Source: an uncultured delta proteobacterium (GTDB lineage Bacteria > Desulfobacterota > Binatia > UBA9968). Taken from it: a DNA stretch of 64,000 bases. Positions 1 through 64,000 of the stretch are shown piece after piece (positions within the stretch are counted from its first letter, which is position 1; each line of letters begins with the position of its first letter). The position numbers were made by a program, and so were the translations under genes. The notes under the pieces were generated by a model. The model searched no databases. It had not been told where the DNA came from and saw nothing but the letters and a program-made list of their open reading frames with translations. The DNA lies in contig CAVYTU010000017.1 of the NCBI GenBank assembly GCA_963771465.1, positions 1,024,001 through 1,088,000 of the forward strand, in the 5' to 3' direction.

Positions 1-84
1 CGTGCTTCGGTGGAGCGATATACCAAAGGGGATATCGTTGAACTGCCAATGCCGGCGTGGATTGCCGCCGGGGTGAAGCCGTAA
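1..84 (+). CDS. 3' end of a gene cut by the window edge (RASVERYTKGDIVELPMPAWIAAGVKP*), possibly a SAM-dependent methyltransferase
   Basis: Open frame 1 ending TAA at 82-84; the C-terminus resembles class I methyltransferase ends; function uncertain. Confidence 0.4.
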   Translation, partial: RASVERYTKGDIVELPMPAWIAAGVKP

Positions 85-85
85 G

Positions 86-189
86 GAAAAGTGCTGAGCA
101 ATGAGCACTGAGTCCTGAGGTCTGAATTGAATTAATCCTAAGCTCCGGGTTTATTCTCAGCACTCAGGACTTCGCACTCAGCACTTTTC
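86..189. repeat. Hairpin element with heptamer-tandem arms (GTGCTGA/TCAGCAC type)
   Basis: Left arm gaaaagtgctgagcaatgagcactgagtcctgag (86-119); right arm ctcagcactcaggacttcgcactcagcacttttc (156-189) is its imperfect reverse complement. Confidence 0.85.
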
Positions 190-193
190 ACTC

Positions 194-1801
194 TTATGGT
201 CCATGGTGCGTCGCCAACGGGCTCGCGTCAGCCAGCTCCATCAACTTTCTCGCTAACGCTTCGGTTAAATCGTGACGGTGTTTCTGTGCTTGCGGTTGCT
301 TCCACAGATTGTTCATCTCGTACGGGTCTGCGGCTAAATCGTAAAGCTCACCCCAATTCGCGCCTTCGTACAGAGTCAAGCGATGTTGTTTGGTGATGAG
401 ACTACGGGCGCGGAAGTTGTTATTGAATCCCATGTAGCCGCGGCGCTGGTGTTCCTCAATGACCAATGCGTCGTGTCCGGTTGGATCGCCGCTAACCGCC
501 TGCAGCAAACTGACTCCTTGCATGCCGTTCGGTTCGCCTAGGCCGGCGCGGTCGAGAATGGTGCTGGCGAGGTCGAGAGTGCCACATAATCCTGTGTTGA
601 CCAGGCCGCTGGTTTCAACATTCGGATCGCGCCAGATAAACGGCACGCGCACCAGGCCGCGATAGTGCAACGCGCCTTTTAACAGCAATTGGTGGTCGCC
701 CATGAAGTCGCCGTGGTCGCTGGTGAATATTACCACCGTGTCCTCATCGAGCCGGAGTGTTTTCAACCAGCCCAAGATGCTGCCAATGGCATCGTCGACC
801 ATCGTGATCATGCCGTAAGTCAGCGCGGTGGCTTCGCGGACTTCGCGCTCGGTGATGGCGAACGTGCGTTGACCGTCCCGGTTGGCTTTGTTGGCGGTGC
901 GCTCGTCGTAGAGTTTCTGCAAGTGGGGCGTGATCGGCCGCTCGCCCGAATTGAAAGACGGCGGCAGAGTAATCTGCTCGGGGTCATACATATCCCAGTA
1001 GCGTCCCGGCGGCGTGAAAGGATGGTGCGGATCGGGAAACGAGCATTGAATGAAAAATGGCTTGGACCGATCGCTGCGCGAATAGTTTTCCAAATACTTG
1101 ATCGTGCGTTCGGCGACGTACGCGGTTGGATACGAATCTGCCGGTATGCGTGTGCGCCACGCTTGCGGCGCGATGTAAGTATTTCCCGGCAATTGATTTT
1201 GCGCTCCACGCAATTCTTTAGCGTCGGAATGGCGCGCGTGGAGCCATCTTTCATAGTGACCGACCACTTGATCGCCGTGACCGACGGCGAGCTCGACATG
1301 GCCAAAACCGTAATAGGGCAAAGTCAATTCGAACGCAGGATCGTTTTGCCAGGTCGAGCGCAACTCTTGATCGTAGCGTCCGTGGCCGGGCCAGCTGCGG
1401 TCGGCTTCGCGTAAATGAGCCGGCGGCTGAATCTTGTTCGGGTCCGGCTCCGGCATGCCAATGGTCGGCGGATTGCCGCTGATACTTTGCAGATGACATT
1501 TGCCGAAGAGCACGGTGTCGTAACCCGCCGAGCGCATGACTTCGACGAACGTGGTTGCGTTGAGCGACAGCGGAATGCCATTTTGCCGCGCGCCGTGCAG
1601 CGACGGCATGCGTCCGGTCATGAGCGTGGCCCGGTTGGGCATGCAGATCGGCGTAGCGACGTAAAAATTCTCAAAGCGCGTACCGTTCTCGGCGAGCCGA
1701 TCGATGCTCGGCGTCTTGACGACTTTGTTGCCGTAACAGCCGAGATGGTCGGCGCGATGCTGGTCGGTGATGATTAAAAGAAAATTTGGCGGTTTCGCCA
1801 T
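194..1801 (-). CDS. Sulfatase (formylglycine-dependent, arylsulfatase/choline-sulfatase family)
   Basis: PNFLLIITDQHR, CxPxR motif (CMPNRATLMTG), FTSDHG, ELYDL..DPYE; start moved to ATG at 1801. Confidence 0.92.
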   Translation of the reverse strand: MAKPPNFLLIITDQHRADHLGCYGNKVVKTPSIDRLAENGTRFENFYVATPICMPNRATLMTGRMPSLHGARQNGIPLSLNATTFVEVMRSAGYDTVLFGKCHLQSISGNPPTIGMPEPDPNKIQPPAHLREADRSWPGHGRYDQELRSTWQNDPAFELTLPYYGFGHVELAVGHGDQVVGHYERWLHARHSDAKELRGAQNQLPGNTYIAPQAWRTRIPADSYPTAYVAERTIKYLENYSRSDRSKPFFIQCSFPDPHHPFTPPGRYWDMYDPEQITLPPSFNSGERPITPHLQKLYDERTANKANRDGQRTFAITEREVREATALTYGMITMVDDAIGSILGWLKTLRLDEDTVVIFTSDHGDFMGDHQLLLKGALHYRGLVRVPFIWRDPNVETSGLVNTGLCGTLDLASTILDRAGLGEPNGMQGVSLLQAVSGDPTGHDALVIEEHQRRGYMGFNNNFRARSLITKQHRLTLYEGANWGELYDLAADPYEMNNLWKQPQAQKHRHDLTEALARKLMELADASPLATHHGP

Positions 1802-1907
1802 GTCGTCGATTTCCGTTTCTCGCTCGATCCAAGTATCATAAAGCGACTTCACTGCGCTAGTAAGAAAATTCAGCCATGAGCCGCGGCGGATGTAGAATTT
1901 ATCACCG

Positions 1908-2981
1908 ATGATGAACGATTTTGTCGAGTACTGGGCTGCCGCTCAGCTCTTGTTGTCAGGCCGCAATCCCTACTCGCCCGAAGAGCTGTTGAAGCTAGAA
2001 TCCTCGGTTGGCTGGGCTGAGTCCAGCGCCTTGATTATGTGGAATCCGCCTTGGACTTTGACGTTCCTATGGCCCTTTGGCTTGATCAGTTACGATACCG
2101 CGCAATTCATCTGGTTTCTGTTCCATACTTTGATCGTTTTTCTTGGCGCGCAAGTTTTATGGGCTATTTGCGGCGGCGCCGTCGAGAAAAAACGGATGGC
2201 GGAAATCGCCGTTTTGACCTTCGCGCCGGTTTATTTCGTTCTCCTGATCGGTCAAATCGGGCCGTTGATCTTGCTCGGAGTCATCGGCTTTCTTGCCGCG
2301 GCAAAGAAAGAGGCGTGGGTGTGGGCGGGGGCAAGCTTGGTTTTGATTGCGATCAAGCCTCAACTGCTTTATCTGATATGGCTGGCATTTTTCTTTTGGG
2401 TCGTAAGGGAAAAATGCTGGCGTGCGCTGTTCGGTTTGATCAGTGCCGGTGCGATCGCTGCGCTGCTTCCGCTCGCTATCGATGGCGAGATTTATTCGCA
2501 ATACGTTCAGTTGTTCTCTGCTAGCGGCATCGTTCGTCCTACCGAATGGGCGACACCGAGTTTGGGTACGGCGCTGGGCGAGATCTTTAGTATCCGCGCC
2601 GCGTGGCTTCGCTGGCTGCCGACTCTGTTCGGCACTCTTTGGTTTCTCTGGTATGACCGCCGTCATTCGACCGTTTGGGATTGGCCGTCGCATTTGCCGC
2701 TTATTTCCTTGGTCTCGGTGGCCACGGCTAGCTTTGTCTGGACCTTCGATCAGGTGGTGCTGCTGCCGGCGCTTATCCAAGCGACAGTTTGGTGGGCAAA
2801 GACACGCGGCACTGCTGTGAGCAAAATGGTTCTCAGCAGTTATCTCATAATGATGGCTCTTGTGCTGCTGGCGAAAGTGTTTGTGCGAAACGACCTATGG
2901 TACTTTTGGCTGGCGCCGATGCTATTGCTCTGTTATTTGGCTTTGCAAAAAACCGGCGCGCGCCGGGTAAAAATCGTCTAA
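1908..2981 (+). CDS. Glycosyltransferase family 87 (DUF2029) membrane protein
   Basis: DFxxYW...G.NPY, WNPPW, GQ, IKPQ motifs; multiple hydrophobic helices. Confidence 0.8.
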   Translation: MMNDFVEYWAAAQLLLSGRNPYSPEELLKLESSVGWAESSALIMWNPPWTLTFLWPFGLISYDTAQFIWFLFHTLIVFLGAQVLWAICGGAVEKKRMAEIAVLTFAPVYFVLLIGQIGPLILLGVIGFLAAAKKEAWVWAGASLVLIAIKPQLLYLIWLAFFFWVVREKCWRALFGLISAGAIAALLPLAIDGEIYSQYVQLFSASGIVRPTEWATPSLGTALGEIFSIRAAWLRWLPTLFGTLWFLWYDRRHSTVWDWPSHLPLISLVSVATASFVWTFDQVVLLPALIQATVWWAKTRGTAVSKMVLSSYLIMMALVLLAKVFVRNDLWYFWLAPMLLLCYLALQKTGARRVKIV

Positions 2982-3052
2982 CCCCGCGCGCGCGCTCAAT
3001 TAGCTTGCTTGCCGATATTGGATCGTAGTACAGCCGAGCCGAGGAGAACTGC

Positions 3053-3568
3053 ATGATCGATGCGGCCGTAGTCATTCCTGTCTATCGAACTCGCGATGGC
3101 GAGCTTCACGTCGTGATGATTTTGCGCAATCCCGGCGGCGTGCACGGCGGCCAGATCGCTTTTCCCGGCGGCAAGCACGATCTCGCTGACGAGACGATGT
3201 TAGACACGGCGCTGCGGGAGCTACATGAAGAACTTGGATTGTCATCGGCGCGGGAAGACGTGCTTGCCGAACTGCCCATGGAACAGACGCGCACGACCGG
3301 TTACCGCGTCTTTCCTTATCTGGTGCGGATCACTGTGCCCGAGCAGTGGCAAATCGCCGAGCGCGAGGTCGCCGAGCTGTTCGACGTCAAGCTCAGCGAT
3401 CTTTTGCGCGCCGGCGCCCACGACAAAATGATCGAGCGCTTTCCAACTTGGCAGAAAGCGGAGCAGGTTTCATTTTATCAAATCGGTACCCATCGGCTCT
3501 GGGGCCTTTCGTATCGAATTCTTCATCCCATCATTCCGCGTTTGGCGGCGGGTGAGTGGGCCGTGTGA
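3053..3568 (+). CDS. Nudix hydrolase, CoA pyrophosphatase type
   Basis: HGGQIAFPGGK plus Nudix box TALRELHEELGL; LWG near the C-terminus. Confidence 0.9.
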   Translation: MIDAAVVIPVYRTRDGELHVVMILRNPGGVHGGQIAFPGGKHDLADETMLDTALRELHEELGLSSAREDVLAELPMEQTRTTGYRVFPYLVRITVPEQWQIAEREVAELFDVKLSDLLRAGAHDKMIERFPTWQKAEQVSFYQIGTHRLWGLSYRILHPIIPRLAAGEWAV

Positions 3569-3572
3569 AGTT

Positions 3573-3618
3573 GTGTTCGTGAGTCGTGTTCGTCGGACTG
3601 CAGTCTCGAACACGAAAC
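3573..3618. repeat. Degenerate hexamer-tandem hairpin (CGTGTT/AACACG)
   Basis: gtgttcgtgagtcgtgttcg...cgaacacgaa; same unit as 19040-19104 and 32340-32403. Confidence 0.5.
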
Positions 3619-3686
3619 CATGCGCGTATCGCAAAGAAGTGTTTTTAAATGTCGCAATAGCTTGGTTAGAGGGAAGGAGAATACCA

Positions 3687-4901
3687 ATGGACTTTAGTTT
3701 ACAGCAGGACACGCCTGAGATCGGCGAGTTCCGCCAAGAGGTGCGCAGTTGGCTGGCGGACAATATGAAAGGCAGCGAGCATCTGCGCTGGTCGGGCAAC
3801 TGGTCGACGCGGGAGAATGACGAGGAGTATACGTTTCGCCGCGCATTGGCTGGCAAGTTGGGAAAAAAACGCTGGCTCTTTCCCACTTACCCGGTGAAAT
3901 ATGGGGGCGCCGGTTTGAGCCTCGATCATCAGTTCGTTCTCGAAACCGAAATCGATCGTTATGGTCTATCGCTCGGCTCCGTGTTTTACACCTTAGCGCG
4001 ATTGGTCGCGCCGGCGGTGATGAAATTCGGCACCGAGGAACAGAAGACGGAGTTTTTGCCGCCGATGGCGCGCGGCGAATTGGCGGTGTGGCAAGTTCTC
4101 ACCGAGCCGCAAGGCGGTAGCGACGTGGCCAATTGCCAAACCAAAGCGATTCGCGACGGCGATCACTTTATCGTCAATGGCCAGAAAGTTCTGGTTGGCC
4201 ATCACCTGCCGCCGGATTATCTCTGGACTTTTGTTTGCACCAACCCGGCGGGCAAGCGCCATGAGAATTTAGGTTGGCTTTATATTCCCGCCAACTTGCC
4301 GGGGATCACGTTGCAACACATGCATCTCATGATGGGCATCAAGAATGCGATTTTCTTCGACAACGTTAAAGTGCCGGCGAAATATCTCGTCGGCGGCGAA
4401 AACAACGGCTGGAAAGTGGCGAACAGCTATCTTGAATTAGAGCATGGCGGCGGTGGCAGTGTCGCCGAACAGCCGCTGTTTAAGCGAATCATCGAACATT
4501 GTCAAAAAACTAATTTCGACGGCGAAAGCTTGATGGAAGATCAGGACATCCGCGATGAGGTCGCCGATATGTTGATCGATCTCGACGTGCAGCGGCTGAT
4601 GGGGCTGCGCAACTTCTGGCATCGCTACGTGCGCGAGCCGCATCCGTATGGTGGCCCGCAGTATCTTTACTTCCAGCGCATGGTGCGGCTGCGCAACTCC
4701 GAGAGGGTGCAAAGAATCCTCGGCTACGACGCATTGGTGCCGGACAATTCAGTCCACGAAGTGGCCGATTTCGAATACACGGTACGTAGCGGCCCCGGCT
4801 GGCTTCACGGCGGCGGCACGTTGGATACCGATCGGCTGATCATCGCGCGCCGCTTGGGTCTCGGCCGTCCGGCGCAAGAAGCCGCACCGACTACGGTGTA
4901 G
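3687..4901 (+). CDS. Acyl-CoA dehydrogenase family protein (alpha-like subunit)
   Basis: LTEPQGGSD, VNGQK, FFDNVKVP, GGENNGW; AAGGAG RBS before ATG 3687. Confidence 0.9.
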   Translation: MDFSLQQDTPEIGEFRQEVRSWLADNMKGSEHLRWSGNWSTRENDEEYTFRRALAGKLGKKRWLFPTYPVKYGGAGLSLDHQFVLETEIDRYGLSLGSVFYTLARLVAPAVMKFGTEEQKTEFLPPMARGELAVWQVLTEPQGGSDVANCQTKAIRDGDHFIVNGQKVLVGHHLPPDYLWTFVCTNPAGKRHENLGWLYIPANLPGITLQHMHLMMGIKNAIFFDNVKVPAKYLVGGENNGWKVANSYLELEHGGGGSVAEQPLFKRIIEHCQKTNFDGESLMEDQDIRDEVADMLIDLDVQRLMGLRNFWHRYVREPHPYGGPQYLYFQRMVRLRNSERVQRILGYDALVPDNSVHEVADFEYTVRSGPGWLHGGGTLDTDRLIIARRLGLGRPAQEAAPTTV

Positions 4902-4910
4902 AAGTGTTTA

Positions 4911-4996
4911 CCACAGAGAGCACAGAGAAAATGGAGTAGGGACGCGATTCATCGCGCCCTCGGAGTCGGAGATTTGACCGCAAAGGACGCAAAGAG
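4911..4996. repeat. Stack of short intergenic repeats: CACAGAGAG nonamers, a GTAG-type REP and CGCAAAG nonamers
   Basis: ccacagagagcacagagaa (4911-4929); gtagggacgcgattcatcgcgccct (4936-4960); cgcaaaggacgcaaagag (4979-4996). Confidence 0.65.
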
Positions 4997-5075
4997 GAAT
5001 TCGAAGTTGTCGATGCAGCCCCGTGGTTACCTTACCGATAGTGCCCACGGCGCTCAATCGAAAGGATAGGGACGT

Positions 5076-6212
5076 ATGGACTTAAAACTGAACGACGATC
5101 AAAACATGTTGAAGAAAGTGGCAGCGGATTTCGTTAAGGCAGAGGCGCCGTCGTATGTGATCACGGATTGGTACCAGAAAAAGCTTGCATTCATCCCGGC
5201 GCTTTACAAAAAAACCGCTGAGGTCGGCTGGCTCGGCATGATGGTGCCCGATGAGTTTGGCGGCGGCGGTACTTCCCGCATGGATTGCGCGGCGGTGTTT
5301 GAAGAACTCGGCCGCGGGCCGTTGCCGGGGCCGTATTTTTCCTGCGGCGTGTTGGCGGCCCAGTTGATTCTCGACGGCGGTTCGCCACAGCTCAAGAAAA
5401 CTTGGCTGGCAAAAATCTGCGACGGCAGCGCGGTGATTATCCCGGCGCTCTCCGACGATCAAATTCAGTTCGGACCGCGCTCGGTGCAGACGCGCGCGTT
5501 CAAATCGGGCGATGGTTACAACCTCACCGGCACCAAACGCTTCGTACAGGACGGCGCCGCGGCGAGTCATTTCATCGTCGCGGCGCGCGACGAAGTTGGC
5601 CAAGTGGTGTTGGCGCTGGTGGATCGAAACGCTCCGGGCGTGGGCGTGAATGTGGTCGACGGCTTCATGATCGGCGCGGTCGAAGTTAAGCTCGACGGTG
5701 TAACAGTTACCAAGGATGCAATGTTGAATGGCAGCGCTGGTGGCTGGTCCGTGGTGGAGTCGTCGCTAGGCAAAACTCTGCCGATTCTCTGTGCCTATAA
5801 AGTCGGCGCCTGCCAAGAAATTTTTGACATGACCAACGAATATACCCGCACGCGCGTGGTATTCGGCCAACCGATCGGGCGCTTTCAACGCGTCCAGGAT
5901 CATTGCGTCGACATTTCGATCCACCTCGATGGCGCGCGCTGGACGACCTACGAAACTGTGTGGAAGCTGGATAGTGGCGTTGAAGCGCGGGCGAGCGTGC
6001 ATCAAGCCAAAGCGGTGGCGAGCGAGGGCTATTATCAGTCCTGTAATTTTTCCCATATGGTCTTTGCCGGCGCCGGTACTGACTACAAGCATCCGCTGAT
6101 GGCGCACAGCGTGCTGGCGCATTCCTTGTATCAGTATCTTGGCACGCCGCTCTATCACAAGCGGGCGATGGTCGATGCGTTGTATCCGCGGACGGCCAGA
6201 AAAGCCGGTTAA
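5076..6212 (+). CDS. Acyl-CoA dehydrogenase family protein (short beta-like subunit)
   Basis: EELGR..LPGP, LTGTKRFV, R.VFGQPIGRFQRVQ; lacks the TEP.GSD motif. Confidence 0.88.
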   Translation: MDLKLNDDQNMLKKVAADFVKAEAPSYVITDWYQKKLAFIPALYKKTAEVGWLGMMVPDEFGGGGTSRMDCAAVFEELGRGPLPGPYFSCGVLAAQLILDGGSPQLKKTWLAKICDGSAVIIPALSDDQIQFGPRSVQTRAFKSGDGYNLTGTKRFVQDGAAASHFIVAARDEVGQVVLALVDRNAPGVGVNVVDGFMIGAVEVKLDGVTVTKDAMLNGSAGGWSVVESSLGKTLPILCAYKVGACQEIFDMTNEYTRTRVVFGQPIGRFQRVQDHCVDISIHLDGARWTTYETVWKLDSGVEARASVHQAKAVASEGYYQSCNFSHMVFAGAGTDYKHPLMAHSVLAHSLYQYLGTPLYHKRAMVDALYPRTARKAG

Positions 6213-6333
6213 AGGTGATGCTGAAGAGGTAGGAATCAACGCGAGACGGACGGTGAGATTATAGCCGTTTAAATTTTCCGATTTGCTTGCGATTGATGAA
6301 TATGTCGGGATGGGGGGAAGCCTTATTGCTGAA

Positions 6334-7905
6334 TTAGAATTTGACGAAAATCTCTTTCGCTTCATCGCCGGTTAACTGCTTGATTGTCGAAATCCTGTCG
6401 CTGAATTCCTTCAGCGTCCCGAGAGAAGCCGGGCCCATATCGATCAAGATGGAAAACAGCGAAAAGCCGAGCTTTTCCTTTTCTTCGCGAAAAGTTTCCG
6501 CCCATTGGGGATCGACCTGGCACTCGCCGTCGGTGATGAAGATGATGTCGCCCTTTTTGAAGCGCGATTCGCGCAAGCAATGAAGCGCGGCGTCGAGGGG
6601 TTTTTGAAAATCCGTGCCGCCGCCGGGAAAATATTCCGCCAAGTCCATGATCGTCTTGGTTTCGACCTCGTAACGGTCGCGCGGGTTCATGTCGAGGACT
6701 TGGAGCGGCGTCTCCGCGGAAGAGAAACAGATCGAGCGAAACAGGCGGCGCTGTTTGCGGGCGATTTCTAAAAGCGTGAGCGTTACGGCCTTGGACCAAA
6801 TCTCTTTGTCACCGGACATAGACGAGCTGCCATCGAGACAGACGATCATCGGCCCTTTGCCTTTTTCTTCGACGCCGCGGAGCGAGTATTGGATCAATTC
6901 CTGGTCGAGAAAACGGCGGTAGAAATCTTTTCGTAATACCGGATGGTGCAGGCTCAACATCTCGTGCGGCAGCAGGCGGTGGAGCGCGTCGCCTTGCTCG
7001 ACTTCGAGCAGCTCTTCGCTGGAGCGCTCGAAGACTTTTTTGCGCAACCCCTGGGCGTGAAACTTCATGCGTCCGACCATGCGGGCTAGTTTCTTTAGCT
7101 TCTCATTGCCCGCTAGACGCCGGCCGAGTTCGAGTTTCTGTCCCGGCGGTGACTTCTCGCCCGTACCGATCGTGTTACCCCAAGTTTCGGCTTCCTCGGT
7201 AGCATCTTCCAACTGCTGGGCGACTTTGATCGCTTCGGCCTGCATGCGATTGGCCGCTTGGGATTCGATCTTCTTGAGATCTTCCTTGAGCTGCTGAGTC
7301 TTATGGCGCAACAATGCCTCCGCGCCTTGAACTTCGCCGCCCATTTTTTCCTTGGCTTTTTGCAGCGCCTTTTTACCTTCTTCTGAGAGTTGATTTTCGG
7401 GGATCGTGTCGGCGTTGTCGTATTCTTCGATTTTCTCCGAGACGATTTCTTCCTGCTTTTGGATATCCCAGAGATCGCGCATGTCGCGCCGGTTTAGCAA
7501 TTTCTCTTCACGAATCATTGCCAGCAGCCGCTCACCGAGAAGTAACGTCGACAGGCCGGCGTGGGCTTCGTTCAACAATGTTTGCTCGCGGAGAAATTCA
7601 TATTGGGCGCCGTTGTGGATCGCTTGGAGAAAATTGCGATTGAGCAGCGCGCTGGGCAGAACTTCGCTGTCTGCGTAATACTTTGTGTTGTATTTGAATA
7701 GCAGAGAAAAAATATCTTGTAGCAGCGAACCGAAGTGAGGCAGCAGGGTAGAGCCCGCCGATTCTAGCTCGCGGAGCGATGGCGCTTCGGAGCGTAAATG
7801 CTCCCAGACGCGCCGATCGTAAGCGTCGTGCTCGATCCAAAAAGTGTTTTTCGGCAGCGGCTGGAAAACTCTTTTGACAGGCTTACTAGGCGAAGTAGGT
7901 GGCAT
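6334..7905 (-). CDS. VWA domain protein (ViaA/YieM-like)
   Basis: MIDAS motif DGSSSM, GGGTDF, IFITDGE in the C-terminal domain; downstream of a MoxR ATPase. Confidence 0.85.
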   Translation of the reverse strand: MPPTSPSKPVKRVFQPLPKNTFWIEHDAYDRRVWEHLRSEAPSLRELESAGSTLLPHFGSLLQDIFSLLFKYNTKYYADSEVLPSALLNRNFLQAIHNGAQYEFLREQTLLNEAHAGLSTLLLGERLLAMIREEKLLNRRDMRDLWDIQKQEEIVSEKIEEYDNADTIPENQLSEEGKKALQKAKEKMGGEVQGAEALLRHKTQQLKEDLKKIESQAANRMQAEAIKVAQQLEDATEEAETWGNTIGTGEKSPPGQKLELGRRLAGNEKLKKLARMVGRMKFHAQGLRKKVFERSSEELLEVEQGDALHRLLPHEMLSLHHPVLRKDFYRRFLDQELIQYSLRGVEEKGKGPMIVCLDGSSSMSGDKEIWSKAVTLTLLEIARKQRRLFRSICFSSAETPLQVLDMNPRDRYEVETKTIMDLAEYFPGGGTDFQKPLDAALHCLRESRFKKGDIIFITDGECQVDPQWAETFREEKEKLGFSLFSILIDMGPASLGTLKEFSDRISTIKQLTGDEAKEIFVKF

Positions 7906-7968
7906 TGGATCACTTACGCCAAGACGTGCACGGCATCAGTGTGCGTCATCCGACTCGGCGCTGCGCAT

Positions 7969-9087
7969 TCAAAACTGCTCGAGCATCTCTTTTTGCAGCT
8001 GCTCGATCTCGCCACGCACGGAATTCACCCGATCGAGTGGGCGGCCCATACGCTCGGCTTTTTCCATGATCTGGTCTACTTTGTTCATGATGTTTCTCAG
8101 TTTGGTGTGATATTCGATCAGCGCGCGGGCGCGCTCGTCGCTAGTGCGCCCCGGTTTAAGCGCGGCCTCGCGAATCTCGCGCGACTCGTAGAGCAACTCG
8201 GTGATTTCTTCTTCGTAGCCGAGCAATAGCTCGCGGATCGTGCCCCGCACCTGCTCATGCTCAGCGGGATCGCGCCAAAGGACATGCTCAAGAAAGAAGA
8301 GATGCTTCTCGTAAACTTCAGCTTCGCCGTCGAGGTAGGCGTAGGCTTGCAGCAGCGCCAGCGATTGACGGTAGCGGCGATCCGAGGCGAGGATATTTTT
8401 CTTGTTTAGCTCGCGCCGAATATCAGCGATGCCGCGGTAGACATGGGACGGAATGGTGATTTGTCCGGCCTGGGATTGAAGCTCGGTGAGTTCCGCCAGC
8501 GTGAGCGTGGTTCGCTCCGCCGCCTTCTGCGACTCCAGCATACGGAGAAAACGGAAATCCTCGGCGATGTAACCGACCACGAATCTGACGAGAAAACGGT
8601 CGTAGAGCGCGGTTAGCTCTTCTTCTTCCGGGAGTTCATTGCTGGCGCCGAAAAGCGTCAGGAGCGGCACTTTGACAATCTCTTTGCCGTTGTGAAACAG
8701 CCGTTCGTTGATCAAGGTGAGAATCGAATTCAAGATCGACGAGTTCGCTTTGAAAATCTCATCCAGAAAGGCGATATGCGCTTCCGGCAGTTTACGGTCG
8801 GTCACGCGGCGGTAGTCGTCCTGCTCCAATGCCTTCAGACTCACCGCCCCGAAAATCTCTTCCGGCGTGGTGAAACGCGTCAGCAGCCATTGAAAATAAT
8901 TCGCCCCCTCGATACGCCGGCACAGCTCGTCGGCGAGCATCGACTTGGCTGTGCCCGGCGGGCCGATGATCAACAAATGATGCGACGCCAGCAGCGCGGC
9001 GAGGGCACCGTCGATTAAGTCGGCGCGCTCTAAAAACGTTTGTTTAAGCTCGTCGCGAATCTTTTTCAGTTTTTCTTGGGCAGTCAT
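7969..9087 (-). CDS. MoxR-family AAA+ ATPase (RavA-like)
   Basis: Walker A GPPGTAKS, TRFTTPEEIFG, FLDEIFKANSSILN, GASNELP, ALYDRF. Confidence 0.92.
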   Translation of the reverse strand: MTAQEKLKKIRDELKQTFLERADLIDGALAALLASHHLLIIGPPGTAKSMLADELCRRIEGANYFQWLLTRFTTPEEIFGAVSLKALEQDDYRRVTDRKLPEAHIAFLDEIFKANSSILNSILTLINERLFHNGKEIVKVPLLTLFGASNELPEEEELTALYDRFLVRFVVGYIAEDFRFLRMLESQKAAERTTLTLAELTELQSQAGQITIPSHVYRGIADIRRELNKKNILASDRRYRQSLALLQAYAYLDGEAEVYEKHLFFLEHVLWRDPAEHEQVRGTIRELLLGYEEEITELLYESREIREAALKPGRTSDERARALIEYHTKLRNIMNKVDQIMEKAERMGRPLDRVNSVRGEIEQLQKEMLEQF

Positions 9088-9197
9088 GGGTAACAATTTT
9101 CTTCAGATTAACAAAGGAATAGTACAGAAACAATCAATAGACATTCCGCGGGCTTTTGGATATTGAGGATGTACTACTGCGGCAGGAGGTCGGTTCG

Positions 9198-10217
9198 ATG
9201 AAGAAACGCTGGATTCTGACTATCGTTCAGGTTTGCTCGATATTCTTATCGGGCGTGCCGCTCTTGGCTCAGGACGCCAAACTCATCGAAGCGGCGAAGA
9301 AGGAAGGCGGTAAGGTCGTTGTTTATGGGTCCATTGAAAACGACACCATGGATTTGATCGGCGCGGCGTTCAAAAAGAAGACAGGACTGGAGGTAGAGTT
9401 CTGGCGCGCGGCATCGACCAAAGTGATGGACCGCGTGCTCGGCGAAACCCGCACTGGGAAACCGCTTTACGACGTCGTGCTGACGACCACACCGCCGATG
9501 GAGTTCATGTTCAATGAGGGCGGGTTGTCCAAGTATGATTCGCCGTCGGCGAAATTTTTTCCCAAGGAAGTCATGCACCCCAACCTCGGCCCGCAGTATC
9601 GCAACGCCGTAATCGGTATCCTCTATCACTCCGGTATCGTCAAGGCGGCGGATGCGCCGAAATCGTTGGAAGACCTACTCAAGCCCCAGTACCGCGGCAA
9701 ACTCGTCATGCCCGACGCCAGTCTACACACGACGACGGCGCAGTGGTTGGCGAGTTTGCATAAAGTCATGGGCAGCAAGGAGCGCGCGGACAAATTCATC
9801 CGCGACCTAGCGGCGACTAAACCGCTGTTGGTGGATTCACTGACGCCGGCCGGCGAGCGAGTTACTACAGGCGAGACGCCCATCGGTATCGGTTTTCTCA
9901 AGAATGTCGTCTTCTACGGCCAGAAAGGCGTGCCGATCGATTACGTCAGGCTCGGTAAGTTTATGGGCGACGGTCAAGCTGTGGCGCTCGCGGCGAAACC
10001 GGTCCATGGCAATGCGGGTAAAGCATTTATCGATTATTTCATCGGCGAAGATGGACTCAAAATCATGGCCGGCATCGGCGAGTTCGTCACGCGCAAAGGC
10101 ATCTACCCACCAATCCCAGACGCCAATAAAATCGAATTGGTCGAGATGATCGACATGGATAAGAAGGCCTACACGGAAAAGATGGCCGAGTATAAGAAGA
10201 TATTCTTGCAGCAATGA
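9198..10217 (+). CDS. Extracellular solute-binding protein (Fe3+/thiamine-type ABC SBP)
   Basis: Signal peptide, AAKKEG.VVVYGS, PKSLEDLL.P.YRGK; AGGAGG RBS. Confidence 0.88.
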   Translation: MKKRWILTIVQVCSIFLSGVPLLAQDAKLIEAAKKEGGKVVVYGSIENDTMDLIGAAFKKKTGLEVEFWRAASTKVMDRVLGETRTGKPLYDVVLTTTPPMEFMFNEGGLSKYDSPSAKFFPKEVMHPNLGPQYRNAVIGILYHSGIVKAADAPKSLEDLLKPQYRGKLVMPDASLHTTTAQWLASLHKVMGSKERADKFIRDLAATKPLLVDSLTPAGERVTTGETPIGIGFLKNVVFYGQKGVPIDYVRLGKFMGDGQAVALAAKPVHGNAGKAFIDYFIGEDGLKIMAGIGEFVTRKGIYPPIPDANKIELVEMIDMDKKAYTEKMAEYKKIFLQQ

Positions 10218-10226
10218 TGGGTTAGT

Positions 10227-10268
10227 CGTTCAAAACGTTCAAGCCGTTCAAATAGTTGAAATCGTTTT
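10227..10268. repeat. Half element of nonamer tandem repeats (CGTTCAAnn)
   Basis: cgttcaaaa cgttcaagc cgttcaaat agttgaaat cgtttt; same units as the right arm at 11932-11971. Confidence 0.75.
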
Positions 10269-10292
10269 CACGGTTTATAGTGGAGGATTCTC

Positions 10293-11872
10293 GTGGTTGA
10301 TGGCGAATGGGACGTGATCCTGATCGGCGCGGGGCAAAATAATTTTGCTCTCGGCACTTACCTCGGCAAAGCCGGCTTGAAGACGGTGATTTGCGAGAGT
10401 CGGCTCGAGAACGGTGGACGGCTCGCCAGCGAAGAGATCACTCGGCCCGGTTACTGGCACAACACGCTCGCCTACTTCCAAGACAATCGCGAAGTGTCGC
10501 CGCCTTGGCGCGAGCTCGATTGGGACAACGGCCATCACGCTGAGTTCATTTCGCCGCCGGTGATCAGCTCGTTATTGCTTTCCGATGGCAGCTCGGTGTC
10601 GCAGCATCAGTCGCTGGAGCAGACGGTCACTTCGATCAAGAAAATCTCCACTCGAGATGGCGAAGCTTGGCGCGAAACTCACCATCGCTATTACCAACTG
10701 ATCCGCGATTATCTGATTCCCTACTATTACCAGGCGCCTCAAAGCGGCAAGACAATTTTGCAAAAGCTCGATTTCGCACCGGCGGGTAGAGAGTTCATAC
10801 GCCTTTGGCACATGACGCCGCGCCAAGTGGTGGATGAGCTGTTCGAGGCCGATGCGGTGAAGACGTTGGTACTTTCCCAGATGGCCATTCCGCGCGGCGT
10901 AGGCGTTGATTACGCCGGTGGTGGCATCGAAGTCTTAAAGATGATCGCCGGCGATGAAAGACCCGAGCTGGCGCGCGGCGGCGTCCCATTCCATCGCGCA
11001 AGTGTTGCAGCGCGCCTACGTTCACAACGGCGGGCAGATTCGCGCCGTGCATCACGTTGAAAAAATTTTCGTCAATGACGACGGACGCGCCGTGGGCGTG
11101 CGGTTACGCGACGGCCGCGAGTGGCAAGCGCGCTTGGCGGTGGTTTCCAATAGCGATCCTTATTCCACTTTCGTTGAAATGGTTGGCGAGGATTATCTGC
11201 CGCGGACGTTTGTCGAACGGGTTAAAGACATCCAGGTCGATGAGTTTTCATATTTCCAAGTTCACGTCGCTTTGAAAGCGCCGGTGCGTTACGCGCTTCA
11301 CGAAGCGAACGATCCGTCCGTCGGTCAGGCGATGAACGTGAACATCGGACCCGAGAAGCCATCGGATATTGACGAGCATGTGGCAAGAGATTCGCGCTGG
11401 TGAGTTTCCGGAGCATGCTTGTCTGCATGCGATATGTCCGACCGCGTTCGATCCATTGCAGGCGCCGCGCGGCAAACACGCCGCGTCGGTGTTCATGCCG
11501 GTGCCGTTTCAATTGAAGGGCAAAAAGCCGGAGGATTGGGTCAAGCTCAAGAACGGTTTCATGGACAGCGTTTTGAAAATCTGGCGCCGCTGCGCGACCA
11601 ATCTCACCGATGAGAACATCGAAATGAAAGTAGCCATGGAGCCGCACTATATGTCCGGCCGCTGGCCCAACATGCGCCGCGGTTCGGTCTGGGTGGCGCG
11701 CAAAATTCCGACGCAGATGGGTGAGCAGCGGCCGATCGAACAAATCTCCGACTACCGCACGCCGATCGCGGGACTTTATCAAGTCGGCGCGGCGATGCAT
11801 CCAGCCGATGCGGTCATCGCGGGCTCGGGGTATAACTGCTGGCGGGCGATGAAAGAGGATTTGAAACTTTAG
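10293..11872 (+). CDS. Phytoene-dehydrogenase-like FAD-dependent oxidoreductase (two apparent frameshifts, near 10980 and 11375)
   Basis: Rossmann motif IGAGQNN, FDPLQAPRGKH, YRTPIAGLY, HP...G.GYN; spread over three overlapping ORFs. Confidence 0.8.
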
Positions 11873-11880
11873 TAATCTCT

Positions 11881-11971
11881 GAAACGTTTCGAACGGCTTG
11901 AACGATTGCCACGATTTGAACCACGCCGTCCTTCAAGTCGTTCAAATAGTTCAAAACGTTCAGGCCGTTTC
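11881..11971. repeat. Hairpin element with nonamer-tandem arms (TGAACG/CGTTCA)
   Basis: Left gaaacgtttcgaacggcttgaacgattgccacgatttgaac; right ttcaagtcgttcaaatagttcaaaacgttcaggccgtttc. Confidence 0.8.
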
Positions 11972-11983
11972 GGACCGGATGTT

Positions 11984-13607
11984 ATGGCGAAAATTTTGGA
12001 ATACGACGGCGTTGTCATCGGCGCGGGGCATAACGGCATGATTTGCGCCGGCTATCTGGCCAAGTGCGGCCAGAAGATCATGGTCGTCGAGAAAAATATG
12101 GAAGTCGGCGGCGGGCTCGATTCCCACGAAGACCGCAACTATGCCGGCTTTTGGCATAACATTCATTCCGTATTCCACCGCGGCTTGATGATGCTGCCGT
12201 GGTACAGGGATCTCGAGCTGGAGAACTTCGGCATTCATTACTATCGCCCCGATCCCGGCGTGGTGCATCACTTTATCGACAAGACGTATCTTGGCTGGTT
12301 TTCCGACGTGAAGAAAACCGTCGAGACCATCGAGCGCTTTTCGAAAAAAGACGCCGCGTCCTTCATGGACATCTGGACGCGCTGGCAGCCGGTGGTGCAG
12401 AAAATTGTTTTCACCGAAACCTACGCCGTGCCGCTAGCGTTCGAAGAAAAGAAACCGCTGTTGGAAAAGACGATCGAAGGCCGAGAGTATCTGAAGTATT
12501 TCGACACCACGCCGGAGGAGTTTGTTCTCAAACACTTTGAGCATCCGCGCGTGCGCGCGTTTATCGGCTTCCTTGGCGTGATGCGCGGCTATGAGCTCGA
12601 TGCGCCGCAGACCGGCTACCTGATTCCCGCGATGATCGCCTGGGGCGTCAATCCGCAACTGTGCCGCGGCACGTCGCATGCGTTGGGAGACAATCTGGCG
12701 CACATGATGTCGCATAATCACGTCGACTACATCGAGGCCAATGGCGTCGAACGAATTCTGGTGGAGAAAGGGCAGGCGACCGCGGTCGTATTGGAAGACG
12801 GCACGGTGATCAAGGCGCGCAAGTTCATCGCGTCGAACGTGAATCCGGTCGAAACATTCATCAAGCTGGTGGGGCGAGAAAATTTGGACAAGAAGTTCGC
12901 CGATCTGGCGGACGGATTTCGTTTTTCCAAGACGACGCCAATCTTCGCGACCAATTTAGCTCTAAACGAACGGCCCAAGTACATCACTGAAGAAAAATAT
13001 CCCGAAGTCGCAGCTTCGTTCATGCACATCGTCGGCCTGGATGACTACGAAGACTTGCAAAACCTATTCGAAGATTGCCGCACCGGGCAACTGCCGCGCA
13101 AGCCCTTCATGAACGGCGCGACGCCGTCGTTTCACGATCCGACCCAGGCGCCGCCGGGTAAAGCGACGGCGTTTATGTGGCAATTGATGACGTACAATCT
13201 GTGGGGCAATCCCTTGAACTGGGACAAAGCGCGCGACGATTGGTTTAAAAAGCAACTGGCGGTTTGGCAAAAGTTCGCGCCGAACTTGGACGAGGCTAAT
13301 ATTCTCTCGACCGATTCAACGACGCCGCTCGATATCGAACGTCACGACAAGAATATGTACTGCGGCGACTGGATGGTCGGTGAGTACTCCGGCGATCAAG
13401 CGCTGGAGAACCGGCCGTTCCCCGGTTGGGGACAATATCAGAACGCCCATCGACGGGCTATTCATGTGCGGATCGTCGTGTCATCCCGGCGGCAATATCA
13501 CCGGCGCTCCCGGTTACAACGCGGCGAAAGTGATCGCTGAGTCGCTTGGACTCAAGACGTGGTGGAATCCAGTAGACTTTCGCGAACATCTGAAGGGACT
13601 GAGATGA
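11984..13607 (+). CDS. Phytoene-dehydrogenase-like FAD-dependent oxidoreductase (frameshift near 13440)
   Basis: IGAGHNG, HDPTQAPPGK, TPLD; RTPIDGLFMCGSSCHPGG...GAPGYNAA in the next frame. Confidence 0.87.
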
Positions 13608-13615
13608 AGACTAGT

Positions 13616-13694
13616 TGGAATATTGGAGTAATGGAGTGGTGGAGTGATGGGTCCGGTACCCAATACCCCAGTACTCCAACACTCCATCACTCCA
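13616..13694. repeat. Hairpin element with octamer-tandem arms (TGGAGTnn/nnACTCCA)
   Basis: tggaatat tggagtaa tggagtgg tggagtga tggg ... ccca atacccca gtactcca acactcca tcactcca. Confidence 0.88.
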
Positions 13695-13704
13695 GGGGGC
13701 GGTT

Positions 13705-14449
13705 ATGAGATTGGCTGATCGAGTTGCCATCGTCACCGGCGGCGCGCGCCATATCGGCGCGGCGTATTGCCGACGCTTAGCCGAAGAAGGCGCCGCGGTG
13801 GTCATCGCCGATATACTCGACGGTGAGCCGGTGGCGCAGGAGATTCGGGCGAAAGGTGGCAAAGCGTTGGCGCTCAAAGATCGATGTGTCGAATGAAGAC
13901 GACACAAACCGCATGGCTGCCGAAGCGGTGAAAGCATTCGGCCGGATCGATATCCTCGTCAACAACGCGGCGATCTTCATCAACATCCAACGCCATCCGT
14001 TTTATGAAATCACTGGCGAGGAGTGGGACAAGGTCTCCGCCGTGAATATCAAAGGCCCGTTTCTCTGCGCCAAAGCGGTCTTCCCGCAGATGAAAGAGCA
14101 GAAGAGCGGCAAGATTATCAACATCTCGTCGTCGACCGCGTACTGGGGCACGCCCAACTTTCTCCACTACGTGGCGTCGAAAGCCGCACTTATCGGGATG
14201 ACCCGGTCATTGGCGCGTGAAGTCGGCGCGTACGGCATTTGCGTCAACGCAATCGCACCGGGTTTAGTCGAACACGAAGGGCAGAACGCTCCCAAGGCGC
14301 TCACGGAATTGCAGCTCAAAGAGAGATCCATCAAGCGGCTGCAAACGCCTCAAGATTTAATGGGCACGCTCGTGTTTCTATGTTCGTCTGACAGCGATTT
14401 CATGACGGGGCAATCGATTGTGGTGGATGGCGGAAGTATTTTTCATTGA
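13705..14449 (+). CDS. Short-chain dehydrogenase/reductase (frameshift near 13880)
   Basis: TGGARHIG, NNAA, YxxxK (YVASK), VDGG. Confidence 0.9.
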
Positions 14450-14641
14450 CTATGTCATGGTTTCACATGCCGAACAGTCGCCTGTTCCGCGACGTAAAGA
14501 TTGAGATACAGGCGCGCCTTTGCTGGGAAGGGGAGATTGAGCGAGGGGCGACAGATGCTACTTGAGCAACTGCCTCATGCGATCGGTTGGTTTGACCCCA
14601 TGAAAGTTTGATAGAGGGAGCTTTAGGCGTGTTGGAAATAC

Positions 14642-14665
14642 GCACCGGCTCTTTCGAGCCGGTGC
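14642..14665. terminator. Hairpin 3' of the amidohydrolase gene, probable terminator
   Basis: gcaccggct-ctttcg-agccggtgc perfect 9-bp stem about 10 nt past the corrected stop. Confidence 0.6.
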
Positions 14666-14675
14666 TTCTGACCTC

Positions 14676-15759
14676 TTACTGCACCGGACTCGGCACCGGA
14701 ATGTTGTAAAGCTTGGCGACGTTTTCCCGCACGAGTTTTGCGCGCAACGGGGCGGGAAGATCCCCTAGATCTCGGGCGACGATCTTGACGAGAGTTGGGC
14801 CAGGTCGAGTTGCCATGTGGGAAGTCGTTGGACCACATGCAGTTGTCGGCGCCCCACCAGTTGAGGATATGGCCGCCGACGGCGTCGTTGAAGAAAGTGG
14901 TGTAGATCTGGTTGTGGAAGTATTCGCTCGGCAGTTTCTTGATCGCTAAGCCTTCGCGATTGGCGCCGTGGCGTTTGAAGTAGTAGTCCCACTGCTCCAA
15001 GACAAACGGAATCCAGCCGAGCTCGTTCTCCACTAGGACCACCTTTAGTTTTGGAAAGCGTTCCAACACGCCGGAATAGATCAACTCATAGAGGCTATCG
15101 ACCGACTGAAAGAGTTTCATGTTGACGCTATTGTGCTCCGAAGTCAGGCCGGTTGGGGTATCTTTGAGACCGACCGAACGGCTACGGCTGTAGCCATGGC
15201 CGCTCAAGATGTGCAGGTTCACCGACATGTCGAGGTCCTGAGAGGTGGCCCAGAACTTGTCATAGTGCGACGAGGAGAAAGGCAGTTCCGGCGGCGGCAC
15301 CTGCCAGATCACCGAGCCGCGCATGCCAGCCTTGCGGCAGCGCTCCAGCTCTTTCACGGCGCCGTCGATGTCGTACATCGATAACATCGAAATGCCGATC
15401 AGCCGGTCGGGCGCGGCGCTGCAGTAGTCGATCAGCCAATCGTTGTAAACTCGGCAGCAGGCCCCTTCCAACTCGTGATCGTCGAGGCTCAAGCACTTCA
15501 AACCGTGGGTCGGATAGAGCACTTCGGCGCTGACGCCGTCGGCGGCCATTTCGGCGACGCGCTTGTTCTTGTCCTGCGCACCACCGGGAGTGTCGTTGGG
15601 TCTTTGCCCGCCGAAGTCGGGAGCGCGGTCCTGAAAAGCTTTTGGCAGTTGTTTTTGCCACAGTCCTGCGGGCTCGATGACATGCGAGTCCGACGAGATG
15701 AGAACCTCATCGATGACAGTCTTTGACTCGCGCCCATAGGTTCGTTCGATAATGGCCAT
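14676..15759 (-). CDS. Amidohydrolase family 2 protein (frameshift near 14790)
   Basis: ISSDSHVIEP, EVLYPT, YNDWL, GVLERFPKLK...E, WSNDFPH; corrected end RENVAKLY...VQ*. Confidence 0.88.
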
Positions 15760-15847
15760 GGTTCTGTTTCCTTTTTTGTGCAAATTTTCTGGCTGCTGTT
15801 TATCATTCAATACCTAGTCGCGGGGGCGGGCGCAAGAGGAAGTGGAA

Positions 15848-16382
15848 TAATGGAGAATGGAAAATTGAGAATGGATAATTTTCGGATGGAGATGCCGGGT
15901 TTTTCGCAAATGTTAGGTTGTTTAACTACGATTGTCACCATGGTACGAAGCCAGGAGGAATTCGAATTGAGAATTGAGAGTCGAAAAATGAAAGAGAATG
16001 TCGTCAAAGACAAATCTTTTGATTTCGCGCTGCGGGTAGTTAAGCTGGCGAAATTTCTTGAAGCAAGAAAAGGGAATTTGTTTTGTCTCGGCAAGTGCTT
16101 CGTAGTGGGACGGCGATCGGCGCGTTGGTCAGAGAGGCCGAGCACGCCGAGAGCAAAGCGGATTTCATTCACAAGATGAGCATCGCGCTGAAGGAAGCAA
16201 ACGAAACCTCGTACTGGTTGGAACTACTATACCAAGGCGAGTACATTGACAAAGAAAGCTTTCGAGTCGATCCGCTGCTGATAGCGAAGAGATCATCAAA
16301 TTATTGGTGGCGATCGTAAAAACTTCCAAAGTCTCAAAACGCTCCGAATAATTCTCCATTCTCAATTATCCATTATCCATTA
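15848..16382. mobile_element. Putative element: four-helix-bundle gene enclosed by ~40-bp inverted arms of heptamer tandem repeats
   Basis: Left taatggagaatggaaaattgagaatggataattttcgga (15848-15886); reverse complement of right arm (16343-16382) is taatggataatggataattgagaatggagaattattcgga. Confidence 0.75.
15988..16351 (+). CDS. Four-helix-bundle protein (23S rRNA intervening-sequence protein family, Avd-like fold); two apparent frameshifts
   Basis: KDKSFDFALRVVKL, LSRQVLRSGTAIGALVREAEHAESKADFIHKMSIALKEANETSYWLELL, EEIIKLLVAIVKT; the stop lies inside the right arm. Confidence 0.88.
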
Positions 16383-17827
16383 TGCCAAAGTCGCTTCGTA
16401 CGTTTCTCGATGATATGCGCGGGGCATACCCGAGCGAGGTCGTGTCGATTTCCAAGACCGTCAATCCGCTCACTTATGATATTACTGCAATCGTCAAGCA
16501 GCTCGGCGCGCTGAAGAAATTTCCCGTACTGATCTTCGAGCATCCGCTCAATGCTCACGGCCAGGCTACCGACATGAAAGTGGTCATGAGCGCGGAGAAC
16601 TCGCAGAAAAAGATTCAAGTCGCTCTCGGCGTGCCGGCGGACATGGATCGCGCCGAGATGGCGCGCGAGTGCTTGCGCCGCGAGGCGAGCAAGATCGGGC
16701 CGATGATTGTCAGTAAAGACGCGGCGCCGGTGAAAGAGATTATCCGCACCGGCGATCAGGTCGATCTCTATGAGTTGCCGTTGCTCAAGCACCACGAGAT
16801 GGACGGCGGGCCTTATATCGATATGTCGAGCGTCGCCAAAGATCGCGCCAGCGGCGTTTACAATTGCTCGTATCATCGGATGGAAGTGAAAGACCGCAAT
16901 CACACCGGGTTTCTGATGAGCTTGCAACATACGTGGCGCGTCTTTCGCGGTTACGAAGAGGTCGGCGAGGAATGTCCCGTCGCGACCGTGATCGGCCATC
17001 ATCCGGCCTATCAAATGGGCGCGTGTTACGGCGGGCCGTTCGAGATCAGCGAATACGATATCATCGGCGGCTATATGCAGGAGCCGTTGCGCTTAACGCC
17101 TTCTGAAACATGGGGCGAGCGCTTGCTCGTGCCTGCGGACGCAGAGATCGTCATCGAAGGAGCCTTGCTGCCGGGAAAACGAATGGTCGAAGGACCATTC
17201 GGTGAAGTGAACGGTTATCTCGGCGTGCAAGGCTACCAGCAATCGGCGCACTACGAAGTGCGCGCGATCACCCGGCGGCGCGGCGCGCTGCACACGTCGA
17301 TCCTCACACCCGAAGGGGACAAGCCGTGGATGGACTTGGCGCGGGAAGGCGCGTATTTGCGGCGCGCGCGCGAGGCTGTGCCCAATGTGCTGGCGGTGTG
17401 CGCCAGCGGCCGTCATGCGCTGCTGAATGTTTTTATTTCGATGAAAAAAATGTCGGAAGGCGATCCCGGCCGCGCCGCCGCGGCGGTGCTGACGTGGGAC
17501 TGGTGCAAGAACGTTTTTGTCTTCGATGAAGACATTAACGTCTATGATCCGACCGAAATTCTCTGGGCCGTCGCCACCCGAGTGCAGCCGCACCTGCAAG
17601 TTTCGATCATCAAAGAAATCATGCGCGGCAGCTTGATCGATCCATCGATGGTCGACGCGCGCAAGACCTCGGCAATGATCGTCGACGCCACCAAACCGCT
17701 CGACCGGCCATTTTCGCCGGTGTCGAAGTGTCCCGACGAAGCGCTAGCGCGGATTCGCCTCGAAGACTTCGTGCCTGGCGAAGTGTTGCAGCATATTCCC
17801 ATCGACCGGACGACTTACTGGGCGTAA
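16382..17827 (+). CDS. UbiD family (prFMN-dependent) decarboxylase
   Basis: DLYELP, DGGPYI, N...HR, VPADAEIVIEG, EGPFGE, DEDI, WAVATR, IVDATKP. Confidence 0.92.
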   Translation: MPKSLRTFLDDMRGAYPSEVVSISKTVNPLTYDITAIVKQLGALKKFPVLIFEHPLNAHGQATDMKVVMSAENSQKKIQVALGVPADMDRAEMARECLRREASKIGPMIVSKDAAPVKEIIRTGDQVDLYELPLLKHHEMDGGPYIDMSSVAKDRASGVYNCSYHRMEVKDRNHTGFLMSLQHTWRVFRGYEEVGEECPVATVIGHHPAYQMGACYGGPFEISEYDIIGGYMQEPLRLTPSETWGERLLVPADAEIVIEGALLPGKRMVEGPFGEVNGYLGVQGYQQSAHYEVRAITRRRGALHTSILTPEGDKPWMDLAREGAYLRRAREAVPNVLAVCASGRHALLNVFISMKKMSEGDPGRAAAAVLTWDWCKNVFVFDEDINVYDPTEILWAVATRVQPHLQVSIIKEIMRGSLIDPSMVDARKTSAMIVDATKPLDRPFSPVSKCPDEALARIRLEDFVPGEVLQHIPIDRTTYWA

Positions 17828-17833
17828 ATATTT

Positions 17834-17903
17834 TGTTCAAGGTTCAAGAGTTCAATGTCGGATGGACTTCTATCGAGGTAATCATCCGATTGAACCGTGA
17901 ACT
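17834..17903. repeat. Degenerate GTTCAAG-tandem hairpin
   Basis: gttcaaggttcaagagttcaatgtcggatg...catccgattgaaccgtgaact. Confidence 0.6.
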
Positions 17904-17994
17904 CTTATACTTTTTGAAAGTGGGTCTTTGCCTGCAAAAGCCGCTATAATCGGCTATCTTGAATTCGTTCCCAGCTATACCAGTGAACTAAACC

Positions 17995-18972
17995 ATGTCC
18001 GGAATCTTCATCAGCTATCGCCGCGAAGACAGCGCGCCTTACGCCGGACGGTTGTACGACCGATTGTGCGGGCGCTTCGGCGCGGATCAAGTTTTCATGG
18101 ACGTCGACGACATTCCACCGGGAGCGGATTTTGCCGCGCATATCGGCGCCAAAGTCGGCTCCTGCGAGGCGATGATCGTCGTCATTGGCCACGAATGGTT
18201 GACCGCGCGCAATGGCGATGGGCAACTGCGCTTGAGCGATCCGCAGGATTTTGTCGGCCTGGAGGTGGCGCTGGCGCTGCAGCGCGACGGCATGGTGATC
18301 CCGGTGCTCGTCGGCGGCGCAAGCATGCCCAAAGCGGCCGAGCTGCGCAGCGACTTAAAGGCGCTGGCCAAGCGCAACGCCGTAATCCTCAGCGATCATG
18401 AATTTCAACGCGATGTCGATTCATTAGTTAAAGCGCTGGAATTGATCCCTAGCCTCGGCAAGAAGCCGGTGAACGAGAGCAACGATTGGAAGGTCGAGAT
18501 GCGTCAGCGGCTGCGCCGGCGGCTGGTCTGGAAGCTGCCGCTGATCGTATCGTTGGTATCGTTTGCGATCTGGTGGCAGTGGCGGATTAACTCGGAGGTC
18601 ATAGTGCCCACACCACACGCAGGGATCGCGGCGAAAACGGCCGCGGCGGTCGCTGGCACTTGGAGCGGCGAAGTCACCTATCCGTGGGGCGCGAAATACA
18701 CCGAACAGTTTTTCTTTCAGCCGGAAGGCGACAGCCTTTTCGGCACGGCGATGTTTCTCCAGTCCAAGCGTGGCATCGAGAACGGCAAGGTTATCGGCGA
18801 TACGATTTCGTTCCAGGTGCGATTCGAAGAGGTGAACGACGGTACGACCAGGACCCGTTGGAACCGCTACGAAGGAAAACTTGCGGGCGCGGAAATTCGC
18901 TTGAAGATACTCGACGACAAAGGCAATCCGCCCGTGGAAATCGCCTTGACTAGGGCCCGAGCAACTCTCTAA
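17995..18972 (+). CDS. TIR domain protein with one transmembrane helix and a C-terminal beta-rich domain
   Basis: IFISYRREDS...FMDVD.I.PG.DF, DFV.LEV..AL, VIPVLV; TM LPLIVSLVSFAIWW; perfect TATAAT at 17945-17950. Confidence 0.88.
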   Translation: MSGIFISYRREDSAPYAGRLYDRLCGRFGADQVFMDVDDIPPGADFAAHIGAKVGSCEAMIVVIGHEWLTARNGDGQLRLSDPQDFVGLEVALALQRDGMVIPVLVGGASMPKAAELRSDLKALAKRNAVILSDHEFQRDVDSLVKALELIPSLGKKPVNESNDWKVEMRQRLRRRLVWKLPLIVSLVSFAIWWQWRINSEVIVPTPHAGIAAKTAAAVAGTWSGEVTYPWGAKYTEQFFFQPEGDSLFGTAMFLQSKRGIENGKVIGDTISFQVRFEEVNDGTTRTRWNRYEGKLAGAEIRLKILDDKGNPPVEIALTRARATL

Positions 18973-19160
18973 CAGGTTGCTGAAAAAAGGCCTCTTGCAG
19001 GTTGCTCAAAAAGATCCAGAGGCGAGGCGCGTGAAAAATCGTGGTCGTGTTCGTGAACGTGACCGTGAAATTCACACGAGCACGAACACGCTACACGAAC
19101 ACGAATTGGACGCGAGGCGATTGAGCGCAACGAAGCATATGGGTCTTTTTCAGCAGCCTG
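18973..19160. mobile_element. MITE with ~20-bp terminal inverted repeats and a CTAA target-site duplication
   Basis: ctaa|caggttgctgaaaaaaggcc ... ggtctttttcagcagcctg|ctaa; second left-end copy near 18998; internal hexamer hairpin 19040-19104. Confidence 0.85.
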
Positions 19161-19871
19161 CTAAATCCCTTCCCCCGAACCTCGCTGACGATAGATCGGC
19201 GTGCTGTTCCATTCGAGCGCTTCTTGGATCTTGCGCGGCAGGGGAGGCTTGCGCGCGGTCATGAACTGAATGAACTCGTCTCTCGATGCCATCGTCATGC
19301 GCGGATTTTTCTGTTTCTCGTCGCCCAAGGTCGATACCGCTTCGCGATAATCATGGCCGGGATAAACCCGAATCTCATTCGACAGACCGTCAAGCCGTCG
19401 CAAACTATTCCACTGACTTTCAGCGCTGCCACCGGGTAGATCAGTACGGCCGCAGCCGCCGATCAGCAAAGTATCGCCAGTGAAGATGCGATCGTCGAAC
19501 AGGAGGCACATGGCGTCCTGGGTGTGTCCCGGTGTGTAGAAAACTTTGAGCGCGCATTGGCCGAACTTGATTTCGTCACCGTCGTCGACCTTGACGTCGA
19601 CGTAGGGCGCGTCGGTGGCTCGGTGCATAACGACTTGGACACCGTAGCGTTCGCGCATCAGCTTGCAGGCCGAGTTGTGATCGGCGTGGGTGTGGGTGTC
19701 GATGGCGTAGAGCAGTTTCGATTTGAAGAATTCGGCGAGGCCAACGTAATCGGCGGCTTTGTCGAGCTCCGGATCGATGACCACGGAAACTTTGTCCGTG
19801 GCGCAGCCAAGAACATAGGAAAGGCAGCCGCTTGAGCGGATTTGTTCGAAGAAAAATTCGCCGCCGCTCAT
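19161..19871 (-). CDS. MBL-fold protein, persulfide dioxygenase (ETHE1/Blh-like)
   Basis: DTHTHADH, TPGHT, FTGDTLLIGGCGRTD, YPGHDY, E...NPR. Confidence 0.88.
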   Translation of the reverse strand: MSGGEFFFEQIRSSGCLSYVLGCATDKVSVVIDPELDKAADYVGLAEFFKSKLLYAIDTHTHADHNSACKLMRERYGVQVVMHRATDAPYVDVKVDDGDEIKFGQCALKVFYTPGHTQDAMCLLFDDRIFTGDTLLIGGCGRTDLPGGSAESQWNSLRRLDGLSNEIRVYPGHDYREAVSTLGDEKQKNPRMTMASRDEFIQFMTARKPPLPRKIQEALEWNSTPIYRQRGSGEGI

Positions 19872-19877
19872 TTCTTC

Positions 19878-20441
19878 CTATCGCGCCGGCACGGCAATGA
19901 TCGTGCCTTTTTCCAGGTTGTAGCGGCTGCGGTCGATTTTGTCCAAATCGTAACTCAAAAAACGGAAAACCACGCCGGGCCCCTCGGCCGCGTGGGTAGA
20001 ATGAATATCGCCGGTGACGTAGGGAACGACGACGCCGGCGCTTAGCCGGTCGAGCCGGTCTTTTTCCAGTGTGCATTTACCCGGCTGCGAGCCGTCGTCG
20101 GTGCGTTTGTATTTGGTGATATCGGTGACGCCGCTAAAGGCGCCGTAAACGACCCAGCAGGGACCGTGATCGTGAGGCGTGTTGCCGTGGCCTTGCTTGT
20201 GCACATGGCCCATTTGAATAAAGCCGTGATCGGGATCGCGATATAGCTCGCGGGACGGTTTGCCGTCACGGATGATCTCCGCCATCCACGGGTCATCGGC
20301 TTTCGTCGCAGCAAACAGTTTCTCCATCAGCGCTTGGACTCGAAATGGCAACTGCGGATCTTTGCCGTCACCCCAACCCGCGCGAACTTCGGCGATATAG
20401 CGATCGAAACTATTTTCCGCTTGGCGTTCTTGTACGGCCAT
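19878..20441 (-). CDS. Cupin-fold protein, cysteine/thiol dioxygenase-like
   Basis: PHDHG..W.VYG and GDIH motifs; GGAGG RBS before ATG 20441. Confidence 0.65.
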   Translation of the reverse strand: MAVQERQAENSFDRYIAEVRAGWGDGKDPQLPFRVQALMEKLFAATKADDPWMAEIIRDGKPSRELYRDPDHGFIQMGHVHKQGHGNTPHDHGPCWVVYGAFSGVTDITKYKRTDDGSQPGKCTLEKDRLDRLSAGVVVPYVTGDIHSTHAAEGPGVVFRFLSYDLDKIDRSRYNLEKGTIIAVPAR

Positions 20442-20584
20442 TGGCAATCCTCCCTTAGTTGGTCATTGAATAGCATGTTCGCCGTCGGCTCGTCCAGCAT
20501 GCATGAATGAATCGCGGTGTCGATTGACAGTGGCTCCGCGGCTCTGTTACCACAGGGAAAAGTTTTTGAAAAAGCGAGACAACC

Positions 20585-21063
20585 ATGGCATTCGAAGCGC
20601 AGGAACTCCGCCGCGTCATGGGCCACTTCGCCACCGGCGTCACCGTGATTACGACCACGGATAAGGAAGGATTACCGCAAGGTTTGACGGCCAACGCTTT
20701 CATGTCGCTATCCCTCGACCCGCCTCGGGTGATTATCAGCGTCGACAAAAAAGCGACCTGTTATTCCTGCTTCGACCGGACAGCGGATTTACGGTCAATT
20801 TCTTAAGTGAAGATCAGGAAGATATTTCACGCCGGTTCGCGACCAAAGGCGCCGACAAATTCGCCGATCTGAAGTGGCGGGCCGGCAGCAACGGCGCCGC
20901 GCTCATCGACGGCGCGTTGGGATCAGTCGAATGTAAGATCACCCAGTGCCACGACGGCGGCGATCACACCATCGTGGTCGGCGAGATTCTTAATGTCGCG
21001 GCAAACGGCGAGCGGCCGCTGCTATTCTTCAAAGGCAAATATCTGAGGCTGCCGCTGTCGTAA
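20585..21063 (+). CDS. Flavin reductase family protein (frameshift near 20775)
   Basis: LRRVMGHFATGVTVITT, TANAFMSLSLDPP; GGDHTIVVGE and PLLFFKG in the downstream frame. Confidence 0.9.
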
Positions 21064-21071
21064 GAAAAATG

Positions 21072-21101
21072 CTAGGGGCGAGCGGCCGATCGCCCCTCTA
21101 G
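21072..21101. repeat. GTAG-class REP-like palindrome between convergent genes
   Basis: ctaggggcga-gcggccga-tcgcccctctag. Confidence 0.6.
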
Positions 21102-21118
21102 CAAATTTGCCGCAGCGA

Positions 21119-22099
21119 TTACGCTCCCAACGCTAACGCGTTGATACAGGGTAGGCCGCTGACGAGGGTTTTAGTATTCCCGGAACAATCCACCTGCACC
21201 ACTTCACCGTCGGCGGTTGCCACCAATATTCCGTTGCCGTCCGCCGCGGCGCAGGTTTCCATCACGCCGCCGCTCATTTTTTCAGTTAAGAGTTCCCAGT
21301 TGGCGCCGTCTTGAGATTTAAAGATCGCGCTGTTGGCGCGGCCGGCGCGCGTCCAGGTGCGTGGCCGGTCTTGGGTGATGCCGAGGTAGATATTGCCGTT
21401 GTCGTCCTCGGCGAGGGTGTTACCGTAGGTCCGATTACCCGTGGTCGGCGTGACCTTTTCCCAGTGGCTGCCGCGATCGGTGCTGCGCGAGACGCCTTCG
21501 CCGCAAGCGGCGACAACCAGTCCGGCGCGTTGCTTCGCCGGCAGTACTTGATGGATGTCGGCGTCGGTCAGGCCGTCGTTGCACTTGGTCCAGTTCTGGC
21601 CGTCGTCATCGCTGACCAAAATGCCACCGACTTCGATGCCGGCATAAAGCCGGCCCGCTGATTTGTTTTCCTGCGCCAGCACGCGCGTGCGCGGCGCGAG
21701 ATCGGGATTGGGCGGGAAGGTTCCGCCGAACGCGCCTTGGCGCACGCCTTTGATTTCTTGCCAACCCTTGCCATCGGTATTGACGTACAGCGCCGCCGGA
21801 CGAGTGCCGACCAGAATCTTCCCCGACTGCGCCAACAGCGCTGACATTTCCAAGCACGGCACGTTCGGGTCGGCGCGAGTCCAGTCTCTGCCGCCGTCGT
21901 TGCTGACGAACATGCCGGAGTGCTCCGTGCCGGCGTAAACTCGCCTCGGATTATCGGGGTCGACCTGAAGGCAGCTCATCTGCCAGAAAGTCAGAGCGCG
22001 GTCGGCCTGCACCCAGTCCTCGCCGCGCCGTTCGAAGCGATACCAACCTGAATGTGTGGCGAGATGCAGGACATTTTTTTCATTGCCATTGGCTGACAT
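21119..22099 (-). CDS. BNR/Asp-box beta-propeller protein (YCF48/VPS10-like)
   Basis: Repeated SxDGGxxW boxes (SNDGGRDW, SDDDGQNW, STDRGSHW, SQDGANW). Confidence 0.8.
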   Translation of the reverse strand: MSANGNEKNVLHLATHSGWYRFERRGEDWVQADRALTFWQMSCLQVDPDNPRRVYAGTEHSGMFVSNDGGRDWTRADPNVPCLEMSALLAQSGKILVGTRPAALYVNTDGKGWQEIKGVRQGAFGGTFPPNPDLAPRTRVLAQENKSAGRLYAGIEVGGILVSDDDGQNWTKCNDGLTDADIHQVLPAKQRAGLVVAACGEGVSRSTDRGSHWEKVTPTTGNRTYGNTLAEDDNGNIYLGITQDRPRTWTRAGRANSAIFKSQDGANWELLTEKMSGGVMETCAAADGNGILVATADGEVVQVDCSGNTKTLVSGLPCINALALGA

Positions 22100-22186
22100 C
22101 GGAAACCTCCAGGAATTAAAGTGGCGATCGACTCGACCTGACGCGAAGCATACGTTGGGCGCGAATCATCCGTCAAGCCAAATGGC

Positions 22187-23008
22187 TCACACGCTGATCC
22201 ACAAGTCTTCGAACTGCTTGATCGACCCCGGTGCGAAGCCGGCGTAGTGGTTGTTGAAGAACGCATAGGTCTTGACGCCTTTGTCGGTGATTGTTTTGAG
22301 TTCGTTTACCCATACCGACATCTCCGGCGTCTTGTCTTCGATCAACGTGTCCCAGCGTTTGGTCTTGGCTTCGATGTCTTGGCGGTCGCCGATGAAGCGC
22401 GCGTAAACGAAATCGCTGGTTACGAGATCGAGCGCCTTGGCCAGAGTGTCAATGGGCGGCATCCACGCATGGGCGACCAGTGCGAAGCAAACCGAATGGT
22501 CACGCAAGAGTTCAAGAAAATCCCAACTGATCCAGTGCTTGTTGCGTATCTCCAAGGCGAATTTGAATTCCTTGGGCAGCGTTTTGAGGAACGGCTTGAG
22601 CAAGCGCACAAACGGCTCGCGGGATGGAAACGCATTGCGATTGAAATACGGGAACTGAAGCAGCAACGGACCGAGGCGATCGCCGAGGAGAGAAATATTA
22701 TTCAAGAACGTCGTCATTTCAAGCTGGCAATCCTTAAGCACTTTCTCATGAGTGATGGCGCCGGGAATCTTCGCTGTGAAAATGAAACCCGGCGGGGTTT
22801 TTTCGCGCCAGCTCGACACCACCTGAGGCGACGGAATGCTGTAATACGTCGAGTCGATTTCGACCGCAGCTAACTTGCGAGAGTAGGCTTCGATGAATTG
22901 GCCCGGTTTCAAATTCGGCGGATAGAAAGAGCCGAGCCAGTCGCTGCTCGACCAACTCGAAGTGCCGACCAATAGATTTGCGGGAAATGGCATAGGCTTT
23001 TTCACCAT
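22187..23008 (-). CDS. DUF72 (UPF0759/YecE) family protein
   Basis: GTSSWS..W.G.FYP, VEIDSTYY..P, LGPLLLQFP, ALEIR, FFNNHY. Confidence 0.9.
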   Translation of the reverse strand: MVKKPMPFPANLLVGTSSWSSSDWLGSFYPPNLKPGQFIEAYSRKLAAVEIDSTYYSIPSPQVVSSWREKTPPGFIFTAKIPGAITHEKVLKDCQLEMTTFLNNISLLGDRLGPLLLQFPYFNRNAFPSREPFVRLLKPFLKTLPKEFKFALEIRNKHWISWDFLELLRDHSVCFALVAHAWMPPIDTLAKALDLVTSDFVYARFIGDRQDIEAKTKRWDTLIEDKTPEMSVWVNELKTITDKGVKTYAFFNNHYAGFAPGSIKQFEDLWISV

Positions 23009-23038
23009 ATCCGCCGGTGGCGGTCAAACGAACTTGCC

Positions 23039-23067
23039 TTGACATTGCGCCGTCTTGCGTCTACCTT
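23039..23067 (+). promoter_or_regulatory. Sigma70-type promoter for the merR-mutS-amiC-glnD-xerD run
   Basis: TTGACA-17 nt-TACCTT. Confidence 0.6.
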
Positions 23068-23104
23068 TTGGAAACACGGTTGTTTTCATTTAAATCGATG
23101 TTTC

Positions 23105-23587
23105 ATGGATACTTACGACAGTAAGACCGCGAGTCGCATTGTCGGCGTGAGCTTGCGCCAGTTGCAATACTGGGATGAGCGGGATTTCATTCGGCCGTCG
23201 GTGAAATCGGCCGAGGGACGCGGCACCAAGCGGCTCTACTCGTTTCATGATCTCGTTTGCCTCAAGGTGGTCAAAGACTTGGCGCGCCATGGCTTCACGC
23301 TGCAAAAAATTCGCCGCTGCTTGAAACCTCTTAAAGACACGACGTCGCACACCGAGCGTCCGGCGCAGTCGCTCAAATACTTGACCGACGGTGAGGAGCT
23401 TTTCGTACTCACCAGCGACCGGCAAAAAATTCTCGACGCCATCGAACGACAATTCGTCGTCTCGCTCGGCATCGGCAATCTCATTCGTGAACTGGACGGC
23501 CAGGTGAAGCGGATCGCCCTCGACTTGGCGCGCAAGCACGGCCGCGGTTTGCGTAAGCTCGACGACAAACGGAGCGGCTCGGCCTGA
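23105..23587 (+). CDS. MerR-family HTH transcriptional regulator
   Basis: GVSLRQLQYWD....I.PS....G.G..RLYSF.DL..LKVVK.L...G..LQKIR. Confidence 0.88.
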   Translation: MDTYDSKTASRIVGVSLRQLQYWDERDFIRPSVKSAEGRGTKRLYSFHDLVCLKVVKDLARHGFTLQKIRRCLKPLKDTTSHTERPAQSLKYLTDGEELFVLTSDRQKILDAIERQFVVSLGIGNLIRELDGQVKRIALDLARKHGRGLRKLDDKRSGSA

Positions 23588-23604
23588 GACAAGTTTGAAG
23601 TAAG

Positions 23605-26187
23605 ATGGAAGCGACCAAAGTCACGCCCATGATGCAGCAGTATCTGCAAATCAAGGAGCGCTACCAGGACGCCATCCTGTTTTTTCGCCTCGGCGATTTT
23701 TACGAAATGTTTTTCGAAGACGCTCATACGGCGTCGAAGATTCTCGACATCGCGCTCACCTCGCGCAACAAAAGCGACGACGGCTCGGTGCCGCTCTGCG
23801 GCGTGCCGTACCACTCGGTGGAACCGTATATTCAAAAGCTATTGAACGCCGGCCATAAAGTCGCCGTGTGCGAGCAGGTCGAAGACCCGGCGCTGGCCAA
23901 GGGCGTGGTCAAACGCGAAGTGGTGCGCGTGATCACGCCGGGCACGGTGACTGCGGTCGATGCGCTCGACGCGCGTGGCAATAATTTTCTCGCCGCGGTT
24001 TTCAAGGGAAGCGCAGGGTTCGGTCTGGCGCTGACCGATATCACCACCGGAGAGTTTCGTTGTACCGAGATCGGCGAGGAGGCGGCGTTGCTCGACGAGC
24101 TGGGCCGGATTCGTCCGAGCGAAATCCTGCTGGCAAGCCGTGACGCTCGGCTCGGCGAGCGGCTCTACAAGGAATATCCATCGATCCATTTCACTCGACT
24201 GGCCGATGAGCAGTTCGGCGATTCGGCTGGAAGTCGGGTGGCGCCCGAGTTTGCCGATCGGCTGATCGGTTACGCCGACGGCATTGGCGCCGCCTCGGCG
24301 ATCCTCGCTTATCTGCAAGCCAACGCCGGCGAATCGCTCAAGCTGCTGCGCGATCTCGAACTCTACGCGGTGGCCAATTATTTAGTTCTGGATGACGCGA
24401 CGCGGGCAAATCTAGAGTTGGTCGCCAACTATCAGGGAGACCGAACGGGTTCGCTTCTGGCGATTCTCGATCGCACGATTACGGCCGTCGGCGCGCGCCG
24501 GCTGCGCCGCTGGCTGCTTTATCCATTGCTTGATGAACGCGCAATCCGCGAACGCTTAGACGGCGTCGGCGAGTTGGCGCAAAGCTTTTCGCTGCGCCAA
24601 GAGTTGCGCCTCGGTCTGGAAAAAATTCAAGATTTGGAGCGGCTCGCCGGCCGGGCCATGGCGGGGAGCGCGTCGCCAAAGGATTTGGTGGCGATCAAGG
24701 AAACCGTTGGCAGCGTCGGCGTGCTCCGAGACGCGCTCAAGAGTGTCGACGCGCCGATACTCACTGGCGCCCGCACCGGCTTGGCCGATCTGCCCGACGT
24801 GGTGAGGTTGATCGCGCGCGCCATGGTCGACGATCCACCGTTCGCGCTTAAAGACGGCGGCTTCATACGCGCCGGATTCGATGCCGAGCTCGACGAGATT
24901 CGCGCGATGAAGTCTCACGCCAAAGATTGGATCGCCCAATTCGAAGCCGGCGAACGGCGGCGCACCGGCATTCATTCGCTCAAAGTGCGCTACAACCGGG
25001 TGTTTGGCTATTACATCGAAGTGACGCAGTCCAATCTTAAATCGGTGCCCGCCGATTACATGCGTAAACAGACCTTGGCCAATGGCGAGCGCTACATCAC
25101 GCCGGAGCTGAAAGAATATGAAGCCAAGGTGCTCAACGCCGAAAGCCTGATCGAAAAATTAGAAGCCGCCTTGCTCACGCGAGTGCGCGAAGAAGTTGCG
25201 GCGTACTATCCGGCTTTGAAAAAAATGGCCGATGCGCTGGCGCTCCTCGATGTCTTGGCGGCATTGGCGGAGGTTGGCGAAGCCTATCGGTTTATTCGGC
25301 CTGAGATCGACAGCAGCGTCGCCTTGTCGATTCGCGAAGGGCGCCATCCGGTGGTCGAAAATACCGTCGGCCGGGGCGCATTCGTCGCCAACGACTGCCG
25401 CATTGAGCCGAGCGAGCAGCAGATCATTTTGCTCACCGGCCCCAACATGGCCGGCAAGTCGACCTATATGCGCCAGGTGGCGCTAATCGTGATTCTCGCC
25501 CAAATGGGCAGCTTCGTGCCGGCGGCCGAAGCACATATCGGCATCGTCGAGCGCATATTCACGCGCATCGGCGCGGCCGATTCGTTGGCGCGCGGCGAGT
25601 CGACGTTCATGGTCGAAATGAAAGAGACCGCCAATATTTTGCACCATGCGACGGCGCGCAGTTTGATTCTGCTCGACGAGGTGGGTCGGGGCACGAGCAC
25701 CTTTGACGGCATCTCGATCGCCTGGGCGGTGGCCGAGGCGTTGCACGATAGTGCGAGCCGGCCGCGCACATTGTTTGCGACCCATTATCATGAACTGACG
25801 GAATTGGCCGAGAGCAAAGAGCGCATCAAAAATTTCAATTTCGCGGTTAAGGAATGGCGCGGCGAGATCATTTTCCTGCGTAATTTGATCGACGGCGCGG
25901 CGAGCCATAGTTACGGTATTCATGTCGCGCGTTTAGCTGGCATGCCTGCCGGAGTGATCGAACGGGCCAAAGAAATATTAGCGCAGCTGGAAGGCAGCCA
26001 AGGGAGCCGCGCCGGACATTTCAATGGGCGCAGTCAAAATGCCGTCGAAGCGCCGCTGCAGATGGGCTTGTTCACCAGCGCCGATAATCGCTACCGCGAT
26101 CGACTGGCGGCCCTCGATGTCGCACGGATGACGCCCATCGAAGCGCTGAACCGGCTGCACGAGCTCTCCGAAGAGGCCAAGAAGTGA
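23605..26187 (+). CDS. mutS: DNA mismatch repair protein MutS
   Basis: TPMMQQY, FRLGDFYEMF, TGPNMAGKST, DEVGRGTST, FATHYHEL, SYGIHVARLAG. Confidence 0.98.
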   Translation: MEATKVTPMMQQYLQIKERYQDAILFFRLGDFYEMFFEDAHTASKILDIALTSRNKSDDGSVPLCGVPYHSVEPYIQKLLNAGHKVAVCEQVEDPALAKGVVKREVVRVITPGTVTAVDALDARGNNFLAAVFKGSAGFGLALTDITTGEFRCTEIGEEAALLDELGRIRPSEILLASRDARLGERLYKEYPSIHFTRLADEQFGDSAGSRVAPEFADRLIGYADGIGAASAILAYLQANAGESLKLLRDLELYAVANYLVLDDATRANLELVANYQGDRTGSLLAILDRTITAVGARRLRRWLLYPLLDERAIRERLDGVGELAQSFSLRQELRLGLEKIQDLERLAGRAMAGSASPKDLVAIKETVGSVGVLRDALKSVDAPILTGARTGLADLPDVVRLIARAMVDDPPFALKDGGFIRAGFDAELDEIRAMKSHAKDWIAQFEAGERRRTGIHSLKVRYNRVFGYYIEVTQSNLKSVPADYMRKQTLANGERYITPELKEYEAKVLNAESLIEKLEAALLTRVREEVAAYYPALKKMADALALLDVLAALAEVGEAYRFIRPEIDSSVALSIREGRHPVVENTVGRGAFVANDCRIEPSEQQIILLTGPNMAGKSTYMRQVALIVILAQMGSFVPAAEAHIGIVERIFTRIGAADSLARGESTFMVEMKETANILHHATARSLILLDEVGRGTSTFDGISIAWAVAEALHDSASRPRTLFATHYHELTELAESKERIKNFNFAVKEWRGEIIFLRNLIDGAASHSYGIHVARLAGMPAGVIERAKEILAQLEGSQGSRAGHFNGRSQNAVEAPLQMGLFTSADNRYRDRLAALDVARMTPIEALNRLHELSEEAKK

Positions 26188-26209
26188 CTTGCTTATTGCG
26201 AGGTGAAGG

Positions 26210-27562
26210 ATGAAAGGACGCTTGCAACCCTGGTACATTCTCGTCGGTTTACTCTGTGTGGGATATACGCTCACGTTGCCAAACGATGAAGTCGCATTGG
26301 CGCAGAGTCAAAAGGGCGATGCAATCAAAGAACCCCCGGTGGATACAACGCCAACGCTTAAACCTCTCGACAAAGAGGCAGCGCTTGGCAGCGGCGATAA
26401 CGAACAGAAGGGCACGGCGGCGGATGATAAAACACGGGTGACCGGGCTCCGTTTCTTATCGTCGCCGGCGTATACCCGGATCATGTTGGATCTGTCCCGG
26501 GAAACCCCATATGAAGTGCGTCAGCTGAAAGAAGATACGGCAAAGGGTACGCCGGCGCGGATTTATATCGATATCAGCGGCGCGCGCTTGGCGCTTGCGT
26601 CTAAAGAACCGGTGGTGGTCGAGGACGGCCTGTTGAAGCAGATTCGCATCGGTCAATACAGCGCCGATACCGTGCGGGTGGTTCTAGATATGCACAGTCT
26701 CAGAGCGCACAACGCTTTTATCTTTTCAGATCCCTATCGGTTGGTGCTCGACGTGCAGGGGCAAAAGGCGCTTGAAAGTAGGTCGGCAAAGGAGACGCCG
26801 GCGAGAAGGGCGCCCGCGGGACGCAAGCCAGAGGTCAAGGAAAAAGTCTCGGGACAGGGCGCGGCGCTCAACGGCGGCATTCGCAAGATCGTCTTGGATC
26901 CCGGTCATGGCGGCAAAGATCCCGGCGCCATCGGCGTCGGCGGGCGAGCCGAAAAAGATGTCGTGCTCAGCATCGCAAAACGACTCGCCGTCAAATTGAA
27001 AAATGAGATGGGTATTCAGGTGGTTTTGACGCGCAAGGATGATCGCTATGTACCGTTGGAAAATCGTACGGCCATCGCCAACGCCGAAGACGCCGATCTT
27101 TTCATCTCTCTGCACATGAACGCCAGCGTCAACAGCGAAGCCAAAGGCATCGAGACTTATTATCTCGATAACACCACGGACGAGGCCGCGTTGCGCCTGG
27201 CCGCCCGGGAGAACGGCACGTCGCGTAAAGACGTCTCCGATCTGCAATTTATCTTGAGCGATATGACCCAGAATATAAAACTCGAAGATTCGATCGCGTT
27301 GGCGCATCGCTTGCACAACTCAGCGGTCGGCGGCATGGGCAAAGCGATCAGCGAGGTCAAAGATTTGGGCGTCAAGAAGGCGCTGTTCTACGTGCTCGTC
27401 GGCGCGCGTATGCCCAGCGTATTAGTCGAAATGTTTTTTATTACCAACCCCATTGAAGGGCGATCCATGGGCCAAGAAAGCACCCAAGATGCGATGGTCG
27501 AGGCGCTTATGCAGGGCATTCAAAAATACACCCAATCCAGCGTCATGGCGCGAACTCTTTGA
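26210..27562 (+). CDS. amiC: N-acetylmuramoyl-L-alanine amidase with AMIN domains
   Basis: VLDPGHGGKDPGA, EK, FISLH.NA, MPSVLVE; AMIN motifs RVVLD and PYRLVLD. Confidence 0.88.
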   Translation: MKGRLQPWYILVGLLCVGYTLTLPNDEVALAQSQKGDAIKEPPVDTTPTLKPLDKEAALGSGDNEQKGTAADDKTRVTGLRFLSSPAYTRIMLDLSRETPYEVRQLKEDTAKGTPARIYIDISGARLALASKEPVVVEDGLLKQIRIGQYSADTVRVVLDMHSLRAHNAFIFSDPYRLVLDVQGQKALESRSAKETPARRAPAGRKPEVKEKVSGQGAALNGGIRKIVLDPGHGGKDPGAIGVGGRAEKDVVLSIAKRLAVKLKNEMGIQVVLTRKDDRYVPLENRTAIANAEDADLFISLHMNASVNSEAKGIETYYLDNTTDEAALRLAARENGTSRKDVSDLQFILSDMTQNIKLEDSIALAHRLHNSAVGGMGKAISEVKDLGVKKALFYVLVGARMPSVLVEMFFITNPIEGRSMGQESTQDAMVEALMQGIQKYTQSSVMARTL

Positions 27563-27571
27563 GATCATCCC

Positions 27572-30289
27572 ATGGACGCAGTCGCCATCTCATTAGGCCT
27601 GCTCAACGATACCAAGGTCGAACCCGACTTAAAGAGTCTGGCCAAGGGTTATCTTGAACGGGGTCGAGCGCTACTATTCGAAAGACATCGGCAGGGCGCC
27701 GGCGGGCTCGAAGTGTGCGCGGCGTTTTCTACCGTGATGGATCATCTCATTCGTCACCTGCTGGGCGCGATCAGCGGCGATGTGCTCTATCGTTTTCCCG
27801 GCCAAACGCCGCGATTCGCCATCATCGCGCAGGGCGGCTACGGGCGTGGCGAGCTTAATCCGCAGTCCGATATCGATTTACTTTTCCTGCACACTTGGAA
27901 AGTCACGCCATTTGTCGAAAGTCTTACCGAAAGGCTGCTCTACACCCTGTACGATAGCGGTCTACAGGTCGGTCACGCTTTGCGCACCATTTCCGACTGC
28001 GTGCGTCTGGCCGAGAGCGACATGAAGATCCGCACGTCGTTGTTGGACGCGCGCTTTTTGTGCGGCGACTTTACGCTCTACGGCGAGTTCGAGAAGACCG
28101 TGGAGAATAAACTACTCAAAAAGAGCATCGCTCGGTTCGTCCGGGAAAAACAGGATGAAAGCCGGCTGCGCCATGAATCTTACGGCGGTTCGATCTATCT
28201 GCTCGAACCGGAAGTTAAAGAAGGCGAAGGCGGCTTGCGCGATGTCCAGACCGCGCGCTGGATCGCCCGCGCCAAGCTCAAAGCAAAAGATTTAGACACT
28301 CTGGCGCTCAATGGGATTGTCAGCGCTAGCGACGTGGCCAATCTCAAGGAGTCGCAGGATTTTCTCCTCAGGGTGCGCAACGAACTGCATTTTTCCACCG
28401 GCAGGCATCAAGATCAGCTGACCTTCGAGCATCAAGAGAATGTGGCGGGCGCGCTCGGTTTTACCGGGGAAGGGAGTTTGCGCGCCGTCGAAGTCTTCAT
28501 GCGCACGTATTATCTGCATGCGGCGCAGATCGGCCGGCTTTCGAGTCTGATCATCCATCGGGTTACCGAGAGTGATAAGCCGCGTTTTACCGATAAGCTC
28601 AGTTTCGGGCGGGTTCTGCGCGAGGGCATTCGCCTGACGCGCGGCCATATCATCGTAACCAAACCGGAAGTGATCGCGGCGCACCCGGAAAATTTAATTT
28701 CGATATTCGATGATGCGCAAAAATATGGCTGCCGGTTGAGCCATGAGACGCTCGAATGTTTGCGCCAGCATTTACCTCTCATCGACGACGATCTACGCCG
28801 CTCGGCGGCGGCCAACGAGCAGTTTTTCACCATTCTCAAATGGAAGGAAAGCGTTTACGAGACGCTGTTGCTCATGCATCGCAGCGGCGTGCTCGGCGCG
28901 TTTATCCCAGAGTTTGGCCGGCTCCTTTGTATGGCGCTGCACGACGCTTACCATATTTACACGGTCGACGAGCATTCGTTGAAACTGATCCAGGAAATCG
29001 AACGGCTCAAGGCCGGCGACTATATCGACGCGCTGCCCCTGCTCACCCAAATCGCCCGGGAGACGGAAAAGATCGAGCTCTTGTATCTCGGCATGATGTT
29101 CCACGATATCGGCAAGGGTTTCGGCGGCGGCCATTCGGAGCGCGGCGCCAAGATGGTTCGGCCCATCGCCCGGCGCTTGCGTCTCAATGCCGACGACGGC
29201 GCCATGGTGGAGTTTCTCGTGCTGCATCATTTGCTGATGACCCACACGGCGTTTCGACGCGATTTGGAAGATGAAAAAACCATCTTCGAATTCGCCAAGA
29301 CCATGGGCAATGTCAACAATCTCAAGATGCTTTATTTGCTCACCTTCGCCGATGTCAAAGCGGTGGGGCCGGAAGTTTGGAATCCGTGGAAAGCCTCGCT
29401 GCTGGGCGAACTCTACGTCAAGGCGCTGCATTTACTCGAAGAGGTCGAGAAGGGCGAGTTTCAACGCGAGGACGTGCGCGCGGTGATACGGCGGGTGCAG
29501 AACCGGGTGCGTAAGCAACTCAAAGAAAGCCACGACGACGAAAAGGTCGAGCGCTTTATGGAAACTATGCCAGAGCGATATTTTGTCTCAACCCCGGAAA
29601 GCGATATCGCGGACCATTTCGAGTTGATGGACAAGTTTCGCGGCAAGAAAGTCGAAATATCAGTGCAACATTTTCCCGAGCGGGATTGTACTTCGGTAGT
29701 GATCTGTTCGCAGGACCGGCCTGGACTGTTTGCCTCCATCACCGGCGTTTTGAGTGCGCTGAGTTTGGATATTCTCAACGCCCGTATATTTACCGCCAGC
29801 GACGGCCGGATTCTCGATGTCTTTCGGATTTCGCACCATGGCCGCGCCGAGCTTGTTATGGCGGAACAGAAGTGGAATCGCTTTCGTGCGCTGCTGGACC
29901 AAGTTCTAGACGGCAAGATCGATGTCGCCAAGCTGGTCGAATCATCCAAGCCGACATTCTATCTGCAAAGGCACGCGCCGAAGGTTTCCACTGTGGTCAA
30001 TATTGATAATGACGTGTCGGACGATTTTACTGTCATCGAAATATTCACCGAGGACCGCATTGGCGTGCTGTTCAGAATCACCTACAGCTTGCACCAACTC
30101 GGCTTGTCGATTCATGTCGCAAAGATTTCGACCAACGTCGATCAGGTCGCCGACGTATTTTACGTCACCGATCAATCCGGCGCTAAATTGAGCGATGCCG
30201 AAGATCTCGAGAGCGTCAGAATCTTTTTGCGCGAAACTCTCGCCCCACAAGGTGCCAGTGGTGAACGAATCGCTCAGCTCCTACATTGA
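27572..30289 (+). CDS. glnD: [Protein-PII] uridylyltransferase
   Basis: GGYGRGEL.P.SDIDL, EPEVKEGEGGLRD, YHIYTVDEH, HDIGKG, two ACT domains (DRPGLF, DRIGVL). Confidence 0.97.
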   Translation: MDAVAISLGLLNDTKVEPDLKSLAKGYLERGRALLFERHRQGAGGLEVCAAFSTVMDHLIRHLLGAISGDVLYRFPGQTPRFAIIAQGGYGRGELNPQSDIDLLFLHTWKVTPFVESLTERLLYTLYDSGLQVGHALRTISDCVRLAESDMKIRTSLLDARFLCGDFTLYGEFEKTVENKLLKKSIARFVREKQDESRLRHESYGGSIYLLEPEVKEGEGGLRDVQTARWIARAKLKAKDLDTLALNGIVSASDVANLKESQDFLLRVRNELHFSTGRHQDQLTFEHQENVAGALGFTGEGSLRAVEVFMRTYYLHAAQIGRLSSLIIHRVTESDKPRFTDKLSFGRVLREGIRLTRGHIIVTKPEVIAAHPENLISIFDDAQKYGCRLSHETLECLRQHLPLIDDDLRRSAAANEQFFTILKWKESVYETLLLMHRSGVLGAFIPEFGRLLCMALHDAYHIYTVDEHSLKLIQEIERLKAGDYIDALPLLTQIARETEKIELLYLGMMFHDIGKGFGGGHSERGAKMVRPIARRLRLNADDGAMVEFLVLHHLLMTHTAFRRDLEDEKTIFEFAKTMGNVNNLKMLYLLTFADVKAVGPEVWNPWKASLLGELYVKALHLLEEVEKGEFQREDVRAVIRRVQNRVRKQLKESHDDEKVERFMETMPERYFVSTPESDIADHFELMDKFRGKKVEISVQHFPERDCTSVVICSQDRPGLFASITGVLSALSLDILNARIFTASDGRILDVFRISHHGRAELVMAEQKWNRFRALLDQVLDGKIDVAKLVESSKPTFYLQRHAPKVSTVVNIDNDVSDDFTVIEIFTEDRIGVLFRITYSLHQLGLSIHVAKISTNVDQVADVFYVTDQSGAKLSDAEDLESVRIFLRETLAPQGASGERIAQLLH

Positions 30290-31181
30290 TTCCTTTCTTT
30301 CCATGGCGAGCGTGGAGAAGGGGCTGGCGAAAAATACCATCGAGGCCTACAGCCGCGATTTGAACCGGCTCGCCGATTTTCTTATCAGACAAGGGATTGG
30401 CTCTTGGCCCAAAGTTGAGTCCGTTCATCTGCGCTCCTATCTTGCCGCGCTCAAGAGTGCCGGATTGAGCCCGCGCAGCGTGGCGCGCCATGTCGTGACC
30501 CTGCGCCGGCTTTATCGTTTTCTCGAAACCGAAGGCTTAGTCAACGAGAGTCCGGTGCCGCGGCTATTGTATTCGGCGCAGACTCGCAAACTGCCCCAGA
30601 CGCTCTCTGTGGCTGATGTGCGCACACTCTTGAACCAGCCAGACGATAAGGAAATGCTCGGCGCGCGCGATCAGGCGATGCTGGAATTACTCTACGCCAG
30701 CGGCCTTCGAGTGTCGGAATTGATAACGTTACGCACCCAGCAGGTCAATTTCCAAGGCAACTATCTGACCGTCAAAGGCAAAGGTGCTAAGGTTCGCGCC
30801 GTGCCCTTCGGTCAATGGGCGCGGCAGAAACTGTCGCGTTATCTAAACGATGTCCGGCCACGATTGCTCAAGGGCAAGTCCAGTTCGTATCTCTTCGTCA
30901 ACCGCGGCGGGCAAGGGCTCACTCGCCAGGGATTTTGGAAGCTGATTCGCCGCTATGCCTTGCTTGCCGGCATCGATAAGCGAGTCACGCCGCACACACT
31001 GCGCCATTCGTTTGCGACCCATTTGCTCGAAGGCGGCGCCGACTTGCGCGCGGTGCAGACGATGCTCGGCCACGCCGACATTTCGACGACGCAGATTTAT
31101 ACCCATGTCGACGGCGCCCGGCTCAAAGCGGTGCACCAGAAGTTTCATCCGCGCGAACGGCAAAGTGGCAAAACGGGGTGA
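30261..31181 (+). CDS. xerD: Site-specific tyrosine recombinase XerD
   Basis: EKGLAKNT..AY..DL, RD.AMLELLYASGLRVSEL, TRQGFW, PHTLRHSFATHLL.GGADLR.VQ.MLGH..ISTTQIYTHV. Confidence 0.93.
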   Translation: MNESLSSYIDSFLSMASVEKGLAKNTIEAYSRDLNRLADFLIRQGIGSWPKVESVHLRSYLAALKSAGLSPRSVARHVVTLRRLYRFLETEGLVNESPVPRLLYSAQTRKLPQTLSVADVRTLLNQPDDKEMLGARDQAMLELLYASGLRVSELITLRTQQVNFQGNYLTVKGKGAKVRAVPFGQWARQKLSRYLNDVRPRLLKGKSSSYLFVNRGGQGLTRQGFWKLIRRYALLAGIDKRVTPHTLRHSFATHLLEGGADLRAVQTMLGHADISTTQIYTHVDGARLKAVHQKFHPRERQSGKTG

Positions 31182-31235
31182 CGGATTCGGATTCGGAATA
31201 TTAGCCGCAAAGAGCGCAAAAGGGGATCGGAATAA

Positions 31236-32336
31236 ATGTTATTTCTCAACAACGATGACGTTAAACAAGTTTTGACCATGGAAGTTACGATGGACGCGCT
31301 GGACAAGGCGTATCGCGAGCTGGCGCGCCAAGAGGCGGTGTGTCGGCCGCGCATCGATATTCAGATTCCGACCAAGGATGCTGAAAAAATTTATCAGTGG
31401 GGCACCATGGAAGGCGGCTCCATGTCCGGCTACTTCGCGATTCGCATGAAGTCGGACGTGATTTACGAGCAAGAATATCAAGGCGCGATCACCCAGGAAA
31501 AATATTGCGTGCGGCCGGGAAGTTTCTGCGGCTTGATTCTCCTCAATAGTATCGAGAATGGCGAGCCGCTGGCACTGATCAACGATGGTTACTTGCAGCA
31601 TATGCGGGTTGGCGCCGACTCCGGCATCGGCGCCAAATACATGGCGCGCGAAGATGCCACGGTGGTCGGCATGATCGGTTCCGGCGGCATGGCGCGCTCC
31701 CATGTCGATTCATTTCTACAGGCGCGCCAGATCAAAAAAATTCAAGTCTACAGCCCGACCAAGGCCAATCGTGAGGCCTACGCCAAGGAGATCAGCGAAA
31801 ATTACGGCCTCGATGTTATTCCGATGAACCATCCTCGCGACGTCTACAAAGGCGCCCATATCGTCGCCGGTTGCACCGATTCGGCCGTACCGATCGTCAT
31901 CGGCAAATGGCTGGAGGAAGGCACTCATGTGACGTGTGTTGGCGGCAAGCCCGACGACGACACGTTAAAACGGATCGACGTTTCGCTTCGACTGGGCAAC
32001 GCGCCGGCGCCGTGGGGCCTGCCGGATTTTGGCCTGGCAGACGAATACATCACCTACGCGGCCAAACCTAAGGAGAACGCCGGTTTTCAAATGAAACGCG
32101 CCGGCAAGCGCGCCCATGGCGTAATCGCCGAGGAGCGGGCGGTGTTCTTCGCGGATATTTTGAGCGGCGCAAAAAAGGGGCGGACTGGTGCAAAGCAAAT
32201 CACCTATTCCGAGCGCGGCAACATCCAAGGCGCGCAGTTCTTCGCCGTGGCCGGCAAAGTTTATGAGCTGGCGAAAGCGCGCGGGCTCGGCAGAGAAATG
32301 CCCACCGAATGGTTCCTGCAGGATATTCGAGATTAA
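31236..32336 (+). CDS. Ornithine cyclodeaminase/mu-crystallin family protein
   Basis: G.PLA......L..MRVGA, IGSGGMA, YSPT; paralog of 48887-50018. Confidence 0.85.
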   Translation: MLFLNNDDVKQVLTMEVTMDALDKAYRELARQEAVCRPRIDIQIPTKDAEKIYQWGTMEGGSMSGYFAIRMKSDVIYEQEYQGAITQEKYCVRPGSFCGLILLNSIENGEPLALINDGYLQHMRVGADSGIGAKYMAREDATVVGMIGSGGMARSHVDSFLQARQIKKIQVYSPTKANREAYAKEISENYGLDVIPMNHPRDVYKGAHIVAGCTDSAVPIVIGKWLEEGTHVTCVGGKPDDDTLKRIDVSLRLGNAPAPWGLPDFGLADEYITYAAKPKENAGFQMKRAGKRAHGVIAEERAVFFADILSGAKKGRTGAKQITYSERGNIQGAQFFAVAGKVYELAKARGLGREMPTEWFLQDIRD

Positions 32337-32339
32337 CAA

Positions 32340-32403
32340 CGTGTTCGTGTTCGTGGCTCGTGTTCGTTAAGATCCGGTGCACGATCGCGAGCGACGATCA
32401 CGA
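32340..32403. repeat. Hexamer-tandem hairpin (CGTGTT/CACGAT)
   Basis: cgtgttcgtgttcgtggctcgtgttcg...cacgatcgcgagcgacgatcacga. Confidence 0.6.
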
Positions 32404-32420
32404 CTCCGAGGGAGCATCCA

Positions 32421-33413
32421 ATGCGGCGATTCTGCGGTTTCGTTGTTGTAATCATATTACTGCTCTTTCACGCTAACGGTTTCGCCCAGAGCAAGTTTCT
32501 CATGGGCTACTCTTCCTTCAGCTCTAACCAAACTCCTCTGTGGGTTGCCAAGGAAGAAGGATTGTTCCAGCGCTACGGCAGCGAGCCCGACTTGATTCTG
32601 ATTGAGGGCGGCACCCGCGGCGCACAGGCGCTGATCTCCGGCGATCTTCCGATCATGGGCATGTCCGGTCAGCCCGTGATCAGCGCGCGGGCGCGCGGCG
32701 CCGATCTGACGATGATCGCCGGCGTGGTCAATAAGATGAATTACATCATGGTCAGTTCCGCCGCGGTGAAGCGACCGGAAGATTTGAAGGGCAAACGGAT
32801 CGGCGCGGCGCAAGCTGGAACTGCTTCCTATCACGCCGTGCTGCTCGGCTTGAAACACTGGGGGCTCGACGCGCGGCGCGACAAGATCACAATTCTCCAA
32901 CTCGGCAATCAAGCCGCGCGGGTCGGCTCGCTACAATCCGGCGGCAGCGACGCGGTCATCGTCAATCCCGGCCTCGGCCCGTCACTCAAGGAACGAGGCG
33001 GCTTTCTTCTCGCAGATTTCACCGAGCTACCGATCGCCTACCCGCAACAGACGATCTGCGTGCGCGAGCGCTTGATCAAGAGCGATGGCGATTTCGTCGA
33101 ACGGGTTTTGAGAGGCGTGCTGGCAGGAAACAGTTTCAGTCTCGATCCCAAAAACAAGCAGCGCGTCAAACAAATCATCGCCAAATACTTGCGCCTCGAT
33201 TCGGTGGATAAAGCGGAGGAGCATTATCAATCGGCGCTCAAAGTGTTGGCGCCAAAGCCGTATGTCGATGTAGCCGGCATCGTGGCGATGATCGAGTTTA
33301 TCGCCGAAGCCGATCCGCTGGTGGCGAAGGTGAAACCGGAGAATGTGATCAATCACACGATTCTCAAAAAACTCGACGACAGCGGATTCGTCGATCAGTT
33401 GTCGAAGCGGTGA
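32421..33413 (+). CDS. ABC substrate-binding protein, NMT1/SsuA family
   Basis: Signal peptide, PLWVAKEEGLF, DLKGKRIG, LDDSGFVD. Confidence 0.87.
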   Translation: MRRFCGFVVVIILLLFHANGFAQSKFLMGYSSFSSNQTPLWVAKEEGLFQRYGSEPDLILIEGGTRGAQALISGDLPIMGMSGQPVISARARGADLTMIAGVVNKMNYIMVSSAAVKRPEDLKGKRIGAAQAGTASYHAVLLGLKHWGLDARRDKITILQLGNQAARVGSLQSGGSDAVIVNPGLGPSLKERGGFLLADFTELPIAYPQQTICVRERLIKSDGDFVERVLRGVLAGNSFSLDPKNKQRVKQIIAKYLRLDSVDKAEEHYQSALKVLAPKPYVDVAGIVAMIEFIAEADPLVAKVKPENVINHTILKKLDDSGFVDQLSKR

Positions 33414-33561
33414 TGAGGACTCGCCTGTCGAGCGCCATCGTTTAGACGGCCTAGCGCCACGAAGTAAATGGAAGAGTCGACCGACCATGGGCAGACAAAA
33501 ACGTGAACGCGGTCCGTTTGGACTCTATGTTTGAATTCCTGCCGCACAAGGAGAATGTCAC

Positions 33562-33924
33562 GTGAACCATCGCAACCTTCTTTCAAACCTGCATTATCGT
33601 GGTCTCGTACGAGCGACCCGACGGAATTATCATGTGTTCGAAGGGCCGCAGGTCTTCGTCGTTCTGTCCCCAAGACCCGGCGGCCACGGAGGCAACTACC
33701 ACGTTATTGAGCGGCAGGCGCTCAATTACATTCTCAGCAGAGTGGGTGGCAATCGGTCAATCACCACTAAGGAAGTGCGTGACGCGTGCCGGCGCTCTAA
33801 ATTCCTCCAGGACCGCTTTGCTGTGCTCAACGCTCTGTATGCCCTCGCAGGGATCAAGAAGGCACGTATCACCAGCATGAGGGGTCAGTCACTCGTTTTC
33901 TCTGTGTCGAAGGGCGCCGTCTGA
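33562..33924 (+). CDS. Hypothetical basic protein (cassette cargo)
   Basis: 120-aa ORF with AAGGAG RBS; its TGA lies inside the attC R'' box. Confidence 0.65.
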   Translation: MNHRNLLSNLHYRGLVRATRRNYHVFEGPQVFVVLSPRPGGHGGNYHVIERQALNYILSRVGGNRSITTKEVRDACRRSKFLQDRFAVLNALYALAGIKKARITSMRGQSLVFSVSKGAV

Positions 33925-34002
33925 CAACGCGCCGAAGCCGTCGTGCCCACCGTGCGTGGTAACGTGTGACCGCAGCGCGCGGCTCAGCGCGAATCGTTAC
34001 TC
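33919..34002 (+). other. attC-like recombination site
   Basis: R'' GTCTGAC, L'' cgcgccgaagccg, L' cggctcagcgcg (one extra base on the left), R' GTTACTC; 84 bp. Confidence 0.65.
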
Positions 34003-34183
34003 CCAAGCTATTTCCGCCGCGGCGTTTTGGCCGGCGATTTTTCCGGCGGCGGCGAAGTAGAGACGCGGGATCGGTGTTTCGTCAGGTCGAGAATGCGCTG
34101 ATCAACGTCAGTACGACGAATTAGTCGTCGGTCATTTCTTCGAAGTGTTTTTTGAGTCGACGTCAGGCCAACTTCTTTGCATC

Positions 34184-34220
34184 TGCCCATCTTTTGGGCG
34201 GCGTGCCTAACTCCTAAGCA
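34184..34220. promoter_or_regulatory. Two tandem NtrC-like enhancer boxes
   Basis: TGCCCATCTTTTGGGCG (34184-34200) and TGCCTAACTCCTAAGCA (34204-34220), 17-bp dyads 20 bp apart. Confidence 0.65.
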
Positions 34221-34305
34221 ATCGCCTGTTTGTTAATCTCTCGCACAGTCTGTTGACGTCGAACAACTGATTGAATTCGTTCGACTCGTGTTTCACGAAA
34301 CGTCG

Positions 34306-34321
34306 TGGCACGGCCGTTGCT
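34306..34321 (+). promoter_or_regulatory. Sigma54 (-24/-12) promoter of the cyanate operon
   Basis: TGGCAC-GGCCG-TTGCT, exact consensus spacing. Confidence 0.88.
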
Positions 34322-34346
34322 CCAACACACTTAGGGTAAGGAGGGT

Positions 34347-35678
34347 GTGATGTTGGGGAAAAATAAGCAACCAATGTTGGATTCCATCGCAGATCGATCG
34401 AAGCAATCCGCGAACGCCGAAAGCTTGATCGATCAAAAGGTCGAAGAGGCGGTTACGCACGCTGTTTTCGGCTCTGACCTAAGGCGCCGAGAATTTATTC
34501 GCTACGTCGGTGTTGGCGGTGCCACGGCGATTCTCAATTCGATTTTTCCCATGGGCGCGGCGAAAGCTCTGGCTCAGGGTAAGACGGGACCGATCGAAAA
34601 AAAGGAGCTTAAGGTCGGCTTTATCCCGATTACCTGCGCGACACCGATCATCATGGCCGAGCCGATGGGGTTCTATAAAAAACACGGCCTCGATGTTCAA
34701 GTGCACAAAGCCTCCGGTTGGGCGATGATCCGCGATCTGTCCATCAACGGCGAGACCGACGCGACGCATATGTTGACGCCGATGCCGCTGGCGATCAGCA
34801 TGGGCACGGGCTCCCAGTCGGTGCCCTTCGTCATGCCGGCGATCGAAAACATCAACGGTCAGGCGATCACCCTCGCCAACAAACACAAAGGCGTCAAAGA
34901 AGCCAAGGAGATGAAAGGTTTTAAGTTTTGCGTCCCCTTTGACTACTCGATGCATAATTTTCTGCTGCGCTATTTCCTCGCCGAAGGCGGTATCGATCCC
35001 GATAAGGACGTGCAGATTCGCGTCGTGCCGCCGGCCGAGATGGTGGCGAACTTGAGAGCGGGCAACGTCGACGGCTATCTCGCGCCGGATCCGTTCAATC
35101 AGCGCGCCGTGTATGAAGGCGAAGGTTTCATTTTCATGCTCAGCAAAGACATCTGGCCGGGCCATCCGTGCTGCGCCTTTGCCACGCGCAAAGACTTCGC
35201 CGAAAAAAATCCCAACACGTTTCAGGCGCTCTTCAAAGCCATCGTCGACGCCACCCAATACGCTCACGACGCCGGGCACCGCAAGGAAATCGCCAAAGCG
35301 ATTGCACCGCGCAACTTCTTAAACCAGCCGGTGGAGCTGCTCGAACAGGTTTTAACCGGCGTGTATCCCGACGGCTTGGGAAACACCAAGAATGTGCCGG
35401 ACCGCATCGACTTCGATCCGTTCCCGTATCATTCCATGGCGATTTGGATTCTCACACAGATGAAACGCTGGGGTTATATCAAGCAAGATGTCGACTACAA
35501 AAAACTCGCCCAAGAAGTCTACCTGGCGTCGGGCTGCCGCGAAGTCATGAAGTCACTCAGCTACAAGGCGCCGGCGCAGGATTCGACCAAGCACCAGTTT
35601 ACCTTTGGCAAAAATAAAACTTTCGATCCCAATGCTCCCGCGGAATACATTCGTTCGTTCCCGATTCGCCGGGCCTAA
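34347..35678 (+). CDS. cynA: CmpA/NrtA/CynA family ABC substrate-binding protein (probably cyanate)
   Basis: Twin-Arg RRREF, GFIPITCATPIIMA, NGQAITL, PF.YSMHN, HPCC; operon ends in cyanase. Confidence 0.85.
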   Translation: MMLGKNKQPMLDSIADRSKQSANAESLIDQKVEEAVTHAVFGSDLRRREFIRYVGVGGATAILNSIFPMGAAKALAQGKTGPIEKKELKVGFIPITCATPIIMAEPMGFYKKHGLDVQVHKASGWAMIRDLSINGETDATHMLTPMPLAISMGTGSQSVPFVMPAIENINGQAITLANKHKGVKEAKEMKGFKFCVPFDYSMHNFLLRYFLAEGGIDPDKDVQIRVVPPAEMVANLRAGNVDGYLAPDPFNQRAVYEGEGFIFMLSKDIWPGHPCCAFATRKDFAEKNPNTFQALFKAIVDATQYAHDAGHRKEIAKAIAPRNFLNQPVELLEQVLTGVYPDGLGNTKNVPDRIDFDPFPYHSMAIWILTQMKRWGYIKQDVDYKKLAQEVYLASGCREVMKSLSYKAPAQDSTKHQFTFGKNKTFDPNAPAEYIRSFPIRRA

Positions 35679-35698
35679 AGGAAGTCGAGGCATTCATC

Positions 35699-36502
35699 AT
35701 GGAGCAAATCGGTGTCCTATCGGGACGAATGCGGGCGATCCTATCTTCAGCCGTCCTACTGACAATCTTTCTCGCTATTTGGCAAGTCTCGGTGAAATCG
35801 ACCTTGCCAGGCGCAAAGGCCGAAGGGCTGCCGGGTCCGGTGGCCGTAGCGACCCGTGCCTGGGAAATGATCTCGGATCCCTTTTACGATAACGGACCCA
35901 ACGACAAGGGTATCGGCATTCAACTCGGTTACAGCGTCGGTAGGCTTACGATTGGTTACAGCGCCGCGGCATTGGTGGCGATCTTCATGGGCGTCATGTT
36001 GGGTTTGTCGCCGGGTTTATACCGGGCGCTCAATCCCTACATCCAGGTATTGAAACCGATCTCACCGCTGGCTTGGATGCCGCTGTTTCTTTACACGATC
36101 AAAGATTCGACGCAGTCGGCGATCATGGTGATCTTCATGTCATCGCTGTGGCCGATTTTGGCGAACACGGCCTTCGGCGTCGCCGGCATTAAACGGGATT
36201 ATCTCAATGTCTCCGCTCTGCTTCAGCTCTCTTGGTTCAAACGGCTTTGGAAAGTTATTCTTCCCGCTGCCGCCCCGGCGATCGTCGCTGGTTTACGAAT
36301 CTCCATCGGCAGCGCGTGGGTCGCCATCGTCGCGGCGGAAATGCTCATCGGCGGCACCGGCATCGGCTACTTCGTCTGGAACGAGTGGAATAACCTGCAA
36401 CTCACCAGCGTGATCTTCGCGATTCTGCTTACCGGATTTGTCGGACTTGTCTTGGATTTCGGCTTCGCCAGCTTGGCGAAAACCTTGACCTACAAGGAGT
36501 AG
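35699..36502 (+). CDS. cynB: Nitrate/cyanate ABC permease
   Basis: PFYDNGPNDKGIG, LKPISPLAW.P, IVAAEML.GGTGIG.FVWNEWN. Confidence 0.87.
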   Translation: MEQIGVLSGRMRAILSSAVLLTIFLAIWQVSVKSTLPGAKAEGLPGPVAVATRAWEMISDPFYDNGPNDKGIGIQLGYSVGRLTIGYSAAALVAIFMGVMLGLSPGLYRALNPYIQVLKPISPLAWMPLFLYTIKDSTQSAIMVIFMSSLWPILANTAFGVAGIKRDYLNVSALLQLSWFKRLWKVILPAAAPAIVAGLRISIGSAWVAIVAAEMLIGGTGIGYFVWNEWNNLQLTSVIFAILLTGFVGLVLDFGFASLAKTLTYKE

Positions 36503-36505
36503 ACC

Positions 36506-37354
36506 ATGGCGTTTCTCGAAGTCGAGTATGTCAGCAAATTTTTTCCCGAGGCGGGCGGCCGACAGCTTTGCGTATTTAAAGATGTTCGTTTGCACATCGA
36601 GAAAAGCGAGTTCGTTACCACGGTCGGCCACTCGGGCTGCGGCAAGAGCACGTTACTAAACATCATCGCCGGGTTGGAAAAGGCCAGCGCGGGCGCGATC
36701 ATCTTGGACGGTAAGGAAACCGACACTCCCGGCCTCGACCGCATGGTGGTGTTCCAGAATTTCTCGCTGCTGCCTTGGATGAGCGTCTACGAAAATATCC
36801 ATCTGGCAGTGAAGGCGGCGTTTTCCGACTGGCCGGCGCAAAAGATCAATGACTACGTGCAGCGCTATATCAATATGGTCGGCCTGGCCGGCTCGGAACA
36901 TAAAAAACCGGCGGCGCTCTCGGGCGGCATGCGGCAAAGAGTGGGACTGGCGCGCGCCTTCGCGGTGCAGCCGAAGGTGCTTTTGCTCGACGAGCCGTTT
37001 GCGCAGATCGACGCTCTGACTCGCGGCACGATTCAGGACGAGCTCATGCGCATGTGGACGGCGACGCGGAATACCGTCTTCATGGTCACCCATGATGTCG
37101 AGGAGGCGATCCTGCTCTCCGACAAGATCGCTTTGATGACCAGCGGCCCGTCGGCCGAGCTGGCGGAAGTGGTGGAGATCAAGTTTCCCCGGCCGAGGGT
37201 GCGCGAGGAAATTTTGGATCTGCCTGAGTTTATACGCATCAAGAAACATATCATTCAGTTCCTCAAGAACTGCGCGCGCGAACACCCTGTTGAAAGCTCG
37301 ACACCCAATGCCGATGCGTTGATTGTCGCCCAGCAGATCGGCGTCGAAACGTGA
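36506..37354 (+). CDS. cynD: Nitrate/cyanate ABC ATP-binding protein
   Basis: GHSGCGKST, LSGGMRQR, LLLDEPF, VTHD. Confidence 0.87.
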   Translation: MAFLEVEYVSKFFPEAGGRQLCVFKDVRLHIEKSEFVTTVGHSGCGKSTLLNIIAGLEKASAGAIILDGKETDTPGLDRMVVFQNFSLLPWMSVYENIHLAVKAAFSDWPAQKINDYVQRYINMVGLAGSEHKKPAALSGGMRQRVGLARAFAVQPKVLLLDEPFAQIDALTRGTIQDELMRMWTATRNTVFMVTHDVEEAILLSDKIALMTSGPSAELAEVVEIKFPRPRVREEILDLPEFIRIKKHIIQFLKNCAREHPVESSTPNADALIVAQQIGVET

Positions 37355-37413
37355 GATGGCGCATACGTAGCAGCTCAATGAGCTTATATTAATTAGTGAG
37401 GAGGTAAGGAAAA

Positions 37414-37872
37414 ATGATCACACGGCAGGAAGCTACGGCGAAGATTCTCGGCGCGAAGCAGAAACAGAAGCTTACTTGGGAACAGATCGCCAAGGGCGTC
37501 GGACGTCACAAGATCTGGACCACGGCGGCGCTGCTCGGCCAGCATCCGATGTCAGCTGAGGAAGCCGATAGTGTCATTAAAATCCTTGGTTTTTCCGGCG
37601 CGGAGGCGGAAGTGGTCGCATCAGCTCTCCAAGAGTTCCCGATGCGAGGATCATTGGACAGCGCGGTGCCCGTGGACCCGACGATCTATCGCTTCTATGA
37701 GCTCATCCAAGTCTACGGCCCGACGATCAAAGCGCTGATCCACGAAGAATTCGGCGACGGCATCATGAGCGCCATCGATTTCGACATGGAAATTCAACGG
37801 AAAGCAGATCCCAAGGGAGATCGCGTGGTGTTGACGCTCAACGGCAAGTTTCTGCCGTATAAGAAGTTTTAG
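37414..37872 (+). CDS. cynS: Cyanate hydratase (cyanase)
   Basis: DPTIYRFYE, FGDGIMSAIDF, GKFLPY. Confidence 0.97.
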   Translation: MITRQEATAKILGAKQKQKLTWEQIAKGVGRHKIWTTAALLGQHPMSAEEADSVIKILGFSGAEAEVVASALQEFPMRGSLDSAVPVDPTIYRFYELIQVYGPTIKALIHEEFGDGIMSAIDFDMEIQRKADPKGDRVVLTLNGKFLPYKKF

Positions 37873-37878
37873 CTTTAG

Positions 37879-39381
37879 CTATTCCCAGCTCGGTTCTTGG
37901 CCGGCATTCTGACCGGCGATCTTGCCGGCCACGAAGCACTCGGTGATATTTCCCGCTTCTAAATAGAGATGGCCGTAAATCGAGCTGATCTCACCGGCGA
38001 CGTAGAGGCGCGGGATCGGCCGTTTCATCGGGTCGAGGACGCGCTGTTTCACATCGTGTTCCGGGCCGCCTTGGGTATTGTTGACAATGGGCCATGCTTC
38101 CATGACGTAGTAAGGCGGATTTTTGATCGGCATCATGGTTTTCGACGGCCGCTTGTGGTCTTCGTCCTGGCCTTTGGCGCATAGCTCGTTCCAACGCTCG
38201 ACCGTGGCTCTCAGCACTTTCGGATTGACATCGATCTGCGCGGCGATGTCTTCCAGTGAGTTGCCCTTCTTAATCCAACCTTTGTCGAGTTCGGCGAGAT
38301 TGTCCTCGCTCCAACTGGCGTCGTAGCGCTCGTCGTTGACGATCGGTATGCCGATGGGTCCGAGCTTGCGACCTTCTTCGTCGAAGATCAGATGGCAGGG
38401 GATACGCGGATAATCTTGAATATCCGCGTCATAATATTCCAGCGGCCGCGTGCCGGTATCCTGCGGCGCGGGCGGATACTCGTCCATGAAGCGCTTGCCG
38501 AACTTGTCGACGCCAATCCAGATCATTTTGCGATTTTCATTTCTCGGTCCGGCCCAAACGTGGCGAATCGCAAACGGCAGCTCGGGGAATTTAAAGCCAT
38601 AGCCGCCGTGGAAATGCCACATATGCCAGAGCGACGCGCCGGCTTTCTGCGCCATCTTGACGCCATCGCCGGTGTTGCCGAGATAGACGGGGTAGACCGG
38701 CTGCGCTTCGAAGTATTGCAGCTTCATGGCGTCATCGTTTTCGTAGCCGCCGCAGGCGAGGATCACGCCTTTGCGCGCTTTGATGTTGAAGGCTTTACCC
38801 TCGCGCTCGGTTTGCAGTCCGATTATTTCTCCGTCCGCGTTGGTGATCAGCTCTTTTGCCGGCGTCGACAGCAGCACTTCGATGTTGCGCGTGTGGACGT
38901 TGTCGTAGACGACTTTGAACAAGCGCGCGCCGCCGCGCAATCCTTTAGCCCAGGGAAATTCCGTGTAGGCTTGAAAGTCTTTGAGTTTGATCGAATCGAT
39001 GTCGTTGGTGCCGGGGAAGGGATAAGTGCCGTGACCGCGGGTTTCAGTTTTAGTCGGCTCGGTGCCGCTGACTTTGGCTAGCTCGGTGAGCCAGTCAATC
39101 ATGCCGACCATCTCTTCGGCCATCTTGCGCAAGATGTCGTCCGGCGTAGTGCCGTTGCAGGTACGCTGCAAATATTGAAAAGCACCCTCGGCGTTATGCG
39201 CAAACGCCACGCCACCGCCGGAGAGAATCGAAATGCCGCCGGGATGGGGCATCTTTTCGATCAGCAATACTTTCGCGCCGGCATCGTGTGCGGTGATCGC
39301 CGAGATGCCGCCCGCCGCGCCGAAACCGACGACGATGACGTCGACTTCTTTGTCCCAGTGAGTTTGCCCGTTGTTTGTCAT
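37879..39381 (-). CDS. FAD-dependent oxidoreductase (flavocytochrome c/TcuA/3-ketosteroid dehydrogenase-like)
   Basis: DVIVVGFGAAG, ILACGGYE, NTGDG, PIPRLYVAGE; AAGGAG RBS before ATG 39381. Confidence 0.87.
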   Translation of the reverse strand: MTNNGQTHWDKEVDVIVVGFGAAGGISAITAHDAGAKVLLIEKMPHPGGISILSGGGVAFAHNAEGAFQYLQRTCNGTTPDDILRKMAEEMVGMIDWLTELAKVSGTEPTKTETRGHGTYPFPGTNDIDSIKLKDFQAYTEFPWAKGLRGGARLFKVVYDNVHTRNIEVLLSTPAKELITNADGEIIGLQTEREGKAFNIKARKGVILACGGYENDDAMKLQYFEAQPVYPVYLGNTGDGVKMAQKAGASLWHMWHFHGGYGFKFPELPFAIRHVWAGPRNENRKMIWIGVDKFGKRFMDEYPPAPQDTGTRPLEYYDADIQDYPRIPCHLIFDEEGRKLGPIGIPIVNDERYDASWSEDNLAELDKGWIKKGNSLEDIAAQIDVNPKVLRATVERWNELCAKGQDEDHKRPSKTMMPIKNPPYYVMEAWPIVNNTQGGPEHDVKQRVLDPMKRPIPRLYVAGEISSIYGHLYLEAGNITECFVAGKIAGQNAGQEPSWE

Positions 39382-39415
39382 CGCTAGAAACTCCTTCTCA
39401 TTCATCCAGTCAGAT

Positions 39416-39489
39416 TCCTTCCCCTTGATGGGGAAGGACAAAGGAAGGGGTGATTTTGAATTTTCACTGGCACCCCCATCTCAATCTTC
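39416..39489. repeat. REP-like palindromic remnant
   Basis: ccttccccttgatggggaagg hairpin, then ggggtg...cacccc. Confidence 0.55.
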
Positions 39490-39501
39490 GCCTGCTAACT
39501 C

Positions 39502-40614
39502 TTACAGCCGCTCCTCCAGCCAATCCAACATGTACGGCAGATTATGCGCCCAGTAGTCGTGACTGCAATGGATGCGGCCGGCGCCGTCTGCTTCGCCGTA
39601 AATTTTCAGTGTCTTGTCTTTGGCGCCAATCTCTTCGAATAGCCGTTTGGCGCCTTCGACTGACATCAGTGTGTCTTTATCGCCGTGGGTGATAAGTGTG
39701 GGGCAAGTGATGTTTTTGGCGATGCCGGCCATGGTGAAATCTTTCAACTGCCGGCGCGCCTCTTCGTGGCTGACGCCGCCGAGTAGTCTTTGACACACCG
39801 GTTGCAAGTGCACGCACCAGTCGTAGAGGTCGTCGAGAATGCTGTAACAGCCGCTCCACGCGACTAGAGCCTTGATGCGCTTTTCAAATGCAGCGACCCG
39901 CGGCGCGTAATAGCCGGCCATGCTGATGCCGAGCAGCCCGACTCGGCTGGCATCGACTTCCGGCCGGGAGATTAAATAATCGATGCAAGCTTTGCCCGGC
40001 ACTTCGTAATCGGGCCGGGTCTTGATTCCTTTCAAGTACATCGACGAACCGCGCCCGGGAGTGTCGACTAACAGCATCGCCCAGCCACGATCGAGCATCT
40101 GTTTGCCGCCGAAGTAGATTTCTTCGGCGTAGGCGTCGGCACCGCCGAGGAATAGCACCGCCGGCCACTTGCCCGGTTTGGGATTCACCGGATGGCAGAA
40201 ATAGCCGTCGTATTCCTCGTCGCCACAGCGCACCGAGACGACTTCGATCTTCGTCGGGTTGAGCTTGGCGGCGGCGCGAAAGTTTTCTTGTGACTTGCGA
40301 AAGCGCTCGCCCCGTTTGGTTTCCTCGGCGCTGGTCAGAAGCACGTCGGACATTCGATAATAATTGCTGGCGTGAAAGAAGTTTTGCCGCGCGGTTGCGC
40401 TATGCCCTGCTGCTAGCGCGGCTTTGGCGCGCGCTTCGCTCTTCTCGGCCAGCGCCAGCCATTCGCGCTCCCAAGCGTCTTTATCGCCAGCTTCCACGTT
40501 CTTCATCGCCCGGGCGATATCGAAGACATCGGCGCCGCCCTGCTGCGCCTGGGCGACGAGCCGCAAGGTATGGCCGCCGAAAGGGTGATTGGGAAATAGA
40601 AAGTCGAACATCAA
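39502..40614 (-). CDS. Alpha/beta hydrolase (2,6-dihydroxypseudooxynicotine hydrolase/FrsA-like)
   Basis: GG.D...EE, D.PG.G, nucleophile motif GISMAGYYAPR.AAFE.R, HG.KD, terminal HC. Confidence 0.87.
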   Translation of the reverse strand: MMFDFLFPNHPFGGHTLRLVAQAQQGGADVFDIARAMKNVEAGDKDAWEREWLALAEKSEARAKAALAAGHSATARQNFFHASNYYRMSDVLLTSAEETKRGERFRKSQENFRAAAKLNPTKIEVVSVRCGDEEYDGYFCHPVNPKPGKWPAVLFLGGADAYAEEIYFGGKQMLDRGWAMLLVDTPGRGSSMYLKGIKTRPDYEVPGKACIDYLISRPEVDASRVGLLGISMAGYYAPRVAAFEKRIKALVAWSGCYSILDDLYDWCVHLQPVCQRLLGGVSHEEARRQLKDFTMAGIAKNITCPTLITHGDKDTLMSVEGAKRLFEEIGAKDKTLKIYGEADGAGRIHCSHDYWAHNLPYMLDWLEERL

Positions 40615-40844
40615 ACCTCCGATGAGTGACTCGCAAGTTGCAACTAGTAACGCCGGGTAATTTACCCGCTACGAATCCAAAGAAATAATCCCAATCGAAG
40701 CGAAAGTACAAGTGTGTTGTCAAGTGAAGACAAAAAGATCTGCTTGACAGCTGCAATGGGGGTTGCTAACTCTCTCATCACAACAAGATTTCCTCAACTT
40801 TGACAGACTCTCGCGATTCAGAGCAGCAGTGCAAGGAGCGCGGC

Positions 40845-40949
40845 GTGATCTTCAGAGGGGAATTACACGGCGGAAAGCCGGTTGCTTTTGCGAATAGTCG
40901 CGGGAGTAGGCCGGCTTTTTTATTTCCTGTTGCCGGAACGAGGCCTTGA
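40845..40949 (+). CDS. Putative 34-aa leader peptide (MIFRGELHGGKPVAFANSRGSRPAFLFPVAGTRP)
   Basis: AAGGAG 6 nt before GTG; TGA overlaps the next ATG (TGATG); spans a terminator. Confidence 0.5.
   Translation: MIFRGELHGGKPVAFANSRGSRPAFLFPVAGTRP
40874..40925 (+). terminator. Long hairpin plus U-tract upstream of GYD-korAB (attenuator-like)
   Basis: aaagccggt-tgctt-ttgcga-atag-tcgcgg-gagta-g-gccggcttt then tttattt; several G-U pairs. Confidence 0.7.
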
Positions 40950-41266
40950 TGGCGACCTATGTCTCGCTGGTAAACTTTACCGAAGAGGGCGCGCGCCACA
41001 TTCGCCAGACCACCGAGAGAGCCAAAGGTTTGATCAACGCTGCGGCCAATCTTGGCATCAAGATCAAGGAGATTTACTGGACCATGGGCGCGTTTGACGC
41101 GGTGTTTACCGCCGATGCGCCGGACGATGAGACGATGACAGCGTTCGCCGTGAGCATCGCTTCTCTCGGCAATATCCGCACGCAGACGTTGAGAGCCTTT
41201 TCCGTAAATGAAATGAACAAGATTGTCGCGATGCTGCCGACAACCGAAGTGACTTCGAGGAGATAG
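40949..41266 (+). CDS. GYD domain protein
   Basis: TY..L..FT.EG, YWTMG.FD, GNIRTQTLRAF. Confidence 0.87.
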   Translation: MATYVSLVNFTEEGARHIRQTTERAKGLINAAANLGIKIKEIYWTMGAFDAVFTADAPDDETMTAFAVSIASLGNIRTQTLRAFSVNEMNKIVAMLPTTEVTSRR

Positions 41267-41294
41267 CAGCTAAAGAACAGAGGAGGTATCGGGT

Positions 41295-43085
41295 ATGGCG
41301 CAAGTCGATCTTTCAATCGCAATCGGCGGCGCAGCCGGCCAAGGTATCGCGACACCGGGCGATATCTTGGCGCGCATCTTCGTCCGCCGCGGACTACATC
41401 TTAACGCCTACAACGCTTACCAGTCGATCGTGCGCGGCGGTCACATCTTTTTGACCTTGCGCACCAGCGACGCGCCGGTGCTGAGCTTCGGCGACAAGCT
41501 CGATGTTTTAATCGCGCTCAATCAAGACACCATGAATCGCCATTTGGGTCTGATGCAGTCAGGCTCCTCCGTGCTTTACAACAAAGACAAGATCAAGCCT
41601 GACAACGCTGCGGACGGGGTTCAACTTTGCGGCTTTTCGGTGAAGGAACTGGCGCCGGCGGTTCGAGGCGACCTGGTGCAGAATACGATTGCGTTGGCCG
41701 CGGTGCTGCGGCTGATCGGCGTCGACTTCAAAATTCTCGAAGAGATACTCACTCTCCAATTCAAACGGAAAGGCGAGGCGGTGGTAGCGGAAAACGTCGG
41801 TGTCGCACGGGCAGGTTACGATCATGCGGCGACCGAGTTCAAAGGGCTTCCCTTCGCTCTGCCGGACACCGGAAAAAAACTAGCGTTCTTCGAAGGCAAC
41901 CAGGCATTGGCGATGGGCGGTGCGGCGGCGGGTGTGCGTTTTTACTGCGCCTATCCGATGAGCCCGTCCTCTGGGGTGCTTCATTGGATGGCACGCCACG
42001 CGCGCCAGTTGGGCATTATGGTGCGCCAAGTGGAAGATGAGATCGGCGTCATCAACATGGCGATTGGCGCCGCGCATGCGGGCTGCCGCGCCATGTGCGC
42101 GACCTCGGGCGGCGGTTTTGCTTTGATGACCGAAGGCCTCGGCGCTGCGGCGATGATGGAAATCCCGGTCGTCTGCATCAACGTGCAGCGCGCCGGCCCC
42201 GCTACCGGCGTGCCGACTAAAACGGAACAAGGCGATCTGTGGCAAGTGCTGGGCGCGGGACAGGGCGATTACCCGCGCATCATCGTGGCGCCGACGACGA
42301 TCCCGGATTGTTTCAAAACCGTGCCCCAACTTTTTAACTTGGTCGACAAGTTTCAGTGCCCGGGAATTGTTCTCTCCGATTTATTGCTCTCCGAAGGCCG
42401 ATCGAGTGTCGACCCAGCTGAGTTGGATTTCAACGTCGCCATCGAGCGCGGCGAGGTGATCGGTCTAAACGGCGCGACGCCGCCGCTCAACGGCGGCTAC
42501 AAACGCTATGAGATCAATGACAGCGGCATTTCGCCGCGGGCGCTGCCGGGCACTCTGGGTTTCGAGCATGTCGTCGCCACCGACGATCATGATGAAGATG
42601 GCGTGCTGATCAGCGACGAGTACACCAACCCGCACAAGCGCCAGGCGATGCATGAAAAACGCATGCGCAAGATGGAAAGCATTCTGCCGCTGCTCGATGC
42701 GCCGAAGCTTTGGGGAGCCCAAGACGCTCAAGTCACGCTCGTCGGTTGGGGCTCTACCGAAGGGGTCGTCCAAGAGGCGATACAGCAGCTGGCCGACAAG
42801 GGAGGAATATCTGCCAATCTTCTCCAGATCAAATGGCTTGTGCCCTTACATGGCGAAGTGATTACTTCAACCCTGGCGAACAGCAAGAAAGTTATCATCG
42901 TCGAGAACAACTACAGCGGCCAGTTTGCGCGCTACCTACGGTCGGAGACCGGCATCGTCGCGGACGGCCATATTCGTAAATACGACGGTGAGCCATTCAT
43001 GCCGCATCATGTCGTCGACGGCGTAAAGGCGATTCTAAGCGGAACGACACATCAGTATGTCCCAGTGCACGAGATTATGGTCTAA
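41295..43085 (+). CDS. korA: 2-oxoacid:ferredoxin oxidoreductase, fused gamma-alpha subunit
   Basis: GGAAGQG, RGGH, YPMSP, QVEDEI, TSGGGF.LM.E, QR.GP.TG.PTKTEQ.D. Confidence 0.92.
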   Translation: MAQVDLSIAIGGAAGQGIATPGDILARIFVRRGLHLNAYNAYQSIVRGGHIFLTLRTSDAPVLSFGDKLDVLIALNQDTMNRHLGLMQSGSSVLYNKDKIKPDNAADGVQLCGFSVKELAPAVRGDLVQNTIALAAVLRLIGVDFKILEEILTLQFKRKGEAVVAENVGVARAGYDHAATEFKGLPFALPDTGKKLAFFEGNQALAMGGAAAGVRFYCAYPMSPSSGVLHWMARHARQLGIMVRQVEDEIGVINMAIGAAHAGCRAMCATSGGGFALMTEGLGAAAMMEIPVVCINVQRAGPATGVPTKTEQGDLWQVLGAGQGDYPRIIVAPTTIPDCFKTVPQLFNLVDKFQCPGIVLSDLLLSEGRSSVDPAELDFNVAIERGEVIGLNGATPPLNGGYKRYEINDSGISPRALPGTLGFEHVVATDDHDEDGVLISDEYTNPHKRQAMHEKRMRKMESILPLLDAPKLWGAQDAQVTLVGWGSTEGVVQEAIQQLADKGGISANLLQIKWLVPLHGEVITSTLANSKKVIIVENNYSGQFARYLRSETGIVADGHIRKYDGEPFMPHHVVDGVKAILSGTTHQYVPVHEIMV

Positions 43086-43095
43086 GGAGTAATTT

Positions 43096-44034
43096 ATGAA
43101 CGAGCCCGCGATTGAGATGAGAGCAAAACCTTCGAGCCCACGGGATAGCGGCGGCCGCGGTCCGCAACTCACGATCAAGGATTTCAAAGGCAAAGCGGAA
43201 CCGGACTGGTGTCCCGGCTGCGGCGACTTCGGCGTCCTGGTCGCATTGAAGCAGGCGCTCGCGGAGCTCGGTGTTCAACCTCACCAGGCGATGGTGATCA
43301 GCGGCATCGGCTGCTCGTCCAACCTTCCCGGCTACATCAGCACCTACGGCATGCACACCTTGCACGGCCGCGCGCTGGCAGTCGCCACCGGCGCCCAGAT
43401 GGCGAATCATGAACTGAAAATCATCGTCACCGGCGGCGACGGCGATGGCTACGGCATCGGCGGTAACCATTTCGTGCACACAATGCGCCGCAACGTCGAT
43501 CTCACCTATATCGTGATGAACAACCAGGTTTACGGTCTCACCACCGGGCAGGTGTCGCCGACCAGCACCAAGGGTATGAAAACCAAGAGCACGCCGGCGG
43601 GAAGCGTGGAGAATCCGCTCAATCCGATCCCTCTGGCGATCGCTGCCGGCGCGACCTATGTGGCGCGCGGTTACACCGGTCAGGTAAAGCATTTGGTCGA
43701 GCTCATCAAAGGCGGCATTCAGCATCGCGGATTTTCATTGATCGACGCCTTCAGTCCGTGTGTGACATTCAATCTCGAAAACGATCACGACTTTTTCAAA
43801 CAACGGACTTTTAAGCTCGAGGATAAGAAGCATGATCCGACCGACTTCGCCGCCGCCATGAAATACGGTTACGAATGGGGCGATGAAATCGCCATCGGTT
43901 TATTTTGGAAGCGAGACGATCTGCCCGCTTTGGATCAACTGGAGCCGGTTCTCGACGAAGGTGGTGCGCTGGCGCGACGCAAACTTGGAATTTCTCCTGA
44001 TGCCGCAAAATCGCTGATTCGAGAATTGATGTGA
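43096..44034 (+). CDS. korB: 2-oxoacid:ferredoxin oxidoreductase beta subunit
   Basis: WCPGCGD, SGIGCS, HGRAL, GGDGDG, NNQVYGLT.GQ.SPT, SPCVTFN. Confidence 0.93.
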   Translation: MNEPAIEMRAKPSSPRDSGGRGPQLTIKDFKGKAEPDWCPGCGDFGVLVALKQALAELGVQPHQAMVISGIGCSSNLPGYISTYGMHTLHGRALAVATGAQMANHELKIIVTGGDGDGYGIGGNHFVHTMRRNVDLTYIVMNNQVYGLTTGQVSPTSTKGMKTKSTPAGSVENPLNPIPLAIAAGATYVARGYTGQVKHLVELIKGGIQHRGFSLIDAFSPCVTFNLENDHDFFKQRTFKLEDKKHDPTDFAAAMKYGYEWGDEIAIGLFWKRDDLPALDQLEPVLDEGGALARRKLGISPDAAKSLIRELM

Positions 44035-44116
44035 CGACCGACCATTAATTCCGTTCACAGCGCACCGATTAGCGAAATCCTTTGCGAAGCGAACCCGACG
44101 GAACCTTTCCGAACTC

Positions 44117-44250
44117 CGTCATTCCCGCATGCTTTAAGCGGGAATCCAGACGGGCCCGGAACTGGACCCCCGGTAAAGACACTCGGGGGTGACGTCTTCA
44201 AGACCAATCTCATCGCCGAGTTCTGATACTTCGCAGTTTGCTGCGGGGTT
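44117..44250. repeat. CGTC-class REP doublet followed by a small hairpin
   Basis: cgtcattcccgcatgctttaagcgggaatcca...tggacccccggtaaagacactcgggggtgacg (44117-44194); acttcgcag-tttg-ctgcggggt (44228-44249). Confidence 0.7.
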
Positions 44251-44353
44251 GTTTGTTTCTCCCTTCGCCCGGCTTCTAGTCTCGGCGGTAGGTGGCAGAT
44301 GTGCGCCTGCGAAAAACGCGTATCGTTCACGAGATCTTTGACCTGTTCCGTAG

Positions 44354-44382
44354 TTGACATCGCGATGGCGGATCGTGATACT
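44354..44382 (+). promoter_or_regulatory. Sigma70-type promoter
   Basis: TTGACA-17 nt-GATACT. Confidence 0.55.
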
Positions 44383-44411
44383 CCTGAAACAAAAATATCG
44401 GAGCGGTAGTA

Positions 44412-45521
44412 ATGAAAAACGGTTTCAAGATTCTCGATTCCGACATGCATCTGCGCGAGCCGGCAAATCTCTGGGACAAATATATGGAACCGGAGTGGCG
44501 CGCGCGCGCGCCGAAGATCCTAAGTTCCACGGCGCGCAGCTCGGCGATGGTGATGATTGACGGAAAAATACTCCAGGGCTACCAACCGACCTATCGCGGC
44601 GGAATTTTTGACGCGACGCGAATTGACAAAGAGATCGCCGATTATCGCGCTGACGGTTTCGACGCCAAGACCCAGTTAAAAGCGATGGATCGTGAAGGTT
44701 TGGATGTCGCGGCGCTCTATCCGTCGATCGGTCTGGGCATCATGATGCGCGATGACATGGACCCCAAGCTAGCCGCAGCCATCGCGCGCGCGTACAACAA
44801 CTGGCTCTATGATTTTTGTCAGACCGATCCGAAACGTCTTAAAGGCGTGGCGATGATGCCGCTGCAGGATCCCAACGAGGCGGTGAAAGAAGCCGAGCGT
44901 GTCGTCGGCAAGTTGGGTTTCGTCGGTGTCTTCGCGCGACCTGAGCCGCTGCGTAACATGCCGTGGCACGCGCGCTATTTCGACTCCGTGTGGTCGTGCT
45001 TGGAAGAGCTCGGCGTTCCCATCGGCTTCCATTCCGCCACGGCTGCCGGCGAAGTGCCACAGATCGGCGATCGCTTTGGTGATAATTTGCTGCTCCGTCA
45101 CGTGGTGTCGCATCCACTGGAAAACATGGTCGCCATGGCCGACACCATCGGCGGCGGCGTGTGCGAGCGCCATCCGAAACTCAAGCTGGCTTTCTTGGAA
45201 TGTTACTGCGGTTGGGTTTCTTTCCTGCTGCACCGTATGGACAATGCCATGGCGAAGGGCCGCTTTCCGACCGCCGGCAAGCTGAAGCCGAGCGAATATT
45301 TTCAACGCCAATGTTGGATCTCCACCGAGCATGAAAAAGAGCTGCCGATGATTATCGATCTGATCGGCGACGACAAGATCGTTTTCTCCACCGACTATCC
45401 GCACGGCGATTCGGATTTCCCCGAGGCGGTCGATGAGTTTCTTGAAATGAAAGGTGTGTCGAAGCAAAGCCAGAAGAAAATTCTTTGGGACAATTGCGCG
45501 GCGCTGTATGGACTCGGATGA
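44412..45521 (+). CDS. Amidohydrolase family 2 protein
   Basis: DSDMH..EP, MD.EG.D...LYPS, YNNWL, GV.ERHP.L...FLE, FSTDYPH.D. Confidence 0.9.
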   Translation: MKNGFKILDSDMHLREPANLWDKYMEPEWRARAPKILSSTARSSAMVMIDGKILQGYQPTYRGGIFDATRIDKEIADYRADGFDAKTQLKAMDREGLDVAALYPSIGLGIMMRDDMDPKLAAAIARAYNNWLYDFCQTDPKRLKGVAMMPLQDPNEAVKEAERVVGKLGFVGVFARPEPLRNMPWHARYFDSVWSCLEELGVPIGFHSATAAGEVPQIGDRFGDNLLLRHVVSHPLENMVAMADTIGGGVCERHPKLKLAFLECYCGWVSFLLHRMDNAMAKGRFPTAGKLKPSEYFQRQCWISTEHEKELPMIIDLIGDDKIVFSTDYPHGDSDFPEAVDEFLEMKGVSKQSQKKILWDNCAALYGLG

Positions 45522-45534
45522 ACAAGGAGAACAC

Positions 45535-46525
45535 TTGAAAAGAACGATTGTTCTCTTCGTAGTTACATTCTTGCTTCTGGCGATTATCCATCCAGGTCAT
45601 GCGCAGCAGTCCGGGAAAATCTTCCGCATCGGTTTCCTGGATAGAAGCACTGCTTCCGGTAACGCGGTCCTCGTGAAGGCGTTCCTGCAAGAGCTGAGCA
45701 AGCTTGGATGGATTGAGGGAAAGAATTTCACCATCGAGTACCGGTTTGGGGAGGCAAAAGCCTGAGCGCCGGCCTGAGCTTGCGGCGGACTTGGTTCGTC
45801 TTAAGGTCGATCTGATCGTGGTCTACAGGGACGCGCCGGCGACAGCGGCGAAGAACGCGACTACTACCATACCCATCGTGATGGCGAACGTTGGGGACCC
45901 TGTGGGTGAAGGTCTGGTTGCCAGTCTGGCGCGGCCAGGAGGCAATGTCACCGGTTTCTCGAGTTTAGCGCCCGAGCTAAATACCAAAAGGCTAGAGATA
46001 CTCAAGGACGCGGTCCCTAAGCTCCTGCGAGTTGGACTTCTGCGGTTGGGGGTAGGCGCCATAGCAGCAGACCTCCAACTGAAAGAGCTCAGACCTGCGG
46101 CTTGGCACCTGAAGCTCAAATTGGAGGAGATCGAGACTCAAGTCGACGCCAAAGGTTTAGAGAGCGCCTTTAAAACCGCAAAGCAGAAACAGGTCGGGCG
46201 ATTATGACGACCGCCACTCGCCGCTTTTTCGCCGAAAGAAAGCGGATCGTCGAGCTTGCCGGCAAATACCGGTTGCCTGCTATTTACTTCGCAGAAGGGG
46301 TATGTCGATGAGGGCGGCCTCATGTCCTACGGGGCGGACTACGATGACATGTACCGCAAGGCCGCCCACTACGTAGACAAAATTCTCAAGGGAACGAAAC
46401 CTGCTGATCTGCCTGTACAGCAGGCGACGAAGTTTGAATTCGTCATTAACCTCAAGGCGGCGAAACAAATCGGTCACACGATTCCGTACGAACTGTTGGC
46501 GCGGGCGAATCAAGTGATCAAGTGA
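45535..46525 (+). pseudogene. ABC_sub_bind (PF04392-type) substrate-binding protein with about three frameshifts; pseudogene or sequence error
   Basis: LGWIEGKN..IEYR, TTTIPIVM...DPV..GLVASLARPGGNVTG, GGLMSYG, VDKILKG.KPADLPV.Q.TKFE.VINLK.AK.IG. Confidence 0.7.
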
Positions 46526-46528
46526 AGA

Positions 46529-46616
46529 AGGCAACGGGCATCAGGCAGTAGGCAGTAAGAAGTTTGGATTCTGGTCTTTGCGTTTTAGTTCGACAATCAA
46601 AATCCAAAATGAAATC
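46529..46616. repeat. Heptamer tandem repeats (AGGCAGT) plus a degenerate TTTGGA/TCCAAAA hairpin
   Basis: aggcaac gggcatc aggcagt aggcagt ... tttggatt ... caatcaaaatccaaaat. Confidence 0.55.
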
Positions 46617-46630
46617 AGGAGGTCGTCATC

Positions 46631-48875
46631 GTGGCTTATCGCACCATAGGTAAAACACTGCCGCGCGTCGAAGGGTACGGCAAAGTAACGGGGCAAACCA
46701 AGTACGCGGCGGATTTGCCGTTTGAAGGTTTGCTCTGGGCTAAAGTGCTGCGCGCTTCGCTGCCGCACGCGCGCATCGTTAAAGTCGATACTTCGAAGGC
46801 CAAGGCGTTGAAGGGCGTCCGCGCTGTCCTGACTGGCGCGGATGTGAAGGACATCTTCGTCGGCACTCGGCTGAAAGATCAGCCGGTATTAGCATACGAC
46901 AAGGTGCGCATGAGCGGCGACGCCGTCGCGGCGGTAGCGGCGGACGATGAAGCGATCGCCGAGGAAGCGATTGGTATGATCGACGTCGAATACGAGGCGT
47001 TGCCGTACGTCGAGGACCCGGTGGAAGCGCTCAAGCCGAGCGCGCCGCTGATCCATGAGGACCGCGGCGAAATACAGAAATGCCGCGAAGCTGCCGGAAG
47101 GCATGTCCGGTCATAATTTACAGTCCTATGTGCAGTGGAAGAACGGCGACGTTGACGCCGGCTTCGCTAAGGCAGCGAGAGTTTTCGAACACACTTTTCG
47201 CACGCCGCTGTCGCACCACGGCTATCTTGAGCCTTGCGCTTGCACCGTGCAGATTCACGCCGATGGGCGCGTTGAAGTTTGGCCTTCGAATAAGGGTCCG
47301 TGGGGCTTGCGCGAGCAGATGTCGGAAGACTTCGGCGTGCCCCAGGAAAAGATCAAGATTCACATCGTTCACGTCGGCGGCGACTTCGGCGCCAAGGCGT
47401 CTTTGATCGACGTGCCGGTCGCTTACTATTTGTCCAAAGCCGCGGGCGGCAAGCCGGTCAAGCTGGTGTTCGATTATACCGATGAACTTCTCGCCGGCGG
47501 CCACCGCCATCCCTCGGTGATCACTTTAAAAACCGGCGTTGCCGCTGACGGAACACTGCTCGCTGTGAGAGGCGATATCTACTTCAGCGGCGGCGCTTAT
47601 GGTTCGCAAAAGGCCAATCCCCAAGCAACGGTTCTCGGCGGGCGGCGCTTGGCGAGCATGTATCGCTGTCCGGCCATCGATGTGCGGACGTTTTGTTCGT
47701 ACACCAATCAAGTGCCGTGTACCCAGACGCGCACGCCGGGCAGCCCGCAGGTCGTCTTCGCCTTCGAATCGCAAATGGACATCATCGCCAAGGAAATGGG
47801 CATCGATGCGCTCGAATTGCGCCGAAAAAATATTCTCCACGACGGCGACGCCAATCCCATGGGCGAAAAGTGGAGTGATATTCTAATGGGCGAAGTGTTG
47901 GAGCGCATCGTTAAAACCTCCGGTTGGAAAAAAGGCGGCGCGAAGAAAAATCACGGTTGGGGCATGGCGCTCTATGATCGCGGCACGCCGGAAGGAAAAG
48001 CCAGTTCGGCGTTGATTTTGGAAGCCGATGGCAAAGTCAATATTCTCACCGGCGTGCCGGATGTTGGTCCTGGATATTACACCGTCAGCCAGCAGATGGT
48101 TTGCGAGACGCTCGGTCTGGCGCCGGAAAAAGTCGGTGTGGTTTTCAAAGACACCGACAGCTTGCCGTTTGATCCTGGCACCGGCGGGAGCAAACAAACC
48201 AATACTTCAGGTCACGCAGTGAATCTATCGGCGCGCGAGGTGCGCGAGATACTGGTCAACTTGGCGGCGCGGGAATTGGGTTGTCAGCCGGAGGAAGTTC
48301 AGCAGCAGGATGGCAAGCTGACCGCACCCAATAAGAAATCGACGACCACCGAGAATATGATCAAGCTTGCGGTAAAAGAAAACGGCGGTCCGGTTTTTCA
48401 CCTGACTAATTTTGTGCCGAAAGACATGCCAAAGGTCACTGGCTTCGCCGCCCAAGTAGCTGAAGTCGAAGTCGACCCGACCACCGGCGGAGTGACGGTA
48501 TTGAATTTGACCACGGCGCACGACACCGGGACCGTGCTCAATCATCTAACACTCACCGGGCAGATCGAAGGCGGCATCGTCACCGGCTTCGGTTTCGCGA
48601 CGATGGAGGAGAATCCGATGATCGACGGCAAGATCGCGACACTAACATTGGGCGAGTCCAAGATGCCGTGCATCGCTGACGTGCCGCCATTGAAGACGGT
48701 TCTCGTCGAAAGTCCCACGGGCCCGACGCCTTACGGCGGCAAAGCGATCGCGGAGAATCCTAACGTGCCGACGGCGGCGGCGATCTCGAATGCCATCGCC
48801 GACGCCTGCGGCGTGCGGCTTTTCGAGTTGCCGCTGTCAGCAGAGAAAATCTATCGCGCAATGAATCGAAAATAG
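46631..48875 (+). CDS. Xanthine dehydrogenase family molybdopterin-binding subunit (frameshift near 47070)
   Basis: KVTG...YAAD, S..PHARI, H.YLEP, GGDFGAK, EVEVDP.TG, GQIEGG, KAIAE. Confidence 0.9.
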
Positions 48876-48886
48876 GAAACGCACGC

Positions 48887-50018
48887 ATGGCTCGTTCTTA
48901 TCAGCAATCAAGATATCGAGCAGGTGCTCGATATGAACATTTGCCTCCAAGCGATCGAGGAAGGCATCAAGGAATATTATCGTGGCGATGCGACTTGCCG
49001 GCCGCGCATCGATGTTTGGGCGCCGTCCGGCGATCCGCGCGGCTATTATCAGTGGGGCTCGATGGAAGGCACCAGCCGGCGCTACGGCGTGTTCGCGACG
49101 CGGATCAAGTCCGATATCGCTTACTGGACCGAAGGCGAAGGCGGCGTCAAGACGCAAGAAAAATATTGCCAACGCCCGGGGTTATTCTGCGGTTTGATTC
49201 TTTTGTTTAGCACGGAGAACGGCGAGCCGCTGGCGGTGATGAACGATGGCTATTTGCAGCATATGCGCGTTGGCGCCACCGCCGGCATCGCAGCTAAATA
49301 TCTGGCCCGGGAAGACGCCGATACCGTCGGCATGATCGGTTCAGGCAGCATGGCGTGGACTCACGCGCTGGCGTTCGCCGAAGTGCGCAACATAAAGCGC
49401 ATCCGCGTTTTTAGTCCGACACCAAAGAATCGCGAAACCTATGCTGGTAATTTGTCGGCGCGGCTGGGTATAGATATCGTGCCGGTGGACTCGGTGGTTG
49501 AAGCGGTCAAAGGCGCGCAAATCGTCTCGGCCTGTACGGATTCCATCGTGCCGGTCATTCCAGGCCGCTCCATCGAGGCCGGCGCGTTTGTGACCACTGT
49601 GAAGGGCACCGTCGAACTCGACAAATCATCCGTCGAACGCATCCGCACGTTTTACACCTTCGCGCCAAACAGCGACGCGATTTCACATTCGCAGCCAGGC
49701 GAAGCGGCCTCACGAGCGCAAAAAATCTCGGGTACGCACCGTGCGTACGTGGCGGGACAAGCGGAAGATCTGGCGCGCATTCCTGAAGTTGAGCGCGAGG
49801 GCGGTTTCGACAAGCGCAAGCTTGTCAGCTTCAAAAATCTTTTAAACGGTCAAGATCCCGGCCGGCGCGACGCGGAGGAGATTTTAGCCGTCGGCGGCAA
49901 TCAAATTCAGGGTATTCAGTTTGCTTCGGTCGGCGGCGCGACTTATCGTTTGATCAAGGAAAAGGGGTTGGGCCGGCAGTTTCCGACGGATTGGCTGTTG
50001 CAGGATGTGAGAAACTGA
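48887..50018 (+). CDS. Ornithine cyclodeaminase/mu-crystallin family protein (1-nt shift just after the ATG)
   Basis: ATG-G-CTC GTT CTT ATC AGC AAT aligns with the paralog N-terminus; LQHMRVGA, IGSGSMA. Confidence 0.85.
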
Positions 50019-50043
50019 CAACCAAGATTGGTAGAGCGGGCCG

Positions 50044-51264
50044 ATGGTGACATTTAGTATTTTAGATTTTCGATTTTGGATTTTGGATTGGGGAATCAGG
50101 CGGATCGGTCGGAGCTTCTCCGACAATCTAAAATCCAAAATCCAAAATCTAAAATGGGTAGGGCTGGCTGCAACTTGGTTTGTGGCAGCGACTCTGCATG
50201 CCGCAGAGCCTGCAAAATGGCAGGCCGAATGGGAACGCACGGTGTCGGCGGCGGAGAAGGAAGGACAGCTGGTTGTCTATATCGGTGGCTATGGCGCGCT
50301 TATCGAGAGCGGCGTATTTCAGAAGGCCTATCCGAAGATCAAGATCACGCACATCACCGGCGCGGGCACCGATCTCACGCAGCGTATTTCAGCGGAGCGG
50401 CGCGCCGGCAAGTATCTCGCCGACGTCTACAACGGCGGTGGCAACTCGCTTCATCAGGTTCTCTACACCGGAAAGATGATCGACTCGATCAAGTCGGCGT
50501 TGATCCTGCCGGAAGTATTGGACACGGCCAAATGGTGGGAGGGCAAACACAAATACGCCGACAAAGAGGGCCAACATATTTTCGTTTACGAAGGCAATGT
50601 GTCGGCCGGCGCCGGGGCAGGTTACAATACCCAGCTGCTCGATCCGCGCGAGTACAAAACTTATTGGGACTTCCTCAACCCCAAGCTCAAGGGAAAACTT
50701 ATTTCCACCGATATTCGCCGGGTGCGCGGCGCCGGCATCCCGTGGCAGTTTCTCTATTATCATCCCGATCTCGGCCCGAAATATTTGCGCCGTCTGTTTG
50801 GCGAGATGGATGTGACGATGAGCGCCGATCTGCGCCAGGCTGGAGACTGGCTGGCGACGGGAAAGTTCACTCTTTGCATGCCGATCCAAGGCGGTGTTGT
50901 CAGTAAGGCGAAGAGTCAGGGCTTGCCTGTGGACCAATTCGATTCTTACCACTTCAAGGAAGGCGTCAATCTTTCATCCGCCTTCGGTTCGCTGGCGTTG
51001 ATGAACCGCGCGCCCCATCCCAATGCCGCCAAGGTGTTTATCAATTGGCTATTGTCGCGCGAAGGGCAGACGTTGTTCCAAAAAGTGATTAGTCTAACCG
51101 GCGATCCGCGCAACTCGCGCCGTATCGACGTCCCCAAAGACCACATCCCGGTCGATGAACAGCGGCGCGACAAAATGACCTATTTCGACACCGACGATCC
51201 CGACACCAAGGATTTGACGCCGGCAATGAAATTGTTGGACGAGATCGTGCCGCTAAAAAAATAG
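50044..51264 (+). CDS. Extracellular solute-binding protein with a repeat-derived N-terminus
   Basis: W....AAEKEG.L, APHPNAAKVFINWLLSREGQ, NSRRIDVPKD. Confidence 0.87.
   Translation: MVTFSILDFRFWILDWGIRRIGRSFSDNLKSKIQNLKWVGLAATWFVAATLHAAEPAKWQAEWERTVSAAEKEGQLVVYIGGYGALIESGVFQKAYPKIKITHITGAGTDLTQRISAERRAGKYLADVYNGGGNSLHQVLYTGKMIDSIKSALILPEVLDTAKWWEGKHKYADKEGQHIFVYEGNVSAGAGAGYNTQLLDPREYKTYWDFLNPKLKGKLISTDIRRVRGAGIPWQFLYYHPDLGPKYLRRLFGEMDVTMSADLRQAGDWLATGKFTLCMPIQGGVVSKAKSQGLPVDQFDSYHFKEGVNLSSAFGSLALMNRAPHPNAAKVFINWLLSREGQTLFQKVISLTGDPRNSRRIDVPKDHIPVDEQRRDKMTYFDTDDPDTKDLTPAMKLLDEIVPLKK
50059..50155. repeat. Hairpin element with heptamer-tandem arms (TTTTGGA/TCCAAAA) inside a CDS
   Basis: a-ttttaga-ttttcga-ttttgga-ttttgga-ttg ... 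caa-tctaaaa-tccaaaa-tccaaaa-tctaaaa-t; 32-bp arms with 2 mismatches. Confidence 0.9.
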
Positions 51265-51307
51265 CGATGGGGATCGCCAGCGATCCTTTCGCTCCTGGGA
51301 AAGCGAG

Positions 51308-52462
51308 ATGAAGACGGCGAAGTTCATGCTTGGAATCGTTCGCTGCGGCGTAGCTGTTTCGGCGGCCATCGTATATTTCATGCTGGCCGCGGTTAGCTAT
51401 GCGGCCGATGCCAAGCCGGCGCAGCCGAATTGGGAAAAAACCCTCGCCGCGGCGAAGAAGGAAGGGCGGCTTAACTTATACGTCGGTCGCTACGGCACCG
51501 AGCCGCTGCTCAATGAGTTCCGCAAAGAGTTTCCCGAAATCAAGATCGTTTCAGTCAACGGCACCGGCAATTCTTTAGGCACGCGAATCATCACCGAGAT
51601 GCGCGCCAACAACGTCGTCGCCGATCTATTCAGCGGCGGCGCCAACACGAATCACGAGGTGCTTTACGAAGGCAAGGCGCTCGATTCGATAAAGTCAGCA
51701 TTGATCCTGCCGGAGGTGCTCGACGAGAGTAAGTGGTATGAAGGACGGCACCGTTACACTGATTCGGAGCAACGCCATATCTTTGTCTACATCGCCAATC
51801 CGACGTCATCCGGTTTTTACTACAATACCACGCTAGTCAATCCGAAAGAGACCAACTCTTTTTGGGATCTGGTGGCGGCCAAGTGGAAAGGTAAATATGT
51901 ATCCCAGGATCCCATGGGCACCGGGCTTGGCGGCGGGCTCCAGTTCATGTACTACCATCCCGAGCTTGGACCGGAATTTATCAAGCGGCTGTTCGGCGAC
52001 ATGCAGCCGACCTTTGGACGCGATCGAAGGCAAATTACCGACTGGCTGGCGCAGGGGCGCTACGCGCTCTGTCTCGGCTGCCGCGACACGGCGCGGGCAA
52101 AATCGCAGGGTCTGCCGGTGGATGAGTTCGATAACCTCAACTGGAAAGAAGGAGCGGAGCTGACCACGGGCGGCGGCACCATGAGCTTGATCAAGGGTGG
52201 ACCCAATCCCAATGCGGCAAGAGTTTTCATCAACTGGTTTCTCTCCCGCCGCGGCCAGATTGCGCTGCAGAAATATAGCGACCTTTACGGCGAAGATCCG
52301 CCCAACTCGCGGCGCATCGATATACCCAAAGAGATGCTCCCGGCCGTTAACCGTTTGCATGCCGACAGAAAATACTTCGATGTCTCCGATCCCAAGTACG
52401 CCGACATGACGCCGATCGTTGATCTGGTCAAGCAAGTGATGAAAGGGCGTGAAGTAAAATGA
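51308..52462 (+). CDS. Extracellular solute-binding protein (tandem paralog 1)
   Basis: Signal peptide, AAAKKEGRL, PNPNAA.VFINWFLSRRGQ. Confidence 0.9.
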   Translation: MKTAKFMLGIVRCGVAVSAAIVYFMLAAVSYAADAKPAQPNWEKTLAAAKKEGRLNLYVGRYGTEPLLNEFRKEFPEIKIVSVNGTGNSLGTRIITEMRANNVVADLFSGGANTNHEVLYEGKALDSIKSALILPEVLDESKWYEGRHRYTDSEQRHIFVYIANPTSSGFYYNTTLVNPKETNSFWDLVAAKWKGKYVSQDPMGTGLGGGLQFMYYHPELGPEFIKRLFGDMQPTFGRDRRQITDWLAQGRYALCLGCRDTARAKSQGLPVDEFDNLNWKEGAELTTGGGTMSLIKGGPNPNAARVFINWFLSRRGQIALQKYSDLYGEDPPNSRRIDIPKEMLPAVNRLHADRKYFDVSDPKYADMTPIVDLVKQVMKGREVK

Positions 52463-53592
52463 TCTCGAACGCGCTCTTGAGCGTCGTTTTGCTATTCGGC
52501 GGTTTCGTCTGGGTGGCGCCCGGCTCGGCTGCGGACGCCAAGCCGGCTTGGCAGCTGACCTGGGAGAAAACCGTCGCCGCGGCGAAGAAAGAAGGACGGT
52601 TAAATTTCTACGTCGGGCGCTACGGCAGCGAGCCGCTGCTCAATGAGTTCCGCAAAGAATTTCCCGAGATCAAGATCGTCACGGTTAACGGCGCCGGCAA
52701 CTCACTGGGTACGCGCATCGTGTCGGAGGCGCGCGCGGGCGCGGTGGTCGCCGATCTTTACAGCGGCGGCGCGGTAACCAATTTCGAGATCCTTTACAAA
52801 GGCAAGGTGCTCGATTCGCTCAAGGCGGCGTTGATCCTGCCGGAGGTGCTCGACGAGTCGAAATGGTACGGCGGCAAGCACCGCTATAACGATCCGGAAC
52901 AAGAGCATGTATTCATCTACATCGCCAATCCGACCTCGGCGAGCATTTATTACAACACCAGCTTGGTCAATCCCAAAGATTTCAAATCCTTTTGGGATCT
53001 AGTCCAGCCCAAATGGAAAGGCAAATTCGTCTCCCAGGAGCCCACCGGCACGGGTATCGGTCCGTCGTTGCAGTTTTTCTTTTATCATCCGGAGCTCGGG
53101 CCGGAGTTTTTGCGCAAGCTATTCGTCGATCAGCAGCCGGTCTATTCACGAGACCGGCGCCAGATGACCGACTGGCTGGCGCAGGGGAAATTTGCCTTGT
53201 GCATGGGCTGTCGCGATTCCGAAAAAGCCAATAAGCAGGGACTGCCAGTGAATGACATGGACATGGTCGATTGGAAGGAAGGGGCGCATGTTTCCTCCGG
53301 CGGCGGTTCCATGAGCTTGATCAAGGGCGGACCGCACCCCAATGCCGCCAAGTTATTTATCAACTGGTTTTTAACCCGCCGCGGCCAGATCGCGCTGCAA
53401 AAATACGAAGATCTTTATAACGAGGAGCCGCCCAACTCGCGGCGCATCGATATACCCAAAGACATGTTGCCGGCCAGCAGCCGGCTGGTGGATGGCAGGC
53501 GGTATTTCGACTTCTCCGATCCGAAGTATTCCGATATGACGCCGATCTTTCAGTTGGCCAAGGAATTTATGAAGGGGCGTGAAACAAAATGA
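52459..53592 (+). CDS. Extracellular solute-binding protein (tandem paralog 2)
   Basis: Same family; ATGA overlap with the previous gene. Confidence 0.9.
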   Translation: MISNALLSVVLLFGGFVWVAPGSAADAKPAWQLTWEKTVAAAKKEGRLNFYVGRYGSEPLLNEFRKEFPEIKIVTVNGAGNSLGTRIVSEARAGAVVADLYSGGAVTNFEILYKGKVLDSLKAALILPEVLDESKWYGGKHRYNDPEQEHVFIYIANPTSASIYYNTSLVNPKDFKSFWDLVQPKWKGKFVSQEPTGTGIGPSLQFFFYHPELGPEFLRKLFVDQQPVYSRDRRQMTDWLAQGKFALCMGCRDSEKANKQGLPVNDMDMVDWKEGAHVSSGGGSMSLIKGGPHPNAAKLFINWFLTRRGQIALQKYEDLYNEEPPNSRRIDIPKDMLPASSRLVDGRRYFDFSDPKYSDMTPIFQLAKEFMKGRETK

Positions 53593-54722
53593 TTATGCAC
53601 GCGCTGTTGAGTATCGCTTTGATGCTCTGCGGTTTTGTCTGGGTCGCGCGCGGTTTAGCCGCCGACACCAAGCCAGCCTGGCAGGTCACTTGGGAAAATA
53701 CCGTTGCCGCGGCGAAGAAGGAAGGCCGATTGAACTTCTACGTCGGCCGTTACGGCACCGAGCCGCTGCTCAATGAATTCCGCAAAGAATTTCCCGAGAT
53801 TAAAATCGTCACGGTCAACGGCGCCGGCAATACCTTGGGCACGCGAATAATCACCGAGCTACGCGCGGGCAACGTCCTGGCCGATCTATTTAGCGGCGGC
53901 GCGAATACGAACTATGAAATCCTTTATGAAGGTAAAGCGCTCGATTCGATCAAGTCGACGCTGATTCTCCCCGAGGTGCTCGACGAAAGTAAGTGGTTCG
54001 AAGGGCGGCACCGTTACACGGACCCTGAGAGCAGACATATCTTTGTCTATATCGCCAACCCTTCGACTTCCGGCTTTTACTTCAATACCACGCTGGCGAG
54101 TCCCAAGGATTTTAAATCCTACTGGGATTTGGTCGCGCCCAAGTGGAAAGGCAAATACGTTTCCCAAGACCCCACGGGAACCGGGCTTGGCGCGTCGATG
54201 CAATTCTATTACTACCATCCCGAGCTGGGGCCGGAGTTTGTCAAGAAATTATTTGGCGAGATGCAGCCGACTTTCGGCCGCGATCGCAGACAAATAACCG
54301 ACTGGCTCGCACAGGGACGTTTCGCGCTGTGCGTCGGCTGCCGCGACACCGCGCGGGCGAAATCCCAGGGACTGCCGGTCGATGAACTTGATATGGTCGA
54401 CTGGAAAGAAGGCTGGCATATCACGTCGGGCGGCGGCTCGATGAGCTTGATCAAAGGCGCGCCCAATCCCAACGCGGCTAAAGTTTTCGTCAATTGGTTC
54501 CTCTCGCGCCGCGGCCAGATCGCGATGCAAAAATACAACGATCTCTACGGCGAAGATCCGCCCAACTCGCGGCGCATCGATATCCCCAAAGACATGCTTC
54601 CCGCGGTCAACCGCATGCAGCCGGGAAAAAAATACTTCGATGTCTCCGATCCCAAGTACGCCGACATGACGCCGATGTTCGATCTCATCAAGCAGATCAT
54701 GAAGGGGCGGGAGGCGAAGTAG
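53589..54722 (+). CDS. Extracellular solute-binding protein (tandem paralog 3)
   Basis: Same family; ATGA overlap with the previous gene. Confidence 0.9.
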   Translation: MIMHALLSIALMLCGFVWVARGLAADTKPAWQVTWENTVAAAKKEGRLNFYVGRYGTEPLLNEFRKEFPEIKIVTVNGAGNTLGTRIITELRAGNVLADLFSGGANTNYEILYEGKALDSIKSTLILPEVLDESKWFEGRHRYTDPESRHIFVYIANPSTSGFYFNTTLASPKDFKSYWDLVAPKWKGKYVSQDPTGTGLGASMQFYYYHPELGPEFVKKLFGEMQPTFGRDRRQITDWLAQGRFALCVGCRDTARAKSQGLPVDELDMVDWKEGWHITSGGGSMSLIKGAPNPNAAKVFVNWFLSRRGQIAMQKYNDLYGEDPPNSRRIDIPKDMLPAVNRMQPGKKYFDVSDPKYADMTPMFDLIKQIMKGREAK

Positions 54723-54806
54723 TCTTTCTCAGGGTTATCCCTTAGAGATTGTCTTCGCTGGCTCATAGGACAACCGCCGGGAGATTGAAACGCGCCGAAT
54801 CGACGC

Positions 54807-54835
54807 TTGACCCTCCAGTGATCTGCCGATATCCT
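54807..54835 (+). promoter_or_regulatory. Sigma70-type promoter
   Basis: TTGACC-17 nt-TATCCT. Confidence 0.5.
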
Positions 54836-54862
54836 CGCGGCTAAATCTTGTTCTCCACACCT

Positions 54863-55975
54863 ATGGATCAGGAAATCATCAGGCGGCTCAAAGCGCGCAT
54901 CGCGGCAGAAGGTCTCGATGCTATCGTCGCGATGTCGCCGGAAAATGTTACCTACGTCTCCGGCTTTGTCGTGCCGTCGCAGGCGTTGATGCGCTGGCGC
55001 CACGCGGCTTGTATCGTCACCGCGGACGGGCGGATTTCCATGGTCGCCATCGACATGGAAGCGACGACGGTTAAGGCGAATGCGGGTATCGACGACCTAC
55101 GCATCTATCGGGAATTCTCAGACGACCCATGGATAAGCTTGCCGAAGCCGCTCAAGGATTTGAGACTCGATCGTGGCAAGGTTGCCATCGAGATGGAGTT
55201 TCTGCCTGCAAAGGATTTTGCCACGCTGCAAAAGAATTTGCCGAACGTTCATTGGCTGGCGGCCGATGCAATTTTCAATAAGGCGCGGCAAATTAAAACT
55301 CCCGACGAGTTGGCGTTGCTGCGCGCGTTGAGCAAGCTCACCGACAAGGCCATCGGTGCGGCATTGCGTTCGGCTAAAATCGGCATGAGCGAAATGGAAT
55401 TGGCCGGCACGCTTCTGACTGCGCTGTTTAGCGGCGGCGCGGAAAGTTACAAGTTGATGATCATCGCCAGCGGCGAGCGCAGCCAATTTCCCAATGTCGG
55501 ACCGACCGAGCGCAAATTGCAACACGGCGACATCATCCGCATGGAGATATTCGGCCAGAAGTGCGGCTATTTAACCGGTGTCTGCCGCACGGCGGTGGTC
55601 GACGACGCGACGCCGGAACAGTATAAGATTTGGTCGAACCTGATCGAATGCAAATATCTGGTCATGGACTTGATCAAGCCGGGTGTGAGCTGCCCGGAGG
55701 TTTATCGGAAATTCTTGACGAAGTTCAGCGAGCTCGGCTTTGAGCCGATCAGTTTTGTCGCCCACGGCATCGGACTGCATTTGCACGAAGAGCCCTACAT
55801 GGGACGATACGGCGATGAGATTGTCGAGACGGGCATGGTCGGCGCCTTTGAACCGCTAGTTTATATTCCCGGCCGATTCGGCATGCAGAACAAAGACATG
55901 TTCTGCGTGATGGAAACCGGCTGCGAATTGCTCTCGGACGTGACCCCGACCGATACGCTATTGAGAGTTGGCTAA
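54863..55975 (+). CDS. M24 family (Xaa-Pro peptidase/creatinase-like) protein
   Basis: ENVTY.SG, R.IKTP.E, HGIGL.LHE.P, EP; the usual Asp metal ligands appear substituted (RME, TG). Confidence 0.82.
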   Translation: MDQEIIRRLKARIAAEGLDAIVAMSPENVTYVSGFVVPSQALMRWRHAACIVTADGRISMVAIDMEATTVKANAGIDDLRIYREFSDDPWISLPKPLKDLRLDRGKVAIEMEFLPAKDFATLQKNLPNVHWLAADAIFNKARQIKTPDELALLRALSKLTDKAIGAALRSAKIGMSEMELAGTLLTALFSGGAESYKLMIIASGERSQFPNVGPTERKLQHGDIIRMEIFGQKCGYLTGVCRTAVVDDATPEQYKIWSNLIECKYLVMDLIKPGVSCPEVYRKFLTKFSELGFEPISFVAHGIGLHLHEEPYMGRYGDEIVETGMVGAFEPLVYIPGRFGMQNKDMFCVMETGCELLSDVTPTDTLLRVG

Positions 55976-57131
55976 AATGAAAATCACCAGGATCGAAACG
56001 ATTCCCATCCGTCTGCCGACGCGCCGCGTGCATCAGTGGGCGAGTCTGACTACGCCGATCGGTGTCTACGTCATCATCAAGCTCTACACTGACGAAGGGT
56101 TGATCGGTCTCGGCGAAGCGCCGGTGCTCAAAGACTGGGGCGGCGATCACGGTAAATATTTCGGCGAGACGCCGCAGACCACGGCGCATATCGTCAACGA
56201 CATTCTCGCCCCGGCGCTGAAAGGCCAAGACCCGAGCCGCTTCGAAGCGATCCACGCGCTGATGGACAAAGCGGTAAAAGGTTATCCCTATTGCAAAGCG
56301 GCCATCGACGCGGCGCTTTACGATGTCGTCGGCAAGGCATTGAAAGTTCCCGCGTATCAATTGCTCGGCGGGCTTTTTCGCCAACGCATTCCCATCGCTC
56401 ACAGCTTGGGCCTGATGGAAATCGAAAAGGCGGTTGAAGAAGCACTGCAAGCCAAATCCGAAGGCGTCAAAACCATCAAGCTCAAAGGCGGCCTCGACCA
56501 GAAACGGGATGTCGAGTTGGTGAAGCAGATTCGCCGCGCCATTGGACCGGATTTGAATATCTGCGTCGATGCCAATCAGGGCTATCCGTCAGCCAAAGCC
56601 GCCGTGAAAATTACCAAGGCGATGGAAGAATATAACCTGCTTTACATGGAGCAGCCGGTGGAAGGCATCGACCAGATGGCCGAAGTGGCGCGCCGCGTCG
56701 ACACGCCGATCATGGCCGACGAAAGCGCCTGGACGGCGCAAGATGTCATCGAGATCGTGCGCAAGAAGGCTGCCGATATGATTTCGATCTACACGACCAA
56801 GCCAGGCGGTATGTTTAAAGCCAAGAAAGTCGCCGCCGTGGCCGAAGCTGGCGGCCTCAAGTGCAACGTCAACGGTTCGGTGGAGACCGGCGTCGGCAAC
56901 GCGGCCAATATTCATCTGGCGGCATCGACTGGTGTGGTGACTTACGGTTGCGTGGTTCCAGTCTCCACACCGAAGGGAAAAGGCAAAGGCGGCATCGCCG
57001 GCATTTACTATCAGGACGATATCATCACCGAAGCGCTGGACTATGCCGATGGCGACGTGCTTGTCTCGTCAAAGCCGGGACTCGGCATCGAGCTGGATGA
57101 AGATAAGATCAAGCATTACCGGATTGCGTAA
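55968..57131 (+). CDS. Enolase superfamily, muconate cycloisomerase/Ala-Glu epimerase subgroup
   Basis: G.GEA, KAAID.ALYD..GK, KxK (KLK), VDANQG, EQP, MADES, PGLGIELD. Confidence 0.9.
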   Translation: MAKMKITRIETIPIRLPTRRVHQWASLTTPIGVYVIIKLYTDEGLIGLGEAPVLKDWGGDHGKYFGETPQTTAHIVNDILAPALKGQDPSRFEAIHALMDKAVKGYPYCKAAIDAALYDVVGKALKVPAYQLLGGLFRQRIPIAHSLGLMEIEKAVEEALQAKSEGVKTIKLKGGLDQKRDVELVKQIRRAIGPDLNICVDANQGYPSAKAAVKITKAMEEYNLLYMEQPVEGIDQMAEVARRVDTPIMADESAWTAQDVIEIVRKKAADMISIYTTKPGGMFKAKKVAAVAEAGGLKCNVNGSVETGVGNAANIHLAASTGVVTYGCVVPVSTPKGKGKGGIAGIYYQDDIITEALDYADGDVLVSSKPGLGIELDEDKIKHYRIA

Positions 57132-57186
57132 TGAGTATCTGACGAAGAAGGTTTACTTTCCCGTCGCGAAGTTGAATGGAATGAGA

Positions 57187-57262
57187 GTCATACCGGCGCA
57201 AGCCGGTATCCAGGGGTGGCGGGAAATGGCAGGGAGCCTGGATTCCCGTTCGCGGGAAAGAC
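57187..57262. repeat. GTCA/CGTC-class REP doublet
   Basis: gtcataccggcgcaagccggtatccagg ... cctggattcccgttcgcgggaaagac. Confidence 0.75.
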
Positions 57263-57304
57263 GGACTACGTGAAGTTGTTCGGTTCCTACCATTCCTTTG
57301 AGTT

Positions 57305-58411
57305 ATGACCATCAAGAAAATCGCGATTCTCGGCGCTGGTAACGGCGGCTGCGCAGCCGCGGCTGATCTCAGCTTGCGTGGTTTCCAAGTACGACTTTTC
57401 TCCCGCTCAGAAAGCACGATGGTCAAACTTGGCAAGCTCGGAGAGATCGAGCTGGTCGAGAACGGTGTGAGTAAAAAAGCCGCGCCGTATTTCATGAGCC
57501 CGCATCTGCCGCCCGTCGTTCAGGGTGCTGATCTTATCGTCATCGCCACGCCGTCGGTTGGCCATGAGTATCTGGCGAAGAATCTGGCGAATCATCTTGC
57601 CGACGGTCAGCGCATCTTACTCAACCCCGGCCACACCGGCGGCTCGCTCCACTTCGCCAATCTCCTGCGCGGGCTGGGCTGCAAAGCCGACGTGAAGCTC
57701 TGCGAAACCGTAACGCTCACTTACATTTGCCGCATGCCGCAGTTTGGCCGGGTCGAAGTTTATCGGCGCACGACAAACCTGCGCTGCGCCGCGTTTCCCG
57801 GAAAGTATACGGCTAATCTTGTCAGCGAGATTCAGCAAGTTTTTCCAAACATCGTGCCGGCGGCTAACGTGCTGGACACCGGTTTCTCGAACATCAACGC
57901 GATCATGCATCCGGCGGGAATGCTCGGTAACGCCGGTTGGATCGAGAAGAGCGGCGGCGACTTTCTTTGGTATCGTGACGGCATCACGCCGTCCATCGGC
58001 GCGTGGATCGATGCTGTCGATTGCGAACGGCTGGAAATCGTTCGCTTGCTTGGACTCAAGCCGCTGCGCTTCGTCGACATCTTTCATCAGGCCGGTTTGA
58101 CGACTGCGGCGGCGCGCGATTCAGGATCGGCTTACGAGGCGATTCATAACAGCGAACCAAACTTCACGATCAAATCGCCGCCGACGCTCGATCATCGCTA
58201 TATTCGCGAAGATGTCGGCTACGGTCTGGTGCCGATGGCGGAGATCGGCAATTTGCTCGGGGTGAAGACGCCGGTGATGGACGCGCTGATCACGCTGGCG
58301 TCGACCGCGCTCGGAGCGAATTTTCGACAAGATGGTTTGACCCTCAGCAAAATGGGGCTCGCGGGAATCGCACCGCAACAGTTGCCGAGTACTGTTTTAG
58401 ACGGATTTTAG
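57305..58411 (+). CDS. NAD/NADP opine (octopine/nopaline) dehydrogenase family protein
   Basis: GAGNGG.A.AADL, LNPG.TGG, N.NA.MHP, D.ER, HRYI.EDV.YGLVP, TP.MDALI. Confidence 0.9.
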   Translation: MTIKKIAILGAGNGGCAAAADLSLRGFQVRLFSRSESTMVKLGKLGEIELVENGVSKKAAPYFMSPHLPPVVQGADLIVIATPSVGHEYLAKNLANHLADGQRILLNPGHTGGSLHFANLLRGLGCKADVKLCETVTLTYICRMPQFGRVEVYRRTTNLRCAAFPGKYTANLVSEIQQVFPNIVPAANVLDTGFSNINAIMHPAGMLGNAGWIEKSGGDFLWYRDGITPSIGAWIDAVDCERLEIVRLLGLKPLRFVDIFHQAGLTTAAARDSGSAYEAIHNSEPNFTIKSPPTLDHRYIREDVGYGLVPMAEIGNLLGVKTPVMDALITLASTALGANFRQDGLTLSKMGLAGIAPQQLPSTVLDGF

Positions 58412-58420
58412 GAGACGGTT

Positions 58421-59404
58421 ATGCGCGTAGGTCTTTGCTTTGACGGCTTTTATTCGATCCAAGAAATGATCGAGCTGGCCCAGTTGGCCGATGATATCGG
58501 CATGGACTCGATCTGGATGTCGGATCACCTTTGCTTCCGCGACTCGTTCACCACTTCGATGGCATTGCTGGCATCGACTAACAAGATAAAAGTCGCCGCC
58601 GCGCCCATGAGTCCGTACACGCGCAATCCGATAATCACCGCCATGTCGATTGCGACGATGGCGGAGTTCGCGCCGGGGCGGGTGATCGCGAGCCCAGGGA
58701 CAGGCAATGCGGCGGCACTCAAAGAGGCCGGCATCGACTCGCCGCATCCGCTGCAGACCATGCGTGAGTATGTCGACGTTCTGCGCCGCTATTTGAAGGG
58801 GGATGCGGTGAATTTCCAGGGCCAGATGATTCAAGTAAACGGCGCTAAGATGGGCTTCATTCCCGCCGATCCGATCGCCATGTACATCACCGCGGTACGC
58901 CCGCGGATGCTGCAACTTGGCGGTGAGATCGGCGACGGTGTTTTGCTCTCCGGCGGATGTTCGCCGGGCTACATTGCGCAGTGTGTCGAAGAAATTGCTA
59001 AGGGTGCAGCGAAAGCGGAGAAATCTCGCCCCGATGTCGACGTCGCCGGATTCGTCATTGCGGCCGTATCGGACAACGCCAAGGAAGCGATCGAGGCTAA
59101 CAAGATGTTTCTCGCTTACATTTTTCGCAACGTGCACCACACAGAAAATATCCGCCTGGGTGGCGGCAGGGTCGATCAGCAAGGGCTAGCGGCGGCGGTC
59201 GGCAAACGCGACTGGGAAGCGGCAAAGAAATTCATCAGCGATGAAGTGGTATTTGCCCATTCGGTGGCCGGCACGCCGAACGATTGCGCTAAACAGCTTG
59301 AAGCGTTTACCAAGGGCGGACTAGATTTACCCATCGTTTTGCCGACCGGAACGCAAGATGCGCGCAAGAAGGTCGTTCGCATGGTACGTGAGATCGTTGG
59401 CTAG
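58421..59404 (+). CDS. LLM-class (Mer/F420-like) flavin-dependent oxidoreductase
   Basis: DSIW.SDH...RD, PYTRNP...A...AT, GR....G.G, PRML.L.GEI.DG. Confidence 0.88.
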   Translation: MRVGLCFDGFYSIQEMIELAQLADDIGMDSIWMSDHLCFRDSFTTSMALLASTNKIKVAAAPMSPYTRNPIITAMSIATMAEFAPGRVIASPGTGNAAALKEAGIDSPHPLQTMREYVDVLRRYLKGDAVNFQGQMIQVNGAKMGFIPADPIAMYITAVRPRMLQLGGEIGDGVLLSGGCSPGYIAQCVEEIAKGAAKAEKSRPDVDVAGFVIAAVSDNAKEAIEANKMFLAYIFRNVHHTENIRLGGGRVDQQGLAAAVGKRDWEAAKKFISDEVVFAHSVAGTPNDCAKQLEAFTKGGLDLPIVLPTGTQDARKKVVRMVREIVG

Positions 59405-59474
59405 AAGTTATTTGCGCTGGGTTTTTTCCGATGACGATCGTCTAAACCGCATACTGGTTGAATACGAGGTGGAT

Positions 59475-60612
59475 ATGGAATCTGTCGCTGCTGCGAAAAG
59501 AAAATCCCCCTCACTCCCTCTTTTTCTAAGGGGGAAATGGGATCGGAAAGAGATTTACCCCTCTTTGAAAAAGAGGGGTAAGGGGAGATTTTCTTCTCAC
59601 CTAATTTCACTTATGCAGTGGGGATTGCTAACGTTGCTTTGGTTATTTGTCGCTCCGCTGGCGCAAGTATCGGCCCAAGGCGTCAGTCTCGAGGCGGCGA
59701 AGAAGGAAGGTAAAGTTTACGTCTACGGCACAATCATTCCGCAGGTGATGAAGCTGATCGAAGCCGGCTTCGAAGCCAAGTACGGCGTCAATATCGAATA
59801 TTGGCGCGGCGACGCGACCAAGGTCGTTGACCGCGTGCTGACGGAATGGCGCGCCGGCAAGCCTGGCTTTGACATGGTGATCGGCGCCCGTGGGCCGTTG
59901 TCTTTGGCCAAGGTCGACGGTGTTTACGCCAAGTTCACACCGGCGAGCGCGGCCAACTTCCCTGCTAAGTTTCGCGACCCGGACGGACAACTGACTGCGT
60001 GGCGCATCACTCCCGTAGGGATTCTCACCAATACCGACTTGGTCAGAGCCAACGACGTCCCAAAGAGTTGGGATGATTTGCTCGATCCCAAGTGGCAGGG
60101 AAAAATCACCATGCCCGATCCTTCGCGCCACGCTAGCACGGCGACGTTTCTGTGGAATCTGCAGAAGATCAAAGGTGACAAGTGGCTCGACTTCGTGCGC
60201 GCGCTGGCGAAACAAAGGCCGCACTTGGTGGAATCCTATTCTTCCGTGCCCAACGCCATCGTCCGCGGCGAAGCGGCCCTCGGCATTTCCTACATACAGT
60301 ATGTGCCGCAAACCAAGGGGCCCATCGGCTTCGCTCCCATTGACCAGGTGTTTGCCGATCCCAGCGATGCAGCAATCAGTGCCAAGGCGGCCAATCCCAA
60401 CGCGGCGAGGTTTTTGATCGACTATCTCTGTTCGCCCGAGGGCCAGAAGAAAGTCGCCGAGACGCATGAGTTTGTGTTGTCGCCGGGCGTTTTTCCCGCC
60501 ATCAAGGGCGCCGATCGGATCGTGGCCAATCTGCAGCTCCTGGAAGATCCAAGCGCGGAGCAGCTGCAGAAGCTGCAGAGCCGATTTTCGCCAACTGTTC
60601 GTGGCCAAATAG
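59475..60612 (+). CDS. Extracellular solute-binding protein with a palindrome-derived N-terminus (frameshift near 60580)
   Basis: GAGGTG RBS before ATG 59475; AAKKEGKV.VYG, PKSWDDLLDPKWQGK, PNAAR. Confidence 0.85.
59498..59595. repeat. Palindromic REP-like doublet inside a CDS
   Basis: aagaaaatccccctcactccctctttttctaaggggg ... cccctctttgaaaaagaggggtaaggggagattttctt. Confidence 0.85.
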
Positions 60613-60687
60613 ATTTTCGACTGCCAGCTTGACTTAGATAGGGTCGGTCGATACTTGTTGAACGTTTTCCACTAATCGGAGGGATGG

Positions 60688-61705
60688 ATGAAAAGCATTA
60701 GAAGATTTTTCGTACTGATGGTCGGGCTGCTTATGGTCGTGTTTGGTAGCGCGCCGCTGCCGGCGCAGCAGGCCAACATCGACGCCGCAAAGAAGGAAGG
60801 CAAGATCGTCGTTTATGGCTCGGTGGTGCCGCAGGCGATGGAGGGATTGCATCAGGCGTTCAAAAAAAAATATGGCATCGACGTGGAATACTGGCGCGGC
60901 TCTTCGACTCAAGTGTCGGAGCGCGCGCTTGACCGAATGGCGCGCCGGGAAGCCGGGATTTGATATCGCTGAAGGCAATCGCGGCGTGCAATTGATCATG
61001 AAGAGCGAGGGGTTGTTTCAGAAGTTCGTGCCGCCGAACTCGGAGAAGTTTCCGGCGCAGTACAAGGAAAAGGATGGCCTGATCACGCCTTGGCGCGTGC
61101 TGCCGATCAGCATCCTTTACAATACCGAGCTGGTTAAGGCCGGCGACTTGCCCAAGACCTTCGACGATTTGTTAAATCCAAAGTGGAGCGGAAAAATCTC
61201 CATCCCCGATCCGACCCGTCATACCACCACCGCGCAGTTTCTCTGGAACCTGGAGAAATTCATGGGCAACAAATGGTTGGACTACGTCAAGGCGTTGGCC
61301 AAACAGAAACCGATTTTGGTGGAGTCGTTGGCGCCAGTGACAACGACGATCATCAAAGGCGAGGCGCCGGTGGGAATTACTTATATAAAGTACATCAAAC
61401 AGTACAAAGGACCGGTGAATTACATCCCCATGGACAAATATCTCACCGACCCCAATTATTTGAGCCTGGGCGCCAAAACCACCCGTCCGAATGCGGCAAA
61501 GCTGTATATCGATTTCGCGTGCTCGCCTGAAGGACAAAAGGAAATTGCCGAAGACGGTGAATTCGTCTTGGCGCCCGATGTTTATCCGCCGATTAAGGAT
61601 GCCGAAAAAGTAGCACCGCGAATGGTTTTTATGGATAATCCGTCTGAGGATGAGTTCAAAAAACTCATGAGCGGGACCTTCCGCGAGATATTTTTCGCCA
61701 AGTAA
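60688..61705 (+). CDS. Extracellular solute-binding protein (frameshift near 60930)
   Basis: GGAGG RBS, signal peptide, AAKKEGKIVVYGS; paralog of the previous gene and of 9198-10217. Confidence 0.87.
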
Positions 61706-61739
61706 GAATTGGCAAGCGCAATTCAAATTGGCTTATCGA

Positions 61740-61771
61740 GGGCCGGCCGTATGACCGGCCCTTTTTATTTT
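61740..61771 (+). terminator. Intrinsic terminator between the SBP and the permease
   Basis: gggccggcc-gtat-gaccggccc followed by tttttatttt. Confidence 0.75.
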
Positions 61772-61811
61772 GCGTGATGGACTGACCCGGTGAAGGAGCA
61801 TTGAGACGTCG

Positions 61812-63530
61812 ATGGTAAATCGGGTTCTGGGTATATTTCGGCGCGACCCGCAACTTTCAATTGTGCTGTTTGTCGGTGTGGTGATTGCCTACTTGAGCCT
61901 GTCGCCGACCCTGATGCTTTTCTATGGCAGCTTTCGCAGCAAGCCCCTCGGCGTGCCGGGCGACTTTACCTTGGCTCACTACATCAGCGCTTACGCCGAT
62001 CCGCTGACGTACCAGCTGCTGTTCAATTCCTTTATCTTCGCCGGCGGCTCGGCGCTGCTGGCGACCGCCTTGGCGGCGACTCTGGCTTGGATATCGATTC
62101 GCACCAACGCTCCCGGCAGAAGATTGTTCGAGCTGATTTCCATCGTGCCGAATATTTTTCCACCGGTGATGCTGGCGGTGTCGTGGACCGTGCTCCTCAG
62201 TCCGCGCACCGGTTTGATCAACCGATTGTTCATGCAAATCTTCGATCTGTCGGAGGCGCCGCTCAATCTCTATTCACTTTGGGGCATGATTTACGTCGAG
62301 GCTTTGATCACTGTGCCGCTGGCTTTTTTGATGGTGTCCGCGTCGCTCTATTCGATGGACCCTGCGCTCGAAGAATCGGCGCGGGTAGCGGGATCAAGCA
62401 ACGCGCAGATCGCCTGGCGCATCACTTTGCCGATCGTGCGCCCGGCGCTGTTGGCTTCAGCCATGTTGAACTTCGTACGCGCCATTGAAAGCTTCGATAC
62501 GCCGGCGATCATCGCCCTGCCGGCGCGCATCGAAGTGTTTACGACCAAAATATATCGCGAAGCGATCGGCGCTTTTCCGCCGAACCAGAATCTCGCCGCG
62601 GCCTACGCCGTATCGTTGCTCGCCGTGACGATGGTGTTCGTTTATTTCTACCGGCGTCTGACGGCGCGCTCGGAACGCTATGTGACCGTGACCGGGCGCG
62701 GTTATCGGCCGATGATCATCGATCTCGGCAAGTGGCGTTACGCCGCCTCGGCGATCGCTAGCGTGATTCTGATCCTGATCGTGGTGTTGCCGTTTCTGGT
62801 TTTGATTTATGTTTCCTTTATCACTTATATTCACGTGCCCGGCGCCAAGACTTGGGAACTTTTGACGCTGGATAATTATTGGAGCAATTTGACCGACGCG
62901 CGCACCTATCGCGCTCTGAAAAATAGCTTGTTCCTCGCCGTCGTCGGCGCGACGCTTTGTATGTTGCTGGCGGCGATCACCGCGTGGGTGACGACCAAGA
63001 CCAAAGCCGCCGGCCGAGGACTCATCGAGGCGTTGACGTTCATTCCCTGGGCGTTCCCGGGCACGGCGCTAGCCATCGGATTGCTCTGGACCTATGTCTA
63101 CGTGCCGCTGCCGATCTACGGCACCTTGTGGATCTTGCTGATCGGCTATATCACGCGTTTCTTGCCCTACGGACTGCGCACCATGACCAGCACGATCGTG
63201 CAATTGCACGACGACTTGCAGCAGGCTTCGATGGTTTGCGGCGCGAGTTTTCTGACGACCTTTCGGCGCATTCTCCTGCCGTTGCTGCGGCCCGGCTTCA
63301 TCGCCGGCTGGATTATTCTTGCGACGATTTATTTACGCGAGTTCAGCACGTCGATCTTTCTCTATTCGCCGGGGGCGGAGCCTTTGGGGCCGCTGCTTTA
63401 TCATTTTTACGTGGACGGCAACTTGGGACCGATGTGCTCGCTGGCGCTGATCGTCAGCGTGGTATGTATCGTTTTGATCCTGAGCGCAAAAAAGATCGCC
63501 GCCGCGGGTGGAGCCTTCGAGGGACATTGA
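61812..63530 (+). CDS. ABC permease, FbpB/ThiP type with two fused TM domains
   Basis: Two EAA loops (LEESARVAGS; LQQASMVCGA) and many TM helices. Confidence 0.9.
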   Translation: MVNRVLGIFRRDPQLSIVLFVGVVIAYLSLSPTLMLFYGSFRSKPLGVPGDFTLAHYISAYADPLTYQLLFNSFIFAGGSALLATALAATLAWISIRTNAPGRRLFELISIVPNIFPPVMLAVSWTVLLSPRTGLINRLFMQIFDLSEAPLNLYSLWGMIYVEALITVPLAFLMVSASLYSMDPALEESARVAGSSNAQIAWRITLPIVRPALLASAMLNFVRAIESFDTPAIIALPARIEVFTTKIYREAIGAFPPNQNLAAAYAVSLLAVTMVFVYFYRRLTARSERYVTVTGRGYRPMIIDLGKWRYAASAIASVILILIVVLPFLVLIYVSFITYIHVPGAKTWELLTLDNYWSNLTDARTYRALKNSLFLAVVGATLCMLLAAITAWVTTKTKAAGRGLIEALTFIPWAFPGTALAIGLLWTYVYVPLPIYGTLWILLIGYITRFLPYGLRTMTSTIVQLHDDLQQASMVCGASFLTTFRRILLPLLRPGFIAGWIILATIYLREFSTSIFLYSPGAEPLGPLLYHFYVDGNLGPMCSLALIVSVVCIVLILSAKKIAAAGGAFEGH

Positions 63531-63568
63531 AACAAGCCTTGAGGCGGGAGACACGAGGGACGAATAAG

Positions 63569-64000
63569 ATGGATGACGGCACCGCTAAAAAATTAATCGA
63601 GAAAAATTTGTCCTATGACGAGGTAAAACGGCTTACGGTAAAACTCGTGCAGCACGCCAGTCCGCAGACTCAGCTGCTCGAGGCCGAGCCGCAGGTACTG
63701 GCGCTGATTCACGATGTCGTCAAGCCGGAGCTCGAGCAAGCCGGCCTCCATCCCGCCATCGATAAGATGGGCAATCTAATCTTGCGTCTGCAGGGGCGCT
63801 CGTCCGAGGGTCGGCTGATGTTGGTGGGCTATGCTATGTGTGCGGCGCCGAGCACGATGGCGAATCCCTATTCTGGCGAGATCGTCGATGGCACGCCGTA
63901 CAAACTTCAGGGAGAATGTGTTTGGGGCCGCGGCGCTTGCGAACAGAAGGGCAGTCTGGCGGCGATGATGGCGGCGGTTAAATTTATCGGCGCGAGCAAG
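63569..64000 (+). CDS. M20/DapE-like protein, N-terminal part, truncated by the window edge
   Basis: My translation: MDDGTAKKLIEK...D.MGNLILRL.G....RLMLVGYAM....M.NPYSGEI....VWGRGACEQKGSLAAM. Confidence 0.75.
   Translation, partial: MDDGTAKKLIEKNLSYDEVKRLTVKLVQHASPQTQLLEAEPQVLALIHDVVKPELEQAGLHPAIDKMGNLILRLQGRSSEGRLMLVGYAMCAAPSTMANPYSGEIVDGTPYKLQGECVWGRGACEQKGSLAAMMAAVKFIGASK

Follow-up and report, generated by a model that had tools for sequence, protein, structure and literature searches.

Tandem-unit hairpins at gene junctions of a Binatia lineage and their likeness to repeats of Geobacter and cyanobacteria

Repeats of similar design in other bacteria

Hairpins with arms made of tandem copies of a short unit are already in print for Geobacter metallireducens (PMC2700814) and, as short tandemly repeated repetitive (STRR) heptamers, for cyanobacteria (PMC2670836). 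In the former, the part of Aklujkar et al. 2009 that treats “putative global regulator binding sites” of classes 1 to 3 describes sites of 3 to 5 tandem copies of a 7- to 9-nt unit each, arranged as opposite-strand pairs at variable distance, with several unit classes per genome, intergenic positions within operons (e.g., between proB and proA), some sites belonging to two classes, and one unpaired (PMC2700814). The elements analyzed here are alike in all of these respects, yet they come from another organism, an uncultured soil bacterium of a Binatia lineage, and the G. metallireducens consensus sequences are GTTGCTYN, TCTCCGTS[Y], and MTYCTGA; by eye, only the CTGA-type heptamers at positions 86-189 of our window (the whole 64,000-nt stretch of DNA analyzed) resemble class 3, and the fixed-distance insertion sequences reported there were not seen here (PMC2700814). 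The cyanobacterial STRR form hairpins, e.g., between hupS and hupL, and are likewise intergenic tandem units of about 7 bp that can pair with an inverted array (PMC2670836, PMC2408588). They differ in phylum and in that periods here run from 6 to 10; nevertheless, the ATTTTGG/CCAAAAT hairpin of the window has a Nostoc plasmid counterpart of the same unit and design, with a 39-nt middle. Direct repeats of the heptamer TAACTGA, described from Beggiatoaceae, cyanobacteria, and Bacteroidetes, are also short intergenic heptamer arrays (2 to 6 copies) spread across distant phyla, for which the account gives no known mechanism; they comprise 169 direct sets and one inverted, whereas inverted pairs dominate here, and they lie just upstream of start codons, whereas the hairpins here lie just past stop codons (PMC4679880).

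The preliminary description placed the elements outside both the REP and the MITE definitions. They are indeed not REPs, and the lineage's GTAG-type REPs and RAYT-like gene are separate from the tandem-unit hairpins, but one class behaves like a MITE. REPINs are REP doublets moved by RAYT transposases. With MITEs and REPINs the elements share small size, lack of genes, intergenic position, inverted ends, presence or absence at orthologous sites, one class with a conserved core in both orientations, and long vertical persistence at some sites; they differ in having ends of short-word arrays instead of unique sequence, and no target-site duplication or partner transposase was found in 1.2 Mb. 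Foldback-type transposons have long inverted ends of tandem sub-repeats, with middles and arm lengths that vary between copies, but they are eukaryotic, reach lengths of hundreds to thousands of bases, and are served by known transposases. To Drosophila FB and Galileo, which are eukaryotic transposons of this type (PMC3573991), the window hairpins are alike in design only.

Hairpins and arrays in the window

Under a fixed threshold, 9 of the 15 arrays in the window were paired with an inverted array, compared with 3/11 in 50 kb of the Nostoc plasmid, 0/9 in 50 kb of pCC7120alpha, and 0/3 in 50 kb of E. coli K-12. One hundred dinucleotide-preserving shuffles, a check set in advance, yielded a mean of 1.92 arrays, of which 0.03 (maximum, 1) were paired, so that the shared architecture claimed for the window goes well beyond chance. 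When arrays were defined by a period of 5 to 10 and at least 2.5 copies, 11 of 15 had an inverted partner within 700 nt that outscored every one of 20 distant control stretches. Open reading frames of at least 100 amino acids leave about 10% of the window uncovered, and all of the loci first listed fall between Pfam-supported coding regions; several apparent frameshifts mean that its base-level accuracy is imperfect.

The claim of at least 10 loci of one design held for 7 of the 11 listed, which are strong hairpins with tandem-unit arms; the others comprise two weak hairpins, one single arm, and one locus that is not a hairpin. TRF called arrays of period 6 to 9 at every listed locus but 3573, where it reported a 13-mer in 1.9 copies. 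RNA-fold z scores below, computed for all but the element at 15843-16387, which is too long, are for the plus strand unless marked, and 0/200 shuffles were as stable unless stated. The hairpin at 86-189, between convergent genes and starting 1 to 2 nt past a stop codon, has 34-nt arms (76% complementary; z of −6.8 on the plus strand and −6.2 on the minus strand) of about four heptamers each, NNNCTGA and TCAGNNN. At 11881-11971, a GTTCAA-class hairpin with its TTGAAC arm first has 33-nt arms (79% complementary; z, −4.3), and the same junction holds GTTCAA- or GTTCCA-type hairpins in eight relatives and is empty in two. The TGGAGTNN-class hairpin at 13616-13694 (28-nt arms, 86% complementary; z of −3.5 plus and −5.1 minus) occupies the space from 8 nt past the conserved stop codon at 13605-13607 up to the Shine-Dalgarno sequence of a short-chain dehydrogenase gene; orthologous copies occur in six relatives, with both-sided changes in 6 of 23 pairs. 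Another GTTCAA-class hairpin (17834-17903; z of −4.5 plus and −5.6 minus) starts 6 nt past the stop codon of UbiD, which is followed by similar hairpins in the related loci L004, L007, L025, L037, and L041. The CGTG-class hairpin at 19040-19104 (z of −4.0 plus and −4.6 minus) lies between convergent genes inside an insert of about 200 nt with an outer palindrome, and the ATTTTGG/CCAAAAT-class hairpin at 50052-50155 has 32-nt arms that are 94% complementary (z of −6.6 plus and −8.4 minus). The remaining strong hairpin, at 15843-16387, is taken up below with the gene that it carries.

The two weak hairpins both belong to the CGTG class: a short one at 3573-3618, flanked by the stop codon of the NUDIX gene and the start codon of the acyl-CoA dehydrogenase gene, with about three units in its left arm and about two in its right (z, −1.6; 16/200 shuffles as stable), and one at 32340-32403 that begins 3 nt past a stop codon (z, −2.2; 3/200 as stable). 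As first described, 10227-10268 is one arm only, an unpaired GTTCAA-class array of 9-mers (2.9 copies; z, −0.75) that follows a solute-binding protein gene, past its stop codon; its orthologous junction is empty in L023 and different in L014 and L016. The locus at 46529-46616 was rejected as a hairpin: it is a chimera of an AGGCAGT-type and then an AAAATC-type array, which are not complementary (z, +0.5; 140/200 shuffles as stable). An additional strong hairpin, absent from the earlier list, was found at 59495-59598 (40-nt arms, 78%; z of −5.4 plus and −7.0 minus); a tandem structure is not clear in its arms, but CCCTC-type words occur there, comparable to the CCCTCN class of L030 and L043.

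Unit classes and their turnover among relatives

Unit sequences had been thought unrelated from locus to locus, yet a handful of core classes is common to unrelated junctions and different genomes. Within the window, GTTCAA is common to 10227, 11881, and 17834, CGTG to 3573, 19040, and 32340, (A)TGGAG to 13616 and 15843, and AAAATC to the 50059 element and the right half of 46529. The basic module is 3 to 5 copies of a 4- to 7-nt core (GTTCAA, TGGAG, CGTG, AAAATC, CGCAAAG, and others), each followed by 1 to 4 variable bases, and the usual layout is an inverted pair of arrays around a short variable middle with a median of about 30 nt. The earlier division of the loci by period cuts one class apart, as GTTCAA cores are spaced by 7 nt (14 times), 8 nt (22), 9 nt (23), or 10 nt (2). 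In five of six classes, 81 to 94% of core bases are paired, versus 61 to 70% of other arm bases, and the arms have a G+C content of 0.43 versus 0.56 for whole sequences. Arms of orthologues differ by whole units. Single arrays and chimeric pairs of two classes also occur: a TGGAGT array pairs with a GTTCAAC array in L021, one hairpin is nested within another in L034, and an arm in L036 holds a 26-nt insert equal to the loop of the L029 hairpin.

The 80 related loci, which with the window make up 1.2 Mb, contained 239 arrays, 89 with an inverted and 16 with a direct partner. The merged catalogue holds 66 hairpins and is uncurated, with at least three doubtful entries (L001:16301, L019:15300, and L075:360); by class, there were 15 GTTCAA hairpins (at 13 loci), 7 TGGAGT, 6 CGTG, 5 CGCAAAG, 5 AAAATC, and 4 GTTCCA. 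The reported position at gene junctions, near stop or start codons, was confirmed: the 5' arm follows the stop codon at a median distance of 9.5 nt (at most 16 nt in 27/44), and 3' ends reach the next Shine-Dalgarno sequence. Co-directional junctions, as judged from crude longest-ORF calls in the related loci, held 51 of 65 hairpins (78%), against a background of 653/937 (70%).

Comparison of orthologous junctions revealed both empty and filled states: the insert that holds 19040-19104 is missing from L003, where the two flanking genes abut. The junction after a UbiD paralogue is empty in L033, L035, and L039 and carries CCCTCN in L030 and L043, ATTTTNG in L029, L031, and L036, CGTGNN in L044, and another unit in L034. 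Between L037 and L041, which are 90.4% identical, one junction has a CGCAAAGG element in the former and an AAATCCG element in the latter, and a second L037 element is missing from L041; similarly, a different element stands in L036 in place of the L031 CGTG hairpin. Gain, loss, or class replacement at one junction thus occurs within about 10% nucleotide divergence. Within the one genome L037, a conserved internal core of about 90 nt recurs in both orientations in three CGCAAAGG copies, which makes this class MITE-like. Other junctions retain their class though synonymous sites are near saturation; the same TGGAG hairpin occupies one junction in seven genomes in which four-fold sites of the neighboring gene are 35 to 55% identical.

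Origin and role of the elements

We put at about an even chance the reading of the elements as foldback repeats, dispersed and non-autonomous, of the Binatia lineage; they are best read as the same kind of repeat as the STRR hairpins of cyanobacteria and the paired sites of G. metallireducens. Neither the CGCAAAGG copies of L037 nor the orthologous junctions compared showed a target-site duplication or a clean boundary of insertion. The 1.2 Mb examined yielded no transposase whose ends match, and the RAYT-like gene of the relatives has GTAG-type REPs of its own on its flanks instead of arrays. In most classes the middles are unrelated, so the elements did not arise by simple copying of a single master.

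A rather doubtful alternative, though the one that survives best, is that they are host RNA elements, intercistronic stem-loops selected for a role in the transcript (3'-end protection of the upstream message, RNase III processing, or letting neighboring cistrons be expressed independently), with arms that grow longer by duplication of sequence that already pairs. Their prevalence in co-directional junctions, their fit between stop codon and Shine-Dalgarno sequence, their retention where four-fold sites are near saturation, and the both-sided changes are consistent with such a role, and STRR hairpins of cyanobacteria have been proposed to increase transcript stability (PMC2670836). The co-directional share, however, is near background, and strand tests gave no gain to the earlier suggestion of a protein-bound RNA motif: among 44 hairpins, the sense fold was more stable in 24 and less stable in 20 (Wilcoxon P = 0.38), G-U pairs numbered 122 in sense versus 110 in antisense, and no sense-strand bias of GGAG or CGGA was seen in the loops. 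The palindromes are symmetrical at the DNA level, with no transcribed-strand bias. Nor are the elements intrinsic terminators, a candidate that was rejected: a T-tract followed 3/44 on the sense and 8/44 on the antisense strand, and a terminator scan of 1-20000 called no hairpin except one small sub-stem. Growth in situ also leaves unaccounted for both the recurrence of cores at unrelated junctions and in other genomes and the replacement of classes between 90% identical genomes.

It is distinctly unlikely that each array is a row of double-stranded DNA sites bound by a nucleoid protein or a global regulator, as in the IHF/HU binding proposed for the G. metallireducens sites (PMC2700814). Conserved cores with variable spacers fit such sites, as do inverted pairs at variable distance, which the published description shares (PMC2700814), and both-sided changes would also be expected if both arms follow one motif. 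On the other hand, at least 10 core classes would require as many proteins, a spacing of 7 to 10 nt within one class is poor for phased binding, classes are swapped between close relatives with flanking genes unchanged, and the sites lie past stop codons and not at promoters.

The system first proposed, in which the gene-bearing copy is autonomous and the hairpins without a gene are miniatures that depend on it, is very improbable. One copy does carry a four-helix-bundle gene, as described: the long-core element at 15843-16387, whose 38-nt arms of AATGGAG-type heptamers (89% complementary) stand 469 nt apart, encloses a frameshifted plus-strand gene (15988-16345; TIGR02436 / PF05635). Residues encoded by 16083-16316 match PF05635 at 1.2e-16 and TIGR02436 at 6.3e-18, and the remaining parts, toward the N and C termini, are read in other frames. 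These array arms around the gene speak for an autonomous form, as does a heptamer array directly 3' of a four-helix-bundle gene on a Nostoc plasmid. Against it, a single orthologous junction in 1.2 Mb held the gene-bearing element, upstream of the UbiD gene in three genomes (the window; L001, with a 228-nt core; and L003), with no tie between the gene and other hairpins; the gene is also half-deleted in L001, and the AATGGAG arm class was found nowhere else in the class comparison. The product is not a known transposase, and we know of no DNA-breaking or DNA-joining activity in its family. The same family is carried in the loop of 23S rRNA intervening sequences, which are described as selfish stem-loop elements and lend the autonomous form some support (PMC4990558). 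They resemble 15843-16387 in their inverted-repeat stem around a few hundred bases with a PF05635 gene and in reported decay of that gene (the S23p ORF), but they sit in an rRNA helix, whereas 15843-16387 lies between protein-coding genes and has arms of tandem heptamers (PMC4990558). Chance or assembly artefact, to which the apparent frameshifts might point, is already refuted by the excess of paired arrays over shuffles (9 versus 0.03) and by the presence of the design in dozens of independently assembled relatives and in the finished Nostoc plasmid.

As dispersed foldback repeats, the elements would lengthen and shorten their arms through replication slippage and may be spread by a trans-acting DNA enzyme, encoded outside the element, that recognizes structure or arrays; the arrays would then be comparable to the sub-terminal repeat ends of transposons. 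Survival would be confined to the short space, a few bases, that separates a stop codon from the ribosome-binding site that follows, and after fixation, pairing may be maintained by selection or by arm-to-arm correction. Long retention and both-sided changes fit a host function equally well as a selfish element. In mRNA, the elements would form long imperfect stem-loops at cistron boundaries, where they probably serve in processing or stability, as substrates of the RNase III type, and not as terminators.

Paired arrays and their lineage

The window is a 56% G+C segment of bacterial chromosome with an ordinary complement of metabolic and transport genes. Short-period arrays (intergenic tandem units with TRF periods of 6 to 9) were recovered at the places named in a preliminary description of the sequence, and a repeat finder paired them as inverted arms: 15843-15880 / 16350-16387 (38 nt, 89% complementary, 469 nt apart), 50059-50090 / 50124-50155 (32 nt, 94%), 86-119 / 156-189 (34 nt, 76%), 11892-11924 / 11937-11969 (33 nt, 79%), and 13624-13651 / 13667-13694 (28 nt, 86%). 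Both strands of the six shorter strong loci, which begin at 86, 11881, 13616, 17834, 19040, and 50059, were folded as RNA and proved much more stable than 200 shuffles each (better-strand z of -3.5 to -8.4; 0/200 shuffles as stable). Folds were weak at 3573 (z -1.6) and 32340 (z -2.2); 10227-10268 is one unpaired arm, and 46529-46616 is a chimera of two differing arrays without mutual pairing (z +0.5). A further strong hairpin, absent from the preliminary description, is located at 59495-59598, just upstream of where a solute-binding protein domain is encoded; complementarity of its 40-nt arms is 78% (z -5.4 and -7.0), and it has CCCTC-type words. The interval 50044-54722 is taken up by a row of four paralogous solute-binding protein genes in tandem.

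Fifteen arrays of period 5 to 10 and at least 2.5 copies were counted in the window. Eleven had an inverted partner within 700 nt that beat all 20 distant control stretches, and nine were paired at a fixed score. In 100 dinucleotide-preserving shuffles of the window, arrays averaged 1.92 per shuffle and paired arrays 0.03, no shuffle having more than 1 paired, and 50 kb of Escherichia coli K-12 contained 3 arrays and no pair. The shared architecture thus exceeds chance. The four arrays lacking a partner, 10227 aside, were G+C-rich repeats within genes.

With the UbiD-like protein encoded at 16382-17827 as the query, 80 loci (L001 to L080; 1.14 Mb) were retrieved, nearly all of them in MAGs that carry the label Candidatus Binatia or the older one, Deltaproteobacteria; the top match was 95% identical, and no identical genome was among them. 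The same pipeline identified 239 arrays in these loci, 89 with an inverted partner and only 16 with a direct one. Merging yielded an uncurated catalogue of 66 hairpins, the window's included, in which at least three entries are doubtful. Median sizes were 29 nt for the arm and 29.5 nt for the middle (range, 0 to more than 400 nt); periods were 7 nt (n = 25), 8 nt (n = 18), 9 nt (n = 15), 6 nt (n = 6), and 10 nt (n = 2); and arm G+C was 0.43, compared with 0.56 overall. Many loci had no hairpin at all, so density varies among lineages. The hairpins are real, and they are a trait of the Binatia lineage.

Anatomy, placement, and strand symmetry

The units had been described as unrelated to one another and divided into groups such as heptamers, octamers, and nonamers, neither of which survived comparison across the catalogue. 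A few cores recurred instead: GTTCAA (15 hairpins at 13 loci), TGGAGT (7), CGTG (6), CGCAAAG (5), AAAATC (5), GTTCCA (4), and rarer others, each followed by one to four variable bases. Core-to-core spacing within the GTTCAA class was 7 nt in 14 instances, 8 nt in 22, 9 nt in 23, and 10 nt in 2, so that grouping by period cuts across a single class. The stems consisted of short helices in rows with small internal loops between them, and 81 to 94% of core bases were paired in the folds, compared with 61 to 70% of the remaining arm bases (five of six classes). Since the cores pair and the other arm bases do so less, the arms are two arrays of one word rather than exact inverted copies. The middles, 57 loops from the window and L001 to L080, were about threefold enriched in CGGA/TCCG (58 observed, 17.8 expected); 30 of the 57 contained it, compared with 14.0 +/- 3.0 (maximum, 24) in 500 trials with random segments, and TCCGAA was observed 12 times (0.9 expected). 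CGGA/TCCG was often located directly beside the arms, across differing unit classes.

All hairpins were intergenic. At co-directional junctions the 5' arm was a median of 9.5 nt past the upstream stop codon (within 16 nt in 27 of 44), and the end of the 3' arm often coincided with the next Shine-Dalgarno sequence. Such placement is expected if any insert has to spare the ribosome-binding site, and by itself is no proof of function. By crude gene calls, co-directional junctions held 51 of 65 hairpins, close to the background of 653/937.

Forty-four hairpins had a guessable transcribed strand. Among them, stability favored the sense fold in 24 and the antisense fold in 20, which is no difference (p = 0.38); G-U pairs numbered 122 in sense versus 110 in antisense; and neither Shine-Dalgarno-like GGAG nor CGGA in the loops had a sense-strand bias. 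A T run followed the hairpin on the sense strand in 3/44 and on the antisense strand in 8/44. Intrinsic (Rho-independent) terminators were rejected on the basis of these few sense T tracts and of a consensus scan of 1-20000 in which the only part of any hairpin called was a substem at 90-109, and no Rfam family, rRNA included, matched anywhere in the window at the gathering score. By strand symmetry, the scarcity of T tracts, and the terminator scan, the hairpins are symmetrical DNA palindromes rather than intrinsic terminators.

Filled, empty, and swapped junctions

Orthologous junctions were compared, as the preliminary description had suggested, and empty, filled, and other-class states were all seen, even between genomes of about 90% identity. 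Past the gene ending at 11872, eight relatives carried GTTCAA- or GTTCCA-type hairpins with unrelated middles, and the first arm read either GTTCAA or TTGAAC, forms that inversion cannot interconvert; L009 and L029 were empty here, L009 retaining 12 nt that resemble one and a half units. Past the stop codon at 13605-13607, a TGGAGT hairpin was kept in six relatives, L027 and L029 were empty, and L021 held a chimera with TGGAGT in the left array and GTTCAAC in the right. The junction past a UbiD paralogue was empty in L033, L035, and L039 and elsewhere contained CCCTCN, ATTTTNG, CGTGNN, or other units; a small zinc-ribbon-like ORF starting MGQAVEVTCPKC is conserved about 60 to 120 nt past this paralogue in many loci of L030 to L045. 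Between L037 and L041 (about 90% identical), one convergent junction had an CGCAAAGG element in the former and an AAATCCG element in the latter, and another L037 element was simply missing from L041; L031 and L036 differed in like manner.

Inserts were also found within inserts. One L034 hairpin lay inside another, and a 26-nt insert in the right arm of an L036 hairpin (about 6970-7000), compared with L031 11521-11551 and L029 11486-11516, was identical to the L029 hairpin loop. This insert may represent a tiny element nesting in heptamer arrays. Elhai et al. reportedly described small dispersed repeats within tandem heptamers in 2008. A second palindromic insert family of about 130 to 170 nt, with ends GCTGCTGAAAA ... 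TTTTTGAGCAGC, was observed at L014 16869-17038 and 19765-19898 by comparison with L020, present in one genome and absent from a 95% identical relative, and also past UbiD in L013, L014, L015, and L020. The 19040 hairpin is part of a composite insert of about 200 nt and looks to be inside a member of this apparent family, with window 18975-19160 as the outer part; L003 lacks the insert, its two genes abutting. Separately, a 210-nt insert with inverted ends and TTAGC direct-repeat flanks at L014 3406-3615, a junction orthologous to window 10217-10293, was absent from L023 (5599-5605).

Larger differences were noted in the same comparisons. An M24 peptidase gene directly follows a TIR-domain gene in L001, L004, L008, L012, L018, and L025, so the window (M24 peptidase gene at 54848) holds about 36 kb between two genes that are adjacent in relatives (18972-54806); the left edge of this segment is common to L003. 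Several window genes are split across reading frames and continuous in relatives: one read as three ORFs (10293-11872), a FAD oxidoreductase C terminus (13530-13607; ORF end at 13540, conserved stop at 13605-13607), a short-chain dehydrogenase N terminus (13705-13823), a four-helix-bundle gene (15988-16345), and an ABC substrate-binding gene (45704-46525). Either an indel-prone assembly or many pseudogenes would account for these.

Retention was evident at one of these junctions. When the window was compared with relatives retaining the TGGAGT hairpin, identity at four-fold degenerate sites in the neighboring dehydrogenase gene was only 35 to 55%, which is close to saturation; each arm nonetheless still has three to five intact cores. 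An alignment of seven orthologous copies revealed changes on both sides in 6 of 23 pairs (e.g., G-C to A-U in L009 and L024), which suggests active maintenance of pairing or of the resemblance between the arms. Given only seven sequences, with unit number varying, this is no more than suggestive, and both-sided changes would also be expected if one arm were copied onto the other or if a single motif governed both. A role for the hairpins in host RNA is unlikely, though it ranks next after the foldback reading set out below.

Precedents and possible origins

Cyanobacterial hairpins of short tandem words were first noted decades ago, and those of Geobacter in 2009. The design is therefore not new, having been described twice before and never explained, and the Binatia elements are a further member; a surface-level search of the Binatia/Binatota repeat literature found no account of such elements.

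The Geobacter metallireducens genome paper sorts its paired sites into three classes: octamers GTTGCTYN, four in tandem (24 pairs); TCTCCGTS[Y], three in tandem (21 pairs); and heptamers MTYCTGA, five in tandem (eight pairs). The two sites of a pair are on opposite strands and variably spaced; some sites are of two classes, one is unpaired, and one pair is between proB and proA (PMC2700814). Three to five tandem units of 7 to 9 nt, opposite-strand pairing, and variable distance are equally features of the Binatia hairpins, as are chimeras (46529-46616 and L021) and an unpaired array (10227-10268). The same paper reads the sites as IHF/HU-type binding sites (PMC2700814); duplex DNA binding sites are an improbable explanation of the Binatia hairpins.

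The 7-bp STRR repeats of cyanobacteria are said to fold into hairpins of no assigned function, as in the hupS-hupL spacer (PMC2670836), and a tabulated Nostoc spacer contains a TTGTCAG array and a CTGAC-type array (PMC2408588). The window likewise has intergenic tandem units of about 7 bp, but its host is not cyanobacterial, the closest gene relatives being Candidatus Binatia/Deltaproteobacteria MAGs. In plasmid searches, the window's ATTTTGG hairpin matched 14 plasmids, 13 of them cyanobacterial, and four other hairpin classes had no match. One Nostoc plasmid carried ATTTTGG as an inverted pair around a 39-nt middle; a 50-kb stretch of it contained 11 arrays, only 3 of them paired. As the positive control, Nostoc pCC7120alpha contained arrays, 0/9 of them above the pairing threshold, with one 9-mer pair at 30546-30625 recognized by eye only. 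Because cyanobacteria have many heptamer classes, a single common unit could be, and ATTTTGG may be, a coincidence. TAACTGA direct repeats, reported from Beggiatoaceae, cyanobacteria, and Bacteroidetes, are a further relative but are unpaired (PMC4679880).

The preliminary description was correct that one copy carries a four-helix-bundle gene. The element at 15843-16387 has an amidohydrolase gene on one side and the UbiD gene on the other. Between its arms, 16083-16316 encodes residues that match PF05635 (1.2e-16) and TIGR02436 (6.3e-18), and the gene is frameshifted, its N- and C-terminal parts lying in other frames. In L003 a four-helix-bundle gene with a matching right arm precedes UbiD, and L001 has the 3' half of such a gene. 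The nearest precedent is found in 23S rRNA intervening sequences, selfish stem-loops and RNase III substrates whose inverted ends make a 28-bp stem and whose loop holds an S23p (four-helix-bundle) ORF (PMC4990558). Inverted ends also form a stem around the frameshifted PF05635 ORF at 15843-16387, which however is between protein genes and not in a 23S rRNA helix. That this copy is the autonomous form of the elements is very improbable; no tie was found between its gene and the other hairpins. At Nostoc pCC7120alpha 3776-4185, an annotated four-helix-bundle gene has a five-copy array of the heptamer TCTGCCC no more than 26 nt past it. A small ORF between two L019 hairpins, considered as a possible link and rejected, is an ordinary RidA-family gene.

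At the junction of the four-helix-bundle gene, L002, L004, L007, L012, and L018 keep the left array, and the remainder is a RAYT-like Y1 transposase gene (about 3000-3985, 9150-10003, 9090-10003, 9140-10025, and 9160-10003, respectively) with its own GTAG-type REPs. The gene contains one such palindrome in frame and is flanked by them in L004, L012, and L018; the REP is present in 4/82 loci. A tie between the hairpins and this REP/RAYT system was rejected: the gene adjoins the left array but has its own REPs, for which the window was searched and which are absent from it. The arms also differ from REP/REPIN sequences in being A+T-rich (G+C 0.43) and tandem, as opposed to a short G+C-rich palindrome with a GTAG head and a RAYT.

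The hairpins resemble MITEs in their terminal inverted repeats and absence of coding capacity. A MITE-like conserved interior was seen in the three CGCAAAGG copies of L037, which have about 90 nt in common in both orientations, whereas GTTCAA and TGGAG middles were unrelated between orthologues. No target-site duplication was present at aligned CGCAAAGG copy ends or at filled versus empty sites, the flanks being too diverged for a firm negative, and an unsystematic look through 1.2 Mb noticed no full-length insertion sequence with hairpin-type ends.

The reading that we favor, with middling confidence, is that the hairpins are dispersed, non-autonomous foldback DNA repeats. They would have spread among junctions, their arms would change by slippage, the space separating a stop codon from the ribosome-binding site would tolerate them, and their pairing would be maintained after fixation; transcripts of the hairpins may be processed as RNA. 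Eukaryotic Foldback-type elements, as outlined in one account, have the same design on a larger scale (PMC3573991). A bolder and rather improbable idea is that Binatia, Geobacter, and filamentous cyanobacteria have one structure-recognized mobile system in common, a bacterial counterpart of those elements, in which a host or element-borne activity would recognize or build short-word arrays at both ends of a segment. Such an activity would explain why arms are independent arrays of one core and not exact inverted copies, why single arrays and chimeras exist, and why the ATTTTGG heptamer occurs in two phyla; the stem-loop copy with the four-helix-bundle gene would then be a full-length element related to 23S rRNA intervening sequences.

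Whatever their origin, these hairpins occupy most short intergenic spacers in the Binatia lineage and will mislead start-codon calling as well as operon and terminator prediction. Binatia offer a rich natural experiment: their related genomes are many, a junction may be empty, filled, or occupied by another class, and elsewhere hairpins outlast synonymous saturation. Existing MAGs, population reads, and metatranscriptomes could tell selfish elements from useful ones and action as DNA from action as RNA, and could identify a co-occurring protein.

Follow-up and report, generated by a model that had tools for sequence, protein, structure and literature searches.

A four-helix-bundle protein gene enclosed by inverted heptamer arrays: a candidate IVS-like cassette in the leader of a bacterial ubiD gene and in relatives from about ten phyla

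We describe here a small genetic element, found in a 64-kb stretch of DNA from an uncultured delta proteobacterium (the window), in which a gene encoding a four-helix-bundle (4HB) protein is enclosed by two inverted arrays of tandem 7-nt repeats, an arrangement which recurs in most of the relatives analyzed. The reading which we favour, and regard as probable with appreciable reserve, is that of a promoterless, IVS-like cassette, lying in sense orientation within a host transcript and belonging to a very widespread family. Since the upstream amidohydrolase gene is divergent, the window cassette sits in the leader of a ubiD gene, not between co-directional genes. A search of the literature retrieved no published description of a heptamer-armed 4HB cassette family, and a 2024 paper refers to the IVS protein domain as still functionally uncharacterized. 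The relevant features are listed in Table 1.

Table 1. Coordinates of the cassette, of its neighbouring genes and of the gene-free hairpins within the 64-kb window
Feature	Position	Strand	Description
Outer left arm	15843..15886	+	About 5 tandem heptamers of the G-N-N-A-R-T-K type (GGAGAAT, GGAAAAT, TGAGAAT, GGATAAT); pairs with 16343-16387 in MFE and centroid RNA folds
Non-repeat spacer, 77 nt	15887..15963	+	Separates the outer arm from the proximal heptamers
Proximal heptamers	15964..15987	+	GAATTGA, 2.3 tandem copies at 15964-15979 (TRF), reaching the start codon; relatives normally have their left array here
4HB gene	15988..16351	+	PF05635 / TIGR02436; intact relatives 120 aa
Right arm, inverted heptamer array	16343..16387	+	Holds the 4HB stop codon (16349-16351) and the ubiD ATG (16382-16384)
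UbiD-family decarboxylase gene (ubiD), downstream host	16382..17827	+	Translation start within the stem
Amidohydro_2-family gene, upstream divergent host	14623..15810	-	Frameshift near the 3' end
Gene-free hairpin	86..189	.	Heptamer arms, TGAGNNN units; z -6.8
Gene-free hairpin	13616..13694	.	Octamer arms, TGGAGTNN; z -3.2
Gene-free hairpin	17835..17905	.	Directly follows the ubiD stop; units of 7-8 nt in the arms, GTTCAAG; z -4.1
Gene-free hairpin	19038..19105	.	Hexamer arms, CGTGNN; z -3.3
Gene-free hairpin	50053..50155	.	Heptamer arms, GATTTTN units; z -6.3

The longest inverted repeat of the window, among those no more than 1500 nt apart, consists of two 38-nt segments (15843-15880 and 16350-16387), 89% complementary and separated by 469 nt. 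Gapped local alignment extends them, with one indel, to the arms reported in Table 1, with a score of 63, the best value among 1620 control positions of the same geometry being 43; a period of 7 was detected by TRF in both arms (15849-15879, 4.4 copies; 16351-16383, 4.7 copies). The inverted heptamer-tandem arms which a first-pass annotation, made from the sequence alone, had noticed around the gene are thus well substantiated, as are the AT-richer interior (GC content 0.40-0.52, versus 0.52-0.64 in the flanks), the additional GAATTGA tandem ahead of the ATG at 15988 and the stop codon inside the right arm. The TA dinucleotides to which it drew attention at the outer ends have no visible meaning, complementarity continuing 5 nt past them.

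When the region 15820-16410 is folded as RNA, the terminal stem is kept in both the MFE and the centroid structures, with a z-score of -4.6, and none of 100 shuffled sequences folds as well. A scan of the element for promoters and terminators detected no terminator; the only promoter-like match is weak and falls inside the left arm. The 77-nt spacer is probably an insertion splitting the left array, as judged from the closest relatives (L001 and L002), where the array abuts the ATG; at least 40 nt separate the ATG from the best-scoring left arm in 15 out of 68 armed elements. The window copy is atypical in both its divergent upstream neighbour and its split left array.

The assignment of the gene to the IVP-type family, initially proposed by inspection, is confirmed by matches to PF05635 (4e-18) and TIGR02436 (3.5e-19); its middle frame, taken alone, exceeds the curated cut-offs of both (66 versus 33.8 bits and 69 versus 24 bits, respectively), and its residues 27-92 show 100% identity, over 66 residues, to P0001, an intact member of 120 aa. 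In the window the reading frame of about 120 aa is not intact, being broken by three single-base indels, and not by two frameshifts as first counted: one base is missing near 16055-16075, and one extra base each is present near 16264 and near 16276. Because three genes neighbouring the cassette are also frameshifted, these indels are probably sequencing or assembly errors, and the "pseudogene" look of the 4HB gene an artefact.

Relatives were collected as one similarity-ranked sample, the best 80 of at least 367 matches to the 4HB gene, and a copy was considered as armed when complementarity between its upstream and downstream flanks exceeded the 99th percentile of the 1620 control positions. 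Within this sample, inverted heptamer arms were found at 68 of 81 scored copies, from about ten phyla, the median flank-complementarity score being 36 for the 81 copies and 17.5 for the controls. An independent, more distant set of plasmid copies (37-54% identity), featuring quite different repeat units, gave a similar picture, with arms at 13 out of 15. Cultured carriers include Nostoc punctiforme PCC 73102 (L088), Chlorobaculum sp. 24CR (L029) and Flavobacterium aquicola DSM 100880 (L072). The possibility, considered at the outset, that homologs generally lack such arms is not borne out in these two sets. Self-identity of the arms at lag 7 is 0.51/0.53, versus 0.27 at random positions, and 284 period-7 arrays are present in 743 kb, versus a single one after local shuffling; 182 of the 284 adjoin 4HB genes. 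MFE folding pairs 50% or more of the left arm with the right one in 61 of the 68 armed elements. In same-operon duplicates, showing 97% and 94% nucleotide identity, homology runs from array to array only. These observations support the notion that the 4HB gene and its arms are one unit of inheritance, as initially suspected. Convincing arms are absent at 13 of the 81 scored copies, one of which (L004) lies flush between its neighbours, indicating that the 4HB protein can persist without the stem. The family extends far beyond the sample, since 10,886 clusters, defined at 50% identity, match P0001 at E values up to 1e-3.

Both neighbours are co-oriented with the 4HB gene in 62 of the 81 copies, (+,+), while both are opposite, (-,-), in only 2; for plasmid copies, annotation gives 10 (+,+), 3 (-,+) and 2 (-,-). 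The upstream host stop codon falls within the left arm, or no more than 15 nt before it, in 45 out of 57 cases, and the first downstream start codon within the right arm, or no more than 20 nt after it, in 46 out of 58. The two host codons are accordingly placed at the stem base. Hosts are varied: 27 of the 59 elements with scanned flanks sit, according to our reading, in restriction-modification (R-M) or defence-helicase operons, and other contexts include ABC transporters, lepA/lepB, guaA/glmS, the mevalonate pathway and two-component kinases. The suggestion that the element may be an mRNA intervening sequence fits with this sense bias, and with the heptamers and RNase III-cut stem of the Coxiella rRNA IVS discussed below.

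Location of the downstream start in or near the right arm, also observed in the window, might alternatively point to a domesticated host regulator, in which the stem occludes that start and the loop-encoded 4HB protein binds the repeats, opening or stabilizing the stem, to give delayed or feedback expression, for instance of the restriction subunit in type I R-M systems, or of ubiD here. Frequent residence in R-M and defence operons, where expression timing matters, would fit such a role, and so would strong purifying selection, long vertical retention and a conserved repeat unit. The same cassette is found, however, amid genes of unrelated function and also inside rRNA, which is better explained by an opportunistic insert, and some operons contain three copies (L044). 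On balance, we regard domestication as rather doubtful.

Other features recall mobile DNA. The arms are terminal inverted repeats, as in DNA transposons and MITEs, and the homology of duplicates ends at the arrays; close copies are found at unrelated junctions in different families (L025 and L045, 85% nucleotide identity), 4HB protein clades cross phyla, gene-free hairpins with the same unit lie nearby, and arm mismatches are uncompensated and without G:U bias. The element might accordingly act at the DNA level, the arrays being subterminal binding sites, like those of transposons whose ends are bound at multiple sites, the 4HB protein a DNA-binding mobilization factor recruiting host recombination or replication, and the gene-free hairpins MITE-like derivatives. 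No nuclease, recombinase or transposase is, however, encoded by the cassette or found in the window, comparison of duplicates, whose homology fades inside the arrays, revealed no recognizable target-site duplication, and neither the 62:2 sense bias nor the flush fit to host stop and start codons would be expected of a DNA transposon. Furthermore, elements are retained at one and the same junction in different species, and only 2 of 50,697 phage records contain the family. We therefore hold a DNA-level element to be unlikely; the idea of an autonomous element, entertained in the first-pass annotation, finds no catalytic function or target duplication to sustain it.

Replacement of cassettes at a fixed junction was also considered and set aside: in AU tests, monophyly of elements sharing a junction was compatible with the data (p 0.81 and 0.61), and such elements may simply be vertically inherited. 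The constrained trees turned out to be better than the quick free 4HB tree, whose deep branches are consequently not to be trusted.

Selection is evident on both components of the cassette. The median dN/dS over 104 pairs of 4HB genes is 0.116: the proteins are under purifying selection, and functional. The repeat unit differs between protein clades and its type tracks the protein tree, requiring 17 changes, versus 31-41 in 300 shuffles. Within the GTTAAT clade dS is larger than 1 or undefined in 458 of 465 pairs, and identity at third positions is 0.49; the consensus unit is still 94% identical, which argues for sequence-specific selection on the repeat unit itself. Clade-specific units conserved beyond synonymous saturation suggest, in turn, that the 4HB protein probably reads the repeats of its own cassette. 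Covariation of unit and protein clade, proposed beforehand as a check, is seen at the level of the tree; the formal test of co-evolution, by independent contrasts, had only 2 contrasts and hence no power, and the clade specificity of units is explicable by co-inheritance alone. Among solved structures, the nearest homologues are 2rld (E 3e-43) and 2gsc, with 5 chains each, and the title of the 2gsc paper mentions "five four-helix bundles".

Mismatches between arms cluster at one degenerate position of the repeat and are uncompensated; those compatible with G:U pairing are 68 and 72 out of 319 for the two strands, with no bias, so that the attempt to deduce the strand of the presumed RNA from them was dropped. 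The repeat motif, rather than perfect pairing, may thus be under selection, a pattern which leaves room for a role of the arms at the DNA level. Left arms contain more overlapping stop-start motifs than expected (0.65 per unit, versus 0.33 in unit-permuted nulls). The notion that heptamers work as frame-independent tracks for stop/start coupling is not of general value, as CAATTCG and GGAGGTC, two units found in cyanobacteria, have no such motifs; nor is there enrichment of stops in all three frames (44 of 68, against a null mean of 39).

Hairpins of the same design but devoid of any gene, reported from the beginning as abundant in the window, were recognized there at five sites (z-scores from -3.2 to -6.8), and accompany cassettes in related loci too, being widespread. 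GATTTTN, the unit of the hairpin at 50053..50155, also makes up the arms of the 4HB cassette carried by a Gloeocapsa plasmid (L094). The G-rich arm comes first in 15 out of 15 periodic hairpins; this order was initially taken as evidence for the direction of transcription and then discarded, because an inverted repeat reads alike from both strands, and it shows only that gene-free hairpins and cassette arms share the same handedness.

So many gene-free periodic hairpins, in the window and in related loci, raise the question whether ordinary intergenic hairpins, stabilizers or terminators of the STRR type, might flank an unrelated small gene by chance, with no functional link; STRR hairpins of cyanobacteria have indeed been described without any gene (PMC2670836). 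Such a coincidence is very improbable, given the large fraction of period-7 arrays adjoining 4HB genes, the recurrence of arms in both sets of relatives, the agreement between repeat unit and protein tree and the lack of terminator-like sites at the window element.

On the favoured reading, that of an IVS-like cassette, a gene for a 4HB protein of about 120 aa would lie within a host transcript, in the window the ubiD leader, bracketed by clade-specific 7-nt repeats arrayed in inverted orientation. In the RNA, the arms would pair as a 35-45 bp stem, looping out the ORF and joining the flanking host sequences, i.e. the upstream stop and the downstream start, so that the insertion is tolerated and flanking cistrons stay coupled. 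By analogy with the homologous 23S rRNA IVS, the arms form a probable RNase III site, and the cassette RNA could be excised from the host transcript. A pentameric 4HB protein might bind 7-nt repeats both in its own cassette and in gene-free hairpins that match it, and its binding might control stem formation, cleavage or its own translation; gene-free hairpins would be ORF-less derivatives or landing sites.

A much broader generalization can be put forward only tentatively, and we would not expect it to hold in full: 4HB "IVS proteins" might be sequence-specific readers of 7-nt arrays, marking a universal bacterial class of self-contained intervening cassettes in mRNA operons and rRNA, in which a protein-controlled stem sets the coupling, occlusion or RNase III separation of cistrons. 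The cyanobacterial STRR hairpins would, on this view, belong to a single system together with the periodic hairpins found in this genome and the rRNA IVSs that bear an ORF; a cognate 4HB clade would serve each family of hairpins in trans, and in R-M operons the cassette would act as an expression timer.

Independently of its mechanism, the family is provided with a concrete and testable context, made up of clade-specific inverted heptamer arrays, sense orientation between cistrons and a selected repeat unit. This ties together three puzzles which the literature retrieved treats separately: ORF-bearing rRNA IVSs, cyanobacterial STRR hairpins and the "four helix bundle protein" genes scattered in R-M and CRISPR loci. 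It also predicts a protein-RNA recognition code, with one subunit per 7 nt. For annotation purposes, it should be considered that cassettes interrupt operons without breaking them, and that their arms may pass for CRISPR-like or other repeat arrays.

Among known systems, the accessory protein Avd of diversity-generating retroelements (DGRs) is a pentameric assembly. By analogy, a nucleic-acid-binding role is plausible for the 4HB protein as well. PF05635 proteins are reported to resemble Avd, with a related four-helix-bundle fold, and to be common beside DGR reverse transcriptases (PMC10053308), and the window element might thus be imagined as the remnant of a DGR, with the 4HB gene as its Avd accessory gene. 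This is extremely improbable: no reverse transcriptase or transposase, as anticipated in the first-pass annotation, and no integrase was found among the 56 ORFs scanned in the window, nor does a template/variable repeat pair appear among its repeats. In relatives, the 110 flanking ORFs scanned include no reverse transcriptase domain, searches against PADLOC and PHROGs were negative, and a PDB search with a sequence profile of the family retrieves 2rld and 2gsc but not Avd.

The Correia/nemis elements of Neisseria and ERIC are palindromic MITEs, intergenic inverted repeats co-transcribed with their neighbours, whose hairpins are cut by RNase III, altering the expression of flanking genes. The cassettes resemble them in being hairpin-folding intergenic elements, presumably transcribed, from which they differ in that Correia/nemis and ERIC have no ORF and no periodic arms, and are limited to few genera. 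Integron gene cassettes are likewise promoterless single-gene units, inserted in sense orientation and reliant on host transcription, with a structured recombination site. They need an integrase and carry a single attC at one end, whereas two symmetric inverted arrays are found here, with no integrase in the window.

The closest parallel is with the 23S rRNA IVSs containing an S23p/IVP ORF, such as those of Leptospira and of Coxiella burnetii helix 45: a PF05635 protein is encoded in the loop of a long terminal stem, formed by terminal inverted repeats, in sense orientation within the host transcript. The Coxiella IVS is described as closed by a 28-bp terminal stem, which RNase III cleaves, and as carrying tandem GACAGAT heptamers just 5' of the ATG, the 5' cut falling at the first repeat and the number of heptamers varying among strains (PMC4990558). 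Tandem heptamers are similarly placed 5' of the ORF in the window, at 15964-15987 and also at 15843-15886. The host transcripts of the present cassettes are, in contrast, mRNA leaders or operon spacers: the window element is flanked by protein-coding sequences and does not interrupt a 23S rRNA gene (at helix 9, 25 or 45), and, as stated in the first-pass annotation, no rRNA was detected in the window, nor any other Rfam family at the gathering threshold, the element itself giving none at E values up to 1. Moreover, both arms are heptamer arrays here, while the account of the Coxiella IVS describes heptamers only on the 5' side, and the present proteins are under purifying selection, while the Coxiella ORF is reported there as decaying and its protein as probably not made (PMC4990558).

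The second parallel is with the STRRs of cyanobacteria, 7-bp tandem repeats forming hairpins between genes of one operon, with function reported as unknown and a role in transcript stability or translational coupling proposed (PMC2670836). Tandem 7-nt units able to form hairpins in intergenic DNA are found in the window as well, and the gene-free hairpins, both there and in related loci, share the STRR design. STRRs have been described without a protein gene and only in cyanobacteria (PMC2670836), whereas the same design brackets, in our analysis, 4HB genes from about ten phyla, including those of Nostoc plasmids, which suggests that the missing partner of STRR sequences is the 4HB gene.

The four-helix-bundle (4HB) protein gene of the window, together with the two inverted heptamer arrays around it, truly belongs to a widespread family of cassettes. 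The enclosed gene matches the PF05635 and TIGR02436 profiles with 66 and 69 bits, respectively. The arms described by the first-pass annotation were recovered by a repeat search as two 38 nt segments, 89% complementary and separated by 469 nt, the longest inverted repeat of the entire window when arms up to 1500 nt apart are considered. Gapped local alignment lengthens them, with a score of 63; at 1620 random positions with the same geometry, the median score was 17.5 and the highest 43. Tandem Repeats Finder detects period 7 in both arms, as well as 2.3 copies of GAATTGA extending into the ATG; this extra tandem, the AT-richer interior relative to the flanks and the stop codon within the right arm had all been noticed at first pass, and they stand. 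The right arm also holds the ATG of the UbiD-family gene. RNA folding of the element (-200.6 kcal/mol, z -4.6) retains the terminal stem, in the centroid as well as the MFE structure.

Since the upstream neighbour (Amidohydro_2) is divergent, the window cassette sits in the ubiD leader, where a consensus scan at the element gave one weak promoter-like match and no terminator. Rfam gave zero matches anywhere in the window, and no reverse transcriptase, transposase or integrase domains were found among the 56 ORFs scanned, in agreement with the earlier statement that rRNA, reverse transcriptase and transposase are absent. Readings of the feature as a DGR, as an integron cassette or as a recognisable transposon were rejected. 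The MutS protein encoded in the window is most similar to proteins labelled Deltaproteobacteria MAG (87%) and Candidatus Binatia (77%), so that the DNA probably comes from an uncultured, Binatia-like lineage of soil.

Intact 4HB relatives are 120 aa long, and the window gene is 100% identical to one of them, P0001, across residues 27-92. Three-frame translation, combined with DNA alignment to the two closest intact loci, located three indels, one 1-nt deletion and two 1-nt insertions, rather than the two frameshifts initially counted. The three genes preceding the cassette (FAD oxidoreductase, SDR and amidohydrolase) are each frameshifted, reading on in another frame. Frameshift-split genes of housekeeping type are numerous in the window; a xanthine-dehydrogenase-like gene appears as two overlapping ORFs, and an acyl-CoA dehydrogenase and an ABC substrate-binding protein give partial profile matches only. 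The assembly looks indel-prone here and, since neighbouring and other window genes are also split, the likeliest source of the breaks in the 4HB gene is error-prone assembly, not decay.

A genome sample, obtained with P0001 as query, comprised 79 loci with 83 copies, out of at least 367 confirmed matches, in Bacteroidota, Chlorobiota, Nitrospirota, Thermodesulfobacteriota, Chloroflexota, Pseudomonadota, Fidelibacterota, Omnitrophota, Elusimicrobiota, Kiritimatiellota and other phyla. Arms were scored in 81 copies, including that of the window, three being excluded because a contig end was too near. Arm complementarity exceeds the 99th percentile of the controls in 68 copies and the 95th in 75; convincing arms are missing in 13. 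In the sampled genome copies the arms are tandem heptamers almost throughout, with a lag-7 self-identity of 0.51 upstream and 0.53 downstream versus 0.27 at random positions, and the unit has the form G-N-N-A-R-T-K. The left array typically ends 0-20 nt 5' of the ATG, while the right one begins at or near the stop codon. An armless Nitrospira copy (L004; 75% identity to the window gene) fits flush into an hsdS/SLFN-ATPase operon, 23 nt from each neighbour, and may be a cassette which kept its gene and lost its stem.

The plasmid sample is independent of, and more distant than, the genome set: 31 records contain a 4HB gene, and 13 of the 15 analysed (37-54% identity) carry arms. In both samples, therefore, relatives are mostly armed. 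Plasmid units (CCAGTGA, GATTAGT, GGAGGTC, CAATTCG, TAATTCG, AATCCCC/AATCGTA, GATGAAK, CAGTGAT and GATTTTA) are very unlike those of the genome subfamily; period 7 and inverted layout are thus constant, and the unit sequence is variable.

Two within-operon pairs of copies share 97% and 94% identity, with homology that begins within the left array and ends within the right one. The 97% DNA identity of two copies in locus L044 indicates a recent duplication of one to a neighbouring junction. Over 104 pairs, pairwise dN/dS reaches at most 0.33, with a median of 0.116, which places the 4HB protein under purifying selection and marks it as functional. Unit type tracks the protein tree, with 17 changes versus 31-41 in 300 label shuffles, and the covariation of unit and protein clade envisaged at first pass is hence present. 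Co-inheritance alone could cause this match, for which the data hold two independent contrasts only; protein clades with a single unit reach across several phyla. In one 31-copy clade, dS is above 1 or undefined in 458 of 465 pairs and third-codon identity is 0.49, yet the consensus left-arm unit is 94% identical (325 pairs). Conservation of the unit despite saturated synonymous sites shows that the repeat sequence itself is selected, not arm complementarity alone. Since units differ between clades, whatever reads them should differ likewise, and the only clade-specific component in sight that might act as reader is the 4HB protein.

In 61 of the 68 armed elements, 50% or more of the left arm is paired with its counterpart on the right in the MFE fold, partly by construction, because the arms are complementary. 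Arm mismatches (319 per 2410 aligned columns) cluster at the degenerate K position and show no G:U bias on either strand, a pattern which counts against a purely RNA-pairing role.

According to a simple ORF caller, both neighbours lie on the cassette strand in 62 of the 81 copies; other layouts are (+,-) in 8, (-,+) in 4, including the window, (-,-) in 2 and contig ends in 5. Plasmid annotations (n = 15) give (+,+) 10, (-,+) 3 and (-,-) 2. Only L033 and L074, of the 81, are antisense to both neighbours; their arms, 68 and 58 nt with scores of 116 and 81, are among the longest, and L033 has an ORF cut short at 94 aa. Of 57 upstream stop codons, 32 are inside the left arm and 13 more precede it by no more than 15 nt; of 58 downstream ORFs, 23 have their first possible start codon inside the right arm and another 23 have it no more than 20 nt past that arm. 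With host stops and starts so flush, folding of the RNA would bring the upstream cistron's end and the downstream cistron's start together at the stem base.

By reading of the flanks, type I/III R-M or defence-helicase operons hold 27 of the 59 elements scanned (21 more were omitted for size, most of them orthologous repeats or flanked by genes on the opposite strand). In L044, three cassettes occupy successive junctions of a type I R-M operon, hsdM-4HB-RhuM-4HB-hsdS-4HB-hsdR. Other junctions are ABC ATPase/permease, lepA/lepB, guaA/glmS, murA/hisG, mevalonate-pathway genes, two histidine kinases and, in L007 and L018, hipS- and hipT-like genes; plasmid junctions include csx2-4HB-cas1 and RND adaptor-4HB-permease. 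Cassettes also stand beside cas1/cas2 in plasmid loci L089 and L090.

Period-7 arrays number 284 in 743 kb, versus 1 after local shuffling (about 280-fold excess). Of these, 102 lie apart from 4HB genes, many as short-loop hairpins with the unit of the local cassette. The gene-free hairpins of cassette design reported earlier in the window itself were confirmed, with stable predicted folds. One of them has the unit GATTTTN, shared with the arms around a Gloeocapsa plasmid 4HB gene (L094), and precedes the first of four tandem solute-binding-protein paralogues (SBP_bac_1/8). The G-rich arm comes first in 15 of 15 periodic short-loop hairpins passing a strict threshold; this order was rejected as a sign of transcription direction, because an inverted repeat is identical read from either strand, and shows shared handedness. 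The cyanobacterial plasmid copies L089 and L090 have the opposite handedness, pyrimidine-rich array first; all other periodic hairpins checked have the G-rich array first. In L008, L059 and L066 a complete additional hairpin lies between left array and ATG, so that antisense-type arrays in direct repeat stand on both sides of the ORF; recombination between the two would remove the ORF and leave exactly a gene-free hairpin.

The protein encoded directly 3' of ubiD combines a TIR domain (PF13676) with a C-terminal half that is uncharacterised, and a periodic hairpin stands on each side of its gene. Arrays of a unit of about 9 nt (CGTTCAA-type) occupy two intergenic sites, 1.7 kb apart, which enclose two ORFs; complementary units precede the second array, making a hairpin possible there, and the pair could be another cassette-like unit with different cargo. 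Another hairpin, strong (z -5.4) and without periodicity, has arms of 40 nt that are 78% complementary; it differs in design from the periodic ones and separates a luciferase-like monooxygenase gene from a solute-binding-protein gene.

Coordinates of features in the window and in related genome (L001-L079) and plasmid (L080-L094) loci
Sequence	Position	Feature
Window	3552-4898; 11906-15810; 45704-46204; 46631-48872	Frameshift-split genes
Window	10226-10270; 11884-11966	CGTTCAA-type arrays
Window	10293-11057 (+); 11225-11800 (-)	Enclosed ORFs, no Pfam matches
Window	15820-16410	Folded RNA
Window	15843-15880 / 16350-16387	Arms, repeat search
Window	15843-15886 / 16343-16387	Arms, gapped
Window	15964-15979	GAATTGA tandem
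Window	15988-16351 (+)	4HB gene (ATG 15988, stop 16349-16351)
Window	near 16055-16075	Deletion
Window	near 16264; near 16276	Insertions
Window	16382-16384	ATG, UbiD-family gene
Window	17995-18972	TIR-domain protein
Window	50044-54719	Solute-binding-protein paralogues
Window	50053-50155	GATTTTN hairpin
Window	59495-59598	Non-periodic hairpin
L001	3172-3241	Gene-free hairpin, local cassette unit
L006	3226-3310	Gene-free hairpin, local cassette unit
L059	6725-6824	Gene-free hairpin, local cassette unit
L004	5001-5363	Armless copy
L033	4882-5435	Antisense cassette
L074	4930-5413	Antisense cassette
L044	1889-5393	Three cassettes
L089	1448-1864	Opposite handedness
L090	1380-1886	Opposite handedness

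The reading which we favour, with some reserve, is that of a cassette without promoter, which would depend on host transcription and whose arms would pair into a long stem, keeping the host sequences on its two sides together; this stem would provide a putative RNase III site, and a pentameric 4HB protein would be the putative reader of the heptamers.

The nearest solved structures, 2rld and 2gsc, have five chains each, and PF05635 is described as similar to the DGR protein Avd (PMC10053308). The 4HB domain is reported, as uncharacterized, within rRNA insertions of CPR bacteria (PMC11270868), and is listed in a published screen of CRISPR-array-linked domains (PMC10910872). A full-text search, with subscription literature and database family notes outside it, returned no description of 4HB genes inside inverted heptamer arrays in operons. 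Cyanobacterial STRRs are 7-bp repeats forming hairpins between operon genes, with a function described as unknown in the report concerned (PMC2670836). In Coxiella, the 428 nt intervening sequence (IVS) of 23S rRNA contains an ORF of the 4HB family and a terminal stem of 28 bp, cleaved by RNase III at mid-stem, and GACAGAT tandem heptamers, whose copy number depends on the strain, lie directly 5' of the ATG; its authors see a decaying ORF and, in the heptamers, a local curiosity (PMC4990558). The window cassette is not filed as an IVS, because it does not lie in rRNA, the defining feature of that class; its architecture, however, is that of an rRNA-type IVS, placed in mRNA.
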